Part shown: positions 1 to 64,000 of the stretch, piece after piece
Layout of the letters: each line of letters starts with the position of its first letter
How positions within the stretch are numbered: the first letter of the stretch is position 1
IMG/VR virus record: IMGVR_UViG_3300017754_004896
Reading direction: 5' to 3' (one strand)
Source: an uncultured virus (IMG/VR IMGVR_UViG_3300017754_004896)
Taxonomy: Duplodnaviria; Heunggongvirae; Uroviricota; Caudoviricetes
DNA: 64,000 bases
Made by a program: the position numbers and the translations under genes
The notes under the pieces: model-generated
The model's input: the letters and a program-made list of their open reading frames with translations, nothing else
Told to the model about the DNA's origin: nothing
Databases searched by the model: none

Positions 1-49
1 CCACCTGCTTGCCTTCCTCCTCGAAGTGACGTACTATCGGGGGGCATCT

Positions 50-122
50 TCCGGTGTAGCTCAGTTGGTAGAGCAGGCGACTGTTAATCGCCTGGTCCCT
101 GGTTCGAGTCCAGGCGCCGGAG
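50..122 (+). tRNA. trnN: tRNA-Asn (anticodon GTT), CCA not encoded
   Basis: Acceptor stem TCCGGTG/CGCCGGA, D arm GCTCagttggtaGAGC, anticodon loop CTGTTAA (GTT at 83-85), T loop GGTTCGAGTCC. Confidence 0.97.
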
Positions 123-211
123 CACAGCACGGAGCGCCTGATGGTCGCCGACGCCGTGGACCGGATCGGACGCCGGCTACGCAATGCCGATGGCGCGCAC
201 GACATTGAGAT

Positions 212-922
212 TTGGAGGCGCCTATTCGGAGGACAAGGGTGATCGCACGAGAGGCCACGACTGCCCGTGACCATCTCGGGCTCGCGCGCGCCTACCTCTT
301 GGCGAAGCGGCAGGTCATTGCCCGCGGATTCGAACGCGAGATCGCTTGGCAGGAGGAGGCATCGCTGCGCCAAGTAACCCCGACGGTGTTTGTTCAGGAG
401 GCGGCGTGGGTAGTTCTCTGCGCCGGGATGCGGGAGTCCGTGGTACGCAATCGGTTCCTGCAGCTCGGTGATGCCTTCGAGCGGTGGGCCCCGGAGCGAA
501 TTGCCCACAACACGTCGAGCTGCCGACGAAGAGCGCTGAGGCTGTTCAATCATGCGGCGAAGGTCAACGCGATTGTCGATATCGCGGTTGATGTCGCGTT
601 GCAGGGGGTGGAGCCGTTCCTGCGTGGAATGGAGGCCGAAGGGCCAACCTTTCTCTCCAGGCTCCCGTTCATCGGCGATGTGACCTGTTTCCACCTCGCG
701 AAGAACTTGGGTTTCGCGACGGCGAAGCCCGACCGTCACCTGCAGCGCATGGCCAGAGCGCTTGGCTTCGCGGGGGCACAGGCCCTATGTGAGGCGATTG
801 CCGACGTGCTGGCCGAGCCGGTGCAAGTGGTCGATATCGTGATGTGGCGCTTCGCGACGATCGAGCACGACTACGTGTCGTGGCTCGAGAACGTCATGAG
901 TTCTGAGGGGGACCGCGGGTAG
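212..922 (+). CDS. HhH-GPD superfamily (DNA glycosylase-like) protein
   Basis: HhH-like LSRLPFIGDVT followed by LAKNLG..KPDRHLQR; start codon uncertain. Confidence 0.6.
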   Translation: MEAPIRRTRVIAREATTARDHLGLARAYLLAKRQVIARGFEREIAWQEEASLRQVTPTVFVQEAAWVVLCAGMRESVVRNRFLQLGDAFERWAPERIAHNTSSCRRRALRLFNHAAKVNAIVDIAVDVALQGVEPFLRGMEAEGPTFLSRLPFIGDVTCFHLAKNLGFATAKPDRHLQRMARALGFAGAQALCEAIADVLAEPVQVVDIVMWRFATIEHDYVSWLENVMSSEGDRG

Positions 923-1061
923 GAGCGGGAGGCCCAACAAGGAAGGTAGATAGGTCCGGTACCGGCGAAACCTCGGAAACGGCGAGGGCCTCTCGCAAAG
1001 CTTCGATGATATCCGGTGCCGAGTCTACTAGCGTGCCGTCCAAATCGAAGATTATGTTCAC
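894..1061 (-). pseudogene. Truncated HAD-family hydrolase (phosphoglycolate phosphatase-like), N-terminal ~45 aa only
   Basis: GTG at 1061, IIFDLDGTLVDSAPDI (HAD motif I) to VGPP, then stops after 55 codons inside the convergent 212..922 gene. Confidence 0.75.
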
Positions 1062-1112
1062 CGCTACTCGTCCACCCAAGTATCCACATCGGTCACGCCC
1101 CACGAGCGACCA

Positions 1113-2060
1113 CTAAACAAGCCTGCTCAAAACGAACACCCCACCGACAACCGCGACCGACGCGACTATGCTTGTCAAAAGGATTTCCATGGCGCCGGGG
1201 CCGGAAGGGGCATCCGTCGGGACGGGGAGCTGCGGCAAGCTTCCCCCCGCCACATAAGGGCGCGCCGTGGGGAGCGGCCCATCGTCATTGACGACGCCGG
1301 CTAGCGAGGGGTTCTTCAGCACCTCGGCCCAGTCCCGCCAGTCCCGTTCGTCCACCTGCACCCACGGATACACTAGCTCGGAGAGGGTCTGGGAGTAGTC
1401 GTAGTGTCCAGGATCCCTCTCGAGGTCCGTCCCGGCGTTGTGTGCGCAGCCTCGGTCCTGCCACAACGACACCCCTTTTGCATCCCGGTACGGGGCACTC
1501 GAAGTGTACCAGCCGTGATTACAGCCGGCCCCTGGCTTCGAGGCGAGCTTCTTATCGACGACCCAGTTCTTCCCCGAGCTGTAGATTCTGGGAGTTCCGC
1601 CGGTCGCGTTGGCGCCCCCGGGCGCATACTGCACGGCTTTCGACACCTCCCAGCTATGCCGCACCATCGCATCGCGGTCGTTCATGCTCGGGCTGTATCC
1701 CTGCGTGATCCGGTCGGCGGAAGATGCCGGCTGGGTCTTCGGTGCCACTAGTATTCCGGTCGCCTGGGCATCCTGGTATGCCGCTCGAACTATCTTCGCG
1801 GTGGGCAGGTAAAGCCCTAGATGGTCCGCCACCCTCTGCGCGAGCAACGCACTCGCCATCGGCCGAAATGAATCCCCCACCTCCCCGAGCTGCAACGCAT
1901 CCGTTGCCACCCATACCTTCACTGTGTGCCCACCGCTGCTGAGTACCAGAGGCTGGAACGCAGGCTGGATGTAGTATCCAGCCTGAATCGCTTTCCAGAT
2001 ACCCGGCAGAAGGGACGCTCCCGACGAAGGGAGGGTGGCTAGGATGTCTGATCCACGCAT
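1113..2060 (-). CDS. Conserved hypothetical enzyme-like protein with C-terminal membrane anchor
   Basis: Motifs AQRVAD..LPTAK, GKNWVV, HGW, HYDYSQ; hydrophobic C-terminus. Confidence 0.7.
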   Translation of the reverse strand: MRGSDILATLPSSGASLLPGIWKAIQAGYYIQPAFQPLVLSSGGHTVKVWVATDALQLGEVGDSFRPMASALLAQRVADHLGLYLPTAKIVRAAYQDAQATGILVAPKTQPASSADRITQGYSPSMNDRDAMVRHSWEVSKAVQYAPGGANATGGTPRIYSSGKNWVVDKKLASKPGAGCNHGWYTSSAPYRDAKGVSLWQDRGCAHNAGTDLERDPGHYDYSQTLSELVYPWVQVDERDWRDWAEVLKNPSLAGVVNDDGPLPTARPYVAGGSLPQLPVPTDAPSGPGAMEILLTSIVASVAVVGGVFVLSRLV

Positions 2061-2116
2061 ACTTGTTGATACCTCTCCGCTAGAGTTTCCGCAAGAATGC
2101 AGGGAACCGTCTCACA

Positions 2117-2419
2117 TCACTTGTACTCGCCCCGTGACATCCGCTGGAATTCGTCGTCCGCGATCTCTTTCGCCAGCTCCCGCCGAAGGGTGGCCGGGAA
2201 GCTCGTGGCCAGCGAACCGCCGAACTCCTTGCAGTACCTCTTGGCGCCTTCCTCTACCCAGTACTCCCAAAGTTTGGGTGCCAGGGAGTGATCGTACTTC
2301 AACGCCTTCAGCTTCTTCTGCAAGTTGGCGATAATGGACTGAAACTTGGGGTACAACTCGCTCGTGTTGTACAGGTACAATTCCAGTTCATGCTTAGCCG
2401 TCTCGTCCACCTTTTTCAT
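2117..2419 (-). CDS. Phage hypothetical protein
   Basis: ELELY..LY..NLQKK..YD..KLW.Y..GAKRY.KEFG pattern recalled from phage small proteins; fits operon packing. Confidence 0.7.
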   Translation of the reverse strand: MKKVDETAKHELELYLYNTSELYPKFQSIIANLQKKLKALKYDHSLAPKLWEYWVEEGAKRYCKEFGGSLATSFPATLRRELAKEIADDEFQRMSRGEYK

Positions 2420-2423
2420 ACAT

Positions 2424-3344
2424 TCACACTTTCTTTAGCGCTTCCGCAAGCGCCGCTCTAGTTACAGGTCCCGCCCAGCCATCCACCTTCAACCCGTGCG
2501 CGTGTTGAAACGCCGCAACCGCCACCTGGGTCTGCTTGCCGATGATTCCATCCTCGGCAAGTTGCGGTATCACCCCCAACCGGTTGAGGGCCCACTGTAC
2601 CCATTCCACGCTCGAAGGATCGGGCGCTGTCGATAGCGATTCCGGGGGTGTCGCCCCCGGCGACCACTCCGCCAACGCCTTGCGAATGGACGGCGTCCAA
2701 CTGCGCATGGCGCTTGCGTATTGGTTGATGTTGGCCTGCTTCCCTTCCGGGGTACTTGGGTCGTGCGACCCCTCGTAGTATCCCGTCTTGTACATGGCCG
2801 CCGCGAGCTCCTGCTCGGTACAGTACGGGTTCGTGAGGGCCGCCCAACGCGGCTGCCGTGCCGTCAATACATGCACGAACCGTCTCGCCCCCTGCGCGTC
2901 GTCCGGAAACGCGGCGAAGAAGACCCAATAGTATCCCTTCCCGGGACTCGAATCTACCTGAAGCGACCCTCCAGGGAACGCCTCGATTTGCCCGCTAGCC
3001 ACGGCTTGTCGAAGTGCCTCTTGCCCTTTCGAGGTATTCTTGGGGTTCGGCGGGATGTCTCGCAGGGCCTCCCGCTCTTTCGCATTAGGCACTCGCGCCT
3101 GGACGGCGCCCCAATTGTGTACGCCCGGCCACACGTCTCCACACCGAGTCTCTAGCTGTGCCACCGAGAGCGCGAGCACAACTGACCCAAAATGTGGTGT
3201 CTGACCTGGCCCTAACTCCGCTTTCCAGGCCTCTACGAAAGCGTTGGCTTTGACATACCAACGCTGGACGCCCGCCAGGAAAGAGCCGGGGGCGGCCCCA
3301 ACCCGCCCCTCCTCTGCATCGGTCTCAGCGTGGATAGGCTCCAC
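2424..3344 (-). CDS. Endolysin: lysozyme-fold (GH73/glucosaminidase-like) domain plus C-terminal PG_binding_1 domain
   Basis: AQLETRCG..HNWGA..MYKTGYY; C-terminal VQWALNRLG..EDGIIGKQT..FQHAHGLKVDGWAGPVT. Confidence 0.8.
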   Translation of the reverse strand: MEPIHAETDAEEGRVGAAPGSFLAGVQRWYVKANAFVEAWKAELGPGQTPHFGSVVLALSVAQLETRCGDVWPGVHNWGAVQARVPNAKEREALRDIPPNPKNTSKGQEALRQAVASGQIEAFPGGSLQVDSSPGKGYYWVFFAAFPDDAQGARRFVHVLTARQPRWAALTNPYCTEQELAAAMYKTGYYEGSHDPSTPEGKQANINQYASAMRSWTPSIRKALAEWSPGATPPESLSTAPDPSSVEWVQWALNRLGVIPQLAEDGIIGKQTQVAVAAFQHAHGLKVDGWAGPVTRAALAEALKKV

Positions 3345-3350
3345 GGCACA

Positions 3351-3593
3351 TCACTTTCTGGTGGCTAGCCACATGCCGCCGATGACCAGAACCGCGAGGC
3401 CCCCAGTGATCGCCAGCCGCTCGATGCGGGTAGCCGCCATCACATCGGCCGACATCTGCGCCATGGGAAGGTCAAGCTGCATCGCCCGCTTGGCGGCAGG
3501 GTCGGTCCCTTCCTGCAGAGTAACCGCGTAGGTATTTCCGACCCCCTGACATCCACAACCGCTCACACCACTGATTCCAACTAGTTTTGACAT
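3351..3593 (-). CDS. Small tail-anchored membrane protein
   Basis: ATG at 3593 (MSKLVGISGVSGCGCQGVGN); C-terminal TM + TRK. Confidence 0.7.
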   Translation of the reverse strand: MSKLVGISGVSGCGCQGVGNTYAVTLQEGTDPAAKRAMQLDLPMAQMSADVMAATRIERLAITGGLAVLVIGGMWLATRK

Positions 3594-3594
3594 G

Positions 3595-4407
3595 TTACCT
3601 TCTTTCACTTTGCCGGAGGGCCAGCAACATCGCTCCACCAACGGCTAACATCAACAAAGCGTAGACTACTAAGGGGGAGGAAGGACCCTCATGCACCTGA
3701 GGAACACTCCCTGAAAATGCCGGCACGAGGTACGCCTCCCATGCCTTGGCCGCCAGGTAGTTATGTTGCTCATGTGTTAGGTCATTACCCGTGTTCGCAG
3801 CTGCTCCCGGCTTCACGTAGTCATACCAAACGAGACTCCCGGCGCCCCATACGCCCCCGCTTGGCGTTGGCATTGGAAAACGCGGGGAGAGCTTTTCGAG
3901 GTCCTTCCCGGTATCCTCCTGCATGCCCGTGATGATCTCCTGCACCGTCTCTCTGCCGGTGCGCAGGATACCTAGGGCTGCGTTCGCGGAGTTGTTGGTA
4001 TTCGAGAAGAACACTACCTTGTCGGCCTTCATGGCAGCCCGCCCGGCGAGCTGCCGGAATCCCTCGAGCTTGTATCCGAAGGCACTATCCACCATGACGA
4101 ACCCGGTTAGTCGATTCACATCGGCCGGTATCTTCGCCACTTCGTTCAACAGCCCCCACCCTGCCGAGAAGCTCGACAAGGCTATCCCCTCGTAGTCGTC
4201 AATCGTCCCTCCCGCATACCTCGATACGAGATTGGGGAGGATCCGCCCGTCCCTGTCCTTTAGCTGCGCCGCGAGCGTCTTGAAGTAGTCGCTACCCGCC
4301 CCCGCAACGAGTCTCGTCACGGTGGGACGACGCCAAGGAATGGCCGAGAAGGTCTTGTCTACCACGACAGGACCTGCGAAAAGCACTAGGTCTGGCTTGT
4401 CGGCCAC
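3595..4407 (-). CDS. Alpha/beta-hydrolase-like protein with C-terminal membrane anchor
   Basis: Nucleophile-elbow-like SSFSAG, VDS, late His; C-terminal TM and basic tail. Confidence 0.6.
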   Translation of the reverse strand: MADKPDLVLFAGPVVVDKTFSAIPWRRPTVTRLVAGAGSDYFKTLAAQLKDRDGRILPNLVSRYAGGTIDDYEGIALSSFSAGWGLLNEVAKIPADVNRLTGFVMVDSAFGYKLEGFRQLAGRAAMKADKVVFFSNTNNSANAALGILRTGRETVQEIITGMQEDTGKDLEKLSPRFPMPTPSGGVWGAGSLVWYDYVKPGAAANTGNDLTHEQHNYLAAKAWEAYLVPAFSGSVPQVHEGPSSPLVVYALLMLAVGGAMLLALRQSERR

Positions 4408-4413
4408 GGCGCT

Positions 4414-4422
4414 ATTCTACCA
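4414..4422 (-). promoter_or_regulatory. Putative extended -10 promoter (TGgTAGAAT), likely leaderless transcript
   Basis: TGnTAGAAT ends 6 nt before the GTG start at 4407; no SD. Confidence 0.4.
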
Positions 4423-4450
4423 CCAGAATAGCGCCGCCGCGACATTCCCG

Positions 4451-4852
4451 TTAGGTGCTGGGGGGCGTATTCGTTGCCGCTAGTATGGCGTCAACGATGC
4501 CTCCTCGGACCAGCGCCCTCATGAGCTCCGGGAGGATCTTGATCGTCTTCTCGTGCAGCGCAGGTTGCTGCACCGCCTGGAACAGTGTCTCGTAGTCCTC
4601 GTCCTGAAGCTCGATGTACTCGAGCCCCTGCTCCAAGGCCTTCTCCGCAGCCGTCATGATCCGCAGCCCTTGGCGCACCGCGGACAAGGGCGCCGCAAAC
4701 CGGAGGTCCTGATGGAAGCCCCACGGATTGCTGCCACATAGCCACTGCGCCGTATTGGTGCGGAAGTCCGCACTCACGACGCCCACGGCCTGCCCGAGCT
4801 CCTGCGCTCCCCCACGGGGAACCTCAACCGAAATGATCTTGATGTACTTCAC
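4451..4852 (-). CDS. Hypothetical protein downstream of spike genes (possible assembly chaperone)
   Basis: GTG at 4852 preceded by AAGGA; function inferred from position only. Confidence 0.55.
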   Translation of the reverse strand: MKYIKIISVEVPRGGAQELGQAVGVVSADFRTNTAQWLCGSNPWGFHQDLRFAAPLSAVRQGLRIMTAAEKALEQGLEYIELQDEDYETLFQAVQQPALHEKTIKILPELMRALVRGGIVDAILAATNTPPST

Positions 4853-4924
4853 GTGCCGTCCTTTCCGGGGTGACCTCGCACCCCGGAAAGTAGTTAGCAC
4901 ACTTAGTAAGTCGCGCCAACTGCG

Positions 4925-7402
4925 CTACGCCAACTGGTACACGGAGCCCGAGGTGCTGCGCTTCCAGTACAAGCTATTCCCGACCGCGAACAGGTAACCA
5001 CCAGAGCCTGGAGTATCGCTGGGTCCTGTGGGTGTCAGCCCAGAGTCCGCCAACTGTACATAGGGCGACATTTTGATGAACCCTAGCTGTCCCGTGACCC
5101 CTGCTTCGCCTCCGTAAATCTGCACAGACCCGCCTGCTTGCGAATTTCCTGTGCCTGCAGTGAGGAAGATAGTGCCTCCAGCTGTGCCGCCAGCACCACA
5201 ATTGATTGAGAAGTCCCCCCCGTTAGCGAGACCGTCGCCTAGTGTGAATTGGGTGCCGCCTCCGTTTCCACTAGTACCTGTTCCCGTGGTGACGGAGAAC
5301 CCCCCGCCAGCTTTTCCAGCACCTGTGGTGAAAGCAATGTTGCCTCCATTGGCGCTCGTGCCTTTGCCCGACTTGACGTTGATAGCGCCTCCGGAAGCAG
5401 TACCGGTCCCTGCATATATGGTGACGCTGCCACCGGTAGTCACACCGGAACCTAGATTTACGAAAAGATCCCCGCCTGTGGTGACATTTCCCTTGCCGGT
5501 AAGTATATTGACTCCACCTCCAGCTGTACCTGGGCTTGTGGATATATTCAACGCCCCCCCGAAACTTGTACCACCTGCGCCTGTGAATAAGTTTATTCCT
5601 CCTCCAGTGCCGCTCCCGGAGCCGGAAGTTAGATGGATTGCGCCACCAGTGCTCCCGTTGCCGCAAGTGACCTCGACATCACCCCCATAGGTTGTACCGT
5701 CTCCGGTAGTTATATGGACACCCCCGCCCTCGCCCGCGGTGCCTTCCCCGGAAGTGATGTCGATAGGCCCTCCCTCTGGGCCTTGTCCCGATGTGATCCC
5801 AATAGAACCTCCAGCGGAACTGCTTCCTGCCCCGGAAGTGATGTCGATAGGCCCCCCCGATGTGCCTGCTCCCGATGTGATCCCAATAGGGCCTCCAACG
5901 GAACTGCTTCCTGCCCCGGTTATGAGTTGGATCTGCCCTCCAAGCGCCCCGGTACCGGTCGTTACGACGACGTTCCCACCGGTACCCGACCCTCCATCCC
6001 CCGTGGTTACTCTAATACTTCCGCCATTCGCAGTCCCGGCTCCCCCAGTGAGCCAGATTGTACCACCGTTGCCAGCACCCCCCAGTCCCGATGTAACCGT
6101 CAAATCGGCACCGTCCGAAACACCGGTCCCGGACGAAATACTAACCAGGCCGCCGTCACCATCCGAGGCATTCCCTCCCTCGATGTAGAGGGTTCCAGCC
6201 GCGGCGCCCGTCCCCGTGGTGTTCGCAACGCGTACAGTAACTGCGCCGGAAGATCCCTTGCTTCCGGTGCCCGAGACCAGCAATACGTACCCACCTATGC
6301 CTCCGTCTCCAGCTGACAGTGTCATGGCGCCACCGTCGCCCGTACTGCCACCGTCGCCGGCCTCCAGCAGAACCTGTCCGCCCTCATCGGCAGTATCTTC
6401 ACCCTCGAACAACCGCAGCGACGCTGAGGCGTTCAGGTTAGTGGTGGAGTTCATCCCAACGGCAAAATACCCGCCATCGGCGCCAACACCCGTCCCCGAA
6501 TAGCTCAGAGTGCAAAGTCCTCCCTGCGCCCACTGAATGGTGTTGTCCGGGTTATCTAGCTGGATTATCGCCGTACCCTCGACGTACATCTTACTAGCGG
6601 CGGTTAGGTAAAGCGTGTCATTACCGTTGACCGTGGGGTCGTGCCCGTCCGTGGTATTCCCGATCCCCAACACATCCGCCCACGGGTCTACCGCCACCGC
6701 GGCGGAGATAGTGACCGTCGTTGTCGTTCCGTCATCCGCAACGCTTACCGGCGTTCCAACGAACTTCAAGTTGTGAGACTGGTAGGAAGCTGCCGCGTAC
6801 TGAACTTGCTGGTAGGCGGGCTCGTAAATGGTGATGACCGTCTCATCCGCCGCCGCACTGTCTGCAACGTCAAGAATTCTCCCCACATCCGAGGAAATGT
6901 CATCATACTGCACGAACCGCATGCGGGCGCGCTTATTCTCTACCACTGCTGCAGCGGGGGTAAGAGCATCCTCGTACACTATTTGCTGATTGTGCGCAGT
7001 GATGTGCGAGACCGTCGCGTCGCCACTCGCTGACAGGTTGATGAAATCAAGGGTCGGCGCCTGGGGAAGCGCGATGGTTGTCCGAGTCAACGGAATCGCA
7101 CTATCCAGCTGCTGGTCCGTAATATACTGGTAGTAGCTGGCCGGCGCGACCGGGCTCGTGATGAGCAGCCACCGGCCGAACGTCGGGTTGACGATGGGCT
7201 GGATCACCGAAACGCCGGGGGCTGTTGCGTTCCCCTGGTACCATCTCCACAGGGTGTCGTCCGCCACCACGTAGGCGAACGCGCCATCGGCGACGCCCTG
7301 GGGGTCAATGCTGTCCAAGGCATCTTGCCGACGAACGCCTGTGCCCCGAACCTGGCACTCGTAACTGGGTGTGGCCTGCGTGACCGCTGTACTTCCTGAC
7401 AT
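4925..7402 (-). CDS. Spike/fibre protein 3 with long Gly-rich repeat stalk
   Basis: N-terminus paralogous to 7697..10996 and 11027..14377; dozens of GGxIxITxGxG repeats. Confidence 0.8.
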   Translation of the reverse strand: MSGSTAVTQATPSYECQVRGTGVRRQDALDSIDPQGVADGAFAYVVADDTLWRWYQGNATAPGVSVIQPIVNPTFGRWLLITSPVAPASYYQYITDQQLDSAIPLTRTTIALPQAPTLDFINLSASGDATVSHITAHNQQIVYEDALTPAAAVVENKRARMRFVQYDDISSDVGRILDVADSAAADETVITIYEPAYQQVQYAAASYQSHNLKFVGTPVSVADDGTTTTVTISAAVAVDPWADVLGIGNTTDGHDPTVNGNDTLYLTAASKMYVEGTAIIQLDNPDNTIQWAQGGLCTLSYSGTGVGADGGYFAVGMNSTTNLNASASLRLFEGEDTADEGGQVLLEAGDGGSTGDGGAMTLSAGDGGIGGYVLLVSGTGSKGSSGAVTVRVANTTGTGAAAGTLYIEGGNASDGDGGLVSISSGTGVSDGADLTVTSGLGGAGNGGTIWLTGGAGTANGGSIRVTTGDGGSGTGGNVVVTTGTGALGGQIQLITGAGSSSVGGPIGITSGAGTSGGPIDITSGAGSSSAGGSIGITSGQGPEGGPIDITSGEGTAGEGGGVHITTGDGTTYGGDVEVTCGNGSTGGAIHLTSGSGSGTGGGINLFTGAGGTSFGGALNISTSPGTAGGGVNILTGKGNVTTGGDLFVNLGSGVTTGGSVTIYAGTGTASGGAINVKSGKGTSANGGNIAFTTGAGKAGGGFSVTTGTGTSGNGGGTQFTLGDGLANGGDFSINCGAGGTAGGTIFLTAGTGNSQAGGSVQIYGGEAGVTGQLGFIKMSPYVQLADSGLTPTGPSDTPGSGGYLFAVGNSLYWKRSTSGSVYQLA

Positions 7403-7439
7403 GATTTCCTCTACTTACGGGCCCTCATAGGCGCCCAGT

Positions 7440-7700
7440 CTATGGTTGCCGGTACCAATCGGCTTCCTTGAAAACTTCCTTCGCTGCCGCGTCCAGCTTC
7501 GCTGCTACGCTCTCTCGCGTCTCACGAACCGGACCTACAGAATACACGATGCTCCCTGCATGCAGCAACTGCCCGTACACAAGACCCCCTTCCATCATGT
7601 GGACATGCGCGCCAAAGGGCCACCTGTCCGCGATGTAGTAAACGGCGGGGCCTCTTACGTGCTCGACTGCGGGCTTCCCTAAGATATCCATGGCACTCAC
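7440..7700 (-). CDS. Hypothetical protein
   Basis: Start overlaps the stop of the upstream spike gene; fills the gap. Confidence 0.55.
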   Translation of the reverse strand: MSAMDILGKPAVEHVRGPAVYYIADRWPFGAHVHMMEGGLVYGQLLHAGSIVYSVGPVRETRESVAAKLDAAAKEVFKEADWYRQP

Positions 7701-10700
7701 TTGTACGCGAGAGGCCGCCAGTACCCTAGCCCCGCTGCGCGCTCGAGGTATATGTAGTTCCTCTGCTGAAGCCCCATCCGAATCTGTCCATTCACAGGGT
7801 CTGCTGGAGCAGAATAGTCCGCAAAGGCCGCCGAAGCAGGGGTAAACGTCTGCCCCTTGTACCTAGCAAACCCCGTGATTCTGTATTCGTCCATGTATCC
7901 TATCATCGGGTATCCGATGTAGTTGCCGATATAGATTCGGCTGTCATTAGTATCCACCGAGGGGGTTGCCATGTAGGGGTGATAGAGCGTGGCGGACTGA
8001 GGGACACCGTCAACGTACATGCGAATTAGACCGTTAGTCCTATCAACCGCTATGTGATGCCAGGCGTTCAGCCCAATGGTTGTTATGTCACTGTTAGCGG
8101 TAAGCTGGCCGGTCCATGTCCCTGGGTTGGACGTGCAGAGGAAGGTCGGCTTTCTATCGCTATCTAGGGCTACGATTGCCCATCCAGTTTGGTCAACGAG
8201 GGCTGCATTGATACATCCCGTCCACATATTATAAGTCCCGGGGAGGGACGACGTTGCGTAGAACCAGAATTCAATGGTGAAATCATCCCATTCCGGCGCG
8301 AACGTCTTATTGTTCACAACGATGTAGTTAGACCCTAGATTGGCTGCGTACAGACTAGTGGACCCGAACTTCTTCTGCGTACTCGACCGCTCCGGGGCTC
8401 CGAAAGGGGTAATGGTCTGGCCGCCTACTCCGGAGTCCGTCCAGGCATCCCCCTCGAAGTGCAGGTGCAACAAATTGCTCACCGTGTTCATGGTGAGCGT
8501 GGAATCGACAACCGGAGCGGAACCGGCACCTGCAGCCCCTGTGGGCCCCGTGGGTCCCGTGGGCCCCGTGGGTCCCGTGGGCCCTACCGAAGAACCGACC
8601 ACGGAGTCTATTGGCGCCCCCAGAATCGCGATAACGGGGTCCGCGAAGTACTTGGTGACGTTGCTCTCTGTGCTGACGGCGAACCCGAGCTTGACCGACC
8701 CCGACGAAGGAAGGCGCACCACACGGGTCATGAGGACCCACTCGGAGTACTCCCCTGTAGGCCCCTCCGGTGCCTCCACGTAGCCGTCCTCATTGCCAGA
8801 AGCACTCAGCGAATAGTGCGTGCTTCCGTCGTAGTACCCATAGCTGACCGACGATTGCCAAACAGGCCGGTACTGCCTGCATGATATGTAAACCAGTCGA
8901 TTCGCCAAGGTCTTATTCGCGTCAATGTCTAGTGTGATCCCGAGGGCGTTCGTGTAGTACGAAGCCGTCATCTGCCAGGTCTGCTTGTTCAGGTACTGGA
9001 TAGTAGATGACTCGGCAAGAACCGGATAACCTACGCCCCCTGTTGTCGCAAACTGCGTCAACGTGGTCAAGTCTGCCGGCAATAGATTGTTACAGGGCGT
9101 CCCCAAGATGCAGGTCTCCGCCACCTGCCCGAGGTTCAGCGAATCCCACATACTAGTAGGCGTTCCCCAGGGCCGAGGTGCCTCGAATCCGTTGTTTCCG
9201 GAGGCGCTGAACCGGCCGAGAACCCCGTATGTGTCACACTCCCAGGCGTACAGGTAACCGTGGGTGCCCGTCGCGTAGATATTATCGGCCAGCCCGGGAC
9301 CGTTCGTGTTGTTCTCGATGACCAGCCCGTTGGCTGCGTTGCCCGAGATGAACGCGAAAGCGGGGTCTTCGTCCGTGGCGTCCAAGTACGTGTAGCAGTT
9401 CGCTACACGGCTTGCGGAGTTCATCCCTGCCCTGTCGTCTATCTTACCCGGCACACCTGTCACAGGGCCGCCTGTGGTGGTGTACGTGTACGTCCACGCG
9501 TCTTCTGTCCCCCCTAAATTACCCCTGAAGAAGTAGATGTCCGCGTACCTTCTACCCACACCAACGAAGTTGATTCCTCGAGGAATGCCCTCATTGTTAG
9601 CGGGACAGTTGTGCTCGAAATACATGCCATCAACGTTTGTTGAGACACAGTACAGGAAGAACAGCCCTCCTCCGTAGTTGTTTTGCGCATCCCCACCCAA
9701 GATGCTCACATTTGAACCGCCCTTGATGAACAGCCCGACGCCTAGGTTATTGTGAAACGAGCATCTCTCAATCTGCACCGATAACACGTTGGCGTAGTTT
9801 CGACCGAGCTGCAGCCCGTGCTGATACGAAGCACTGAACTCACAGTCCCTAATCGTCATCGACCAGGCTAGGTCTAGTGCCGCTGCCGCCACCCATGTGA
9901 AATTGAAGGAGCAGGCATACACGATGCAAGAATTGATGCTCCTGGCTTTCCAACAGTACTTGGCTTGCTTCCCTGCATCCAGACTGTCCTTGCCGTAGAT
10001 GCTGAACTCCTCCATGGTCCAAGTATGTCGGGGCTGCTCCCCGAATGCGGGAAGCTCGGGCTGATGCAACACCACGTCGTAGGGGTGAGCCCCGTCATAG
10101 TCACAATATCGGAGAATCGACTTGTGCTTGCCAACACCTCGAATGGTTATCCCGTAATTGCCGTCATTTGGGGGCATGGCAAGCGCATACGTGTACCCCG
10201 ACGCATCCGGCGTAGGCGTCGTGACCCCCAGGTGAATGGTGCCCTCCGGCAAGTAGATTGCCTTGCCGGTATTGTGCGCCTCTACGAGCGCTGCATTCAT
10301 CGCGACCGTGTTGCTGGCGGCTGCCGACCTATCGTTGATGACTACGGAATAGGGCTCCGCGGTGACATCAATGATGCCAGGCAGGTCTGCAGCTGTGGCC
10401 GAGTAGATAGTGACGACCGTTGAGTCCGTGGTCGCCTCATCGGCGACATGCACGGGTGTACTAGAGGCCGAATCCGAAGCGACGAACCGAAGCCGCGCCC
10501 GTTGATTCTCGGCTACCGTGCTCCCATCAACGTCCGTGTAGAATACTTGCTGGTTGTGCAGAGTGAGCTGGGTATAGCCGATGGGGTACACCCCGCCGTC
10601 AGTGATATTGCCGTTCTTGATTCGCAGCGTGTTTTGCTGCACGGCTGCTACTGCCGCCCCGGAAACCGGGGTCAAAGTGCTCGCAAGGGGCACACCCTGC

Positions 10701-10996
10701 ATGTATTGGTAGTAAGCACTCGTGGGGGTCGTCCCGGCTACGAGCACCCACCTGCCCGGCGTCCCTAGGGATTGGCCCAGGGGAATAACTACCGATGCCC
10801 CAGGGGCTGCGATGCTCGCCGAGTCCCACCGGTACATGTCTTGGGTCGAAGCAATCTCTGCGATTGCCCCCTCAGCAATAGAGTCCACCCCGACGCACTC
10901 GAGCGCGTTCAGACGGCTTTCCCCCACCCCCGTAGAACGAACGGACTGGCAAATGAAGCTCGCCTTTACCTGTGTGATCTCCGTAGTGCCTGCCAT
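7697..10996 (-). CDS. Spike protein 2: pectin-lyase-like beta-helix (depolymerase-like), short collagen linker, LamG/ConA domain
   Basis: IIDVT..NTVAMNAAL..IYLPEGT beta-helix cap; GPTGPTGPT; LLHLHFEG..DFTIEFW..WHHIAV..GYMDEYRIT. Confidence 0.85.
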   Translation of the reverse strand: MAGTTEITQVKASFICQSVRSTGVGESRLNALECVGVDSIAEGAIAEIASTQDMYRWDSASIAAPGASVVIPLGQSLGTPGRWVLVAGTTPTSAYYQYMQGVPLASTLTPVSGAAVAAVQQNTLRIKNGNITDGGVYPIGYTQLTLHNQQVFYTDVDGSTVAENQRARLRFVASDSASSTPVHVADEATTDSTVVTIYSATAADLPGIIDVTAEPYSVVINDRSAAASNTVAMNAALVEAHNTGKAIYLPEGTIHLGVTTPTPDASGYTYALAMPPNDGNYGITIRGVGKHKSILRYCDYDGAHPYDVVLHQPELPAFGEQPRHTWTMEEFSIYGKDSLDAGKQAKYCWKARSINSCIVYACSFNFTWVAAAALDLAWSMTIRDCEFSASYQHGLQLGRNYANVLSVQIERCSFHNNLGVGLFIKGGSNVSILGGDAQNNYGGGLFFLYCVSTNVDGMYFEHNCPANNEGIPRGINFVGVGRRYADIYFFRGNLGGTEDAWTYTYTTTGGPVTGVPGKIDDRAGMNSASRVANCYTYLDATDEDPAFAFISGNAANGLVIENNTNGPGLADNIYATGTHGYLYAWECDTYGVLGRFSASGNNGFEAPRPWGTPTSMWDSLNLGQVAETCILGTPCNNLLPADLTTLTQFATTGGVGYPVLAESSTIQYLNKQTWQMTASYYTNALGITLDIDANKTLANRLVYISCRQYRPVWQSSVSYGYYDGSTHYSLSASGNEDGYVEAPEGPTGEYSEWVLMTRVVRLPSSGSVKLGFAVSTESNVTKYFADPVIAILGAPIDSVVGSSVGPTGPTGPTGPTGPTGAAGAGSAPVVDSTLTMNTVSNLLHLHFEGDAWTDSGVGGQTITPFGAPERSSTQKKFGSTSLYAANLGSNYIVVNNKTFAPEWDDFTIEFWFYATSSLPGTYNMWTGCINAALVDQTGWAIVALDSDRKPTFLCTSNPGTWTGQLTANSDITTIGLNAWHHIAVDRTNGLIRMYVDGVPQSATLYHPYMATPSVDTNDSRIYIGNYIGYPMIGYMDEYRITGFARYKGQTFTPASAAFADYSAPADPVNGQIRMGLQQRNYIYLERAAGLGYWRPLAYK

Positions 10997-11026
10997 ATCA
11001 AGCCTTGTTCTTGTCTAGTCCTGCAC

Positions 11027-14000
11027 TTACACGGATCTGAGTCGCCACTTGTTGACTATAGTGTCATAGAAAAGAAACACGAAGTTTGTGGCACTTACGG
11101 TAACTGCCCCTCCTGTAGTTGTATAAATCCTATTGTTGGCCGCGCTTCCTGCATCATTGTAGTTGAAGGTAACGTTCACAGCGCTAGCTGCCATGTAAAA
11201 TATCTTGTTCCTAATGAGCAACCCTGTACTGTCGATTCCCGTGATGGTAATCGCGGAAGGGCCTCCGGTGCAGATTAGGTGCGTTAGTGTGGCGATATCA
11301 GTAGGCGACCAGTCATTGATTGTAACCCCGCTACCTAGTGCGATATTGGCGGCTGGCTGCTTGTAGATATTCTGCAGCTGTACCGCGTCCGTTGTTGCAC
11401 TAGGGGCCCCTAGGCTGGTGATCTTCTGTGCCGCCATGTCCAACGGCTGGTAGGCGAAAATGCCAGAGCCATTGACCGCAAGCACAGCAACACTGTTGAC
11501 TTGTATAAGGTGCCTGCCGCTGGTAGCTACATTGTTGGCAATCTCATACACACCGTTAGCAGCGGCTGACCCGACCTGTATTGCCGTATACCCGCCGCCG
11601 TCGTAAGTGCTGAACAAAGGAACACTCGAAGCAGCTGCTAGCTTTGCCGTTATGATTGAATCAACGGGGCCGGCCCGAAGGAATCCTGACGTGTGGGCCA
11701 GGCCTCCCCCTCCCGTAGTGGTCTCGAAGTAGTCTTGTGGTTGCCAAACGGTCCCGCCTACGTTCTGCAACACCTGCCCGTTCGTCCCAATGGGGAGCGG
11801 CTGGGTATTGGTGCCCGCGCCCCCCTTGTACTTGTTCCCGCGCCAGTCGTAGTAGTTGGCAGTGGTTGACACCATCACCACTCGAGCCTTTGGCGTGTTC
11901 CCGTAGCTGTCTGCAGTCTGAATTATCACCGACGCCAGCGGAACCGCCTCAGGACCGAATATCTTGATTAGGTCTGCCAGTGCCAATAGCTCTGCCGCAG
12001 CCCCCGCTTGAGCAGACGGAATTGTCGTGTACACGGCTTGCCCCGCTATCGCAACAACCGGCTCCGTCCAGCTAGTTGTTGCATAGATATGGGCCAGCAC
12101 GTAACCGTTATTGGCTACTTGAGCGAGGCTCCATACACCTCCGCTCAGCCGATTGTATGCAACTCTTCCGTCAGCACCAGTGTAAATGACAACTGGAACG
12201 CCTGCCGACATTCCAAGGGCCCCAGATTGAACGAAGGGATAATCATCGGCGGTCTTCTTTCGCCACACCCCCGCTCCCGACAAGTAGTAAACAGGTGCTT
12301 TCAGTACGGGACTCAAATCTTGAGGAACCCCGTCTGAAATAGACATACGAATGTCTTCGTCTCTAATGATGACATCTTGACACGCAAACTGAGCATGCGT
12401 ATCTGTGTTTCCGTTACCTATTGTAAAACCAACTAGCGCACCCCCTGATACCCACAACGCACCTATGGTCTCGTGCGCCCAAATATGTGTGGGCGTATTC
12501 ATGAACCCGTGTCGCTCATCCGCGTTGTGAACGATGACCTTGTTGGTAGCGTCCCAGTATATCTGGGCAACGAGTGCTGCGCCGTTAGTCAGAACAGTTT
12601 GTACTGTAGTCGATGAATTGGTGGACTGCAGAACTCCCGCACTGTCATAGTAGAACCACCATTGACCTTCTGTGTCTGTCCAGGTCTTGGTTTCTGTCCC
12701 AGACTTAGTGTAGGGGTAGGTGTATGAATATATCTGATAGGAGACCCCGGACGGAGCAATTGAAAATGTTAGGGTGCCATCATTTGCAGATATCGTCGAA
12801 TCCGTCCGGTTGTAGAATCCGTTGATCGAATTGACGGTGTTGCAATCCGGCATGGAAATCCAGGGCACAGGAGACGCGCCTGGAGGTGTTATCTGATAGA
12901 CGGTGCCGCCCTGTGTTTCCCAGAACAAGTGATCTGCGCCGGATACGGTCTTGGCGTACAACTGCCCTGCACTGCCCAGACTGGCAGGATCCGAGGCCAG
13001 CGCTACAGGGGACAGAGGCTGGTACATTTGCGTGTACCCGGCTCGAGCCGCGGTCGCTCCTACTATGTAGAGGGTTCCTGCGGTGTTTGCGGTGCTTCTC
13101 CCTCCGGACAACGTGAGCTGCCCGCCTAAGGCTGTTCCGTCCCCAGCTCGAAGTACCGCAGCACCTCCCGCCAAAGTTGCCCCCGCTGGAGAGCCGGGCG
13201 ACAGCGTCAACAACGAGCCTACTTGTGTAGCCCCCGCAGTATTGTTTGCGGCTTGCATCTGGATAGAACCACGAGCTGTGGTCGCATCGTTGCAAGCCCC
13301 CATCTGTACGGAGAAATCGCCTGGCCCTTTCGCGGTGCCAAAGGGGGTGCTGGGCAAGCTGATAGTAACGTTACCGCCTACAACTGTCGCGGAGCCCGCA
13401 CCGCTCGTAACGGTGACGGCGCCTCCCGCAGTTGAAAGGCCCCCTCCCACCAGGATGCCCGCACCTGCCACGCCCCCGGAAGTGGTCCCTCCTAGTATCT
13501 CGGCGTCCCCCGCCATTCCGGCTGCCGGATTCTTCTTCACCAATACCGACCCACCAGTATCACTGGTAGGATTCGAGGTCGCTGCGAAAACTCCCTGATT
13601 AGTGCCGGGGGTTATCTGCGCTACTGTCGTTAGGTCAATAGAGCAGCCCGAGGCAACGTCCATGACCGAAGAATCGGTCAATTGAAAGTGGCTGGCTCCA
13701 TCCATGATCGCGTCGTTGCCGCCGCTAACATTGCCTAATGCTAAGACAGCGGACCACGGTGCAGAAGCCGCCAACGACCGATAGATGGTGACCACCGTGG
13801 TATCGGTTGCAGGTTCGTCCTTCACGTCTACAGGAACGTTTGCGGGGGTTATGTCCGAAGCAACGAACCGAATCCTGGCACGCTTGTTCTCGGCGACGGT
13901 CGCTCCTAGAATGTCGGTAAACCAGACTTGCTGATTGTGCAACGTTAGCTGGGTGAACCCTGTTGGATTGACACCGTTGTCGGTAATATCCCCATTCTTG

Positions 14001-14377
14001 AAGGTCAACGTGCTCTGCTGAATCGCTGCCACAGGAATACCTGAGGAAGGGATCAGCGTAGAAGAAAGAGGAATTCCGTTGATGTACTGGTAGTAGGCAC
14101 TCGTCGGGGTCGTCCCCGCCACCAGCACCCAGCGTCCAGGGGTGCCCAGTGCCTGCCCCAGAGGAATTACGACGGTTGCCCCCGGTGCCGCAAGGCTCGC
14201 AGGATCCCATCGGTAAATATCTTGCGTGGGGGCGATCTCCGCTATCGACCCCTCCGCAATTGCGTCTACCTCGATACACTCAAGTGCATTTAGCTTGCTC
14301 TCCCCCACCCCTGTCGAGTGGACAGACTGACAAATGTAACTTGCTTTGACTTGAGTAATATCAGGAGTGCCGGCCAT
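11027..14377 (-). CDS. Spike/fibre protein 1
   Basis: First ~200 aa strongly similar to spike 2; Gly-rich segment, then beta-rich fibre-like domains. Confidence 0.8.
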   Translation of the reverse strand: MAGTPDITQVKASYICQSVHSTGVGESKLNALECIEVDAIAEGSIAEIAPTQDIYRWDPASLAAPGATVVIPLGQALGTPGRWVLVAGTTPTSAYYQYINGIPLSSTLIPSSGIPVAAIQQSTLTFKNGDITDNGVNPTGFTQLTLHNQQVWFTDILGATVAENKRARIRFVASDITPANVPVDVKDEPATDTTVVTIYRSLAASAPWSAVLALGNVSGGNDAIMDGASHFQLTDSSVMDVASGCSIDLTTVAQITPGTNQGVFAATSNPTSDTGGSVLVKKNPAAGMAGDAEILGGTTSGGVAGAGILVGGGLSTAGGAVTVTSGAGSATVVGGNVTISLPSTPFGTAKGPGDFSVQMGACNDATTARGSIQMQAANNTAGATQVGSLLTLSPGSPAGATLAGGAAVLRAGDGTALGGQLTLSGGRSTANTAGTLYIVGATAARAGYTQMYQPLSPVALASDPASLGSAGQLYAKTVSGADHLFWETQGGTVYQITPPGASPVPWISMPDCNTVNSINGFYNRTDSTISANDGTLTFSIAPSGVSYQIYSYTYPYTKSGTETKTWTDTEGQWWFYYDSAGVLQSTNSSTTVQTVLTNGAALVAQIYWDATNKVIVHNADERHGFMNTPTHIWAHETIGALWVSGGALVGFTIGNGNTDTHAQFACQDVIIRDEDIRMSISDGVPQDLSPVLKAPVYYLSGAGVWRKKTADDYPFVQSGALGMSAGVPVVIYTGADGRVAYNRLSGGVWSLAQVANNGYVLAHIYATTSWTEPVVAIAGQAVYTTIPSAQAGAAAELLALADLIKIFGPEAVPLASVIIQTADSYGNTPKARVVMVSTTANYYDWRGNKYKGGAGTNTQPLPIGTNGQVLQNVGGTVWQPQDYFETTTGGGGLAHTSGFLRAGPVDSIITAKLAAASSVPLFSTYDGGGYTAIQVGSAAANGVYEIANNVATSGRHLIQVNSVAVLAVNGSGIFAYQPLDMAAQKITSLGAPSATTDAVQLQNIYKQPAANIALGSGVTINDWSPTDIATLTHLICTGGPSAITITGIDSTGLLIRNKIFYMAASAVNVTFNYNDAGSAANNRIYTTTGGAVTVSATNFVFLFYDTIVNKWRLRSV

Positions 14378-14378
14378 G

Positions 14379-15005
14379 TCACACCATATCGACGCTGATT
14401 GGCAGTATGCTGAATCCCGGCTTGGCCGGCAGAACGAACTTACAATCCTTCACTTGGGAAGGCACTGTCACAGCTCGACCCGTGTTGCAGTACTCCTTCG
14501 AGCTATTCCCTGCAATGTGCTGCATGCCTCGGGCAGTCAACCAGGCGCCTGGAACGATGGTCACCACCTTGTTCAACGGTAGGAACCCCGTCACGGCAAA
14601 CGCCAGCTCCCCTCCAGAGACCCCGATAGCCTGTCCGAGACTCACTGTGGCCCCCTCGACAACGGACGGTGCAATCCCCCCATAGTACAGGATGACCGGC
14701 TCGTAGGCCGACAGAATGTGGACGAAGTCTTCCCCCCGAGCCACCACTTTTCCGGGGGCTACCGTGTAGACGGTCTCGCCTTTCGTCGTTACTATGATGT
14801 CGGCTGAATCACAGCCGAACGACCCCGGTCCGGCACAAGACTTCAAGGTGCCTTTGCTCACCAGAGCTCGAGAAGAGTTCCAGAGTCCTCGCACGAGAGC
14901 CACGGTTCCCACTGCCCCGAAGAGCAACGGAATGATCAGCTCCTTCACGGGGAGCTTCTTTGGCGACTTGACGGTGGAAGATGCGGGTTTCTCAGGGGTA
15001 GTCAT
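14379..15005 (-). CDS. Membrane protein with degenerate M23 peptidase-like domain
   Basis: N-terminal TM; GETVYTVAPGKVV..VVEGATVSLGQAIGVSG, but no HxxxD/HxH zinc ligands. Confidence 0.6.
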   Translation of the reverse strand: MTTPEKPASSTVKSPKKLPVKELIIPLLFGAVGTVALVRGLWNSSRALVSKGTLKSCAGPGSFGCDSADIIVTTKGETVYTVAPGKVVARGEDFVHILSAYEPVILYYGGIAPSVVEGATVSLGQAIGVSGGELAFAVTGFLPLNKVVTIVPGAWLTARGMQHIAGNSSKEYCNTGRAVTVPSQVKDCKFVLPAKPGFSILPISVDMV

Positions 15006-15061
15006 GGATTCCTCGCGCCGAGTATACCACGCCCGGGCTCTGCCACGCTATACTGCTTTCC

Positions 15062-15346
15062 ATGCAATGGCAACCCCACCCTCTCTACCAATGGATCCTC
15101 TGGACTGTCCACCCCGCAGGGGGTTGGCTGCTTCACGACACCCGGGACGGCGCGCAGATTCACGCTCGGTCTCAGGACCACATCCAGCAATTCTTGGCCG
15201 ACCGGAGCAACCCAAATCTGCGCCGTATGGGCCTAGGGGACATGGTTCACTCTGCGGCCCATGCTCTCGGCTTTGAGCGCTGCACGCCTTGTGCAGAGCG
15301 CCAACAAGCACTCAATCGTCTCGCCCCCAACGTCTGGCGTAGGTGA
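15062..15346 (+). CDS. Small phage protein (GLGD..CxxC..R..LN type)
   Basis: MGLGDMV..CTPCAERQQALN; TATACT 7 nt upstream of the ATG. Confidence 0.6.
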   Translation: MQWQPHPLYQWILWTVHPAGGWLLHDTRDGAQIHARSQDHIQQFLADRSNPNLRRMGLGDMVHSAAHALGFERCTPCAERQQALNRLAPNVWRR

Positions 15347-15512
15347 GGCTCTCCCTCACTCCGAGCTGCTCCCGCTCGTCGAGCTGCCAGATGATCTCAT
15401 CCACATCGCAGGTATCCGAGACTGTGTAATCATCGCCTTCCCTGCAGGGTAGCTCCTGTCTGCGGCTCCGACGCCCTTTCGCCTTTCGACGTTTCGGTAG
15501 CTCTTCCATCAA
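15312..15512 (-). CDS. Small hypothetical protein
   Basis: Coupled to the stop of the upstream gene. Confidence 0.4.
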   Translation of the reverse strand: MMEELPKRRKAKGRRSRRQELPCREGDDYTVSDTCDVDEIIWQLDEREQLGVRESLTYARRWGRDD

Positions 15513-16081
15513 CGTAGGCCCCTAGGTCTCGGTTTCCCTCCCCCTAAATGCTGCAGAGTACAAGGGCCCCGATACCCTATCTGGCGCCCTGACACCAACT
15601 CTGCAATCTTATCCGCCGAGACCTCCACGGTATCTCTATCTCGGTTTTCCCACTGGTTCCGGAACGACTTTACCGCCTTCAGCGACTTGGCTTCAGCTCC
15701 CGTGGGCTTGTCCGATGTCCCCCGAAAAGCGGCTATTGCCTCTGCCTGGTCGTTCCGTATACGGAACCTGGCCGGGTATAAGAAATCCGCAGCATGCCCG
15801 AACTCGTGCAGGAAAATGGCCCCCACGAATCCTTCACTAAGCTCCACCATCTCAGGCGCCGCGTAGATCACCAGTCCCGAGGTCAGGCACCCTGCGAAGT
15901 GCCGAGGCTTGTCCCGAATCTCCTGATCAATCACGAAGTGGACCTTCTGGATAGGCCCCGAAGAGAATCCCAGACGCTCCAGACCCTCAACGAAGACTTC
16001 TTGCGCGGCGAGAAACCATGGCTCGAGGATGGCAAACGCCTCCTCTTCGGTCACCGTGGTTACTAGCTCCGGACAAGCCAT
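15509..16081 (-). CDS. Zincin-like metalloprotease
   Basis: HExxH motif LHEFGHAAD; start reassigned to ATG 16081 (MACPEL) just after the upstream stop. Confidence 0.65.
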   Translation of the reverse strand: MACPELVTTVTEEEAFAILEPWFLAAQEVFVEGLERLGFSSGPIQKVHFVIDQEIRDKPRHFAGCLTSGLVIYAAPEMVELSEGFVGAIFLHEFGHAADFLYPARFRIRNDQAEAIAAFRGTSDKPTGAEAKSLKAVKSFRNQWENRDRDTVEVSADKIAELVSGRQIGYRGPCTLQHLGGGKPRPRGLR

Positions 16082-16083
16082 AC

Positions 16084-16512
16084 TCACCGGAAGCCGCGGG
16101 CCTGCATCACCTGCTGCCCCCAAGCCGCTGCTTGATCCTTCGAGACGAACCCCGTTTTGACGGCTGTGGTGACGTGCCTCGCAGCCTCGTCGGGGGTGAT
16201 ATGTATCGCCACCCCGGGGTTCCCGCACTTTGCACAGCCCATCTCAAGGTACACGGTGCCCTGATTGGAACGTCGGTATCCAGGGGGCATGATGGGGGTA
16301 ACGTTCGGCTGGTTGCTCCCCACCACGTAGAGCTCGTGCCATTCCATTGTCACTTTATGCCCCTTGCCGCAATACCGACAAGGAACCTGTACAGTTAGCC
16401 CCTCCGGAACGACTTCTTGCCTGACATTATCGTAGTCTCGAAGCCCAGGAGACTCAAGGGTGCCCCCCGTGTCATCGCTAAAAATGTCCTGGAAATCGTC
16501 AAAATCGTTCAC
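16084..16512 (-). CDS. Zn-finger hypothetical protein
   Basis: CRYC..CAKC; coupled start. Confidence 0.7.
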   Translation of the reverse strand: MNDFDDFQDIFSDDTGGTLESPGLRDYDNVRQEVVPEGLTVQVPCRYCGKGHKVTMEWHELYVVGSNQPNVTPIMPPGYRRSNQGTVYLEMGCAKCGNPGVAIHITPDEAARHVTTAVKTGFVSKDQAAAWGQQVMQARGFR

Positions 16513-17354
16513 GATGGGCCTCCGACGTAATTGTTCTGCACCTGGCTTGTGCTCGTACCTTCCCCTGACAGTACATACACCCCGAAATCAGGGTTATCCG
16601 TAAGGGATTGATACAATATCTTGTCCGCATAGGGGTCCGTAAAGTCCCAGGTACCACCTGTAGAAGTGGCAGTCTGTAAAATGACTAGGTCATCCCCCAG
16701 CGCTGTTAGCTCTACGATATTCCAGCTTATGGAAGCCACGTCGCTGTAGGGCGTCAATGGTGTTCCTTGTTCAATCAACAGGGGATTTCCCAGCACATCA
16801 AGGGGGCGTTTATCCGCGCCTCCTATAACGAATGAGTTGCCCAGCACCGTTGCTTTAGGCTGTACCCAGTTCTCTATCTTCGAGATTTGCTGGCTAGCTT
16901 GCTGCACGCTTACCACATCAAAGGGCGGAGTCCCTACACTTCCGACGAAGAAGCCTGTGTCTACTGCTGCGGGAATCGTTACATACCCCGACGTCTTGCG
17001 GGCGCTCGGGAAGTGGTATCCTCCCGTTTGCTGCCCTTTCTGCTGCATCTTGATGTAGTATTCCGGGTTGCGCAGTCTCCAAACAAACCGCCAAGCATAC
17101 GGAGTTATCTCCATGGCTGCTTCTCGGTCAGAGGTCCACCTCAACAACTGAGGCAGCCACACCAACACCTTCGACCCCAAAGGCACCGCGGTCCCCGCGA
17201 GCAGATTCCGCTCCCCCGCGACGACTGGATCAGACGCTAGCGTGTCCGCTACCCCAGGCCAAGCAATCGGGATATCCGAATCCTTTCCCTGGTACCGCAA
17301 CGTCAACGCTGTGAGGTCGGGACGTACTACCTTTGCGAGTCCGAACTGGGTCAC
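16509..17354 (-). CDS. Beta-rich hypothetical protein, possible virion component
   Basis: Coupled GTGA overlaps; beta-strand-like sequence. Confidence 0.65.
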   Translation of the reverse strand: MTQFGLAKVVRPDLTALTLRYQGKDSDIPIAWPGVADTLASDPVVAGERNLLAGTAVPLGSKVLVWLPQLLRWTSDREAAMEITPYAWRFVWRLRNPEYYIKMQQKGQQTGGYHFPSARKTSGYVTIPAAVDTGFFVGSVGTPPFDVVSVQQASQQISKIENWVQPKATVLGNSFVIGGADKRPLDVLGNPLLIEQGTPLTPYSDVASISWNIVELTALGDDLVILQTATSTGGTWDFTDPYADKILYQSLTDNPDFGVYVLSGEGTSTSQVQNNYVGGPS

Positions 17355-17926
17355 GGAACCCCCTGCTTTTCTGCTTTGCTCGTCTTCGCCTGCTTGCTCT
17401 GGTATGCCTGGTAGGCAGCATATCCGCCCGCCAGCAAACCTCCCGCGGCGAAAACCGCGCTCGAGACTGCCTCAAAGTTCTTGGCCTGGTCCTGGTCTCC
17501 CCAGAACTTCTGTGCGCGGTAGCCGTTGAGCGCAGTACCCGCAAGCAGCACTCCCGCGATTGCGCCCCAGGGACCACCGAGAGCCACGCCCAGCCCGAAC
17601 GACCCAGCCAACAGCACCGCGGCCACGCCTGCCCCACGCATGGTGCCGCTCTGCCCCGATTCCTTGCCCTCGAGCCACTCGAGCGTCTGTCCCGCCAACG
17701 GGTGCCCCGGCGGGTACACCATCCGCTGCGGCATCATCGGTCTATGCATAGCCGGTGCAACCCGACCATACCCCGGCAGCGCCGGCACGGGGGCCTCCGC
17801 GACCGCCTGTGTAATGCTCGTCGAGCTCGCCATCCCGGGCAAAGGCTGAGCGTAGGCGCCCATCCCCTTCGGCTCGCTCGTGGTGTCCCAACCTTCAATG
17901 CCTTCTAGTGCTTTTTCGTCGAACAT
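17351..17926 (-). CDS. Multi-pass membrane protein
   Basis: Gly/Ala-rich hydrophobic segments, basic tail, KGMGA motif. Confidence 0.7.
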   Translation of the reverse strand: MFDEKALEGIEGWDTTSEPKGMGAYAQPLPGMASSTSITQAVAEAPVPALPGYGRVAPAMHRPMMPQRMVYPPGHPLAGQTLEWLEGKESGQSGTMRGAGVAAVLLAGSFGLGVALGGPWGAIAGVLLAGTALNGYRAQKFWGDQDQAKNFEAVSSAVFAAGGLLAGGYAAYQAYQSKQAKTSKAEKQGVP

Positions 17927-17927
17927 A

Positions 17928-18971
17928 TCAACTCCTGAGAGCCCTGCCTAGCCCATACGCAGCCCCGGCTCCCACGAGGAACCAGAACACCTTCGCTGCT
18001 GAACTGCTCTCCGAAGAGGTGCCGACCACAGGTCCACCCTGCACCTCGGGAGGCAATTCGAGCAAGTTCTTTCGACACCCCGCCCCGTCCTCACCCACCC
18101 CGGACACCGGATAGCAAAGGTTGACCTCTTGATTCATCCGTGTCCGATAAAAGTTGTTCCACACCATCCGCTGCCCGTATGTGGCCGCGAAGATATGGTC
18201 TTGAGGTGTGTTCCCCCCGATATCAATATCCAAGTAGTTCCCTGCGTTTTGCGCTACTTTCCAAGGGAACTTCTCCCACTTCTTCGTAGGGGGATTGGCA
18301 ATCGGACTCCAAATCTCTACTAGTGGGGGAGGCTCACTCGCATCAACCGCCGCACTTACATCCCCAATCTTGAACGTTCCTCTAACATCCAACATGTAGA
18401 GATTGTCTAAGTGGTTGTTGATTAGATTGGCACTATCCGTCGTAGAGAGTGCATACGCGGAAGGCAACACGATGTTAGTGTGAAGGAGTACAAGTAGCCT
18501 TTGACCTGACCAGGCCAGCTTCGCGTACTCCAACCAGGGACGCCATTCGGATTCGATTCCGTTCGTTTTCGCGCCGGTATTTGCGGCGGACAGGTGCAGC
18601 CCGTCCAACATGAGGATCGAATCAACGTATGCGCCTTCCCCCGCAGCAATCACCGCCTTAGCAAATGCTTGTCCCCCCGAGAAACAAGCCAAACTAACGG
18701 TGCGAGCCTCTACCCCCGGCGCCAGCTCCGAAAGCGCCCCCTTGATGATCGACCCGTACTTCTGTTTGTACTTCGCCGCCTGCCGCTCGTACGCAGGACT
18801 GACGTTCCCCTCCCCCTCCTGTAACTGGTATGGCACCGACACCACGAGAGGGGGACTCTTGAACCCGTCTGCTGGCTGGAAGTAGCCAGGAGGCTTGTTC
18901 CCCTGCTTGATCGCGTTGACGGTCTCTGGAGAGACCGTTGCAAAGCAGGACAGGACTACATCACGTTTCAC
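17928..18971 (-). CDS. Alpha/beta-hydrolase-like protein with C-terminal membrane anchor
   Basis: ACFSGG, LMLDGLH, late QDH; SGVGE before the C-terminal TM. Confidence 0.65.
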   Translation of the reverse strand: MKRDVVLSCFATVSPETVNAIKQGNKPPGYFQPADGFKSPPLVVSVPYQLQEGEGNVSPAYERQAAKYKQKYGSIIKGALSELAPGVEARTVSLACFSGGQAFAKAVIAAGEGAYVDSILMLDGLHLSAANTGAKTNGIESEWRPWLEYAKLAWSGQRLLVLLHTNIVLPSAYALSTTDSANLINNHLDNLYMLDVRGTFKIGDVSAAVDASEPPPLVEIWSPIANPPTKKWEKFPWKVAQNAGNYLDIDIGGNTPQDHIFAATYGQRMVWNNFYRTRMNQEVNLCYPVSGVGEDGAGCRKNLLELPPEVQGGPVVGTSSESSSAAKVFWFLVGAGAAYGLGRALRS

Positions 18972-18985
18972 GGTGCCGGATCATA

Positions 18986-19285
18986 TCACGACTCCCCGGG
19001 GTCCGTCGATACCTCCGTTGCCGGCTCCAGCCTCTGCGCGACGCGAAGCAAAATCAGGTATCCAAGAAGGTCCTGCACTACATCCTCTCCAGCGGCAAAC
19101 CCCCTCGAAAGCCGGGATAGCTTGTCGTCAATCCGGACTAGTATCTGCTCCACCGGGCTCGCCCTCGAGAACACTCGAACCGGCTCGAGTGCCGAGTTCC
19201 CGTACGCCTTGTTCTTCGCAAGAAGCATGTCCCGCAGTCTGGTACATTCCTCGGAAATAAGGTCTGCCGCGCTTTTTGTGCTCAT
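18986..19285 (-). CDS. DUF1599 / nucleotide-modification-associated domain 1 protein
   Basis: KNKAYGNS..VRIDDKLSRL..EDVVQDLLGYLIL. Confidence 0.8.
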   Translation of the reverse strand: MSTKSAADLISEECTRLRDMLLAKNKAYGNSALEPVRVFSRASPVEQILVRIDDKLSRLSRGFAAGEDVVQDLLGYLILLRVAQRLEPATEVSTDPGES

Positions 19286-19782
19286 CCCATCAGCTCCTGG
19301 TAGTCGTACTCCCCCGCAAGACTCTCTCGAATTGTCACATACCGGTCATCCGCAGCCTGTACGACCCCCTCGTACACCCATAGATACTCAGGGAGACTGA
19401 CCTGCTCCAGCACAAAGCTAACCCCTGTCTCCGTCGGTCGGTACCAACCTACGGTGCTTCCGAAGGTCTCCGGCCTGGACTCAAGCAGCCCCCAGAGCAC
19501 TCCCTTCGCGTAGTCCCCGCCGGCCCCCAGGCTGGTGCCCTGTAGCAGCCTAGGCACATTCACCCATATCTCCTCGGGATTCATCACGGTGGCGCGGTAG
19601 ATGAGGCACAAAGCCGCCGAAATCGTGGGGCTCAGCCTCCTCCGGTACATACGTGCCAGCTGCCCACAACACGGGCACACCGCGCCAGCCCCCGTCAGAT
19701 TCTCCTCCAGCCACCCTCGAGCTAGCACCAAGCTATCCGACCGGGACTGGTAGACGAGGGCCTCCCTCCTGGCATCTCTCAT
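19282..19782 (-). CDS. Phage Zn-ribbon/winged-helix-like protein
   Basis: ATG 19782 in ATGA overlap; CPCCGQ..GDYAK..WGL..GWYRPTETG. Confidence 0.7.
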   Translation of the reverse strand: MRDARREALVYQSRSDSLVLARGWLEENLTGAGAVCPCCGQLARMYRRRLSPTISAALCLIYRATVMNPEEIWVNVPRLLQGTSLGAGGDYAKGVLWGLLESRPETFGSTVGWYRPTETGVSFVLEQVSLPEYLWVYEGVVQAADDRYVTIRESLAGEYDYQELMG

Positions 19783-20360
19783 GCGCGAACCATCACCCGC
19801 ATTTTCTGCACGAACTTCAACCCTGGGATGGCCGCAGGTGTTGCACCCTTCGGGGAGAGCTTCAGGTATGCCTTCACCTTCTTGTCGTCCACACACAGGT
19901 ACTCCCGAGGCACCAACGCTTCGTCCTCGATTTCCCAATCCCAGGCCTCACTCATGGAGAGCCCCTGGGCCTTCGGCTGCGCGACGAAGGACACATCCGC
20001 CTGCCCCTGTGTCGCGGCTAGCAATCGCATCGCCTCCATGTTCTTGGCGTCCACCTCACGGCGGTAGTCCGCCAGCATCGTCTTCAGGTGCATTTCCGCA
20101 GCCGTCAGCCACGACTGCGCGGGGCGGAACCAGCTCCGCACCTCCTCGACTACTGCCAACAATGGCTTGGTGACCCGCTGCTTCCGCTCCTCCAACTCCT
20201 TGTTCTGCTGCTTCACCTCCTTGAGGATCTTCGTGACCTCGCCAAAGGTCTCCTCACTGTCGATGACAGTAGCCTTGACGAGCTCGCACAGCTCCTGGTT
20301 CTCCTCTCCGATCTTCTCTAGCTCTTCTCGTTCCGCGTCAGATACTGTGATCGCCGCCAT
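19779..20360 (-). CDS. Gp157/Gam-like phage coiled-coil protein
   Basis: Helical N-terminus; C-terminal WEIEDEALVPREYLCVD..IPGLKF. Confidence 0.65.
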   Translation of the reverse strand: MAAITVSDAEREELEKIGEENQELCELVKATVIDSEETFGEVTKILKEVKQQNKELEERKQRVTKPLLAVVEEVRSWFRPAQSWLTAAEMHLKTMLADYRREVDAKNMEAMRLLAATQGQADVSFVAQPKAQGLSMSEAWDWEIEDEALVPREYLCVDDKKVKAYLKLSPKGATPAAIPGLKFVQKMRVMVRA

Positions 20361-20580
20361 CTCCTCGTACCTCCATCAAACTTTCTGCGTGAATCTCGCC
20401 TTGCGTGGCAAACTCAATGTCCTTCGCCTTGTCCCACCGCCGGAGCGTCCCTCCTCGGTACAACATATCCAGTGTCAGCCGGCTGACCTGGGAATTCCGG
20501 CTCAACTCCGTGATAACGGAGCCGTATGTGCCGCCCGTCGTCTTTACTTGGGCATCTACCCACGCCTTTAGTTCATTCAT
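20338..20580 (-). CDS. Small Cro-like HTH protein
   Basis: ELSRNSQVSRLTL..AKDIEFATQGEI pattern. Confidence 0.6.
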   Translation of the reverse strand: MNELKAWVDAQVKTTGGTYGSVITELSRNSQVSRLTLDMLYRGGTLRRWDKAKDIEFATQGEIHAESLMEVRGDGGDHSI

Positions 20581-21059
20581 TGGCCTATCCTGGCTATGCC
20601 GGGTAGCGCCCGGCCCACCTTCACCAGCCCGATGCCCACAGCATCGAGCATATTGTGCTTAGTGCTCTTAGCACAGCCGGCCGCCTCGATCACCTTACGT
20701 TCGCTCTCTTCCAGTTCCCGAAGTATCCGCGAGTAGAGGATCTCGTCGGGAACCTGCTTCTTCCACTCGTGCGGGTAGACCGTCTCGATACATCCGTCCT
20801 GCGCCACCGCGCGAGCCAGCAACCCTGCACGATAGGCCAGCGTGATCAGGTCGTTGGGCGGCACCGGCTGCCGCCCCGCCGGGTAGACCCTCGGAAGCTC
20901 CACGATGGTCACGCCATCTCGTGGCGGCAGCGCATCCTTCTCCCGCCACTGGTACAGCCCACAGGCTACCAGCCGCTTCGTCGCGTCATCGAACCGAGCC
21001 CAGCCTGCACACTTCCCGGGGTCAATAGCTATCACAGCTCCAAGGTAACAGCCTTCCAT
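20577..21059 (-). CDS. RuvC-like Holliday junction resolvase
   Basis: IAIDPG, IVELP, YPHEWK, HNMLDAVGIG. Confidence 0.8.
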   Translation of the reverse strand: MEGCYLGAVIAIDPGKCAGWARFDDATKRLVACGLYQWREKDALPPRDGVTIVELPRVYPAGRQPVPPNDLITLAYRAGLLARAVAQDGCIETVYPHEWKKQVPDEILYSRILRELEESERKVIEAAGCAKSTKHNMLDAVGIGLVKVGRALPGIARIGQ

Positions 21060-22911
21060 CGCGCCCCCAAACTTGTTTCGCGTCCTTGCTCCAACATCGC
21101 GACAAGAGCGGCTCCGATACCTTCGGAGGCACGTCGGGCAACCACGGTGCTGCCCCCTTCTCCATCAGTCGCCCGAGCTCCATCGCACAATCGTGCCCCT
21201 TCTCCTCAGGAGCTTCGACGATAAACTCGTCATGCACGTAGTTCACGATTCGCGAACCGTACAGCACGCTGCTTTCGTCTACATAACAAGCACGACTAAT
21301 CAAGAAGCCCGCAGCCCCTGTTGCGTCCGCACCTAGGCCTTGGAATAACGTATTGCAGGCCTGTGTGTAACTACACTTCCCGCGCACCCTCTGAGAGTAC
21401 AGCTGTTGGATGTCGGTCCTAGAATCTGCCCCGTCGAACTGATTCCCTATGAACTCCATGTACTGCGACATCTCCCGCCACTTCTTTCGCCACACGTTGT
21501 TCTTGAGCTCCCTTGCCTCCTCGATGGTCAGCTTCAGCTGGTAGTTAGCTTTGGCGTAAAATGTTAGGGTCTCAGCCCCCAACCCTCCAGGACACCCGAA
21601 GTTACACACCTTGCCCATTTGCCGGGCTCTGTCCACCTCCTTGTCCTTGCCCTTCCTACGACGAAGCGCCTCCTCGTAGGGAATTTTCAGAATGTACGCC
21701 GCAATCTCTAGGTGAGGGTCTCTGCCCTCGTTCAGTGCATCCCCCAACGTAGAAAACCCGAACATGGAGTAACAAACCTGCGCGAGAGTTCTCAATTCGA
21801 GCCCGTCATAGTCAGCGCAAGCAAACACTCGACCAGGCCGGGGCACGAAACACTCCCGAATCCCTGCGAGTCTCCGGATATTCTGAATGTTGGGCGCACT
21901 AGATGAGGTCCTGCCTGTCTCAAGCAGCGTATTGAACCGAGAATGTATGGGCAACCAGCGTCCCTGCTCAAGCATAGGAACGTCTTTTGACAGCACCGTC
22001 TTATACTTAGTTAGCTCTGCATATCCCTCCAACACAGGGTCGCCGCATGATGTGCAAGCCTCGTTATCGGTGCAAATCTCCCCCTTGTCCGTCAACCTGC
22101 AGCTGTCCTTGCCCCCCATGACATCCGCCATTCGGGCCCTGACAGCTGCAATGTTTCGCGTTCCGTCAGCCCTTATCAGCCCAAACTCCTTGAGGCACTC
22201 CTCGAATTCGGCATATAGAGAATTCGTTTTCTCGATAAGCGCCGCCACCCTGTGCGGATTCGTACGAATCCCCCAACATGTCATCAAGTAGATCCACCAG
22301 GCCTTCCGAACCTGATTCGCTTCGTCTACTAGGAAGTTGCCGTTCCCCCTCTCACGGTCGCGCTCGGCCTGCGCCAAGTAAACCTCAAGGGTCGCCTCGG
22401 CGTCTTTCACAGGGTACATTCGAGCCCCCTCCGGCCACGCCTCAACCGGCACGTCTCGGAACTCCGAGTACCGAAGCCGCCACTCGTCCTTCTCTAGCTG
22501 AATCTTGCACATTCGCCGAGCCACAGCTTCTAGCGAATACTCCAGCTTCACCCAGGCCCCACTCGAAGCGCGAAACCCCCCCAGCTTGCCCTCCCCTAGG
22601 TCGAGCAGCTTCTGACGCACCATGGTATCGTGTACTCGATTTTCCTCGTACAGTCGAAATATGGTGGGCATGAGCTCCGGCCACTCCGCCGCTAACACTG
22701 CATGATCGAAAGCGATATTGTGGCCGGCAAACTCGACGTTGGGCTTGTTCACCTGCTCAAGCCAAAAGTCCTTAGCCCCTGTCCAATGAACAAGCCCGCT
22801 ATGCTCGTCCCTCTCACCCTTGTTCGAGAAGGCATACGATAGACAGGTTATCGCAGGAGCCCCCTTCCCTTGGGCGATCAACGCTGTTTCTGTGTCCCAG
22901 GCGACGAGCAT
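21022..22911 (-). CDS. polA: Family A DNA polymerase (3'-5' exonuclease + polymerase, no 5' nuclease)
   Basis: WDTET, HNIAFD, TGRTSSSAPNIQN, motif A DYDGLELR, motif B RQMGKVCNFG, motif C VHDE. Confidence 0.95.
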   Translation of the reverse strand: MLVAWDTETALIAQGKGAPAITCLSYAFSNKGERDEHSGLVHWTGAKDFWLEQVNKPNVEFAGHNIAFDHAVLAAEWPELMPTIFRLYEENRVHDTMVRQKLLDLGEGKLGGFRASSGAWVKLEYSLEAVARRMCKIQLEKDEWRLRYSEFRDVPVEAWPEGARMYPVKDAEATLEVYLAQAERDRERGNGNFLVDEANQVRKAWWIYLMTCWGIRTNPHRVAALIEKTNSLYAEFEECLKEFGLIRADGTRNIAAVRARMADVMGGKDSCRLTDKGEICTDNEACTSCGDPVLEGYAELTKYKTVLSKDVPMLEQGRWLPIHSRFNTLLETGRTSSSAPNIQNIRRLAGIRECFVPRPGRVFACADYDGLELRTLAQVCYSMFGFSTLGDALNEGRDPHLEIAAYILKIPYEEALRRRKGKDKEVDRARQMGKVCNFGCPGGLGAETLTFYAKANYQLKLTIEEARELKNNVWRKKWREMSQYMEFIGNQFDGADSRTDIQQLYSQRVRGKCSYTQACNTLFQGLGADATGAAGFLISRACYVDESSVLYGSRIVNYVHDEFIVEAPEEKGHDCAMELGRLMEKGAAPWLPDVPPKVSEPLLSRCWSKDAKQVWGRDGRLLPWSCDSY

Positions 22912-22931
22912 AGCTTCCTCCTAGCAAGGTA

Positions 22932-23414
22932 TCAAAGGTCGGGTTGTTGTCCTTCCCACGAGCCCCAATTATGTCGGGTGAAATCCAAGCCCTTCTTCGT
23001 TACTACTGCCTCGGTCGAAACCCTGACCCTATGCCCCTCGAACATTGTCTCTGTCTCGCAAGCCTCCATCAAGGTTTCGTCCAAGGTTGCCAAAAAGCCC
23101 TGAACTTCCGGCGTTTCAAGGTCGCCTGACTCTATCTGGAAAAGCGCCAGCATGAACGCCTTTATTGAGGGCAACGCAACCGACCTGTCACGCAGACTCT
23201 GGAACCAGGTAGCCCTGGACCCCGGCCGGTGCTGGGGCATGTCGCTCTCCACTACACGGAACTCTACAATAAATGCATCGCCGCTTTTTCTCGTTGTCTT
23301 GAATATGGTCTTTTTGACTTCGAGAAGATAAGTCCCTCCCGCCGTCAAGTAGATTCCACGCTCGCTCAGCTCTGCCTCAGCGGTACCTGCAAACGGATTG
23401 AATATGCCTGCCAT
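22932..23414 (-). CDS. Putative single-stranded DNA-binding protein (OB fold)
   Basis: GTYLLEV..GDAFIVEFRV; lies between helicase and polymerase. Confidence 0.6.
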   Translation of the reverse strand: MAGIFNPFAGTAEAELSERGIYLTAGGTYLLEVKKTIFKTTRKSGDAFIVEFRVVESDMPQHRPGSRATWFQSLRDRSVALPSIKAFMLALFQIESGDLETPEVQGFLATLDETLMEACETETMFEGHRVRVSTEAVVTKKGLDFTRHNWGSWEGQQPDL

Positions 23415-23458
23415 GTTGTTTTCCTGATACTGGTTTTGTGTTTTGGGTTATGTGCCGC

Positions 23459-25375
23459 CTATTCTGGCGGCTGTGACTCTGCGAAGCGCAGGTCTTCTTT
23501 TCCGGTGACCTGTGCTTCCTCGATAGTTGACATTGTTACGTCTGCCAACAAGAGCTTTTGGGGTTGTCCTAACGTGTCTAGCTGGTATTTGGCATCCGCC
23601 ATCGACTGGTAGAAGTGTTTCAGGTGCTCAATGCACCCCACCAGCACGTCAAACCCTACCTCATCTGCCTGCTGTCCGTCTCTGTGTGTCCTTCCGATGA
23701 CTTGCTCCCACTGCAGGGCGTTCGGCATCACGCTGGTAATCAGATTCTCGTTCCACGCCTGAAGGTTTCGTCCCTCGCTGTTGGACCCGATACTCGCAAT
23801 GAGAGGTGTGCCCGGCTTGTGATCGTCGATGAACCGCTTTCTAGCGTCGAGCCCCTGTCTCCCATAATACGGGATACCATAGAGCTCTTCCATCTTCTTG
23901 CCGACTTCAACGTGCTCAACCCAGATTATCCCGCCGTTCTTGACCGCCCAGTCCTTGCACTGGTACAGAACGGATTCGGTAAGCCAGACAGTTTCTGTCT
24001 TGGGCTTGAAGGTGGGTTCTATGTCCTTCCACGCAGCGAGCGTGTCTTGCCCGTCTATCCTGCCATCCCGTATGGCGTTCGCGATCATGAGCGGCGAATC
24101 AAGCCCTTCCTTGTGCTTGGAAAGAACCTGCCTCACCAGACGGTTCCAGTTCTTTCTTGCCTCCATCCAGTCCTTCGGAGGAGCCGGGTTCCACCGGTAG
24201 TAAAACCCCAGGGCTAGCTGCTTGGCCGCCCGATATATCTCAACTGGATCTGAAAAATCTACCCCGTCAGGTCTCGACCACTCTTTTCTAAGGGTATAAA
24301 AAGCCCCCAGTATGACAACCACATCAATGATACGAAGCTCTTGAATCGTCAAGCTCGCGTCAATGTCTGACGAAGGGGTTATGACTACCCCAGGGGTTTC
24401 AGAAAGTCTTCGCTGGAACCCTCGACGCACGGAAGACAGGGCTTCGCTTTTGCTCCTCGCGGCACTCTGCAGCTCTTCCTTGTTACAGAACCGGAGCAAC
24501 GCTCCAGGATTCTTGCGCCTGCCGTCAATGACTTTCTCATCGAGAGCTAGTGCCCATTCCTCCACTTCGGTGTATGTCGAGGGGATGGGCCTATCATTTT
24601 TGTGGGTCCACTTCAGTAGGTGGGCATAGTCGTTTAGGCTGCGCTTCGTGATTGTGCCAGAAAGCGCAACGAAAACAGTTTCAGGGTTTGCATCCATGTA
24701 CCGAATCACACGACGAGTGACCGCGGCATCCCGGTTCTTCAACTTGTGTACCTCGTCCGCGATGATGAGGTCTGGCGCCATCTCTACCAGGAATAGCTCT
24801 CCTGAAAGACGAGATAGCTTCTCATAGGACTGTATCTTTAGGTGCTCGGGGATCAGCCAGTGCTTGTACAGTTGGGCGGCATCCCGCTGAGTTTTCTTGA
24901 TGAGCTTCGCGGGGACGAGCAGAAGCGGGCGCTGCGCATCAAGGACAGTCGCGGCCAAGAGTGATATCAACGTCTTGCCCGCGCCTACTCGAGCCGGGCT
25001 AAAAATGCCCTGGTGTTTTCCTTCTGCCTTCGCGACAGATAGGTCCCGAAGAGCCTCCGCCTGCACCGGGCGGAGGCTCATGGTTCCTGTGTTCGTCTTG
25101 AGAATTGCAGTCATCTCTGATGCGAGCCAGACGAGGTCTACCTGTTCGTCGTTCTTTCGTGGCAGCTTCAGAATACGCTGAATCTCGGGGGTATCTCGAA
25201 CTACACCCCCTGCCAGACGGCTCCTCGGTCGCAGCAGGTTCTCCTTGATGCCCGCCTCGAAAGCCTCTTTCATCCGAGCTTCTCGGGCCTGCTGCATCTT
25301 CGCCGCGATGGCCTCAAGCTTGGCCCTATTCTGGCTATAAGAGGGGGCATGCTTGAGTTCATCTAGGCTAAACAT
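23459..25375 (-). CDS. Superfamily 2 helicase
   Basis: VGAGKT, DEVH, LSGT, EGRNLQ, QVIGRTHRDGQ. Confidence 0.92.
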   Translation of the reverse strand: MFSLDELKHAPSYSQNRAKLEAIAAKMQQAREARMKEAFEAGIKENLLRPRSRLAGGVVRDTPEIQRILKLPRKNDEQVDLVWLASEMTAILKTNTGTMSLRPVQAEALRDLSVAKAEGKHQGIFSPARVGAGKTLISLLAATVLDAQRPLLLVPAKLIKKTQRDAAQLYKHWLIPEHLKIQSYEKLSRLSGELFLVEMAPDLIIADEVHKLKNRDAAVTRRVIRYMDANPETVFVALSGTITKRSLNDYAHLLKWTHKNDRPIPSTYTEVEEWALALDEKVIDGRRKNPGALLRFCNKEELQSAARSKSEALSSVRRGFQRRLSETPGVVITPSSDIDASLTIQELRIIDVVVILGAFYTLRKEWSRPDGVDFSDPVEIYRAAKQLALGFYYRWNPAPPKDWMEARKNWNRLVRQVLSKHKEGLDSPLMIANAIRDGRIDGQDTLAAWKDIEPTFKPKTETVWLTESVLYQCKDWAVKNGGIIWVEHVEVGKKMEELYGIPYYGRQGLDARKRFIDDHKPGTPLIASIGSNSEGRNLQAWNENLITSVMPNALQWEQVIGRTHRDGQQADEVGFDVLVGCIEHLKHFYQSMADAKYQLDTLGQPQKLLLADVTMSTIEEAQVTGKEDLRFAESQPPE

Positions 25376-25381
25376 ACGGCC

Positions 25382-26860
25382 TCACTTTCCGAACAAACGA
25401 TCAACGAACCGACGCATCATTTTCTCAATGATTGCATCCATGAGCGCTTCGGCCTGGGCTTCGCTCAGCCCCGGGAAGACCCCCGATGCCCTGACCTGCT
25501 CAGGTGCGAGTTCCAAGCTGCCCACGGGTGCCGCAACGGGTGCCGGCGCCGCAACGGGTGCCGGCGTCGCAACGGGTGCCGGTGCCGCAACGGGTGCCGG
25601 TGCCGCAACGGGTGCCGGTGCCGCAACGGGTGCCGGTGCCGCAACGGGTGCCGGTGCCGCAACGGGTGCCGGCGCCGCAACGGGTGCCGGTGCCGCCACG
25701 GGTGCCGGTGCCTCGACAGGGGCCGCAACGGGTGCAGGTGCCGCAGACGCCTTTTTTATCTTCCTCACCCTGTTTAGTTTCTCCACAGGACTAGGCGCGG
25801 CAGGAACTGCCGGCGCTGCCGGCGCAGAAACGAATGCCGGCAAAGTATCCCCTGCGTTGACCTGGCCGGGGGATACCAAGGGAGAAGCCGCCACGAGTGC
25901 CGGTGCCGCCACGGGTGCCGGTGCCGCCACGGGTGCCGGTGCCGCCACGGGTGCCGCCACGGGTGCCGCCACGGGTGCCGGTACCGCCACGGGTGCCGGT
26001 GCAGTCGCCTCCCCCCTCTCCACCCGCCTTCTTTCTGCCATCTGCCTCAACGCACTCAGACTAGATATCGACATTTTTCCTTCCTTTCCTTCTGGTGTAT
26101 GTAACAGCCCATTCTCCGCCCGATTTCTCTCCCGGAAATCCGAGAAAAAGGCCTTCATTTGCTCTTTCGGATTCAACTGACACATCTCGCGAAAGCAACA
26201 TCCTCCAAACTTGTCGCAAGCTTCCGCTTTGAATGGGTATTCCTTAGCGCTACTGTACATGCCGAGCATTCTCAGCATTTCATGCCCAACGCGGAGCACC
26301 TTCTCGTTCGTGATTTCGACCGCTTGAACGACCGGCATCGAGACGCGTGTTTTCTTCGTGGCGAAGTTGCTCGTGTCTACGTAGTTCCACTCGAGGTCAA
26401 CGACATCGCTGCGAGTCACCCGGTTTGCGTGCAATGCGTAGCAAGCCGCTTGAGTGTCTACGAGCAGCGCCGCCTCGTCCTTGGCCCAGTGCAAAGCACT
26501 GGTGGTCTTGTGGTCTCCAATCAAAGGCACCGGAAGGTCCAACCGCTGCCAGTCTATCCGGCCACGCACCCGGACCTTCTCGTCCAGCCAAAAGTCGAAC
26601 GAGGTCTCAATCTCTAGCCCAGGAGTCTTGGGTGCAGGCAGCTGCTTGATCAGCGCAAACGCCGCCTTCCCCTCCCGTTGTGTCACATCCGGCGCCGACG
26701 CGTTCAACAACCAGTTTTCCAGCAAGGTATGGACATTCTGTCCGAATTGCGCCGCAGGTGAGCTTGGGCTCCTAAGCCCGTCCACCTTCTGAAATGCCCA
26801 CTTTCGAGGACAATCAGAAAAAGTCTCTGACTGGCTAACTGATGTATTGACAGTTTGCAT
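25382..26860 (-). CDS. PD-(D/E)XK Cas4/RecB-like nuclease with Pro/Ala/Val repeat tail
   Basis: CPRKW, GRID, DHKT, Q..CY, C..FGGCCFREMC; C-terminal (PVAAPA)n. Confidence 0.88.
   Translation of the reverse strand: MQTVNTSVSQSETFSDCPRKWAFQKVDGLRSPSSPAAQFGQNVHTLLENWLLNASAPDVTQREGKAAFALIKQLPAPKTPGLEIETSFDFWLDEKVRVRGRIDWQRLDLPVPLIGDHKTTSALHWAKDEAALLVDTQAACYALHANRVTRSDVVDLEWNYVDTSNFATKKTRVSMPVVQAVEITNEKVLRVGHEMLRMLGMYSSAKEYPFKAEACDKFGGCCFREMCQLNPKEQMKAFFSDFRERNRAENGLLHTPEGKEGKMSISSLSALRQMAERRRVERGEATAPAPVAVPAPVAAPVAAPVAAPAPVAAPAPVAAPALVAASPLVSPGQVNAGDTLPAFVSAPAAPAVPAAPSPVEKLNRVRKIKKASAAPAPVAAPVEAPAPVAAPAPVAAPAPVAAPAPVAAPAPVAAPAPVAAPAPVAAPAPVATPAPVAAPAPVAAPVGSLELAPEQVRASGVFPGLSEAQAEALMDAIIEKMMRRFVDRLFGK
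25524..26003. repeat. Two blocks of 18-bp coding tandem repeats (GCCGCAACGGGTGCCGGT) encoding PVAAPA
   Basis: Blocks at ~25524-25745 and ~25892-26003. Confidence 0.9.
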
Positions 26861-26992
26861 TGCACAAGCACTCCGACTTGTTTAGATTGTAAACAGATAA
26901 CTACCCAAGGCGGATAGCCTTCTCGGGAACTCGAACCTCGAATCTTGAGCTTGAAACGGCGCTGGGCGCCTTGCTTGTGCTTGAATGCGTAT

Positions 26993-27020
26993 ACTATAGC
27001 TCCTGGCTTTCCAGGTGCAA
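26993..27020 (-). promoter_or_regulatory. Putative sigma70 promoter TTGCAC-N16-TATAGT with palindromic spacer
   Basis: Upstream of the nuclease/helicase/polymerase operon; CCTGG..CCAGG dyad in the spacer. Confidence 0.5.
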
Positions 27021-27028
27021 GTACTTTC

Positions 27029-29623
27029 TTAGGTCTCTTCGGTCAAAGTGTCCTTTTCGAGGGCCTTCAACACGTCCTGGCTGTGCCAGTTGTCCTCCAG
27101 CCACTTCTCGAACAAGTCCAGCCGCAGGTTGCGGTAGTACACGGCTTCGTTCCCAATGCTTCCTACGGACTTGGAACGAGGGCCTCGGCGAGCCTCCGTA
27201 ATAGACTCAAACGCGATCTTCAAGTCATCCCTGGGAATCTTATGGTCGCCCGGCAGGTAGCGGTCCCACATATCGTGAAACGCCAACTGCGTCAGACACA
27301 GCTTCCTGTTTTGGATCTTGATCTTGTTCCTCAACCCGGAGAACGCTGTCCGTGGCTTTCGCTTGTCTAGCGTATCCAGCAAGAAGTTGTAGATCCAAAG
27401 CATCAAGAGACTATTAGGTCCACCCGATATCGCGATCTCCTGCATTAGGAATTCGTCGGGCTTCGTCCCGAATCGAGCTCTCTCCGCGAAAGCCCATTTG
27501 TGCTTGAGATACTTCGCGTGCTGCAGGAACTCCTGATTCTCTTTGGCTTGCTGTATTCTACTGGACCCGGCACTAACCAAGAAATCTGCAGCCGACTTTG
27601 ATACCCTCACTCGGAAACACCTATCCGCTAGCGCCTCCATATCATCGTTCGTCAACGCCTCTTTCTGGATGCCCAGCAACGAACGGGCATTGTTCGCGCC
27701 GACCACGAATCGGTAGCACCCGGAAATCTCCGCCAATGACATATGCTTTCGGTTGAATGTGTGCTTCCTCTTACTAATTATTGATCGAAACTGTGCTGTC
27801 TTGTCCGCAGGGAAGTGCTCGTCAAAGAACACGACGGGGGTTTCCAGCAAAGCGCTTCCCGGAAAAGCACCGAAAGCGACATCGGGAGTCGCGTAAGAAG
27901 TACCCCAACAATACGCCAACATCTCAGCAAACAGTGACTTTCCTGTACCCTTAGGCCCGAGCAGCAACAGCATTGAAAGCGGGTGCTCAAGGTCTATGCT
28001 CCACCCTATCCACTGCTCTAGTTGCTTGAGTTTCTCAGGACCCTCTTCCTCGCAAAGCGCCTCCAGCCATCTCCCTATGAACTCACTCTTCTCTGTAGGA
28101 GCATCCTTCAAGGACATTGCCGGCAGCACGAGAGTGTTTACGCGATGTCCGTCCGGCTTTAGGTATTTGGGAGTAGTCGCAAACATAGACAATTCTATGT
28201 CGGCATCGACTCTGCCGTATTCTTCCGTCAAGTCTATTATGTTCTTTCTGACTATCATGCCCCGCTGGTCTGTCTTGTGCAATTCCAACCCTAGGGCTTC
28301 TTTCATAGACCCCAGAACTTTATGCACAGATACATCAACGGTTCTGTCTAGTAGTTCCCTATATGACATAACAAACGGGGAATACACATAGAAGCTTGTT
28401 TGACTGTTTACAATCAGCAGCCGCTTCAACACCCCTCGAGAAAACCCCATACGGGCTGCTTGTTCGTCCATTTGCTCTTGGGTGAATGTGGTATCCCCCA
28501 AGAACCCTAGAACGTCATCCGCTACCTTCTTCTCTTGCTCCTCGAGAACTCCCCCCTCTTCCTGCTTCCTTCGCGCTAACTGTTGCGCCCCTCGAAGCAG
28601 GTCGAGCACCTCTTTCGCCTCTGTCGGCTTGCTCGCCTTGTCTTCCTTCTCTTGATTCACCCGTATCAACAGGACCTTCAAGAAGGCGTCGAATATCTCC
28701 TCGGGAGTCCGGTCTATGAAGTACTCCCCCAGCGCCAAAGTAAGCGGCAACCAGAACCCGTTGTGACGATGCCCCTCCTCCGGCAGGCGCATCCGCGTCT
28801 CTTTCCCGGCACGGATATCCTTCAACCACGCGGCACAGGCCGCTGAAAAGTACTCCTCCTGCCTGTCTCCGCTCCCGCTCTTCTTCGTTAGCTTAGAGAT
28901 GAGCCCCTTCAGGTGCTCTCGCATCAACGGAACGTCACTAAACTGGGTTTCCTTTGGAGCGGCCCCAGGAACGGGACCTGGAGCGGCTCCCGGCACGACC
29001 GCAGGAACGACCGCCGCGCTCTTCCCTACGTCCTTCAGGTCGTCCACATCGAGCGCCAACCCGTGATTGTAAATGACGATATCATGCTCCCACATCCCAT
29101 CGGCCCCCGCGGGATACGACAAGTAGGGCATATAGTAGATTCGTCCTACGTTCTTGCAGGCCGCATCCGCGACGCTCCCCCCGGACAACTGCCCGAAGGT
29201 CTCGTACAGCGAAGCCCACACGACATCCCACTCTTTCGGCTCGACCGCCCGGTTGAAGGGGACCACTAGCCGGAGCTTGTACACGCCCTTCTGCTCAATA
29301 GATTGCCGGTTGCTCCAGGTCGTGTACATCAGCGACTCAAGCCGCAGATCCTCCAGGAGACCCATCAACTCGGAGATATCCGCGAGACTGATCGCGTCGA
29401 AGTCGAGTACTCCGAAGTACACCGCGAGAACGTTCTCCCCCGACCGCCGCTTGTCCTCTCCCTTCTTGAACACCCCCGGAAAGAAACAAGGAATGTCCTT
29501 CTTTTCCCGCACTTTCTCGTCATACCGATGCTGGAACAGCTCCGAAAACGCTCGAATGTCCAGAAATTCCTCGGTGACTGAGGTCAAATCCGAGGTGATA
29601 TGAGGGAAAAGTGTTACCTTCAC
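27029..29623 (-). CDS. Primase-helicase (primase-like N-terminus, SF3-like P-loop domain)
   Basis: VLDFD, YTTWSN, KLRLVVP; Walker A GPKGTGKS, Walker B VVFFDE. Confidence 0.85.
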   Translation of the reverse strand: MKVTLFPHITSDLTSVTEEFLDIRAFSELFQHRYDEKVREKKDIPCFFPGVFKKGEDKRRSGENVLAVYFGVLDFDAISLADISELMGLLEDLRLESLMYTTWSNRQSIEQKGVYKLRLVVPFNRAVEPKEWDVVWASLYETFGQLSGGSVADAACKNVGRIYYMPYLSYPAGADGMWEHDIVIYNHGLALDVDDLKDVGKSAAVVPAVVPGAAPGPVPGAAPKETQFSDVPLMREHLKGLISKLTKKSGSGDRQEEYFSAACAAWLKDIRAGKETRMRLPEEGHRHNGFWLPLTLALGEYFIDRTPEEIFDAFLKVLLIRVNQEKEDKASKPTEAKEVLDLLRGAQQLARRKQEEGGVLEEQEKKVADDVLGFLGDTTFTQEQMDEQAARMGFSRGVLKRLLIVNSQTSFYVYSPFVMSYRELLDRTVDVSVHKVLGSMKEALGLELHKTDQRGMIVRKNIIDLTEEYGRVDADIELSMFATTPKYLKPDGHRVNTLVLPAMSLKDAPTEKSEFIGRWLEALCEEEGPEKLKQLEQWIGWSIDLEHPLSMLLLLGPKGTGKSLFAEMLAYCWGTSYATPDVAFGAFPGSALLETPVVFFDEHFPADKTAQFRSIISKRKHTFNRKHMSLAEISGCYRFVVGANNARSLLGIQKEALTNDDMEALADRCFRVRVSKSAADFLVSAGSSRIQQAKENQEFLQHAKYLKHKWAFAERARFGTKPDEFLMQEIAISGGPNSLLMLWIYNFLLDTLDKRKPRTAFSGLRNKIKIQNRKLCLTQLAFHDMWDRYLPGDHKIPRDDLKIAFESITEARRGPRSKSVGSIGNEAVYYRNLRLDLFEKWLEDNWHSQDVLKALEKDTLTEET

Positions 29624-29661
29624 GGGACACCTGTGGCTTCTACTTTGAGGTTGTGCCTAGA

Positions 29662-29689
29662 AGCATATCGCAACAGGAAGCGCTGGCAA
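29662..29689 (-). promoter_or_regulatory. Putative sigma70 promoter TTGCCA-N16-TATGCT
   Basis: About 40 nt upstream of the primase-helicase start. Confidence 0.45.
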
Positions 29690-29805
29690 GGATTATCCGG
29701 CGCGACATCCCGAAGTAACGGAAATCACTCTAGATTGCTTCTGCCCGGCCGGCAGCGGTAGTCTCTCCTCGGTGCGTGGGAGGCTATCCGGCCCACGGGC
29801 CGGCG

Positions 29806-30762
29806 CTACTCAAACCTTCGGTCTGGTACCGGCTGGCCGACGTACCAGCACTCGATTCCGTTGGGATACGGGATAGGTGCTAGATGGATCAGCCCCTCTC
29901 CCGCCACCTCCGGAGGAGCACCTAGGTGCATAGATATTGCAAACAGAATCAGAAACAATGGGTCGTTTTCAATTCTCTTTCTTCGGGCGTCAGGTCCAGG
30001 AAACCTAATATTCAGACCTTCCACAATCTTTGGGTCTCTCCATGGCATGGTATGCCAGCGAGGGTTTTGCCATAAAACTCCGTACTGCTCAGGCCTAAAT
30101 ATGGGCGGTTCCGAATAGTACTTGCAGAGTATTTTTTCTAGTGTTGGGTAGTCGATGTCCAGTGCGGGAGGGCATATGTTGGCCTTGTTTTCGTTCCACT
30201 CTTTCACTGTTTCTATAGCAATCTCTACCCCTCTGCGTAGAAGGGCGGGCGTCGGATAGTAAGGTTGAAGGGTAGAACTCCCATTCTTCTTTACGGTCTG
30301 TGGCTCTTGCTTCTTCTCCTGTCGCTTCTCCTGCTGCTTCTCCTCTTTCTTGGCCTTCTTCTCCTCTTTCTTAGCCCTCTTCTCCGCCTCCTCTCTCATG
30401 GCGGCTCTCTTCTGGGCCGTCATTTCCCTCAGGCGGTCGATCATCTTGTGAGGGGGCGGCTGTACCTCTTCTTCCTGCTTCCGGCGCGCATCCCTCGGCG
30501 CTGTCTTCGCCTGCTTCAGCTCGGCCTGTAGCGTCTCAGGCCACGCGGAAGGCTCGGGGAATGCCTCTCCCTCGTCCCGGAGCGCGAACGCCTGCTGCGA
30601 CAGCGCAAACAGCCGCTGGTCCAGCTCGAGCTTGTCTAAAGCCTTCTCGAGCAGCACTTGCGGCAGGTCTTCCTCAGCACACCCGAGCTGCTGTGTTAGC
30701 AGCGGAATCATAGCTTCGTCGTGCTCGGACAGAACAAGCAGGCACTCTTGAACACGAGGCAT
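29806..30762 (-). CDS. Hypothetical protein with Lys/Glu-rich coiled coil
   Basis: 318-aa ORF, first gene of the left arm. Confidence 0.7.
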   Translation of the reverse strand: MPRVQECLLVLSEHDEAMIPLLTQQLGCAEEDLPQVLLEKALDKLELDQRLFALSQQAFALRDEGEAFPEPSAWPETLQAELKQAKTAPRDARRKQEEEVQPPPHKMIDRLREMTAQKRAAMREEAEKRAKKEEKKAKKEEKQQEKRQEKKQEPQTVKKNGSSTLQPYYPTPALLRRGVEIAIETVKEWNENKANICPPALDIDYPTLEKILCKYYSEPPIFRPEQYGVLWQNPRWHTMPWRDPKIVEGLNIRFPGPDARRKRIENDPLFLILFAISMHLGAPPEVAGEGLIHLAPIPYPNGIECWYVGQPVPDRRFE

Positions 30763-30829
30763 AGACTACTCAGACCACAGGAACCCGCGCTAGGCAACTT
30801 CAACGACGGGGGGTGCCTTCTGCTGCGGG

Positions 30830-31610
30830 AATCGTGGCTTTCTTCTGGAAAAGACCCCGGAAACCTCGGAGAAGGAGGGGGTTCTTCTCGAAAACCCCTC
30901 AAAAACCCCGTGTTTTCGTTTCAGGCAAGCCACGCTCCCTCGCGTCGTCAAGCGACGTAGCGTAGCTTGCCTGAAATCGAAAAAAAAATCAATATTTTTT
31001 CCGCTACCCCAAGGCAAATTTGGGTAGATTGTTTAGATTTGTAAGGTGCGCGCCTCGTTCAAGTGGGCGCCCACTTCCGCTCCGAGGGGGTCCGGAGGGC
31101 ACTAAGTGTACTTAGCGGGGGGTCTCCTGGCGCCTCTGCAGACGCTGCTCAGCCATCGGTGGCGACCCCCTCGAAGTAGCCCACCCGAGGTAGGGCCCGT
31201 CGAAGGCCCGTCGAAGGCCCGTCGAAGGCCCGTCGAAGGCCCGTCGAAGGCCCGTCGAAGGCCCGCCAAGGGCTTTTCTGGCGCCTTTCCGTCTCTCCCT
31301 CCACCTCTCCCCTCCCCCTCTCCACAGATAGAGAAGAGAAGCCCCCCGGGAGGCGGCGATGCCTCTGTGATCTGCGGGGGGCAGGCTATGCCCGCAGGGG
31401 AAGGAGATGCTTCAATCGCCTCCGAGCACCTGAAGTTCTACAGCGGTTTTCCTGCTGTTTCGTGACTTTCCCCTCGCAAGACCCCCCAGAAACGCCAATA
31501 AAAAAGGGTGTTTTCCGTCGAAAACACCCTAAAAACCCACATTTTTTGTTTCAGGCAAGCTAGCCAAAGGCTAGCTTGCCTGAAATGAAAAAAGAAAGCA
31601 AGTTTTTCCC
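30830..31610. repeat. Two diverged ~180-bp direct repeats, each with two hairpins
   Basis: TTTCAGGCAAGC..GCTTGCCTGAAA at 30919-30976 and 31549-31585; GGG..GAAAAC.CCCT hairpins at ~30875-30900 and 31505-31530. Confidence 0.8.
31194..31269. repeat. 11-bp tandem repeat GGCCCGTCGAA, six copies plus a partial (iteron-like)
   Basis: Six perfect units at 31194-31259. Confidence 0.92.
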
Positions 31611-32603
31611 GAGGGGGTGCCCCGTTTTAGTCAATCGGGACTTCCGGCGAAGAAACCAGCATGTTTTGTGCTGTTCCCGCAGTATCGAGGAAGAGAAGTT
31701 CATGTATTCTTGCAGCATATGAAGTGTTTTCTCCGTTACACCCCAGTTATATCGAACATTCGGGCTGATTTTCAAGAAGCATGCCAGAAAAAGGGTGGGG
31801 GGCTAATTAGGTCGAGTTAGAGGGTAATTAGGACGGCAGGAACGACAGAACTGGAAAAGTCAAGAAAGCGACGTCGATTTTTCCGAGGGAACCCCAACCG
31901 ATTGAAATCATTGAAGACTACATATAGGAGAAGGTGGGATACGATGATAGGTTTACCGATGTTTCCCTACATCGTCTCTACCGTGTTTCTTATTTCCCCC
32001 CTCTTCTATTTTTATAGAGAAAGAAAATTTTTTCTGGAGACAATGTAGGCAAGAGCCCCCTGTCATTCTGGTTCTAGGGGCCCCTAGACCTCTTGAAGAT
32101 GTTATATTTGATGTTGTATAAATATGACATGTACAATATTGCTCTTTGAGGAAGGGGGGCGGGGGGAGGGGAGGTGGAGGAGGGGTGGGTACTAAAAATA
32201 AAAATGATTTTACTAAAAAGAACAAGGAGGCGGAATTAGGGGGAGCCCCCTGCCCTCCGGCCCCCGTATAGCCTACCCAGGGGAGGGGGTGCCCCCGGGC
32301 CCGGCCCAAGGGACCTTCGAGGCATCGCCGAGGGCTCGCGGCCCCCAGCCACGAAAACCCCCCCATCCAGCCGGGAGGTCGCCTCGAAAACCCGTCAGTT
32401 TTCGCAAAAAGTGCTCGGAAGTGTGAATTCGTCTTGCTTTGCCTTGCGGATTCGCTAAGCTCCCAAAGTTCGCTCGAAGGCGCGTTTGCCAACGTTCCGC
32501 AACTGGCGAAAACACCGACTATTCAGATATTTTGAGTGTTGTACTCGGGTTTTTCCAGTTGCCGTTGCCGCGCCCCTCGAATTTCTGGACCTTATCCCGC
32601 TAG

Positions 32604-32939
32604 GTGCGTAGTATCCGGGGCATGCCTGGCAGGATACCTGCAAAAAAGCCGCGAAAGTCGCGCAGCGAGCGCTGCATTCGATGTGCTCGATGTCGCGTGG
32701 AGTTGCTGTTCGAGCCCTCGGAAGTCGAGGTTTTCCCGGACGGGTTGTGTTACGTGACCTGCCCGAAGTCGCGATGTCGCGCCGCTACCTACGTCGGCAC
32801 CCCCGATGTGTTGGGGAGTCGGCAGGAGGCCCCGAGGATGCCCAGCGCTCTGCACAGACCGAGGCAGGATGCGTTTTCGCCCCTGAGGGCACCCCAGGTA
32901 GCCCCTCGTCCCATCGGCGCATCCTGGAGGCAGCCATGA
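32604..32939 (+). CDS. Zn-ribbon protein
   Basis: CARC..CPKSRC; ATGA coupling to the next ORF. Confidence 0.55.
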   Translation: MRSIRGMPGRIPAKKPRKSRSERCIRCARCRVELLFEPSEVEVFPDGLCYVTCPKSRCRAATYVGTPDVLGSRQEAPRMPSALHRPRQDAFSPLRAPQVAPRPIGASWRQP

Positions 32940-33121
32940 GGCTTGGCGGGGTGTTGGATATCGCCAACGATTCCTCGAGGGGTCGAACGGGTCGAGGTCC
33001 CTCGAAGTACCTCCCGAAGTGCCCCGAGGCGCCGCTTCCCTCGAGCCAGGATTCGTTTTTGCCCTTGGTGGCACCCCCTGTAGCCTTCCGTCGCCTCGAC
33101 GCATCCTGGGGGCAGCCATGA
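32936..33121 (+). CDS. Small protein with C-terminus paralogous to the upstream Zn-ribbon protein
   Basis: ATGA coupling on both sides; QD.F.PL.AP.VA.R..ASW.QP. Confidence 0.45.
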   Translation: MRLGGVLDIANDSSRGRTGRGPSKYLPKCPEAPLPSSQDSFLPLVAPPVAFRRLDASWGQP

Positions 33122-33606
33122 GCTCCGACGCAGAGATTCGCGAAGCTGCGCTCCGGCTCATCGCTGGGGGGATGGACCCCTTCCGCGCCGCCGTGGAGGC
33201 CGCGAGGCAGGTGACGCAGCAGCAGGGGGAGCAGGCAGCCGCTTACCGAAGCATGGTGGAGTCTGAGGAAAGGGATCCTACGGGGCTTTACTCGCACGGA
33301 GGGATGTCCGCGGGGGGAATCTTCGGGGAAGGTGTCGTAGCTTTACCCGACCATGACACGGCTGCTCGGTCTCGCGGAGTGCAGACCCGCGCCCAAATGG
33401 CAGGGGTCGAACAGTCGGCCATGATGATGCAAATGTTGTCGATTCAGCAGCAAATGCAGCAACAAGCCCTGTTGATGCAGAGACAGCGAGACATGCTGGC
33501 AGCCGCCCAGGAGCGGGTCAGGCTGCTCGAGCAGAGCGTCTCGAAAGAGTCGCACGACGACCCATGGGAGCATCCCGAAAAGGCTCGTCGGAAGCGTCGC
33601 AGATAG
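33118..33606 (+). CDS. Hypothetical Gln/Met-rich protein
   Basis: ATG 33118 (MSSDAEIRE) coupled to the upstream stop. Confidence 0.7.
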   Translation: MSSDAEIREAALRLIAGGMDPFRAAVEAARQVTQQQGEQAAAYRSMVESEERDPTGLYSHGGMSAGGIFGEGVVALPDHDTAARSRGVQTRAQMAGVEQSAMMMQMLSIQQQMQQQALLMQRQRDMLAAAQERVRLLEQSVSKESHDDPWEHPEKARRKRRR

Positions 33607-33632
33607 ACCCAATACACGACAGGTGAGACAAT

Positions 33633-34061
33633 ATGTTGGAGTGGGGAGTCCCCATAACTCTGTCTATAATATGTGTCATTATGTACCTATGGGCCAGGCA
33701 CGAAAGGGGATGTTACAATAACCTCGTTATGTCCTGGCAAGAGGAGAAAAAGCTTCGTCAGGAGGAGACAGAAGCCAGGATGGCCGCAGAAAGAGGGCTT
33801 TCGGCGCTGCACAACGGGCTTGCGAAGAACGAGCGGTTGCTCGTCGCCCAGGCGAGGGTGCATGACCACCTAGTGAAAGAGAAAGACGAACTCTGGGCCC
33901 AGTATCAGACCACCGTTTCACAACTCGCCAACGGGCAATCGCTACTGTCACAACAGGTTAGACACCTTTTGCGAGCCTATAATGGGTATCGGAAACAGCA
34001 CGGAGACGAGCCAGTCAAACTAGACCCATTCATCGAACAAGTTTTGGACAAGGAAGAATAG
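33633..34061 (+). CDS. Membrane-anchored coiled-coil protein
   Basis: N-terminal TM then heptads. Confidence 0.7.
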   Translation: MLEWGVPITLSIICVIMYLWARHERGCYNNLVMSWQEEKKLRQEETEARMAAERGLSALHNGLAKNERLLVAQARVHDHLVKEKDELWAQYQTTVSQLANGQSLLSQQVRHLLRAYNGYRKQHGDEPVKLDPFIEQVLDKEE

Positions 34062-34062
34062 A

Positions 34063-34575
34063 ATGGAAGACGCAGAAGAAGAGTTCGAGGAGTCCGGGTT
34101 AGGGGATGATAGCGCGGACCCGGAAGAAGGTATACTGGCGTCGCCTTCGGACGAGCCTCACGTACATGATGCCTTCGATGACATGGTCGGAGGGATGGTC
34201 ATTCCTGAAACCACCCACATGACGGGGGAGGACGGGATACCGAAGCCGATAGACCACGGAATTGAACAGGCCTTGGAGCTCGCACTGCATCCAGACACTC
34301 TAGTGTGCATGGGCACGGAGAGTCGTCAGGTGTGCCGTTACTATGTGAGGCAGATGCTATCGCTCGGGAATAACCCGGAGCATCAGCAGGTGCATAGGCT
34401 CTGCATGATGCGACAGGGAGCAAGCGGGGCATTCGTGGATGTTTCGGGAGGGGTTTGGGCTTGTGATCTTCGGGATCCTCCCGACAAGAAGAGCCAGAAT
34501 AAGCTGGACGTTTTCGACGCTCGGAAGATGGCGGAGGGGCAAGAAAGGTCCTCTCGGTCTGTGTTTCGCAAGTAG
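34063..34575 (+). CDS. Acidic, Cys-containing hypothetical protein
   Basis: Operon packing; four spaced Cys. Confidence 0.7.
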   Translation: MEDAEEEFEESGLGDDSADPEEGILASPSDEPHVHDAFDDMVGGMVIPETTHMTGEDGIPKPIDHGIEQALELALHPDTLVCMGTESRQVCRYYVRQMLSLGNNPEHQQVHRLCMMRQGASGAFVDVSGGVWACDLRDPPDKKSQNKLDVFDARKMAEGQERSSRSVFRK

Positions 34576-34599
34576 TGTGCAGAGTAGAAAGGACCGGTT

Positions 34600-35169
34600 A
34601 TGGCAGAAGACATGGTGAAGTCGATCATTGAAGGGAAGAAGGGCGAGGAAGAGGTACTCGAGGGGGACGAAGCTCTCGCCGAGCTGATGTCGGAGTACGG
34701 CAATCTGATCCTGCGCGGCGACAAGCTGAAGGACTCCTTCAACCTGGCGGCCACGCGAGCAGAGAGCAGTGGCAACGCCGCGATGGTGCCGATTCTTCGG
34801 GCTATCGCCAATGAACTAGTCCCCCTGTTGCAGGATACCATTGACGTTAGCCGGTACTCCTTCGCCGCAGTGGTCGGGCTCGACAGCGAGGAGGAAGAGG
34901 CGGAAGAGGGTGAGAGCGAGGAGGACGAAGGAGGTGCCATCAGCAACACGGCGGCGGAGGCCATTTACCGCGTGGTGAGGCTCACCCGGAGCTTCCTCGA
35001 GGGGCTCATGCTGTCGGGGCTTCTGGCGAAGAAGCCGAAGGCGAAAGCGGCTGCCGACAACCTCCTAGCTATGCTGAAGGGGCTGGAGCTCCAAGGAGCA
35101 GCGGACGGTTTCCTGCCCGATTCACAGGAAACTAAGATGCTTGGGGACGTGAAAGATTCGTTCAAGTAA
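34600..35169 (+). CDS. Acidic helical hypothetical protein
   Basis: AAGGA SD; operon packing. Confidence 0.75.
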   Translation: MAEDMVKSIIEGKKGEEEVLEGDEALAELMSEYGNLILRGDKLKDSFNLAATRAESSGNAAMVPILRAIANELVPLLQDTIDVSRYSFAAVVGLDSEEEEAEEGESEEDEGGAISNTAAEAIYRVVRLTRSFLEGLMLSGLLAKKPKAKAAADNLLAMLKGLELQGAADGFLPDSQETKMLGDVKDSFK

Positions 35170-35177
35170 GGGGTATT

Positions 35178-37694
35178 ATGCAGAGCGAAGAGTTCCTTCG
35201 CAGAGAGGGGGAGTTGTATGGCATAAGTCCGGATGACTATGTCAAACTGAGCCCCGTTCTGCGGGTGTCGGCGAAAAGTAAGTGGATGCGAGAGCGCCGG
35301 AAGGAGGCGCAGAGCAAAGGCATCGACGAGGAGACCTTTCTCGAAGCCTCGCAGCGGGAGATTCTGAGCACCTTGCGGAGCGAGTTCCCGGGGGAGCCCC
35401 CGGGGCCCTCGCCTGGGGGCTTGGGGTCGAGCTCGGCACCCCACCAGGAGCAGAATGCCGTCCCTCGGATTCCTGGTAGCTCGGGGAGCCCCGGCAATGA
35501 GGGGCGCGGCCCCATGGGGGTCGTCCCCATCTTGCCGGCGGTGATGGCTCGCCGAGTGAATTCGGGGGCACCGGACCTCGTTGGAGACCGAGCCCCTCGA
35601 ACCCTGTCCGATATCTACGCTCGCTGGCCCGTCGGTAAGCAAGAAGGATATTACCTTCGAGTGGAGCGCACCCAGCCCCGGTTCTTCCAGAATGTACCTT
35701 GTGCCGGGTACGTGGGGGACATCAGTGTAGAGATGACGGAGAGGGAATTCGGTTCGTACTTCGGCGGCAGAGAGTATGTCATCGAGGTTTACGGACCAGA
35801 CCCTAGGAAGCAGGACGTGCAGGGAGCACCTGTCATAAAAAGGCTGTCAGACCCAATAAAACTGTCAGTCCCTGTCTTGCCCCCCAACATGTTCGCAGGA
35901 AGCGTCAGCAGTAAGGCAGAATCACCTCAAAGTTCGGGAGAGAATATGTATCCGCAACACATGTACCCAGGGGCGATAGCTCCTCCCCCCTCGCAGGCCG
36001 ACGTCCAGATGCATCGAACCACACTCGAGGTGGTCGGAAACATGTTGCAGAAGCAACAGGAAAGGGAGGCCCGGTTCAATCGGGAGCAAGGGGACGTCAC
36101 GGGCAACGTCCTGAAGATTGTTTCCGAGGCAGGCAAGGACCAGCTGTCACTCGCGAAGGAGCAGCTGGCGGCGGAGCGAGAGGAGCGAAGGAGGCTCGAG
36201 GAGAAGCTATCGAGTGCGACGAACCCGACGGTGGACCTCGTCAGGGCGTTTGCACCGAACAAAGATGCGGCGCTCGAACAAATGAAGTCCACCTACGAGT
36301 CCCAGATAGCAAACAATGAGCGGCTGTATGCTTCGATGCGAGAGACGGCGGAGCAGCGGCACCGAGAGGAGCTTCGGCGGTCCGACGAGCGGTTCCTCGA
36401 GATCAAGTCAAGGTATGACTCGGATATCGGGAACGTGAGGGCAGAGGCTGAGAAGCAGCAGAACGCGCTGCGAGACCAGTTTGCACGAGATATAGAGAAC
36501 GCGAGGAGGGACTACGAGTCTCGGGAGAGGTCGTTGCGGGAGGAGCTACGGGACGCGCGGTCGGAGCTGCGCCTCGACGCGGACAAGCGAATCGCGGAGC
36601 TTCGGCAGGCGAGCGAGGAGAAGCAGCGCGACATAGAGAAGGCCTTCGAGCGGGAGCTCCGCGCCGTCAGAGAATCCAACGAGACGAGGCTACATGTCAC
36701 GGACCAGACCCGTCAGACGGAGATAGCGATACTTCGTGAGAAGCTCGCAGAGCGAGAGCAGGAGATTGCCAAGCTACAGCTGGAGGTCGAGAAGCTCGGG
36801 GATCCTGTGGAGCAGATCCAGGCCATGGAAGCAAAGGCCCAGGCGCTGGGGTATACGAAGAGCGACCCTAGCGCGCCGAGCGGGCCATGGGAGCACCTGG
36901 CTGCTTCCGTCGGAGCGGGCGTGGGGCAAATGTTGGGGTCGGTGGGGGAGTGGGGTCCTTCTATCCTCGAGCGGATGCAGGCCGGCGCGGCGCAACGGCA
37001 GCAAATGGCGCTGCAGCAGCAAGCCTTGATGATCCAGGCGCAGCAAATGAAACAGCTCCCGGGGAACTCTGGGCCTAGCGGGCCGGGTCCCGGGCCCAGC
37101 GGTCCCCAGGAAGCGAATGGGCGGATACCTCCCCCCAAACGTCGCCCGGTAGTGTGGGCGACCGAGAATCAGGCGCTCCCTGCGACCCCCTCGAAGGAAG
37201 CACCTCCGCTCGGGGTGACGTCGGCGCAGGGGCTGGTGAAGGTCGAAGAAGGCGCGGCGGAAGGCCCCCTTGAGGGTGCTGAGGGCATGCCAGCACCGGA
37301 AGCACCCCCCGTAGCGGAGACCGAGGCACCGGCCGCACCCGCAGCCGAGGCCCCCCAGATGGGCGGCATTGAACTTCCCCCCGAGGAAGAGCTCGCTCAA
37401 ATGATGCCAGAAATGCCCGCTAAAATGAAGGCGTCGTTCACAATGCAGCATGTTTTCGGCTTTATGTTGGCTGTCGAAGACCAGATGAAGGTGGCGTTGC
37501 CGCCGGCCACCTTTCTCGAGCATTTCGCCGCCAAGTACCCCGCCCAGGCGCGAGCCGCGTACGAGGTCGGGTTTGATACGTTTGATGCCTACATCCAATC
37601 AATCCCCAGTCTCGAAGGCTCCATGATCGCTAGTCGTGGGGGGCAGCAGTGGCTTGAGAAGCTGTGGGCGGCGATGGCGAAGAAGTTCGCGTGA
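35178..37694 (+). CDS. Large coiled-coil protein (possible scaffold/assembly factor)
   Basis: 838 aa; long central E/R/Q heptad region flanked by Pro-rich segments. Confidence 0.8.
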   Translation: MQSEEFLRREGELYGISPDDYVKLSPVLRVSAKSKWMRERRKEAQSKGIDEETFLEASQREILSTLRSEFPGEPPGPSPGGLGSSSAPHQEQNAVPRIPGSSGSPGNEGRGPMGVVPILPAVMARRVNSGAPDLVGDRAPRTLSDIYARWPVGKQEGYYLRVERTQPRFFQNVPCAGYVGDISVEMTEREFGSYFGGREYVIEVYGPDPRKQDVQGAPVIKRLSDPIKLSVPVLPPNMFAGSVSSKAESPQSSGENMYPQHMYPGAIAPPPSQADVQMHRTTLEVVGNMLQKQQEREARFNREQGDVTGNVLKIVSEAGKDQLSLAKEQLAAEREERRRLEEKLSSATNPTVDLVRAFAPNKDAALEQMKSTYESQIANNERLYASMRETAEQRHREELRRSDERFLEIKSRYDSDIGNVRAEAEKQQNALRDQFARDIENARRDYESRERSLREELRDARSELRLDADKRIAELRQASEEKQRDIEKAFERELRAVRESNETRLHVTDQTRQTEIAILREKLAEREQEIAKLQLEVEKLGDPVEQIQAMEAKAQALGYTKSDPSAPSGPWEHLAASVGAGVGQMLGSVGEWGPSILERMQAGAAQRQQMALQQQALMIQAQQMKQLPGNSGPSGPGPGPSGPQEANGRIPPPKRRPVVWATENQALPATPSKEAPPLGVTSAQGLVKVEEGAAEGPLEGAEGMPAPEAPPVAETEAPAAPAAEAPQMGGIELPPEEELAQMMPEMPAKMKASFTMQHVFGFMLAVEDQMKVALPPATFLEHFAAKYPAQARAAYEVGFDTFDAYIQSIPSLEGSMIASRGGQQWLEKLWAAMAKKFA

Positions 37695-37795
37695 GGCTAC
37701 TTCACACTTTCTTATAGGGTTTTCGGGGTGCTTCGGCACCCCGAGCTTTTTCTGGCACCTGAACGCGAGAGGGGATCTTGACAAGGAGGGGCCCC

Positions 37796-37824
37796 TTGGA
37801 GAACAGCAGGATCTCTGGTATGAT
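37796..37824 (+). promoter_or_regulatory. Putative promoter TTGGAG-N17-TATGAT with TG extension
   Basis: Ends 40 nt upstream of the protease ATG at 37864. Confidence 0.45.
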
Positions 37825-37863
37825 GCTGCCTGCGAGTGTCCGAGCCCTTGCCGGTGGATTCCT

Positions 37864-38433
37864 ATGCTCGCAGCCCAAACAATCAAGAACCCCAGCTATC
37901 AGCTGTCTGGCTTCAGCGGGGCCCGAGATACGCTGAGAGCCATGGTGGAAGCGGCTCAGGGGGCCTACGGGGAGCGTAGTGCGCTGGTCCGTCGGGCTAC
38001 AGAGGAAGCCATCGGCAGGCTTGCGCCGAAGGCCTACGGGCCGGAGATCCTCGCGGTCGGCTACTGGGTGACGAAAAACGTCATCTACGTGAACGATCCT
38101 CTGCACGTCGAACTCCTGAAAACTCCCGAGAGGCTTGTTCGAGAGGTGCGGGAGCAGGGATTTGCCAGAGGGGATTGCGACGACATAGCTTGTTTGACAG
38201 GCACGATGGCATTGCAGCTCGGCCGGCAGGCACAGTTCGTTGTGGTGGGGTTTAGCGGACCCGGGGATTTTAGTCACGTATTCTGCCGGGTGAAACTACC
38301 CAAGACAGAGCAGTGGATAGTGATTGACCCTGTGGCAGGGTCTAATATCCGGTCCATGTTGGGGAGAGTGCGAACCTACCAGTTGTGGAGTTTGGACGAG
38401 TTGCCTAACACGGGTCCGTTGATGGAGAGATAA
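37864..38433 (+). CDS. Transglutaminase-like cysteine protease (candidate maturation protease)
   Basis: Cys-His-Asp triad motifs GDCDD, FSHVF, WIVIDP; first gene of the structural operon. Confidence 0.85.
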   Translation: MLAAQTIKNPSYQLSGFSGARDTLRAMVEAAQGAYGERSALVRRATEEAIGRLAPKAYGPEILAVGYWVTKNVIYVNDPLHVELLKTPERLVREVREQGFARGDCDDIACLTGTMALQLGRQAQFVVVGFSGPGDFSHVFCRVKLPKTEQWIVIDPVAGSNIRSMLGRVRTYQLWSLDELPNTGPLMER

Positions 38434-39216
38434 ATGCGAAAGACACTAGAAGCGGATTCCGCAGGCATTTTCCGGCGTCCTTCAAGTCCTGAGGTGGCGC
38501 CGACGGCGTTTTCCTTGGGCGCTACAATCGCCATTCCGACCATTGCCCCTAAGAAGGTCATCAGCCGGTATGGGTATGATTACGCGTCAGCTAATCTACC
38601 CTACGCTCCGGACCCTCAGGACGATTGTTCAGCAGGGGGAACTCGGCCTTGCAACTGCAAGTCTGCGGCGCTTTCGCAGCAGATAGTTGAGCAAGGGCTT
38701 TGCACTTCCTCGAAGCGGGTATCCATCAAGGGAGTAGGGGCAACGGGGCCTGGTGGGGAATCCCTGTTTCCGTGGCCAGGGAAGCAGTTCCGGACCATTC
38801 AGGACATTCAAGCCGCGAACCTCAATCCGTGCGAAGTATTGCTGTTGCCGACGTGCCCTGAGTGCGCGGCGGGCACTACGCTGACCCGGACGGGGGAGCA
38901 GGGGTACTGCGCCAAACCTGTAGTTATCGTGCAGCAGCACGGGGGACCGCAGCCGCCTTCGACGATATACGCCCCGCAGCCCCCCTCGACGATATACGCG
39001 TCGCAGCCTCCTTCGACGATATACATGCCGAAGCCGCCCGTGGTTACGACAGAGCCTCCGAAGAAGACAACGACGCCCGAGCCACCTAAGAAGGAAGAGG
39101 CGGCTTCCGGTGGCAGCTTCTTTACGGGGGCCTGGTGGATATTGTTGCTCGCCGCGGCGGGGGGCGGGTACTACCTGTACACCCAGAGCTCCAAGAAGCC
39201 AGCGGGGAAGAAGTGA
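38434..39216 (+). CDS. Cys/Pro-rich tail-anchored protein
   Basis: SLGAT, GVGAT; PPSTIY repeats; C-terminal TM + KK. Confidence 0.8.
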   Translation: MRKTLEADSAGIFRRPSSPEVAPTAFSLGATIAIPTIAPKKVISRYGYDYASANLPYAPDPQDDCSAGGTRPCNCKSAALSQQIVEQGLCTSSKRVSIKGVGATGPGGESLFPWPGKQFRTIQDIQAANLNPCEVLLLPTCPECAAGTTLTRTGEQGYCAKPVVIVQQHGGPQPPSTIYAPQPPSTIYASQPPSTIYMPKPPVVTTEPPKKTTTPEPPKKEEAASGGSFFTGAWWILLLAAAGGGYYLYTQSSKKPAGKK

Positions 39217-39575
39217 TGCAGCGCATTTACAACCCGGAATACTACCGGAGGCGCAGTGTGGGCGAGGACCTCCCTCGGTTGAGCGCGGTTGCGCCCGAGG
39301 CAGGGCCCATCACCACTACCACGTATGATAGCTCGGCGATGCCGGAAGCGGGCAAGGACGGCTGGGTGCTCATGACGCAGAAGGATGGCAGCCAGATGTT
39401 GGTACGGCCATTCGTGCCTGTGACGCCCGCGGTACCCGGAACGCCAGCGACACCCAGGACGCCAGCGGCACCTGGAACGCCAGCGGCATCCACAACTTCC
39501 AACACTATGCTTTACGCAGGTATCGCGGCGGCTGCCGCAATAGGGCTATACTTCCTCGTGAGGGCAAGCAAATGA
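39216..39575 (+). CDS. Tail-anchored protein
   Basis: MQRIYNPEYYRRRSVGE; C-terminal TM. Confidence 0.75.
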   Translation: MQRIYNPEYYRRRSVGEDLPRLSAVAPEAGPITTTTYDSSAMPEAGKDGWVLMTQKDGSQMLVRPFVPVTPAVPGTPATPRTPAAPGTPAASTTSNTMLYAGIAAAAAIGLYFLVRASK

Positions 39576-40288
39576 TTCGACAGTTCCCAAGTTATCCCCA
39601 AGGAATCCACCGGGAGGTTGGTATCAAGGTGGCGCCCTACGACCACGCGCCGCCAGCACTCCGCCCGGGCTCCATGAACCCGAAGTTTACCCGGTCGGTT
39701 CGAGGGCGGCAGCTGGCCGGTTCTCCGGATGGAATCGGGGACATAGACAGCATCAATTCGGAAGGAATCGACACCTACCCGAATGAGCTGGACGTGCTTG
39801 CCGCGGCCGATGATGTTGCCGGCAACGGGGTATTCGACCCCAACCTGTCTCACGGGAACGTGCATCCTGACGCGGGGGTCTTCGCGGAGCACCTGAGCCT
39901 GCCTGGATACGTGGCCCGAGACCGGTTCTACGCGCCGAGCGAGGTCCTGGACATCACGACAGGGCAGCCGGTGGAATACGTCCCTGGGGGCGCGGTGGCC
40001 TTCCAGGAGGGGCAGTTGGAAACGCTCCAGCAGCTGCAAGAGCTCTATGCCACCCCTCCGGAATCGGAGTGGAGGCCGCAGCAGGCAGCTCGAGTGGATA
40101 CGTGGATTCCCCAGGAGTTCTCGGAAGGCGTGAGCGGTTGCGGTTGCGCGCGGGGGACGGGGGCGGATCCGGTCACTCCTGCAGTTGCCCCCAAAGCGGA
40201 GGGTCTTCCTGTCTGGGCGTACGGGTTGATGGGCGTGGGCGCAGGGCTCGGGTTGATGTACCTCCTGAGCAAAGGCGGGAAGCGCTGA
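39572..40288 (+). CDS. Tail-anchored protein
   Basis: GIGD, SGCGC, GTGAD before the C-terminal TM. Confidence 0.8.
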   Translation: MIRQFPSYPQGIHREVGIKVAPYDHAPPALRPGSMNPKFTRSVRGRQLAGSPDGIGDIDSINSEGIDTYPNELDVLAAADDVAGNGVFDPNLSHGNVHPDAGVFAEHLSLPGYVARDRFYAPSEVLDITTGQPVEYVPGGAVAFQEGQLETLQQLQELYATPPESEWRPQQAARVDTWIPQEFSEGVSGCGCARGTGADPVTPAVAPKAEGLPVWAYGLMGVGAGLGLMYLLSKGGKR

Positions 40289-41370
40289 TGACTTACCGAA
40301 GCCAGTATGATGAGGCGCCGGAGGGGGTTCCCAACCCGTACCGGCCCAGGGTCCACAACTGGAAGGGCGGCCCGTACAATGAGGGGTCGTTGTATCACGG
40401 GCCTAACTATACCGAGCCCATGTTTGGATTGCCGCGAGTGGCAAACCCGCTCTGGCAGTATGGTCCCCCCGGGGTCGCAGGAATAGGAGAGACAGACATG
40501 TACAGAGACGTGAATACTCGGGGCGGCAGCTTTAGTCCTCGAGGGTATGGTGGAGGTATCTTCAATACCAACTCAGCAATTGGGGCGGACATTCTCCCCA
40601 TGCCCACGAGCACCGTCATTTGGGGCGTGCCAAACCCGGCATTTGGGCCAATCCAGGCCAAAATGAACAGTTTTCTTATCATGAGCGGTTTGCCTCAGAT
40701 AAGGACGGACGGGGTTCTGGACGAGAGCTATTGCGCGGCGGGAAGGTCGCTTCTGGCGCTTCCCTCCTTGGTGAAGCCCGGCACTACGAAGTTTGATGAC
40801 TTCGTTGCGACGCAGAACGAGGCGGAGAGGCCTATCGCGCTCGCCGCCGCGCTCCAGTGCGTTGCGAATGGGTATATCAAGCCTGATATGCTTCCGTGTG
40901 ATGTGCCAGGAAGCAAGAACCCGAAGTGCGGGATACCTGTTCCACCAGTGGTTCCGCCCGTGGTGCCCCCGAGCGGTACTTGTCCCCCTGGGCAGATTCC
41001 GAATCCGCTCGTTCCCGGCCAATGCTTGACGATTCCGGTTGTGCCGCCCGTGGTGCCTCCAGTGGTGCCTCCCGTGGTGCCTCCAGTGGTGCCGCCCGTG
41101 GTGCCTCCAGTGGTGCCGCCCGTGCTTCCTCCAAGCGGTACTTGTCCCCCCGGAAAAGTCTTGGATGCGGCAGGGAAGTGCGTGACAGCACCTACTGCGA
41201 AGTGTCCTGACGGGACGATTTTTGACGCGAGCACCGGGCTATGCAAGAAGCCAGCGCCCGCGGTGGAGAAGAAGGCCGAAACCAGTTACCTGCCGTGGAT
41301 TCTAGGAGGGGCTGCGGTTGTCGGGGTAGCTGCATTCGTCATCATGCAGAAGAAGGGCAAGGCTCGCTAA
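40288..41370 (+). CDS. Tail-anchored Pro-rich protein with (PPVV)n and Cys pairs
   Basis: TGATG coupling; AGIGE, AIGAD; C-terminal TM + KKGK. Confidence 0.8.
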   Translation: MTYRSQYDEAPEGVPNPYRPRVHNWKGGPYNEGSLYHGPNYTEPMFGLPRVANPLWQYGPPGVAGIGETDMYRDVNTRGGSFSPRGYGGGIFNTNSAIGADILPMPTSTVIWGVPNPAFGPIQAKMNSFLIMSGLPQIRTDGVLDESYCAAGRSLLALPSLVKPGTTKFDDFVATQNEAERPIALAAALQCVANGYIKPDMLPCDVPGSKNPKCGIPVPPVVPPVVPPSGTCPPGQIPNPLVPGQCLTIPVVPPVVPPVVPPVVPPVVPPVVPPVVPPVLPPSGTCPPGKVLDAAGKCVTAPTAKCPDGTIFDASTGLCKKPAPAVEKKAETSYLPWILGGAAVVGVAAFVIMQKKGKAR

Positions 41371-41870
41371 TGGCATACCGGATAATGGGGGTAAGAGGCC
41401 TAGGGGCCGCGGTTCCCTCGTTCAACTATGACACATACCTAGGTGTGCAGCAGGCGTTGAACTACCTTGGGGTTACGGACGATGCTGGTTCTCGTTTGGC
41501 AGAGGACGGCACCATGGGGTCCCGCACGAGACAGGCACTCGTCACGTTCCAGAAAATGTACATGATAACGGCGGACGGCAGCTACGGCCCCGAGAGCAAG
41601 GCGACGTTGCAGAAGGCTGTGGCGGAGAAGGCCAACCCGCTCCCCACGCCTCCAGACGTGAAGCCTCCTTTACCGGATGTAAAGCCACCTTCACCGGACG
41701 TGAAGCCCTCCACATGCCCTTCAGGTCAGGTTCTGGATTCTTCCGGGAAGTGTGTAGCTGGTCCCGTCAAACCAGCTGTTCCTGCACAGTCTAGCAACAC
41801 TATGCTGTACCTAGCAGGAGGAGCTGTTCTGTTGGGAGCAGTCGGGTATTTCATGTTCGTAAAGAAGTGA
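41370..41870 (+). CDS. Tail-anchored peptidoglycan-binding protein
   Basis: MAYRIMGVRGLGA; VQQALNYLG..EDGTMG..FQ..DGSYGP (PG_binding_1); C-terminal TM. Confidence 0.85.
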   Translation: MAYRIMGVRGLGAAVPSFNYDTYLGVQQALNYLGVTDDAGSRLAEDGTMGSRTRQALVTFQKMYMITADGSYGPESKATLQKAVAEKANPLPTPPDVKPPLPDVKPPSPDVKPSTCPSGQVLDSSGKCVAGPVKPAVPAQSSNTMLYLAGGAVLLGAVGYFMFVKK

Positions 41871-42385
41871 GAATAGACGTCATGTACAGAACCTACAACA
41901 GACCTCAACAGTACTTTGCCACCAATCGGATGTTTGGGCCGTACCTGCCCCCTTACCCCCTTCAAGGAGTAGGTGCAATCGGGCTAGGCACGGACTGCAG
42001 CGTCGCTAATACTAATCTGGCCGTATCCAAGTCGGCATACAATGCCGTGGCTACCGCTTGTAGTCAGGGAAGCGCGGACGATTGCATCAACCTGCCTTCG
42101 GTGAAGGCTACCATGGATGCAGCTCAGGCCGAGGTGGACACTTGCACGACACCGAAGAACCTGGACGTTCTTCCACCCCAGCCCAAGCCCCCAGAGCCGA
42201 TTCCTCCTCAGCCGATTCCTCCTCAGCCGATTCCTCCTCAGCCGATTCCTCCTCAGCCGAAGCCCCCAGAGCCGCCCAAGCCCCAGCCTGCAGCGGCGAG
42301 TGGCACTAACTGGATGCTTTGGATCGGAATCGCGGCAGCAGCCGGCGTGGTGGGGATTCTCGCTTTCGGAAAGAAGAAAGGCTAA
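41867..42385 (+). CDS. Tail-anchored protein with (PQPIP)n linker
   Basis: QGVGAIGLGT; C-terminal TM; alternative start ATG 41882 (MYRT). Confidence 0.8.
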   Translation: MRIDVMYRTYNRPQQYFATNRMFGPYLPPYPLQGVGAIGLGTDCSVANTNLAVSKSAYNAVATACSQGSADDCINLPSVKATMDAAQAEVDTCTTPKNLDVLPPQPKPPEPIPPQPIPPQPIPPQPIPPQPKPPEPPKPQPAAASGTNWMLWIGIAAAAGVVGILAFGKKKG

Positions 42386-42387
42386 TC

Positions 42388-42765
42388 ATGGGAGCGCTAC
42401 ACGGACCTGTTGATACGCTGCGGAACAAGCTAGGGCTCCCTGCGGGCGCGGGATGGTCTGGTGTGTCGAGCGCTGTGCTGATTCCCGCACAGCAGAGAGC
42501 CGGGCTCCTGCCTACGGGCAGATTCGACCCTCAAACAGCGCTCGCTTTCGGGTACTACTCAGACGACCAGATACTACCTGCGGATCAGCTCGCGTACGTG
42601 CGCGGGGGGCCTCAGGTAGGGTCATTCAATCGGGACCTGGCTACCGCTAGTGCTCAGATCCCATGGTGGGCATGGACGGCGGCGGGAGTAGGGCTGGCGG
42701 GCATCGGAGTTTTCATCTACATGAAAAACCGCAAGAAGCAGGCAGCCCCCTCCAAGAAGGTGTGA
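42388..42765 (+). CDS. Tail-anchored protein with degenerate PG-binding-like motif
   Basis: AQQRAGLLPTGRFDPQT; C-terminal TM + KNRKK. Confidence 0.75.
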   Translation: MGALHGPVDTLRNKLGLPAGAGWSGVSSAVLIPAQQRAGLLPTGRFDPQTALAFGYYSDDQILPADQLAYVRGGPQVGSFNRDLATASAQIPWWAWTAAGVGLAGIGVFIYMKNRKKQAAPSKKV

Positions 42766-42766
42766 C

Positions 42767-43684
42767 ATGGGCATCATAGAGACGCTGGCCGCACAGGTAG
42801 AACGTACGTTCACCGGCATCGACTGGGCTCCTTACCTCAAGAAGTACACTACCGTTGACGCGGCAGTGCTGAGCCGGGACTACGTTCAGGACTTGAAGGC
42901 GCTGTACGCTACGACACTCCCGATAGCAACAACCGTAGGGATAAATCAGGTAGCTTTGACAGTCGCGGATTATGGTGACTCGTACCAAAGTGTACAGAAG
43001 AGCATCGTTGATGCTTCTCCAGGGCTGTTTGAGGCGTTGCAGTGGAGGTGGACTACCACAAGTATTCCTGTAACGTTTTCTCCTAAGGCTTTGCGGGATT
43101 TTTTCATAGGTCAGTTCGCGTTGCTGAAGGCATCCAAGGAGATGCACGAGAACGGCATGATTTTCATGCTTGGGATGTCGTTGGCGGAGATAGGGGCGCA
43201 TGCTGATAAGGTGGCCCGAGCGTACAGGACATTCCTATGGTTGTACGAGCAGGGCTATCTGGACCGGATGAAGACGGACTGGGACAAGTTAGCTCCAAAT
43301 AAGTCTGCATCGGGGATAGGTTTCTTGCCAGTCGCTTGGTTGCCCCCTATGTATTGGGGGTTGGTTGTAATCAGTTTGGTAGGGGTTGCTATTATTTGTT
43401 ATGGAGTTCTATCCAATAACGAGATGGCAAGGCGCCTGAAAGCGCAGCAAGACATTTGCGCCAAACTAATCGAAAGCAAGGATCCAACCGCACCCGCCAC
43501 CTGCAAGGAAATGCTCGCTTTGCCGGCTAATTCCCCATTGGCCGCCCCTCAGAAGGTAGTAGAACAGACGGTGGCATCACTATCCACAGCGGCAACTGTC
43601 ATTGGTGTTGTGTATTTGGGGACGTTGGTGTTGCCGAGTGTTTTGAGTTCCATTCAGTCGGTCTTCACTAAGAAAAGCAAGTGA
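42767..43684 (+). CDS. Membrane protein with two C-terminal hydrophobic segments
   Basis: SGIGFLP precedes the first TM; ends KKSK. Confidence 0.8.
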   Translation: MGIIETLAAQVERTFTGIDWAPYLKKYTTVDAAVLSRDYVQDLKALYATTLPIATTVGINQVALTVADYGDSYQSVQKSIVDASPGLFEALQWRWTTTSIPVTFSPKALRDFFIGQFALLKASKEMHENGMIFMLGMSLAEIGAHADKVARAYRTFLWLYEQGYLDRMKTDWDKLAPNKSASGIGFLPVAWLPPMYWGLVVISLVGVAIICYGVLSNNEMARRLKAQQDICAKLIESKDPTAPATCKEMLALPANSPLAAPQKVVEQTVASLSTAATVIGVVYLGTLVLPSVLSSIQSVFTKKSK

Positions 43685-43694
43685 TAACTGTGTC

Positions 43695-44042
43695 ATGATA
43701 TATTCAAGGTGGAAGCCCTCCGGCGGGTATGATTACTTCCAGGTCAATCAGGAACTACCGATAGGAGACGACCCTCCACCTATGCATGTTCCCACTGCCG
43801 CAGGCAACATCGGAACGCCGGCCCAAGAATGTGGGTATCTGCTTCCTTCTGGGGCGGTCCAGATTGGTGCAGGTTCCGAGCCTCAAGGTCTGATCGCACC
43901 TACGTACTTCAAGTTTGCTCTCGGGGCTACCCCGGAAAAGCCAGAAGCATCGAAGGATTGGTCAACGAGCCCCCTTGTTTGGGGAGTCGCAGGCGCGGCA
44001 GCAGGGGGGTTAGTCGGATATATGTTGTGGGGGCGAAGATGA
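43695..44042 (+). CDS. Tail-anchored protein
   Basis: ALGAT before the C-terminal TM + RR. Confidence 0.8.
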   Translation: MIYSRWKPSGGYDYFQVNQELPIGDDPPPMHVPTAAGNIGTPAQECGYLLPSGAVQIGAGSEPQGLIAPTYFKFALGATPEKPEASKDWSTSPLVWGVAGAAAGGLVGYMLWGRR

Positions 44043-44605
44043 CAAGCCGCACACAGGATACGAGAGAAGAAGCCGTCCGCTTGTTCGAGACCTTCACAGC
44101 TCGAGGGCATCGGCGAGAGACCGAGATGCCCTTCAGCTGGCCTGCGAAGGTGCAGCGGGTGGGCGTGGCGGTGGCGGAGCTCTACCGGTCGAACAAGTGG
44201 AAGAGCGACTTGGCAGACTACGAAGACTATAAGCATATCGCAGAAAGTCCTCACATTTGCTATGTGGTTCCCGGGTTTCTTCGGCAAAAAGACAGTCCTT
44301 CGACTTCGTTGAAAACCCACGGAGCAACCGTATCGGTGAGCCGAATCATAGGCTCACCAGCCCCACAGCACTTTGCAGTTCTGGCGCCGCTTCTCGGCAT
44401 TCAGCTCCACCTTCAGGACGCACAAGGAAACCTTCTGCCCGAGGAGAAGGGGCTGTACGAGATAACGGTAGCGCACGCGCATCTAGGAGCAGCTCGTCCT
44501 GTGAGAGGTCGAGGAGCATTTCTCTTCGTCTACACGAAGGCAGGTATCCACATGATCATTGCCGGTAAGCAGCTGGACGTCCTCGCCGACGGAATCACAG
44601 GGTAG
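44039..44605 (+). CDS. Hypothetical protein in the structural operon
   Basis: ATGA coupling; YRSNKW..YKH..GITG. Confidence 0.75.
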   Translation: MTSRTQDTREEAVRLFETFTARGHRRETEMPFSWPAKVQRVGVAVAELYRSNKWKSDLADYEDYKHIAESPHICYVVPGFLRQKDSPSTSLKTHGATVSVSRIIGSPAPQHFAVLAPLLGIQLHLQDAQGNLLPEEKGLYEITVAHAHLGAARPVRGRGAFLFVYTKAGIHMIIAGKQLDVLADGITG

Positions 44606-44613
44606 GGGCCGAC

Positions 44614-45969
44614 ATGACATATAGACACTACCAGATTAGAGGTCTAGGGGTCGAAGCTTCCGCCAGTCTTCCCCTTCCTGCGGGTCTGTCTCCCGGAGAC
44701 ATATCCGCGGCGGGCAGCAAAGCCTTTGACCCATCGAATGTATTCGGGGCCGCGCAGCAAGGGCTGTCCTCAATGGGAGGAGACCCTTCGACAATTATTC
44801 TTGGGTTTGTCAAGGACTTCAATAAGGCTGTTGATGCCGCACAGAGAGAAGAGTACGGGGTACTATTACAAGCGGCGGCCCCCGCAGTAGCGGACGGACT
44901 TTGCAGCATTCTAGGGATGCCCCCCGGACAATGCAGCGGTGCGGCAAGAACCATTGGAAATATCGCGTCGGACGTCATCGACGTTCTGAAGAGCATATTT
45001 GCTGGCACTGACTGGACCAAGTATCACTTGGACAGCTCCGTCAAGTGGCAACAGGCATCGGCAGTCGTGATAGGGCTGGCGAAGCTGGCAGCCATGAAGG
45101 AGAGAGCGGCTCTGGGGCTGCTTCTGAATATGTGGAAGGAAGGGGTGCGGCGGAAGTACTGCAGTGACAACTTCACGGCACTTGTGCCAACGGCAGAGAT
45201 TGAAGCCATTTTCCTGAAGCATTATCGAGCGAACTCGTACCCGGACAAGGGGAAGAGAGAACTGCTCCCAACAGCCTGGGGTGGTCTGGCAAGAGATTAT
45301 ACCCACTTTGCCCAGTCTAATCAGAGGTTCTGCGTTCCTGGTGACCCTCACAGGGTGGAGCTGAACGCGAGGTTCCCGGGAAGCGCGCCTCCTGGGTATA
45401 TGATACCTGACATCTGGATTGATAAGTCTACAATCTTAGACTTGAAAGACCCCTATGCCACGCTGCAGAAGTACGGCAACGTGCAAGGAGGTCATTGTAA
45501 TCCAGAAAACTGGAACCCAGCCGCAATGCAGCCGCGCCCGTTCGAGGGTGAGAGGTACTTCCTGTACCTGAGCTGCATATATTACGCTACGTGTGCCAGT
45601 CATTCTCGTTGGGCCAACTTCATCCCCTGGTACACGAGCGACTTGAAGTCTCGTATCACCGACGTTGATATCGCTCTAGGGGAGTCAATGCCGGAGCTAC
45701 CGGCGCTTGTGGATAGCTGGGCGAAGCGGATGAACCTTCGCACTTGCGCGAAGGAGGCAGAGTTCCAAGCGGCCTTGAGCAAAGAGCGAGAAGCCAAGCG
45801 GATAGCAGAGGGGAAGGCGGCGGATATTAGAATCGCTGCGGCAAAGGAAGTAGCGGCGAAGGAAGCAGCCGCGAAGGTGGCAGCCAGTTCCGGTTCTTGG
45901 ACTCCTTGGCTCATCGGTGGAGCAGCTGTGTTAGGGCTGAGCTACTATTTTTACGCAAGAAAGCGGTGA
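44614..45969 (+). CDS. Tail-anchored protein
   Basis: MTYRHYQIRGLGVE; C-terminal TM + RKR. Confidence 0.8.
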   Translation: MTYRHYQIRGLGVEASASLPLPAGLSPGDISAAGSKAFDPSNVFGAAQQGLSSMGGDPSTIILGFVKDFNKAVDAAQREEYGVLLQAAAPAVADGLCSILGMPPGQCSGAARTIGNIASDVIDVLKSIFAGTDWTKYHLDSSVKWQQASAVVIGLAKLAAMKERAALGLLLNMWKEGVRRKYCSDNFTALVPTAEIEAIFLKHYRANSYPDKGKRELLPTAWGGLARDYTHFAQSNQRFCVPGDPHRVELNARFPGSAPPGYMIPDIWIDKSTILDLKDPYATLQKYGNVQGGHCNPENWNPAAMQPRPFEGERYFLYLSCIYYATCASHSRWANFIPWYTSDLKSRITDVDIALGESMPELPALVDSWAKRMNLRTCAKEAEFQAALSKEREAKRIAEGKAADIRIAAAKEVAAKEAAAKVAASSGSWTPWLIGGAAVLGLSYYFYARKR

Positions 45970-45973
45970 ATAC

Positions 45974-46258
45974 ATGTACGTGAAAGCGAGAGTACTAGGC
46001 GCGACAGAGGGCCCTACCCCCGAGCAGCAGCGGGCAGCGGCTGCCGCGTCCGCGGCGGCGTCCGCGGCAGTGCATGCGGAGGCTGCAAAGCACTACGCGG
46101 CGGAGGCCGCAGCCGGCAAGGCACTAGTGTGGGAGGCAGCGCCTCCAGCGACTTCAACGGCCCCTGCGGCCAGCAGTTCGACAACTACCTGGCTCATTGT
46201 CGGCGGGCTGGTTGTCGCGGCGGGAGCTTTCATGTACTTCCAAAGCCAGAAACGGTAG
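45974..46258 (+). CDS. Ala-rich tail-anchored protein
   Basis: MYVKARVLGAT; C-terminal TM + KR. Confidence 0.75.
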   Translation: MYVKARVLGATEGPTPEQQRAAAAASAAASAAVHAEAAKHYAAEAAAGKALVWEAAPPATSTAPAASSSTTTWLIVGGLVVAAGAFMYFQSQKR

Positions 46259-46275
46259 AAACCAGGCACGAGCTA

Positions 46276-46304
46276 TTGCAGGTGGAAGGCAATTCCGGTA
46301 GTAT
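46276..46304 (+). promoter_or_regulatory. Putative promoter TTGCAG-N17-TAGTAT
   Basis: Intergenic, upstream of the core-like and capsid-candidate genes. Confidence 0.5.
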
Positions 46305-46374
46305 GTCTTTCGCAAGTCTCGTTGCCGTAGCTGTTTCCGAGAGCTCCAGGTAACCGATTCACAGGGTTACGTGT

Positions 46375-48549
46375 ATGCCTCGGAAGAAAGTGTACGGAAT
46401 GGCTCGGAAAATCTCCGTGAAGGAGGCTTCCGGCTATGAACGATACTTGTCGAACCCTCTGGGAGTAACGGTCCTTGCGAAGGCGAACGGGATCGGGGCA
46501 AGTGTACGTACAACTTCGACGGGGAAGAGCAGAACTGCGCGGATGCGTCGAGCAGAGCAAGTACTTCGAGGTTCTAGTATGCGAAAAGTTCATAGCAGAG
46601 TGAAGGTACGTGGTGCGGCCATGCCGGCGCGGAGTGTGCGAACTGGGCGTTTCCTGAAGCGGAAGTCTGTTCGTAGAAACGAAGAGGGCGCGGCGGCTGC
46701 TGCGGCAGCACCTGCTGAGACATCCTCCGCACCGTCCCGTGCTGAGATTCGCGCTGCGGCTCTGGCAAAGGCGCGAGCTACAAGGGCTGCGAATATCCAA
46801 GCGAGGTATCCCGCGCAGGTCTCGAAAGTCGAAAAGAAGAGACATGTTTCGGTGCAGACAGCTTTCGGCCCCTATAAGCGGGTGAGGTTGACTGATCCAA
46901 AGACAGGAAAAGCTCGTCTTTCGTTCATGTATCGCGCCAAGGGGGGAAAGCTTCGGCACATTCCTAGGGAAGCTATTGAGAAGTTTTCTGTAGGGAAGGG
47001 CAAGAAGAAGCTTACCTCGGAAAAGATTATTGCGTTGCGGGAGGCAGAAAAAGCCCGCGTTACAAATCACGGCGGGGTGTTCGTCCCCAACAGGAGCAAG
47101 AAAATGCGAAGATTGAAGGTAACGAGGCGGCCCCGCCTGCGGATTCGCCGACGAGTTCACGAGAACTATGCTAAGGGCAGCCACCTAACTGCAGCTCAGA
47201 AGCAGAAGCACGTTCGTGGTGCAAAGAAGTACTGGAAGAAGCCCCTCAGCAAGGCTGCCAAGACCCATATTGCACATATCAAAGCCGCAAATGCGAAGCG
47301 GAAGAAGTCCAAGAAGTCCAAGAAGGGGACGCCCTCTGCGATGAAGCGTGCCATTCGTCGTGCGCATGAGGGGTCGAAGCAGAAGCCCGCAAAGCAAGCA
47401 AAGAAGGGCGCGCGAATGGTTGCGAATCGGAAGCGTGTTCGCAGGACCCGAAAGCATGTTGTGCGTCAGGTGCATGAGAACAAGCGCCGTCGCGTACATG
47501 CGAAGCATCGCAAGATGCATCGCAATGCCTACTTCGCGAACCTCCTCGAGGTGTTGACGAGTGGTGCGATTGTCAGCGCGGGCTTCATCACTCATCGCGT
47601 GATCGTGAACCTCGTCAATGACATGCTTCTGTGGGGTACCGACAAGGACGGAAAGCCCACCGGCATGCTTGCGAAGATGGCTGCGACCGCTCTTGAGAAG
47701 GCGACGACAGACGCGGACAAGAAGAAGGTGACTGACACCTATTACATGTATGCGAGGCTCTCGAAGCCCGTTTTGGGCCTCGTGACCTTGGCTGCCGGCG
47801 TGCCCCTCGCGGGTGCAGTGCTCCCGAAGTATCGCATCCAAATCGGAGGCGGTATGGTGGCGAGCATGTTGCAGCAGTGGATCGTCAGCGGAATCTCTGC
47901 TATGGCAAAGGAGCCTAACGATTCCATGGCTATCGCGGCCAGGGAACTCAGTGGCTACCCGGCGCTTGAGGGCCAGGCCAGCATCATGCCGCAGTACCAG
48001 TCCATCGGGGAGTACTTCGTACCCCAGGTGTCTGGCGTAGGCGAGTACTTCACCCCGGCGGTTTCGGGCTTGGGTGCTTACACCCAGGCGGCAGCCGGTT
48101 ATACCCAGGCAGCAGCCGGTTACACCCAGGCAGCAGCCGGTTACACCCAGGCGGCAGCCGGCGTGGGCGGTTACCGGCAGTCCACCGGAGAGTACTTTGC
48201 TCCGGCTGACCTGCAGGGAATCGGACAGTACGAGGGTGCCGGCGAGCAGGCGCTTCTCCCTTCGAGGGTCGCAACCTCGATTGATGACGGCATCCGGCCC
48301 GATGGTGACCTAGATCACATCCTGGACCTTGCGGAATCAGCTGCTGGCGTGCGTGGGACCGGCGAATACTTTGCCGCCTCGCAGACCAAGGGCGGGTTCA
48401 CCGAGAGCATCGTGCCCCAGCAGTCTCAGTGGATCCCACAGGGACCGCTCTGGGCGGGAACTCTCGAGGTCAAGGACACCCCCGGCACCAGTGAGTTGCC
48501 GGCCGGGATTCTCGCCACCGCTGGCGGGAACGGGGTCCTCTCGTCCTAA
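46375..48549 (+). CDS. Highly basic core-like (DNA-condensing) precursor with hydrophobic and repeat domains
   Basis: First ~385 aa Arg/Lys-rich; hydrophobic helices; GEYF and YTQAAAG repeats; acidic C-terminus. Confidence 0.8.
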   Translation: MPRKKVYGMARKISVKEASGYERYLSNPLGVTVLAKANGIGASVRTTSTGKSRTARMRRAEQVLRGSSMRKVHSRVKVRGAAMPARSVRTGRFLKRKSVRRNEEGAAAAAAAPAETSSAPSRAEIRAAALAKARATRAANIQARYPAQVSKVEKKRHVSVQTAFGPYKRVRLTDPKTGKARLSFMYRAKGGKLRHIPREAIEKFSVGKGKKKLTSEKIIALREAEKARVTNHGGVFVPNRSKKMRRLKVTRRPRLRIRRRVHENYAKGSHLTAAQKQKHVRGAKKYWKKPLSKAAKTHIAHIKAANAKRKKSKKSKKGTPSAMKRAIRRAHEGSKQKPAKQAKKGARMVANRKRVRRTRKHVVRQVHENKRRRVHAKHRKMHRNAYFANLLEVLTSGAIVSAGFITHRVIVNLVNDMLLWGTDKDGKPTGMLAKMAATALEKATTDADKKKVTDTYYMYARLSKPVLGLVTLAAGVPLAGAVLPKYRIQIGGGMVASMLQQWIVSGISAMAKEPNDSMAIAARELSGYPALEGQASIMPQYQSIGEYFVPQVSGVGEYFTPAVSGLGAYTQAAAGYTQAAAGYTQAAAGYTQAAAGVGGYRQSTGEYFAPADLQGIGQYEGAGEQALLPSRVATSIDDGIRPDGDLDHILDLAESAAGVRGTGEYFAASQTKGGFTESIVPQQSQWIPQGPLWAGTLEVKDTPGTSELPAGILATAGGNGVLSS
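48079..48162 (+). repeat. 21-bp coding repeat x4 (YTQAAAG)
   Basis: TAYACCCAGGCRGCAGCCGGY units. Confidence 0.9.
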
Positions 48550-48705
48550 GTTCAAGCCGAGGGCCAAGTAGGCCCGCCCTAGCCCAGGAGGTTGCGGAAA
48601 ACCGCTTCCCTGGGCTCAGGGCATTGTAGATGATCAACCCCTAAATCGGGGGGTCCGTGACCTCCTAAACAAACGAGAAATTTAGGGAACAGGAGAAACG
48701 ATACA

Positions 48706-49494
48706 ATGGCAAAACTAACTAACGTGCGTGAACGAGTACATCAGCCCTTCTACGATACGCTCGTTCGTACTGCAGGTCTTTCGAATCCGGCTGTTCAGGA
48801 CAGCACGAACCTGTTCAGCAATCAGAGCCGCGTGGGCGACCTGTCTGCTCTGACCAACCTCCCGAATGGAAGCACCCTTCCTTCGGACCAGAGCTATGTT
48901 GTTCTAGCTCTCCGTTGCCCCCTCTGGTTCCGCGCTCCGACTGTCCGTGGCACCCTGACCGGTGGCATTGGCATCCTGTCGGCCAACGGCGACTTCGAGA
49001 AAGCCGGCGCCACGGGCAACAACATCCAGACCTTCTTCGGGGCGAGCGGCGCCGGTTACGGCAATGCTCCCGGCGACTGGCACGACGTCTTCCGTCTGTA
49101 CATGCAGTCGGTCGAGCAGCTGCACTGGTCGTTCGGAACGGGACAGAAGGAGAGCATCTCCAACCTTCCGAGCTCTTACTTCCCATCGGCCAACGGCCTC
49201 TGGGGAGCGCTCGGCGGTGTTAGCGATACCATCCTCCTGAACAACGGCAACCCCACCAACGCCGCTTTGCTGCGTCTGGGTCGTGCCATCCTGCTTCCCC
49301 CGCGCCAGAACGTGCTCTGCACCGCGCGCATTATCGCGCTCCCCGGTGCCACGGCTTCGATCAACCCAGGCAACGTTGAGTCCGTCAACGGCCGCAACTA
49401 CCTCAGCCTGAAGGACAACCTGAATGCCGTTGACGGCGTTCAGAAGTACATCGGCTGGTACATGGACGGTCTCTGGGCCCGCGACGTGCAGTAA
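48706..49494 (+). CDS. Candidate major capsid protein (jelly-roll inferred)
   Basis: AGGAG SD, strongly C-ending codons, flanking hairpins; QPFYDT..TNLPNGSTLP..YVV beta pattern; the CDS is secure, the fold is inferred. Confidence 0.6.
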   Translation: MAKLTNVRERVHQPFYDTLVRTAGLSNPAVQDSTNLFSNQSRVGDLSALTNLPNGSTLPSDQSYVVLALRCPLWFRAPTVRGTLTGGIGILSANGDFEKAGATGNNIQTFFGASGAGYGNAPGDWHDVFRLYMQSVEQLHWSFGTGQKESISNLPSSYFPSANGLWGALGGVSDTILLNNGNPTNAALLRLGRAILLPPRQNVLCTARIIALPGATASINPGNVESVNGRNYLSLKDNLNAVDGVQKYIGWYMDGLWARDVQ

Positions 49495-49514
49495 TCTCGA
49501 AATAGAATACTGCA

Positions 49515-49582
49515 GCGCAGGGGCTCTTCCCGCCCCAAGGAAGGGCTGGGCGCCTAATCGGGGTCCAGCCTTTTCGCTTTTG
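49515..49582 (+). terminator. Possible terminator/attenuator after the capsid candidate
   Basis: GC-rich stems (GGCTGG..CCAGCC) followed by TTTTCGCTTTT. Confidence 0.4.
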
Positions 49583-49622
49583 ACATGACACCCGGCAAGC
49601 CGGGGCACCCAAAGAGGAACGC

Positions 49623-50594
49623 ATGGCAAACATTCAAGAAATCGTTCAGAGCCTGCAGCAGCAGGCGAACTTTGCTGCGGCGAAGGCCCGAGAGGCCCAG
49701 GCATTGGCGGAACGCGCGGACGCGCGTAACGCCCAGCTGGCGCAGCAGCTCGACCGGCAGACGCGGTCGATGCAAGACCTTTCAGACTCCTTGGCTCGTG
49801 TACAGGCGCAGGGGTCGTCCAGTGTGACGCCAGACCGCATTCAGTACATTGAGCAGGTGCCTGGTAGACGCGTCCCGTTTGACCTCGTTGTTCGCATTGC
49901 CGTGGGGGCGAGCGTCACCAGCGAGCAGCAGCAATCGACGACGATCAGCATGGACGGGCCCTTCGTGGCGGTGCGCCGGTATGCGGCGTTTCTGTCGCAG
50001 CTGACCGCATCGTACCTGAATCCTTCAACCCAGGTGACTAGTGCATTCCTCGGGCGGTCGTTTGGCCGTTGGCGGCCCATCCACTCAATGTGGGACCTGA
50101 ACGATGCTTCCGCGGGCGTAATGCAGTCAGTGACGGGCGGTCCAATCCCTGGTGCAGGACAGCCTATTTACGCGAGCCCCTCTAACATGTCGTCCTTCAG
50201 GACCATGGAATTTGACGGGCTAATCAAGTTCATGAATCAGGGTTCCGGGTTCATGCGGCAGACCGATGCAATTCCGAGTGCTTGGTACTCGGAAGCCATC
50301 AACAGCCCATTCGACCTGCCGGCGCTCGACTTCTTCGAGAAGGGGGAGACGCTGCAGTGGTCGGTCACTCCGACGCACCCGAACAACCCTGATTACGGCA
50401 ACATGAGTGCTTACGGCGCCAGCGGGTACTACCCATTCTTGGCGAGTCAGTACGACGTTCACGAGGGCATCAACGACAAGGAGATTCTCACGAATACTAC
50501 AGACCCAATCACGAGACTCCCGAACGGGATTCTCTACATTGGATTCTCTGGGTACCGTATCATTCAGCCCCCCGGCGTGGTTCGTCCAGGCTGA
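49623..50594 (+). CDS. Candidate second capsid protein (N-terminal coiled coil + jelly-roll-like domain)
   Basis: GAGGA SD; ISMDGPFVAV..FEKGETLQWSV..LYIGFSGYRI. Confidence 0.55.
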   Translation: MANIQEIVQSLQQQANFAAAKAREAQALAERADARNAQLAQQLDRQTRSMQDLSDSLARVQAQGSSSVTPDRIQYIEQVPGRRVPFDLVVRIAVGASVTSEQQQSTTISMDGPFVAVRRYAAFLSQLTASYLNPSTQVTSAFLGRSFGRWRPIHSMWDLNDASAGVMQSVTGGPIPGAGQPIYASPSNMSSFRTMEFDGLIKFMNQGSGFMRQTDAIPSAWYSEAINSPFDLPALDFFEKGETLQWSVTPTHPNNPDYGNMSAYGASGYYPFLASQYDVHEGINDKEILTNTTDPITRLPNGILYIGFSGYRIIQPPGVVRPG

Positions 50595-50620
50595 AGGGCG
50601 GTTGAGAAGGAGAGCCGCGC

Positions 50621-51400
50621 ATGACGACATCGAATTGCCTCGACACGCAGCGCGGGTTCGACGGAACGCGAGTGATGGCTGCCGGCGGAAACACCGCCGC
50701 GCAGCTGCTCCACCCTACTACGGCACCTTTCGAGCGTCTGTGGAGGAAGCTACCGTCCCCAGGGATGTTTGACCCGAGTGTCAGTCCTGCGAACCCGTAC
50801 TCAATTACGTTGGGCGCCTATCGGGTGCCCGACAATGAGATGCTCGCAATTTTCGATTTGTCGGGGGGGGTCTATAGGTGTAGCGGGAACGTCCCCGGGG
50901 ACACGGAGCCGGTGGCCCCGAGGGCTCTTTCTTCGTTGATGGGGTTTTCGCTGACAATAGATGGGCGAACCCAGGGCAACATCCAATACCAGTTGGAGCC
51001 CGGCCCTATCAATGTTCAATCCAACCCCGCATTTTCTGGTGGGGTTGGATTGAATTACAACGTCCAAACCTTGTATGGAACGCTTTCTGCACCATTCCAG
51101 CAAGCGAACATTGGGGAATTCCAGCAGGCGGCCTCGGATAGTTACGCGAACGCTTCGGGCCCAGGTACCAGTACTCAGCCGCAGAGAGACGGCAGGTACG
51201 GCGCCCGGGATATACCATTCACGTTATACGCTGATGCGGGGCAAACAGTTGCGGTAAAGGCTATTGTGTGGCGCCCCATGCCAGTGCCTATCGCCTTCTT
51301 AGAGTACACCATCCAAGGGTTGCTGATTCCTCAGAATTCGTTGAAAGAGATTCTAAACGCCTGGAAGTATCCACAGCGTAATGGAGAAAGCATCCGCTAA
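50621..51400 (+). CDS. Candidate penton/minor capsid protein
   Basis: AGGAG SD; LGAYRVPDNEMLAI..GQTVAV..YTIQGLL beta pattern. Confidence 0.5.
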   Translation: MTTSNCLDTQRGFDGTRVMAAGGNTAAQLLHPTTAPFERLWRKLPSPGMFDPSVSPANPYSITLGAYRVPDNEMLAIFDLSGGVYRCSGNVPGDTEPVAPRALSSLMGFSLTIDGRTQGNIQYQLEPGPINVQSNPAFSGGVGLNYNVQTLYGTLSAPFQQANIGEFQQAASDSYANASGPGTSTQPQRDGRYGARDIPFTLYADAGQTVAVKAIVWRPMPVPIAFLEYTIQGLLIPQNSLKEILNAWKYPQRNGESIR

Positions 51401-51813
51401 TGGGCCTATCGAAGAACTCAGATTCCCGCCCCAGCAGCTTTGACCATCCAAAACCAGGGCAGTTCATCGCAGATTGCCAGAAGTGTGATCTGGTTGCAGC
51501 TACCGTTGTCGGGCTGAAGGATCAGTTCGATGGGTTCAAGTCGCTGGTGGAACGACAATTCGATCAACAGGGCGACGCCATGGTTCGCCAGGAGGCCTCT
51601 AGCGAGCGTCGCCACGAAGAAATGAAAAGAAATGTTGAGAGTTTGCGAGACCTGATCTCGAATAGCCCCGCTGCTCTGATGCAGCGAATGGTACTGGTCG
51701 AGGAAAAGAATGCGACTCTCACGAGGATTCTGGCCTTCGTGGCCACCGCTACCGTGACCACTCTCTTCACGGTCATCGGGTCGATTGTCTCCGGGGTAGT
51801 CCACCTCAAGTAG
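51400..51813 (+). CDS. Coiled-coil protein with C-terminal TM (holin-like or membrane protein)
   Basis: TAATG coupling; hydrophobic C-terminus. Confidence 0.7.
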   Translation: MGLSKNSDSRPSSFDHPKPGQFIADCQKCDLVAATVVGLKDQFDGFKSLVERQFDQQGDAMVRQEASSERRHEEMKRNVESLRDLISNSPAALMQRMVLVEEKNATLTRILAFVATATVTTLFTVIGSIVSGVVHLK

Positions 51814-51943
51814 CTCAAGCTAGGGCCCCGAGGGAGTGTCGTGAAATGAACGCCCGCAGGAAGCCGAAGGACATGGCGACCTAACTTGGCTCGGATAGTT
51901 TCACGGCACCCCCTTGGGGCCCTTTTCCTGATAGGATTCGACC

Positions 51944-52753
51944 ATGCCGTTTCAACGCTACCAGGCTCCCGACCTGCTCTCGCAGGATGCGCTCCCCCGA
52001 GTTATCCCCGCGCCCCCAGGGAGGGATGTGGCTCCGTTCATCAAGGAGCTTGCGCAGGAGATCCCAGCGGAATTGCAGAAGCTGGGGACGTTGACTCCTT
52101 GGGCTGTGCGGGAGGGCGATATTCGCTGGGCTCAGGTGGTCCAACCGTCGTCCGTCAATATTGAGGTGTACGCGCTTTCGGACGCGAAGATCCAGGAGCT
52201 GTACCGAGAGCACTACATGCTCGAGCTGCCCTATGTGGCAGCCGTGTTCGAGTACCCTCCGACGATAGGAGAGCTCCAGCAAGCGTTCGAGAGCACCCTG
52301 TATGACCCTGTGGAGGTGACTGCTGTGTACTCCCAGGACGACAGAGCGGCCGTCCCTACGCCCGTGTACATGGTTTGGCTTCACAAGGAGGAGGAAGTCA
52401 CAGGCTCGAGGAAGCATCGGGGGAGTGTCGAGCAAGCCGCGCTCCGGCTGAAGGGTCGGCTGGTGTACGCGCAGCAGGTGCCGGCGGCGCACACGACGAA
52501 GCGTGGGGCTCCTTCGGCTTCGTATGCGGAGGCCGGCAGCATGCATCGAGTAGCGCGGCAGGTGAAGGCTTTGCCGGAGTCGTTGCCGGCAGCTTCGACC
52601 TTGCCCGCGTACCAGCCCGTTGCCGTTGGTGCGGATCCGCCAGCAGTCCCCGCAACACCTCCAACTACGGAGAAGTCCTCGATGACTCCCTACTACTTGT
52701 TGGGAGGGGGTTTGGCGGCAGGGATACTCCTTTATATGGTGGTGCGCAAATGA
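51944..52753 (+). CDS. Tail-anchored protein
   Basis: AVGAD before the C-terminal TM + RK. Confidence 0.8.
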   Translation: MPFQRYQAPDLLSQDALPRVIPAPPGRDVAPFIKELAQEIPAELQKLGTLTPWAVREGDIRWAQVVQPSSVNIEVYALSDAKIQELYREHYMLELPYVAAVFEYPPTIGELQQAFESTLYDPVEVTAVYSQDDRAAVPTPVYMVWLHKEEEVTGSRKHRGSVEQAALRLKGRLVYAQQVPAAHTTKRGAPSASYAEAGSMHRVARQVKALPESLPAASTLPAYQPVAVGADPPAVPATPPTTEKSSMTPYYLLGGGLAAGILLYMVVRK

Positions 52754-52983
52754 AGCTGAATCTTGAGCCGGATTACCTGAGCCTGGCGCAGCACGCATTT
52801 CCCCAGCTGCAAGCAACGGCAAACCAGTATGGGGGCCCTGTGGGCATCCTCGGAAAAGTTGTTGGACTCGGGGGAGACGAAATCAAGCAAGGAGTCCCTT
52901 GGTGGGGCTGGATGAGCATAGGACTAGTCGGTGGTGTGGTGCTTGGGTACGCACTCCGTGATAAGATAAGCAAGGTGGTGTAA
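52750..52983 (+). CDS. Small membrane protein
   Basis: ATGA coupling; VPWWGW + TM. Confidence 0.75.
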   Translation: MKLNLEPDYLSLAQHAFPQLQATANQYGGPVGILGKVVGLGGDEIKQGVPWWGWMSIGLVGGVVLGYALRDKISKVV

Positions 52984-52985
52984 TC

Positions 52986-54104
52986 ATGGCATTTTTCAGC
53001 AACCAGGGAGTGCCTTTCGCTCAGGCGGTAGGTTCCGTTGAATCGACAAGCAGGCCTCTAGGCCCTTTGACTGCATACCGGGACGGTTCGTTGGGGTCGG
53101 ATTGCCCTCCTTGTAACTGTGCGTCTGGCGGCGGTGGCGGTGACAGAGACGGCATGCAAGAGGAGGTAGATTCTCGGTTTGCTTTTGATACGCCTAAAGC
53201 GTGGCATGACGGGATTTTTCAGGCCCACGAAGGCGTGCCCGGGATGCTTCACGCGCATTCTTCCGGAACGGTAGGAGCCCCATCGGAAGCGCTCGGCCTT
53301 CCCCTTTACTTGAACGGGAGAGAGGTCACGATGCCTCTGACCATTCACCATGGCACGATGGGGCTAGGGGCCGACACGTCTGCGGAAGATTTGACGCTAG
53401 ATGTGAGTAAAGCTCCAGGATTGGCTGACCTCAAGAATTTGATCAGATTCTGGGTCGCGTCTCCGCTAGGTAAGAGCGTTGGACTAGATGCCAGCACTAT
53501 TCCCGCTGATTGGGTCAATACACCTTGGAGCATCACTGATGGTATGTTGATTCAGACCATTCTGAATCGAAAGGCTGTCCCTTCTCCAGAGCAGCTGAAA
53601 ATCAGCTCGTATGACACCCTGGTGGCGCCGAAGTTGACTGTGGGAGACCAGTTCTACCCATTGCCCCAGTTGATTTTCTACCTAGCCACTTCTCTTCGAG
53701 GAGCCGCTCCTGCTGCCTGGGAAGGGTATGCGAAGTCTTGGATCAGCCCATTTTTCAAGAACCTGATACCATTCTGGACAGAGGCGTTTCAGCAAATGTC
53801 TAAGATGGTGTCGGCGGGCTCGACTCAGGATGCGCAAATTATGGCGGCGGGTTTGCGAGTATATCCGGAGTCCCTGACCATCACTTGGCCAGACGGCACC
53901 GTGACCCGGGGTTCTGGAGTACTCAAGCAAGGGGCCACTACCGCGAAGGAAGCAGTGATTCCTCCCAGTGTGGTACCAGGCACCCCTGAGGCGAAGAAAG
54001 CCGCCGAGGCCGCGCCGACGACCAACTACATATTGTACGGGGGGCTCGCGGCGTTGGCTGTCGCTGGGCTCTACTTGACGATGAAGGGGCCGTCCCGAAG
54101 GTAA
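52986..54104 (+). CDS. Tail-anchored protein
   Basis: SLGSD, TVGA, MGLGAD; C-terminal TM + basic tail. Confidence 0.8.
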   Translation: MAFFSNQGVPFAQAVGSVESTSRPLGPLTAYRDGSLGSDCPPCNCASGGGGGDRDGMQEEVDSRFAFDTPKAWHDGIFQAHEGVPGMLHAHSSGTVGAPSEALGLPLYLNGREVTMPLTIHHGTMGLGADTSAEDLTLDVSKAPGLADLKNLIRFWVASPLGKSVGLDASTIPADWVNTPWSITDGMLIQTILNRKAVPSPEQLKISSYDTLVAPKLTVGDQFYPLPQLIFYLATSLRGAAPAAWEGYAKSWISPFFKNLIPFWTEAFQQMSKMVSAGSTQDAQIMAAGLRVYPESLTITWPDGTVTRGSGVLKQGATTAKEAVIPPSVVPGTPEAKKAAEAAPTTNYILYGGLAALAVAGLYLTMKGPSRR

Positions 54105-54106
54105 GC

Positions 54107-54691
54107 ATGAACTGGTGGCAGGATATCTTCGGGGCCTTGGGCGGCAATGTGCAGGCGATGCAGGATTCTGCCGCGCCTGCACAGGTGCGCGCCCAGGTAA
54201 TGAAGTGGCTGGGTTACTTCTCAGCTAACTCTGTCATGGCCGCGGGACCGAATCTTCTCGACCCGCAGTCCTGTGACTTTTGCTCGGAGTTAGGGTTGCT
54301 GGACTGTCAGGTTTGCGGCGCCAGGGTGTGCCTGGCGCATGCATTCGTGAGCCATCAAGCCCACGCTATTTGCCATGATTGTGTCCGTGGAGTTACTGGC
54401 ACCAAGGAAGAGCAGCGGAGAGCTCGAGCAGCTCAGCATCGGCAGCAGAAGGCAGAGCGGGCGACACGTAGGCCGGATGCCGACGAGCAGTTGGTGGCGG
54501 CGTTGAAGGAACTCGGGCTGGAAAGAGGGGCCGCTTGGGAGGACGTGAAAGCGGCCCATCGGTATCTAGTGCTCAAACATCATCCAGACAGAGCTAAGAG
54601 TCAGTCCGCCAAGGAAAAGGCGAACGAGAAGCTAACGAAGATCAATGCGGCTTACGCGCTGCTGAGGTCACATTACGAAAGGGCCGCATGA
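54107..54691 (+). CDS. Zn-finger protein with C-terminal J domain
   Basis: CDFC..CQVC..C..H..CHDC; LGLE..VKAAHR..HHPDR..INAAY. Confidence 0.85.
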   Translation: MNWWQDIFGALGGNVQAMQDSAAPAQVRAQVMKWLGYFSANSVMAAGPNLLDPQSCDFCSELGLLDCQVCGARVCLAHAFVSHQAHAICHDCVRGVTGTKEEQRRARAAQHRQQKAERATRRPDADEQLVAALKELGLERGAAWEDVKAAHRYLVLKHHPDRAKSQSAKEKANEKLTKINAAYALLRSHYERAA

Positions 54692-55098
54692 TGGCAAAGC
54701 GAAGAAGGGCTCGAAGAGTCCGAAGGAATCCAGACAATACGACGACAGTGCTCTTGGTGGCCGGGGGCGCTATCGCAGCAGGGCTCGCCGTGTACTTCTT
54801 GACGAAGACAGAGAAGAAGGCGGAAGCACCGAAGCCAGTAACTCCGGTAACGCCCGTCACTCCCGTTCTTCCGGCTGTTCCGGGAATTCCTGCGGATTGC
54901 CAGACTAAGGCATCCGTGTTGATGTCAATTGCAGCGGAGAGGGCGAAAGCGCTTCCGAATTGTAAAGCGTCTGTAGATGCTGCGGCTTTGTGCGATGCCC
55001 TCAAGGTAAAGTTCGATGCAGCTGTCTTGGACGTGCAGAAGAGCTGCCCCGGGTTGGACCTGACTAAGATTCCCGGAATCCCTGGGTTGACGGCGTGA
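54688..55098 (+). CDS. Membrane protein with basic leader ending RRNP
   Basis: MMAKRRRARRVRRNP then TM; four Cys. Confidence 0.75.
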   Translation: MMAKRRRARRVRRNPDNTTTVLLVAGGAIAAGLAVYFLTKTEKKAEAPKPVTPVTPVTPVLPAVPGIPADCQTKASVLMSIAAERAKALPNCKASVDAAALCDALKVKFDAAVLDVQKSCPGLDLTKIPGIPGLTA

Positions 55099-55105
55099 GG
55101 TAAAA

Positions 55106-55657
55106 ATGTCCTATCCTTTGATGCCCAGTGAGTCATACGCACAGTCAATAGGCCCGTATGCAACTCCTGGTTGGCAGTTTGCGCCAGTTCCAGGATGGGG
55201 CATTGACCCAGACTTTTCGGCCCGCTCTAGTGTTGTAGCGGTGGGGAGCGTGCCTCCTCGTGGAGATGGTATGTTGACTACAATGAATGACCTAGTTCTT
55301 CCTCGGTACTCCCCGGTGCGGGCACAGGTCCCTACCTCAGACGCATTCGAGCACCTGACGCTGCAGCATGGGGGTGTGGAGCAGACCTCCACGCTGCCCA
55401 TGAGCATGCAGATCAGCATGGCGGCGAAGAAGCCGGCGGCCCCCTACCAGCCGATTGCTCCGGCTTCTACCGCGCCCCGGTACGGGACGCGCACGTGGGA
55501 GTTGAAGCAGGGCGGATACTACCCCGTGGGTGCAGATCCGCAGCCCGTGCCTCCGGCGCAGCCGGCAGCACAGTACGGCATCGGGTACGTACTGCTCGCA
55601 GGGGCCGGTGGATTGCTCGTAGGTATGGGGCTGACTTACGCTTGGATGAGCAAGTAG
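55106..55657 (+). CDS. Tail-anchored protein
   Basis: GAGG SD; PVGAD before the C-terminal TM. Confidence 0.8.
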   Translation: MSYPLMPSESYAQSIGPYATPGWQFAPVPGWGIDPDFSARSSVVAVGSVPPRGDGMLTTMNDLVLPRYSPVRAQVPTSDAFEHLTLQHGGVEQTSTLPMSMQISMAAKKPAAPYQPIAPASTAPRYGTRTWELKQGGYYPVGADPQPVPPAQPAAQYGIGYVLLAGAGGLLVGMGLTYAWMSK

Positions 55658-55663
55658 GCCGCC

Positions 55664-55960
55664 ATGTATCGCGCGAGCTATCGGAGCCTGGGGGCCAGTA
55701 ACGGCGATAAAGGGGCCGAGCTTCTCGTAGAGACGGCGCCCCCCGTTATCACGGCGTGCCCCCAGTGCTCAAGGCTGGAGGCGGGGAGCTGTGTCGTCTG
55801 CAAGCCCGGCGAGCAGCATCCGTCCTGTCAGGGCTGCAACGGGGGGGTACCGGAGAAGACGCCGTGGTATCAAACCCAGTTTGCGGCGACGGTAGGTGCG
55901 ATGGTAGTGGCTTCGGTGCTGACCGCTATCATCGTGGAGAGAATCACGCGAAAACGTTGA
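55664..55960 (+). CDS. Small Cys-rich tail-anchored protein
   Basis: MYRASYRSLGAS; three CxxC; C-terminal TM + RKR. Confidence 0.75.
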   Translation: MYRASYRSLGASNGDKGAELLVETAPPVITACPQCSRLEAGSCVVCKPGEQHPSCQGCNGGVPEKTPWYQTQFAATVGAMVVASVLTAIIVERITRKR

Positions 55961-56015
55961 AGTTTCTCGTCGGAACTTGACTTCTGCGGGGTGCAAGTGG
56001 CACGTTAGTGCCGCC

Positions 56016-56738
56016 ATGTCCAACGAGAAAACTACGCCCGCGGGGGAGCCTGCGGAATCTAAGGTCGTTCTGAGTATCCCAGTTGCCAGCGGAACCCCTG
56101 CACCTGTGAAGGAAGAGGGGGTATCTTGGTCTGGCAACGTCGCACCGATGGTCATAATGAAGGGGGGCACGACAAGCTCGTCCTATGACCAGCTGATGCA
56201 AGCCAAGGAGGCCGACGCAAACCGGCGTCGAGATCATCAAGACACCGTCCGCAAGATGATTGAGGATGATGTGGACGCCGGGGGAGGCGTCGGAGGGTTC
56301 CACGAGCAGAAGCTAGTGACGCAGGAAACGCCCAAACTTCTGCTTCAGTACCTCAACCTCGACGGCTCTGTGTATCAGGAGTGCATCTCCGAGATAACAG
56401 GAGATTTCGATCCGTTTGGCAACAGTACTAACATGATGTTCACACTTGTCTGTCCTGACTGTGTGGCTCGTGGGTTGCCGCAGAGTGAATGTCAGATTAT
56501 GGTTCGAGACAGTCACCGGAAGTGGTTCCTCGACGATAAAAAGAGAGGAATCGTGCCGGTTGAGACGCCGTGGGGCACGCAGGTGTTGAACAGGGCGGGT
56601 ACTGTTACCGTGCAAGATGTCGTCAAATGCTCGAACTACATGTGTACTTGGGCAGCCAATATTGACGACTCGAAAGTGAGGCGAGTGTCGAATAAGAAAG
56701 GCCGGCTACATCCCGCCAAGCCTTCGAGGGGGAGATGA
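56016..56738 (+). CDS. Hypothetical Zn-binding protein
   Basis: ATG 56016; CPDC..CSNYMC. Confidence 0.7.
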   Translation: MSNEKTTPAGEPAESKVVLSIPVASGTPAPVKEEGVSWSGNVAPMVIMKGGTTSSSYDQLMQAKEADANRRRDHQDTVRKMIEDDVDAGGGVGGFHEQKLVTQETPKLLLQYLNLDGSVYQECISEITGDFDPFGNSTNMMFTLVCPDCVARGLPQSECQIMVRDSHRKWFLDDKKRGIVPVETPWGTQVLNRAGTVTVQDVVKCSNYMCTWAANIDDSKVRRVSNKKGRLHPAKPSRGR

Positions 56739-58096
56739 TGACAGAGCCGTTATCTGAGATTCCGGATCCAGGCGCGAGGGAGTTCCGGAAAGAAGACGAC
56801 TACACGGCAAGGGGGGAAAAGGCTGGGTTACCTGTAGGTATTGTGTTTCGAGGCTATTGGAGGATTGCCGCGGACGGAGTTGCCAGGCACACTCGAGAGA
56901 CAGTCAAAGCGCTCGTCAAAGCCGGCGTTCCTATTCACTTGCAATCTGTCACTGCAGGGAGCGGGATAGTAAACGACGAGCTACCGGAAGATGTCAGGGC
57001 ACTGGAGCACTTGACCCGGACCACGTTCGAGCGAAACGTACTCCGTATCCTGCAGGTCATTTGGACCAGGATCGACGGGCTGAAGCAGCAGGTGCTTCCC
57101 CCGAGCACGCCCTTTATCAGTGACGACCTGTTGAACTCGGTTCTTTCGAGGACCATCGTTTATACAGTTTGGGAGCGAGACCGCGTCGAGAAAGACGAAG
57201 TGGAGCTTCTGAACAAGTTGGGACAGGTGTGGGTTACTAACCAGGATACGAAGAAAGCGTTCCTGCGAAGCGGTGTGTTGGAGTCGAAGCTAAGAGTCGT
57301 TCCCTATTGTTACGACCCGGACGATTACCTGATTGACCCCGACCCCGAGCAGACAGACAGGCTCGAGTACTTCCGAGGCCCGTCGTGGCTTTCCTTTCCG
57401 AGAGCCGTTACCGGGGAGGTCCCCCCAGGCAGGCGCTTCTATCACATAGGGAAGTGGGAGATTCGCAAGGACCATCACCGGATGATCGGGTGCTTCCTGA
57501 AGGCGTTCAAGCCAACGGAGGATGCGAGTCTGTTTATCAAGACCTCCCCATACCCAATGGGTACTAGCTATTCTTCGCCCGAAGAATCGGTAGCGTATTG
57601 GCTTTCAGACCCTACCGTGCAGAAGCAAGGGTGGACTACCGAGACCTTCCCAAAGCGGGTGAGGATTCTCCAGAAGAAGCTATCGGAGCGAGATATTCTG
57701 GAACTTCACCGAAAGAACAACATCTACCTGTCAATCGGGCACTGCGAGGGCTGGGATATCCCGGCTTTCGAGGCGAAGCAAGCAGGCAACAGACTAGTGT
57801 ACACCGACTACGGGGGGCCGCCCGAGTTCGCCAGTGCCTCGGATATCGCGTTGCCGTGGAAGTTTGTGACGATTGACCGTATCTATCAGTGGGATAAGGC
57901 TCAGTGGGCGCATGTAGACACGCACAAGATTATTGATGCTCTGCGGGCAGTGAAGCCACCCGAGAGGCGGATTCAAGAGCCGAGGTTGTATCGGACGTGT
58001 GGGAGAGTCCCTGCGGGCCTTCGCATGAAGCAGTACATTCAAGAGCTTCTTGCAGAGGTAGAGCCAGGGCTTGTACTGGACGGGAGCATGGGATGA
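56735..58096 (+). CDS. GT-B (GT4-like) glycosyltransferase
   Basis: YTVWE, GKWEIRKD, EGWDIPAFEA..TDYGGPPEF. Confidence 0.88.
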   Translation: MMTEPLSEIPDPGAREFRKEDDYTARGEKAGLPVGIVFRGYWRIAADGVARHTRETVKALVKAGVPIHLQSVTAGSGIVNDELPEDVRALEHLTRTTFERNVLRILQVIWTRIDGLKQQVLPPSTPFISDDLLNSVLSRTIVYTVWERDRVEKDEVELLNKLGQVWVTNQDTKKAFLRSGVLESKLRVVPYCYDPDDYLIDPDPEQTDRLEYFRGPSWLSFPRAVTGEVPPGRRFYHIGKWEIRKDHHRMIGCFLKAFKPTEDASLFIKTSPYPMGTSYSSPEESVAYWLSDPTVQKQGWTTETFPKRVRILQKKLSERDILELHRKNNIYLSIGHCEGWDIPAFEAKQAGNRLVYTDYGGPPEFASASDIALPWKFVTIDRIYQWDKAQWAHVDTHKIIDALRAVKPPERRIQEPRLYRTCGRVPAGLRMKQYIQELLAEVEPGLVLDGSMG

Positions 58097-59160
58097 TTCG
58101 GTTATACTCGAAGAAGCACAGGGGCTCGTTTGATATCGTAGAGCTCGGGTTGATACGAGCTTTGAGGGCGAGTGACAACCTTGCGGGCATCGTTGACCTA
58201 GACAAGGACGAGCCCGACCCTGGAGTCACTGCGAAGCGCGCTATTGTTGTCAGCAACCCGTTCTTGACGCAGTTGGCACACCTGCGAGGGATCCATGAAG
58301 AGGTTTGGCTCGTTCTAGCCCCCAACAGCGAGGGAGTATCCCCCAACGTCCGGGAGTTACTGAGCGAGGAAATCTATTCGGTGGCGAAGGGGAAAGCAGT
58401 ACCGCTAGTTCAAGGGCTTTTCAGCCCCTCGAAGTGGGGAGAGCAAGTTTTGAAACGCACCTTCCCAACGATCCCCGTAAGACTTCTTAGGCACGGTGTG
58501 CTGAAAGAGTTCTTCTGTGACGTGCTGCAAAGGGACAAGGTCAGAAAGTCTTTCACCAACGAAGGCAAGTTCATTGTTCTGCACTCGACGAGTACCTTCA
58601 GCGACAGGAAGGGCACGAAAGAGCTGCTGGAAGCCTGGGCAGGATTCCAGAGGAAGGTGCCGTCTGCGGAGCTCTACATCGCTTGTCAGCCAGGCTTGTG
58701 GATGCAATTTCAGCAGCTAGCCGCCAAGTTTGGGGCGAAGAACGTCCACATGCAGAAGTTCTTCGGGACGCTGCTTGAGCCGTGGGCGCGGGTGCTGGGC
58801 GGAGTACATGCGGTCGTCCAGCCGTCGCGCGGAGAAGGCTTCGGGCTCGTTCCCCTGGAGGCGAGGGCTACAGGAACCCCCATCGTAGCTACTGATTGCA
58901 CAGGGCACTCGGAGCATGTGACGGTAGAGGATGGAGTTGTCGTGGTACCAACGCATGAGCTTTCGGATATCAACGATTATCCGAGGGCGAGGGCTCCAAG
59001 TCTGGAGGCCAAGGACATCGAATCGAGCCTGTGTGCTCTGTACGATACTTACTTGAAGCACCATGATGCAGCGGTCGAACGGGCGCCCTTCCTTCTTCGG
59101 GATTGGGCTTGGGAAAAGGTCGTCAACGAGGATTTGGAGTCAGCAGGATGGAGAAAATAA
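58093..59160 (+). CDS. GT-B (GT4-like) glycosyltransferase
   Basis: ATGA coupling; DRKG, PSRGEGFGLVPLEA..TGHSE. Confidence 0.9.
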   Translation: MIRLYSKKHRGSFDIVELGLIRALRASDNLAGIVDLDKDEPDPGVTAKRAIVVSNPFLTQLAHLRGIHEEVWLVLAPNSEGVSPNVRELLSEEIYSVAKGKAVPLVQGLFSPSKWGEQVLKRTFPTIPVRLLRHGVLKEFFCDVLQRDKVRKSFTNEGKFIVLHSTSTFSDRKGTKELLEAWAGFQRKVPSAELYIACQPGLWMQFQQLAAKFGAKNVHMQKFFGTLLEPWARVLGGVHAVVQPSRGEGFGLVPLEARATGTPIVATDCTGHSEHVTVEDGVVVVPTHELSDINDYPRARAPSLEAKDIESSLCALYDTYLKHHDAAVERAPFLLRDWAWEKVVNEDLESAGWRK

Positions 59161-59492
59161 CCCCGCAAGTTGAGCCCCAGGTGCCAGCTGCACCCCCTGT
59201 GCCGGAGGTCGCACCTGTAGTGCCCAGCCATTGGATGGACTACGACGGGGCCGCGGTTCTCGTTCAGCTCCGGCGGCCCATGCTGCTCGTGAGCTATCCA
59301 AACCAGGCAATCGAGCAAGACGGTGAGCTCGCTAAGACAGAGTACCTGCGGGGGATTTGTTCGGTGAGGGGCCCTGACCTGCATCGGAATATCACCGTGA
59401 TCACGCAGGACCCCTTTCAGCAGGGGCTGGTCGTTACGACGCTGATCCCTGTGGACCTGATCGCGTATATCTCGAAGGTGGATGCGCGCTAG
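59148..59492 (+). CDS. Hypothetical protein
   Basis: GGAG SD; overlaps the upstream stop. Confidence 0.65.
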   Translation: MEKITPQVEPQVPAAPPVPEVAPVVPSHWMDYDGAAVLVQLRRPMLLVSYPNQAIEQDGELAKTEYLRGICSVRGPDLHRNITVITQDPFQQGLVVTTLIPVDLIAYISKVDAR

Positions 59493-59938
59493 GAAGCGTC
59501 GCCATCTTCGATGGACCGGAGGAATCTCATGAAGTGAGGGTTCGCAAGGGCCCTCACTCCGTACCGGTCTTTCCGCAGTCTCCGGACATGAGCTATGATA
59601 TATCGCATCGACATGCCGGAGACTCGGAAGATAGCGAGAGCCGTCACGAGGGCGGAGCGGTTCCTCCCTAGATGGCAAGTGATGAGGATGGTTCGGCCCC
59701 TCTCCCACTCACGTTTGACCGCTTCCGCCGCCAGAACAGCCAGCGAGCAGTTCTCCGGGGATTCGTCGTCGGTCATGGGCGCATGGATCACGCAATCCAG
59801 GCCAGGGAACATCTCGAAGGGCGGCTGGTATTCCTCGGCGCAGAGCACGAGGGTGTGGAAGCCGGCATCCGCGAGCCCCCTTCCCGTTTTGGGTGCGGAA
59901 CCTATCCAGATTCGGGGGTAGAGGTTGGTTATGTCCAT
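59489..59938 (-). CDS. Dual-specificity/tyrosine protein phosphatase
   Basis: IWIGS, PMTDD, CX5R motif ITCHLGRNRS, NPHF. Confidence 0.9.
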   Translation of the reverse strand: MDITNLYPRIWIGSAPKTGRGLADAGFHTLVLCAEEYQPPFEMFPGLDCVIHAPMTDDESPENCSLAVLAAEAVKREWERGRTILITCHLGRNRSALVTALAIFRVSGMSMRYIIAHVRRLRKDRYGVRALANPHFMRFLRSIEDGDAS

Positions 59939-59957
59939 CACGACGTTGAATGCTAAC

Positions 59958-62900
59958 ATGGCCCAGCTCGCGGTGCTGCGAGGAAAGAACCGGCTGCAGG
60001 ACCTGGAGGCATGGGTTCAGGGGTTCGGGAAGGGAGACCCGAAGCGCGCCGAGCGCTACCTGGACGTCGTGCGTTCGTACTTCGGAGGGGCAGGAGCCGC
60101 CGCGCCGCAGGGAGAATGGCGAAGCTACGTCGGGGGAAAAAGCCCCCAAACGAAGAAGATATACCTGCACGCGATTACTGAATTCTTCGAGTGGATATCC
60201 CGTCTGAAGGGGCGTGTTGTCTCCCCGGAGGACGTGACGCGCGCGGATGCGGCCGAATACGTGCAGTTCTTGTCAAACCCTCGTCCCGGTATGGAGGCCG
60301 AGAAGGTAAAGGACGGGGACCGAAACTTCGACCGAAAAATCCTCGAGTACATCGAGAAGAAAGGGGAGGTCAGGTTTCACGAGCTTCTGCCCGTGCTCGC
60401 AAAGTGGAAAGGGAAAACCGACCAGCAGATTGCCGCGTTGATGGACATTGACCCAGCCAACGCCCAGGACTACGGGGTGGAGAGACGCTCCGAGTATCGT
60501 GGGATTCTAGGGCGGCTGGTAAACCAGCAGATTATAAAATGCACCCCTAGCGTGAGGACCCTTCGGAGGGAGAAATTCACTGAACACGGGGTGACACGAT
60601 ACCCTTACTCTCGATTGGGTATAAATCTCTGGGAAAAGGATGGGGTTCCTTTTGACTTCCTTTTCACATACGGTACCGTCGGGGAGCGGGTTGCCAAACG
60701 GTCAACGGTTGCGCTGAAAATCTCGGCGCTTTCGTCTTTCTGGGATGCACTATCCCAAGGGGAAAACAAGCCCGGGGGTGAACCTATTCTCAAGCACAAT
60801 ATCTGGAAGGAGCATGTCAAAATGCTCTCTTCGAGACTTCGTCAGGAGAAGAAGGACTCAGCATCGAAGAAGCTCCTGACAGCCGAAGAGATAGGGCAGT
60901 TGTTCGCCGCCCCGGTCAAGGACCTCGCTGGACTACGGGACCGAGCCATCATCTACCTACTTGCGTTCACCGGCATTCGCTCGAACGAGTTGCTCCAGCT
61001 GAAGCGGGGGACGCCGACGCAGCCGGAGAAGACCGCTGGCTGGTTCGAGGGAGGGGAAACACCCAAGATATTCGTCACCAGAAAACGAGGAAGACGGGAG
61101 TACATACCCTACCCTCACATTGCCTTGCACCATCTGCAGATATTCCAGCGGGAGATGGCCGCGTTGGCCGCAAAAGAAGGCGACCAATGGGAGAACCCGC
61201 AGAACCCCAACTACATCCCTAGCGAGGACAAGCGCTGGTTGTACCAGGCGCTCGGGTTGCCCAGTGCTCCGCTGTTCCCGCTACTGGGTGCATGGGGACG
61301 CAACAAGGGGGTGACGGGGCGGGTAAGACACCTTTCGAGGTCGGGGTTATTCTTGCTGCTGCGGCGTGCCGCGCAGCGAGCAGGGTTTACAGAGCAGCAG
61401 GTCAAGAGGGTTCACCCGCACGCCTTCCGACACTTCTTTGCGACGACCGCGAGGGCTGGAGGCATGCCTATCCACGAGATACAGGCGCGCCTCGGGGTAA
61501 CCAGCTTGACGACGCTTGAGGTGTACTTTGACGCGCCTCCTGAGGCTCAGACCCGTACCGCGGAAAGTGCGGTGCTTCGAGGGATGGGAGGAGCTTTCGG
61601 AGGAGGCGTCGAGCCCATACCCGAGCCCCCTCGAAGAGAGATCCAGGTGCCGCCGGAGAAGGTACCCGGGAAGCGCGCAGTGGGCGCCGAAGAGGTAATC
61701 GAGACCGTGGGAGAGCCTGCGCCGTTGGAGTCCCCGTTGGAGGTCGAGCCGGCACAGGTGCTGCCTCACGAGGGGTTCACCTTCTTCCGGGGGGTACCAG
61801 AGATGCCTCCCAACAAGCAAGCGGAGCCTCCCACAGTATTGCCGGTGCAGGTCGCCGCGGGGGAACTTGAGCGGGTGGACGAGCACGCGCGGAAAGCGCT
61901 TGTTGCAGAGAAGGCCCTCGTTAGCCTAGGCGCCCCCGAGTATTCCTACGAGGGGCTGCGGCAGCACGGAACGGGGGAGCTTATCTCTTTCACGTCTCGG
62001 AAGGATGAGAAGACAGGATTCAACCTTTCCCTTCCGCCTGACAAGCCGAAGTACCAGGGGAACAAGTTCCTGCTCGAGTACTACGACCCCTGGCCTCTCA
62101 ACTACGGGGTGGGGCAGAGGTCGCTCTTGCCGTGGTTCTTCGTAGGGGGGGCACCGGACAAGTACGGGTTCTTTTCTGGCGCCGCCCCGCTGCCCGTATG
62201 GAGCCGGGACCAGCTTTGCCCAGATACTGAGACGGGGGAGCACTTCCTCGTCGAGATAGAGGCCCTTTACCTAAAGTATCTGACCGGGGACGCGGAGAAG
62301 GGGCTATCAGCCAACCCAGCCCAGGCATACGGGCTGCTTCGCTGGTTCGGGTTCTTCGTGTATGCAGGGCACCGGCTGACGAAGTACTTCTATCTGCAGG
62401 ACGAGCGCCCAGAGCCGGAAGAGGGCCTGAACACGGTTCTAAGCTGGCATCCTTGGGCTTCTGACATCCCGCTTACTAAAGGGGAGAAGAACATAAGGGA
62501 GCACGACGAAAGGTGGCTGTTAGACTGGCTAGGTCGAAACGCACATACCTATAAGACATCCCTTAGAGAGTACAGAAACGTGGCTCGCAAGGAGTCAGGG
62601 GACCAGTGGCTGCTGGCTACCCTTGAAGGGGTAAGCCTGGTTGAGACATCGCTGCCGGCATGGTTTGCCGAGGACGACCCGCTGGCGTTACCGGAGGAGG
62701 AATGGGGAACGTTCGTCCGGTGGCTCGCCAATATCACGGGCAAGCGGTTCACCATGAAGCGGCAGGAGTCTCGGATGCAGACGGCGGCGTTGTCCGCGTC
62801 CAAGCAGCAAGCCAAACGTGCGCAGGTCGAGAAGGCCTTGCTGCTGTTCTTCGAGGCGAACACGGAATTTTACGAGGCAGAGAAGCTCCGGGACACCTCG

Positions 62901-64000
62901 GCGCAGGACGAAGCAGCCCAGACGATGCGTGCGGCGCTCGCGTCCTACATCGGGATCACGGTTGGCCTCGAGAAGCTATCCAAGGACGAACAGAAGGTGA
63001 TGTTCGCCGAGCGAGTGAAAATGGACACCTTCGTTCGCGTTTTCCAAGGGGTAGCGGAGCGGCTGAAGGTGCCCAACCCTCTCTCGAAGGAGTGGAGGGA
63101 GCATCCACGAGTTGCACAGCGCGCCGTCGAGATGGTGAACCGGTTGTACCCTCAGGTGAACGAAGAGGACGTACTTCTGAGCGGCAACGTAGTGGCCGAC
63201 AGTGAACTTTTCTCCCAGTTGGAGCTCGACCCGGATACTCGCAAGGTGGGGGTGAAGGAGGAATACCGGGAAGATTTCATCGAGAAGTTTGGGCAGGATC
63301 CAGAGCTGCTTCTTCGCCGGGCGCTTCGCGGGATGTGGGAGGCCGCGAAGGAAGAGGCCAAGAAGAAGGGTAAAGAGGTCCAGGCGGCAGGGAAGACGAC
63401 GGAGGTTCGGGAACGCAGCTACAATGTCATGCTCTCTTACCTGTCTTGGATCATACCTTCAGGGAAAGAGATGGAGCGGCGCGCGTTTGACATGCCCGAC
63501 GTGGGCAAGAGCCTTTTCAGGCGGTTGCCAAAGCAAGCCGAGTCAGGGGGAGCTCGCACGACCCGCAGTTACGAGCAACTGACCGACGAAGAGCGCATGT
63601 TCCTCCGGCTTGAGTGGATCCGGAAGTACCAGGAAAACATCGCCTCAATTGCTCAGGGGGACCGGTACTGGCAAGAAGAGCAGCAATACTGGCTGGAGGC
63701 AGAGCAGGAGCCCGAAGAGGAGGGTCGCTGGGGAGGACGCGTCGGTGTCCTCAGCATGCAGCGCAAGGCGGGTGGTACTACGCCGAACCCTCCAAATCGG
63801 CTATCAGATATCGGCGTAGCCGTGGCTGCATACGACTTGATGCTGGTTGCGTCAATCGAGGGCAGCACGGATGCTTCGGAAAAGGTCCGAAAGCAGGACC
63901 TGGCCGGCGGACGCGCCACCGGTCGCACGATGCGTCGCAACGGGGCGTATCAAGACTATGTGTACTCCGAGGCCGACACAGAGGAGACCGGTCGCTGGCA
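59958..64000 (+). CDS. int: Giant tyrosine recombinase/integrase, >1340 aa, partial at the window end
   Basis: Own translation: RDRAIIYLLAFTGIRSNE (R at 60978), TRKRG, HPHAFRH, LGV, EVY (Y at 61524); no in-frame stop seen up to 64000. Confidence 0.92.
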   Translation, partial: MAQLAVLRGKNRLQDLEAWVQGFGKGDPKRAERYLDVVRSYFGGAGAAAPQGEWRSYVGGKSPQTKKIYLHAITEFFEWISRLKGRVVSPEDVTRADAAEYVQFLSNPRPGMEAEKVKDGDRNFDRKILEYIEKKGEVRFHELLPVLAKWKGKTDQQIAALMDIDPANAQDYGVERRSEYRGILGRLVNQQIIKCTPSVRTLRREKFTEHGVTRYPYSRLGINLWEKDGVPFDFLFTYGTVGERVAKRSTVALKISALSSFWDALSQGENKPGGEPILKHNIWKEHVKMLSSRLRQEKKDSASKKLLTAEEIGQLFAAPVKDLAGLRDRAIIYLLAFTGIRSNELLQLKRGTPTQPEKTAGWFEGGETPKIFVTRKRGRREYIPYPHIALHHLQIFQREMAALAAKEGDQWENPQNPNYIPSEDKRWLYQALGLPSAPLFPLLGAWGRNKGVTGRVRHLSRSGLFLLLRRAAQRAGFTEQQVKRVHPHAFRHFFATTARAGGMPIHEIQARLGVTSLTTLEVYFDAPPEAQTRTAESAVLRGMGGAFGGGVEPIPEPPRREIQVPPEKVPGKRAVGAEEVIETVGEPAPLESPLEVEPAQVLPHEGFTFFRGVPEMPPNKQAEPPTVLPVQVAAGELERVDEHARKALVAEKALVSLGAPEYSYEGLRQHGTGELISFTSRKDEKTGFNLSLPPDKPKYQGNKFLLEYYDPWPLNYGVGQRSLLPWFFVGGAPDKYGFFSGAAPLPVWSRDQLCPDTETGEHFLVEIEALYLKYLTGDAEKGLSANPAQAYGLLRWFGFFVYAGHRLTKYFYLQDERPEPEEGLNTVLSWHPWASDIPLTKGEKNIREHDERWLLDWLGRNAHTYKTSLREYRNVARKESGDQWLLATLEGVSLVETSLPAWFAEDDPLALPEEEWGTFVRWLANITGKRFTMKRQESRMQTAALSASKQQAKRAQVEKALLLFFEANTEFYEAEKLRDTSAQDEAAQTMRAALASYIGITVGLEKLSKDEQKVMFAERVKMDTFVRVFQGVAERLKVPNPLSKEWREHPRVAQRAVEMVNRLYPQVNEEDVLLSGNVVADSELFSQLELDPDTRKVGVKEEYREDFIEKFGQDPELLLRRALRGMWEAAKEEAKKKGKEVQAAGKTTEVRERSYNVMLSYLSWIIPSGKEMERRAFDMPDVGKSLFRRLPKQAESGGARTTRSYEQLTDEERMFLRLEWIRKYQENIASIAQGDRYWQEEQQYWLEAEQEPEEEGRWGGRVGVLSMQRKAGGTTPNPPNRLSDIGVAVAAYDLMLVASIEGSTDASEKVRKQDLAGGRATGRTMRRNGAYQDYVYSEADTEETGRW

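Follow-up and report, generated by a model that had tools for sequence, protein, structure and literature searches.

A recurrent glycine-containing leader on membrane proteins of an uncultivated bacterial virus and a candidate transglutaminase-like protease encoded in the same module

Results

The particle-building module

The window, i.e. the whole 64,000-nucleotide stretch that was analysed, contains at positions 35178-59160 the module from which a large, uncultivated bacterial virus builds its particle; relatives of the virus span 110-180 kb, some of them with terminal repeats. The module encodes around 16 tail-anchored membrane proteins as well as candidate jelly-roll capsid proteins, a combination that makes an internal membrane like that of Salisaeta phage SSIP-1 probable. 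Among the conserved genes of the co-oriented block the first (35178..37694, plus strand), identified from the ORF list, encodes an 838-aa protein in which a long stretch is coiled coil; it shares 27% identity with a syntenic 872-aa gene of the relative G001 and matched no Pfam or PHROG family. In G003 and G004 a long gene is likewise found upstream of the enzyme described below, as a positional counterpart of the 838-aa gene.

A candidate capsid protein of 262 aa (48706..49494, plus strand) has a homologue in 34 of the 35 related loci, and its AF2 model (pLDDT 69) is a beta-sandwich resembling a jelly roll. Foldseek returned mostly viral jelly-roll capsid proteins, yet every E value was above 0.01; the top VIA Z score was 6.6, with 5.7 for the SPV1 capsid, 5.2 for PRD1 P5 and 4.8 for HCIV-1. 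A second conserved protein, a candidate for capsid or scaffold (323 aa, 49623..50594, plus strand; homologues in 31/35 loci), has a coiled coil over its N-terminal ~70 residues (alignment A4), and coiled coils were its sole matches in a PDB profile search. The third conserved candidate capsid protein comprises 259 aa (50621..51400, plus strand; 22/35 loci, alignment A5). A J-domain protein with a Cys/His-rich N-terminal part (54107..54691, plus strand; Pfam DnaJ, E 3e-10) is also conserved in the module, with a homologue in 17/35 loci.

A transglutaminase-like Cys-His-Asp enzyme

Positions 37864..38433 (plus strand) encode a 189-aa enzyme, recognised as transglutaminase-like by Pfam, alignment, AF2 and Foldseek. 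The earlier note had placed a Cys-His-Asp protease at the opening of the operon; a conserved triad and a transglutaminase-like fold are indeed present, but the 838-aa gene precedes the enzyme both here and in G001. The triad consists of Cys105 (38176-38178, within GDCDD), His138 (38275-38277) and Asp155 (38326-38328); the enzyme has 109 homologues, and all three residues are invariant in the 54 that were aligned. The match to Pfam PF01841 (E 1.1e-4, 22.9 bits against a cut-off of 23) is shared by 49 of these 54 family members. The AF2 model (pLDDT 93.2) matched PNGase (2f4o, E 7e-5), LapG (4fgp, E 1.3e-3, TM 0.48), the putative proteases 3isr and 3kd4, the cell-wall peptidases PeiW and PeiP (E 8e-3 and 1.4e-2) and TG2; all of these lie at TM ~0.4-0.5, and the fold does not separate protease, amidase, cell-wall peptidase and cross-linking transglutaminase. 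Meanwhile, the NlpC/P60, CHAP, C39 and LapG-family Pfam models gave no match at E <= 1 to any of the 54 family members. The enzyme is kept in three of the four distant 150-160 kb records searched, and its only isolate homologue is gp34 of SSIP-1. It is a soluble, conserved candidate for a leader-trimming protease.

The PeiW and PeiP matches also bring to mind a particle-borne cell-wall peptidase used for entry or exit, as with those pseudomurein enzymes, in which case the glycine motif would have nothing to do with the enzyme and would be a docking tag or else a trait of small paralogous proteins. Two observations fit such a role: gp34 of SSIP-1 is a virion protein with a membrane anchor, and tail-anchored proteins near the enzyme carry peptidoglycan-binding domains. 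However, the window already has both an M23 peptidase-like protein and a peptidoglycan-binding lysin-like protein, G001 encodes an amidase, no NlpC/P60 or CHAP match was found, and the tag would be left unexplained; we consider this role improbable.

Leaders of the tail-anchored proteins

Many tail-anchored proteins of the module, on the plus strand, share a characteristic N-terminus. The leader is MQRIYNPEYYRRRSVGE, which includes RRRSVGE, in a 119-aa protein (39216..39266), MAYRIMGVRGLGAA in a 166-aa protein (41370..41411), MYRTYNRPQQYF...PLQGVGAI in a 167-aa protein (41882..41980), MTYRHYQIRGLGVE in a 451-aa protein (44614..44655), MYVKARVLGAT in a 94-aa protein (45974..46006) and MYRASYRSLGAS in a Cys-rich 98-aa protein (55664..55699). 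A 360-aa protein opens with the M-x-Y-R start MTYRSQYDEAPEG (40288..40326), and a 115-aa protein has the N-terminus MIYSRWKPSGGYDYFQ (43695..43742), conserved in an alignment of 15 homologues. All leader strings quoted in the earlier note were found at their genes, i.e. RRRSVGE (39216), MAYRIMGVRGLGA (41370), QGVGA (41882), MYVKARVLGAT (45974), MYRASYRSLGAS (55664) and the variant MTYRHYQIRGLGV (44614). The positional counterpart of the 44614 gene in the related locus L023 starts MSYQFFRGLGDD, and orthologues of the 55664 protein have the leaders MMYRSLGS, MYALSGF, ..YPSLHG and ..YPTATG.

Leader length ranges from 3 to ~40 residues and varies among orthologues, with the site kept. In the 41370 protein a peptidoglycan-binding domain (PG_binding_1, E 2e-7, residues 26-76) directly follows the leader, which is 11 aa long in the window and 43 aa in G001, where it ends PAPGVGD. 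The G-φ-G core of the 40288 gene comes late (GVAGIGETD, residues 62-70, 40471-40497), and in G001 this gene is two genes, broken at the AGIGE site. The tag lies at module boundaries, as seen from the variable leader length and the split gene.

Position rather than abundance distinguishes the motif

The earlier note had expected its loose motif to be enriched in structural over replication proteins, which was not borne out: the density was 0.58 per 100 aa on the plus strand and 0.54 on the minus strand. Per-protein shuffles gave 33.0 expected matches to [LVIT]G[AED] against 45 observed in 29 plus-strand proteins (Poisson p 0.027), and 49.4 against 48 in the minus-strand set, made up of 22 replication and fibre proteins. 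What exceeds chance is the position of the motif and not the loose-motif count. M-x?-Y starts occur in 8/29 plus-strand and 0/22 minus-strand window proteins (expected fraction 0.067). Four plus-strand proteins carry [RK].[LIVM]G[AV] within their first 13 residues where 0.022 was expected for 29 N-termini, and none of 20,000 shuffles reached at least four such proteins. This pattern occurs seven times in all 51 window proteins, six times starting within the first 12 residues; five of those six are in four plus-strand proteins and one is in m19282, the start of which is uncertain. These window statistics rest on ATG starts directly after the previous stop.

The survey was extended to 737 proteins called in 30 related stretches, 242 of them tail-anchored, with start codons placed automatically by a simple rule. 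M-x?-Y starts were found in 87 proteins, 68 of them tail-anchored, corresponding to 28% of tail-anchored and 3.8% of other proteins. [LMIV]G was present at residues 4-32 in 70/87 M-x?-Y proteins compared with 104/174 other tail-anchored and 168/476 non-anchored proteins, and at residues 41-69 in 46/83 M-x?-Y proteins. The consensus of the leader is M-[ST]-Y-(basic)n-G-[LMVI]-G-[A/Q/E/D]-x-P; Ala is also seen directly after Met, and prolines often follow G-φ-G-[A/Q/E/D]. An anchored logo of 67 leaders had Gly at P3 in 27, Ala at P1' in 20 (Gln 6, Glu 5, Asp 4) and Pro at P3' in 15 and P5' in 17, with the glycine at median residue 10. In the distant complete genome G003, of the 18 ORFs called between the enzyme gene and that of the core protein, 13 begin with the tag by a by-eye count, for example MSYRRSPVRRRRFGLGAGD and MSYHQRASGRRRHLSGLGQS. 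The N-terminal leader ending G-φ-G-[A/Q/E/D] is family-wide across ~30 related virus stretches.

It could be argued that these strings have no common function and reflect glycine-rich composition, small-protein paralogy or wrongly called starts. Gly (9.5%) and Ala (12.4%) are abundant in these proteins, the density of the loose motif is that of the background and the starts in relatives were set automatically. Nevertheless, this reading is disfavoured and the least probable of those considered: the positional statistics in the window use the ATG starts described above, tag-bearing proteins have no detectable similarity to one another (the 292 tail-anchored ORFs make up 119 families), and the tag recurs in two clades with only ~33% identity between their capsid proteins.

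The residue after the motif differs between the clades, being mostly Gln in the distant clade (GLGQ, GMGQ, HLGQ) and, in the window clade, usually Ala, Glu or Asp. If the enzyme were a genuine transglutaminase cross-linking particle proteins, with the motif marking the glutamine donor, the former would be accounted for, and the fold is common to TG2 and bacterial transglutaminases. However, the window clade and the pooled logo (A 20/67, Q 6/67) do not follow this pattern, and tails in the Gln-rich clade are Arg-rich and Lys-poor, so cross-link acceptors would be scarce. Cross-linking is accordingly regarded as very unlikely.

Sites before the anchor and repeats in the core protein

Similar sites lie in front of several C-terminal anchors. 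RGTGADP in the 39572 gene (40151..40171, plus strand; GTGAD at residue 196) is 18 residues before the anchor with GCGC in front of it, and [TIV]G[AQ] is present in 5/5 aligned orthologues (PVGAM in G001). YPVGADP in the 55106 gene (55520..55540, plus strand; PVGAD at residue 141) is represented by [LIV]G[AD].P in 5/6 aligned sequences. VVGLGGDEI in a 77-aa protein (52750-52983; site 52858..52884, plus strand) corresponds to GLGADE or GLGAAE in its relatives, 11 residues before the anchor. SGVGE (18090..18104, minus strand; residue 290) is ~35 residues before the anchor of a 347-aa tail-anchored protein (17928-18971) that has a homologue in G001. Other sites are less well kept: FALGATP in the 43695 gene (43914..43934, plus strand; ALGAT at residue 76) is poorly conserved in 15 homologues, where GDD or NDD stands at site 23, and VAVGADP in the 51944 gene (52619..52639, plus strand; AVGAD at residue 228) belongs to a family in which just 1/12 members has such a site at most 35 residues from the anchor, namely AVGAD.

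[LIVMT]GA[DT]P occurs four times, in plus-strand proteins only, each time 16-22 residues before a C-terminal anchor. Across the 30 related stretches, [LIVMT]G[AED] peaks at 10-19 residues before the anchor, where 44/242 tail-anchored proteins have it: its density there is 1.83 per 100 positions, compared with 0.64-0.83 in the four bins on either side. The proposed location just before the anchor thus holds for GTGAD, ALGAT, AVGAD and PVGAD but not for AIGAD (40288 gene, residue 98) or GLGAD (52986 gene, residue 127), which are more than 200 residues away from it.

The motif was also said to recur in the core protein, and this was confirmed at six sites. This 724-aa protein (46375..48549, plus strand) has a very basic N-terminal half followed by hydrophobic helices, and its C-terminal part contains six [S/G]-[IVLT]-G-[E/A/Q]-Y-[F/T/E] repeats (residues 541-668, 47986-48378); each of the 18 core homologues listed has 2-6 copies of G-φ-G-E-Y-F. 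Conservation in homologues extends to the leader tag and these repeats, but not to several single sites, as in the 43695 and 51944 families.

Discussion

The observed tag, its position and its conservation, together with the fold and catalytic triad of the enzyme, may be brought together in one model. The tag would be a common assembly signal, read by one partner on many otherwise unrelated membrane proteins, and the likeliest partner would be the transglutaminase-like enzyme (37864-38433). The enzyme may cut at or beside the second glycine as the particle matures, so that leaders are removed and domains released from anchor or shell. A shared assembly signal cut by this enzyme is plausible and is put forward tentatively; the loose motif, no denser in structural than in replication proteins, and the loss of several sites in orthologues speak against trimming. 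The proposal of a virion maturation system in the earlier note is thus supported in part, its underlying observation having been partly confirmed.

A serious rival is a motif that serves for docking and stays uncut. Leaders, pre-anchor sites and core repeats would all bind one repeated site, on the inner face of the capsomer or on the 838-aa coiled-coil protein, tying membrane and genome to the shell, and the enzyme would have an unrelated job. Conservation reaches the very N-terminus (M-S/T-Y) and the aromatic E-Y-F that follows the glycine, which would be expected of a binding peptide, so a binding motif fits as well as cleavage. Furthermore, the tandem copies in each listed core homologue suggest multivalent binding, which the G-φ-G-E-Y-F repeats fit at least as well as they do a cleavage site, and a C-terminal helix anchor without a signal peptide would probably leave the N-termini facing the shell. 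On the other hand, the sequence after the site is proline-rich and apparently flexible, leaders differ greatly in length, the G001 gene is split at a site and in both clades the tag occurs together with a conserved Cys-His-Asp enzyme. Docking without cleavage is considered somewhat unlikely; docking followed by cleavage is possible, so the two readings overlap.

Phage T4 offers a comparison for a tag that is both signal and substrate: its internal proteins carry a capsid targeting sequence whose first role is in loading and which is subsequently cut at a simple site by the prohead protease gp21, a serine protease that cuts after Glu. The likeness is a short N-terminal leader common to otherwise unrelated particle proteins. 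T4, however, is a tailed phage without a membrane and gp21 has another fold, whereas the window proteins are membrane-anchored and the candidate enzyme is a Cys-His-Asp transglutaminase-like one. Adenovirus protease, poxvirus I7 and ASFV pS273R perform glycine-directed maturation cleavage in viruses that infect eukaryotes and belong to the adenain/Ulp1-like clan. They are cysteine proteases packaged in jelly-roll or membrane-containing particles, where they trim core, membrane-active and cement proteins close to the ends, at sites that contain Gly, but their fold and catalytic order differ from the Cys, His, Asp of the window enzyme, and any likeness would represent convergence rather than membership. 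Double-glycine leader peptides are cut by C39 papain-like peptidase domains during ABC transporter export; here the likeness is a short leader ending Gly-Gly, Gly-Ala or Gly-Ser that is removed by a Cys-His peptidase, although the C39 peptidase is fused to the transporter and the window showed no transporter of this kind.

LapG, one of the fold matches of the enzyme (4fgp and 4fgq, E ~1e-3), cuts the adhesin LapA between Ala108 and Ala109 to give the new N-terminus AGPSAAG (PMC3032545). This Cys-dependent cut between small residues is a precedent for a transglutaminase-like protease. LapG differs in being periplasmic and under LapD and c-di-GMP control, and in sharing 12-15% sequence identity in the fold match.

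SSIP-1 is the closest parallel among isolates for the enzyme itself: gp34 matches it at E 2e-6 by tblastn and at E 2.5e-11 with 28% identity by blastp, and is annotated as a structural (virion) protein of a membrane-containing phage. There are clear differences, as the SSIP-1 genome is circular and 43.8 kb, no similarity was found between its capsid proteins and those of the window, and a packaging ATPase is annotated there whereas none was recognised in the window. Furthermore, the enzyme domain of gp34 is joined via ARGMGE to its own anchor, while the window enzyme is soluble. In total, G[LIVM]G[AEDQSLG] is as frequent in SSIP-1 as in shuffles (7 matches against 7.04), and the positions alone are suggestive, with G-[LM]-G sites at residues 17-34 of gp36, gp37, gp52 and gp53. 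The style of the C-terminal anchor, NLPYLLLGGGILLGGGYLIAQSSK, is the same in both viruses.

Motif position in the window

Within the window, it is the position of the motif and not its number that stands out. Every string quoted by the earlier note was found in the sequence, but the check that it proposed, for enrichment of the loose form [LVIT]G[AED] in structural over replication proteins, gave a negative result: the density is 0.58 per 100 amino acids in the plus-strand block against 0.54 in the minus-strand block, with 45 copies observed and 33.0 expected in the former (p 0.027), and 48 observed and 49.4 expected in the latter. The form [RK].[LIVM]G[AV] occurs seven times in all 51 window proteins, six copies starting within the first 12 residues, and four plus-strand proteins carry it near the N-terminus compared to 0.022 expected, with four proteins reached in 0 of 20,000 shuffles. 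An M-x?-Y start is found in 8 of 29 plus-strand and 0 of 22 minus-strand proteins. The four copies of [LIVMT]GA[DT]P each lie 16-22 residues ahead of a C-terminal membrane helix (anchor), although AIGAD and GLGAD, also placed just before an anchor by the earlier note, are in fact more than 200 residues away from one.

Several smaller features concern the starts of individual genes. The only minus-strand protein with an N-terminal motif is that at 19282-19938, a match to PHROG 2693 (unknown function), which would begin MGNRGRSVGAS if its TTG start is right. Two fibre-like proteins (7697-10996 and 11027-14377, minus strand) have their first ~30 residues in common, MAGT..ITQVKAS.ICQSV.STGVGES, with a G-V-G-E core at residues 23-26, and a third, smaller one (4925-7402, minus strand) has a related start, MSGSTAVTQATPSYECQVRGTGVRR. 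CTAGG codes for the Leu-Gly of the site in three leaders (41394-41408, 44638-44652 and 45989-46000; AGAGGCCTAGGGGCC, AGAGGTCTAGGGGTC and AGAGTACTAGGCGCG), CTA being an unusual Leu codon at this G+C content. The possibility that the starts carry a signal at the level of RNA or DNA was rejected, as the codons differ apart from the CTAGG common to these three genes.

An N-terminal tag on unrelated membrane proteins

The tag, which comprises an N-terminal M-[S/T/A]-Y, a short basic stretch and G-φ-G-[A/Q/E/D], was surveyed in 737 proteins called by a simple start rule in 30 related stretches; eight loci were left out, namely three duplicates of the complete relative G001 and the distant-clade genomes G003 and G004, one identical to a kept locus and four with near-identical capsid matches. 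An M-x?-Y start is present in 87 of the 737 proteins, and 68 of these 87 are among the 242 that are tail-anchored, i.e. 28% of tail-anchored proteins start in this way versus 3.8% of the rest. [LMIV]G follows at residues 4-32 in 70 of the 87, compared to 104/174 other anchored proteins, 168/476 non-anchored proteins and 46/83 for residues 41-69 of the same M-x?-Y proteins, controls that the high Gly content of the proteins makes less clean. Tagged genes in the window have their ATG immediately after the preceding stop codon, and it is scarcely credible that chance, composition or mis-called starts produced the pattern.

When 67 leaders were aligned on the glycine, P4 was Arg, Ser or Tyr, P3 was Gly (27), P2 was Leu (38), Val (13), Met (10) or Ile (6) and P1' was most often Ala (20), followed by Gln (6), Glu (5) and Asp (4), with Pro at P3' (15) and P5' (17); examples are MTYREMRGLGAAE, MSYQFFRGLGDD, MSYARSIRGLGAE, MYGLGQEV and MSYRGVGAGPGP. 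The pattern is even stronger in the distant clade, where the capsid candidate is ~33% identical: in G003, 13 of the 18 ORFs between the enzyme and core genes, counted by eye, start with M-S-Y or M-M-R and arginines, then G-[LM]-G-Q. Established sorting signals were considered for the tag and rejected: there is no hydrophobic region downstream of the arginines as in a Tat signal, no Cys after the site as in a lipobox and no hydrophobic helix after it as in a prepilin-type leader, while the site lies 10-19 residues away from the anchor, not adjacent to it as in sortase, exosortase or GlyGly-CTERM signals.

A transglutaminase-like enzyme

The candidate leader-trimming protease (37864-38433, plus strand) was taken by the earlier note to open its block, although another gene stands first. 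Its 109 homologues (40-80% identity) are all metagenomic, and Cys105 (GDCDD), His138 (SHVF) and Asp155 (DPVAG) are invariant, in that order, in 54 aligned homologues. Presence in three of four distant records searched, the exception being a 45% complete fragment, marks the enzyme as a core gene. It is a member of the transglutaminase-like superfamily: the Transglut_core model (Pfam PF01841) gives 22.9 bits for the window copy against a gathering cut-off of 23 and matches 49 of 54 relatives at E <= 1 (best 1.7e-10). The AF2 model (pLDDT 93.2, pTM 0.89) was matched by Foldseek to PNGase (2f4o, E 7e-5), 3isr (1.7e-4), 3kd4 (3.7e-4) and LapG (4fgp, 1.3e-3), with TM 0.47-0.53 on the query, and the whole set (PNGase, 3isr and 3kd4 as putative cysteine proteases, LapG, PeiW, PeiP, TG2 and arylamine N-acetyltransferases) has TM of about 0.4-0.5 on the query. 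On the predicted model the fold is thus settled as transglutaminase-like with a papain-like alpha+beta core, and the reaction is putative. The likeness to LapG is one of fold and not of sequence family, as no LapG-family model is among the 15 Pfam families matched by any of the 54 members at E <= 1; a sequence-profile search of the PDB with the enzyme gave no match. LapG demonstrates that cutting between small residues is possible for an enzyme of this fold (PMC3032545).

Two other activities have to be weighed. PeiW and PeiP stand beside proteases in the fold matches, and the enzyme could be a cell-wall peptidase used for entry, which is nonetheless considered unlikely; its homologue in SSIP-1, the Salisaeta icosahedral phage 1, is annotated as a structural protein in that phage's record. 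The other is transglutaminase cross-linking, directed at the Gln found after the site in one clade. TG2 is among the fold matches; cross-linking is regarded as highly improbable. The flank of the catalytic Cys differs by clade (GDCDD in that of the window, [I/A/C]DCDE in the distant one), as does the residue after the site, a single contrast that on its own is not evidence. Long database forms of the enzyme (P0059, P0063 and P0082) have N-terminal extensions bearing the motif (GGGLGALQAP, SFRGLGLID, RALGLAESLGEPP), which could be propeptides or over-long gene calls.

Sites before anchors and in the core protein

The same core recurs away from the N-terminus. In the 242 tail-anchored proteins, the density of [LIVMT]G[AED] peaks at 1.83 per 100 positions 10-19 residues before the anchor, compared to 0.64-0.83 in the bins at 0-9, 20-29, 30-39 and 40-49 and a smaller bump of 1.36 at 50-59. 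The peak is made up of 44 proteins in roughly ten unrelated groups (read by eye), one of them a 77-aa family with GLGADE 11 residues ahead of its anchor. The strict form [LIVMT]GA.P within 40 residues of the anchor is found in only 6 of the 242, three of them in the window, and is largely window-specific. In the 39572 and 55106 families orthologues keep the pre-anchor sites, and in the 40288 family they keep two internal sites; in the 43695 family sites 23 and 76 are not kept, and the AVGAD of the 51944 family is present in just 1 of 12 members.

The 724-aa core protein (46375-48549) has six [S/G]-φ-G-[E/A/Q]-Y-x repeats in its window copy, and 18 homologues have 2-6 copies each of G-φ-G-E-Y-F. 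These repeats are also found on six tail-anchored proteins of relatives, in four of which they fall within the first 30 residues. Such tandem copies, together with conservation of the extreme N-terminus and of E-Y-F, favour the main rival explanation, that the motif is a docking tag which is never cut; taken by itself this is judged rather unlikely, if a serious contender. Cutting is favoured by the apparently flexible Pro-rich sequence after the site, the variable length of the leader, the placement of sites at module borders and the splitting of a gene in G001. Docking first and cutting afterwards would reconcile both readings.

The anchors and their surroundings have further features in common. 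Window anchors (e.g. 39500-39575, 41800-41870, 42310-42385 and 54030-54104) begin with [S/T]-x-N-[T/W/Y]-[M/I]-L-[Y/W]-x-G-G, as in TSNTMLYAG, SSNTMLYLAGG, GTNWMLWIG, TTNYILYGG and TPYYLLGGG, a start also seen in SSIP-1 gp34 (NLPYLLLGGG; L051:20600-20681). The tails that follow are Lys-rich in the clade of the window and extremely Arg-rich in the distant clade (the G003 and G004 stretches L028, L030 and L048-L050), often with x-N-R-R first (VARNRRRRRW, VSANRGRRRRR, PVTSNRRRRARRRR). A G-C-G-C (or GGCGC) cysteine pair often directly precedes the pre-anchor site (GCGCARGTGAD, GCGCAQGTGAN, VGGCGCSGAMGD, GGCGCGMGAD). This module, present at 40130-40171 in the window, in G001 (L001:12530-12865) and in L010, L013, L015, L027 and L037, ends different proteins in different genomes.

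A proposed route of maturation and its relation to known systems

Since the tagged proteins lack a signal peptide and have only one helix, at the C-terminus, their N-terminal domains would remain on the membrane's cytoplasmic face. In models of PRD1- and SSIP-1-type particles this face becomes the shell side, and in a particle of either type the N-terminal domains would point towards the shell and the basic tails towards the DNA. That a dozen unrelated proteins bear one tag argues for one common reader, the best candidate for which would be the conserved Cys-His-Asp enzyme, a soluble protein whose gene lies close to the head of the block they share. That this partner enzyme reads the tag and cuts at the G-φ-G site is a real possibility, put at a little below an even chance. 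The wider proposal is more tentative and its truth is doubted: an undescribed lineage of bacterial viruses of 110-180 kb, with an internal membrane and a distant link to SSIP-1, would mature its particles by a transglutaminase-fold cysteine protease reading a universal M-S/T-Y-(basic)n-G-φ-G|A/Q/E/D code, stripping leaders from at least 12 membrane proteins, releasing domains from anchors and fragmenting the C-terminal arm of the core protein, as a convergent counterpart, in another fold, of the adenain-type proteases of adenoviruses, poxviruses and ASFV.

A search of 50,697 phage records with the enzyme gave a sole match, gp34 of SSIP-1, in which the enzyme core is followed by ARGMGE, a linker and an anchor (NLPYLLLGGGILLGGGYLIAQSSK) in the style of the window. 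SSIP-1 has many tail-anchored proteins, and G-[LM]-G occurs at residues 17-34 of gp36, gp37, gp52 and gp53, positions that are a lead for the tag reading, not support, the total count of such G-φ-G sites being that expected from shuffling (7 vs 7.04). Published descriptions present SSIP-1 as an internal-membrane icosahedral phage of 100 nm with a T=49 capsid and two types of capsid protein, possibly single jelly rolls (PMC6260650, PMC6356626, PMC4958249). Because SSIP-1, with its enzyme and similar sites, is cultivated, the idea of a tag and its enzyme is directly testable.

Phage T4 pairs a capsid targeting sequence (CTS) with the protease gp21, and adenovirus, poxviruses and ASFV have glycine-directed proteases of the adenain type; by analogy, these are the closest systems in function. 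As with the T4 CTS, one N-terminal leader is found on unrelated candidate particle proteins. The enzyme, however, falls outside the gp21 and adenain-type families by fold and by the order of its catalytic residues. In the adenain/Ulp1 fold (AVP, I7, pS273R) the catalytic His precedes the Cys in sequence; an adenain-type protease was rejected here as the order is Cys105, His138, Asp155 and all fold matches are transglutaminase-like, with no adenain listed. Leader-tagged candidate particle proteins with a candidate maturation enzyme appear to be an arrangement of known kind, here in an apparently undescribed lineage.

Neither a maturation protease nor a common sorting tag is known for membrane-containing phages. 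The choice of proteins for the internal membrane of the virus would be explained by a universal N-terminal tag that unrelated membrane proteins share, as would the coupling of the membrane to the shell or its release from it. Should the enzyme prove to cut at the tag, glycine-directed maturation would have arisen twice, with different protease folds, in bacterial and in eukaryotic viruses.

The virus lineage and its capsid candidates

The window consists of two divergent gene blocks. That on the minus strand (1113-30762) contains genes for a family A DNA polymerase, a PD-(D/E)XK nuclease, a helicase and a primase-helicase of the DUF5906 type, alongside an M23-like peptidase, three fibre-like proteins (825-1116 aa) and a protein that bears a peptidoglycan-binding domain. 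Beta-helix and lectin domains are present in one of the fibre-like proteins, that at 7697-10996. The plus-strand block (35178-59160), nearly devoid of Pfam or PHROG matches, encodes an 838-aa coiled-coil protein, the 189-aa enzyme, the very basic core protein, about 16 small tail-anchored proteins with one terminal hydrophobic helix and a short Lys/Arg tail, a trio of conserved 259-323-aa proteins, two glycosyltransferases and a J-domain protein. When 49 window proteins were searched against PHROGs, neither the enzyme nor the capsid candidates nor the small proteins had a match. As the enzyme's own sequence is on a contig of at most 71.8 kb, the record is probably a fragment.

In the closest-relative comparison, the enzyme is 59% identical to that of G001, an IMG/VR contig of 111,584 bp with direct terminal repeats and completeness rated 100%. 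Homologues of 19 of the 29 plus-strand window proteins are present in G001 in preserved order. For the minus strand just 5 of 22 proteins have a homologue there, and none of the five is the polymerase, helicase, nuclease or primase. From gene content, the particle module is common to both viruses and the replication module is exchanged. The replication genes at 21022-29623 (minus strand; family A polymerase, helicase, PD-(D/E)XK nuclease and DUF5906 primase) have no counterpart in G001, where RecT, YqaJ and an integrase-domain protein of 1369 aa are encoded in their stead. The family is also of interest in itself, as a Pfam scan of 116 of 137 ORFs in this complete 111.6 kb genome recognised neither terminase nor portal, no capsid protein of HK97 type or other known kind and no packaging ATPase; the same scan did detect the three replacement proteins, ThyX, methylases and an amidase. 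No FtsK/HerA-type ATPase was recognised in that scan, and a divergent one may be present; Walker A motifs in the window are in the helicase, the primase-helicase and one unannotated plus-strand ORF within the minus-strand nuclease gene.

With the 262-aa 48706 protein as query, 28 IMG/VR loci were found on contigs of 9-182 kb, many of 110-180 kb, and seven further contigs in MAG bins labelled Planctomycetota, Pirellulales, Phycisphaeraceae, Pseudomonadota, Pseudomonadales, Deltaproteobacteria and Acidobacteriota, which are bin assignments only. A full-text literature search found no account of this virus group, of such a tag or of a transglutaminase-like enzyme in such phages, and the lineage itself appears undescribed.

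For the 48706 protein, AF2 predicts a beta sandwich (pLDDT 69). Viral jelly-roll capsid proteins dominate its Foldseek list with weak scores (best E 0.026), and VIA scores are also weak, with a best Z of 6.6 and Z 4.8-5.7 for the capsid proteins of SPV1, HCIV-1 and phiCjT23; because of these weak scores, the 48706, 49623 and 50621 proteins are termed capsid candidates and not capsid proteins. PDB profile searches gave noise only for the 48706 family and coiled coils only for the 49623 family, the phage isolate collection gave no match for the 48706 protein and the ESM Atlas returned only unnamed viral clusters, with no structure, for the 49623 protein. Profile comparison of all three with SSIP-1 gp37, gp41, gp44-48 and gp53 gave probabilities below 3% throughout. 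Many small membrane proteins lie among the capsid-candidate genes, the window having 16 tail-anchored ORFs between 33 and 60 kb and most related loci 4-20.

A J-domain protein (54107-54691, plus strand) with a Cys/His-rich N-terminal half is kept inside the particle module in 17 of 35 loci and might recruit host DnaK to the tail-anchored proteins. At the extreme start of the window, a tRNA-Asn (GTT) gene (50-123, plus strand) adjoins virus-like genes and could be virus-encoded or mark an integration site.
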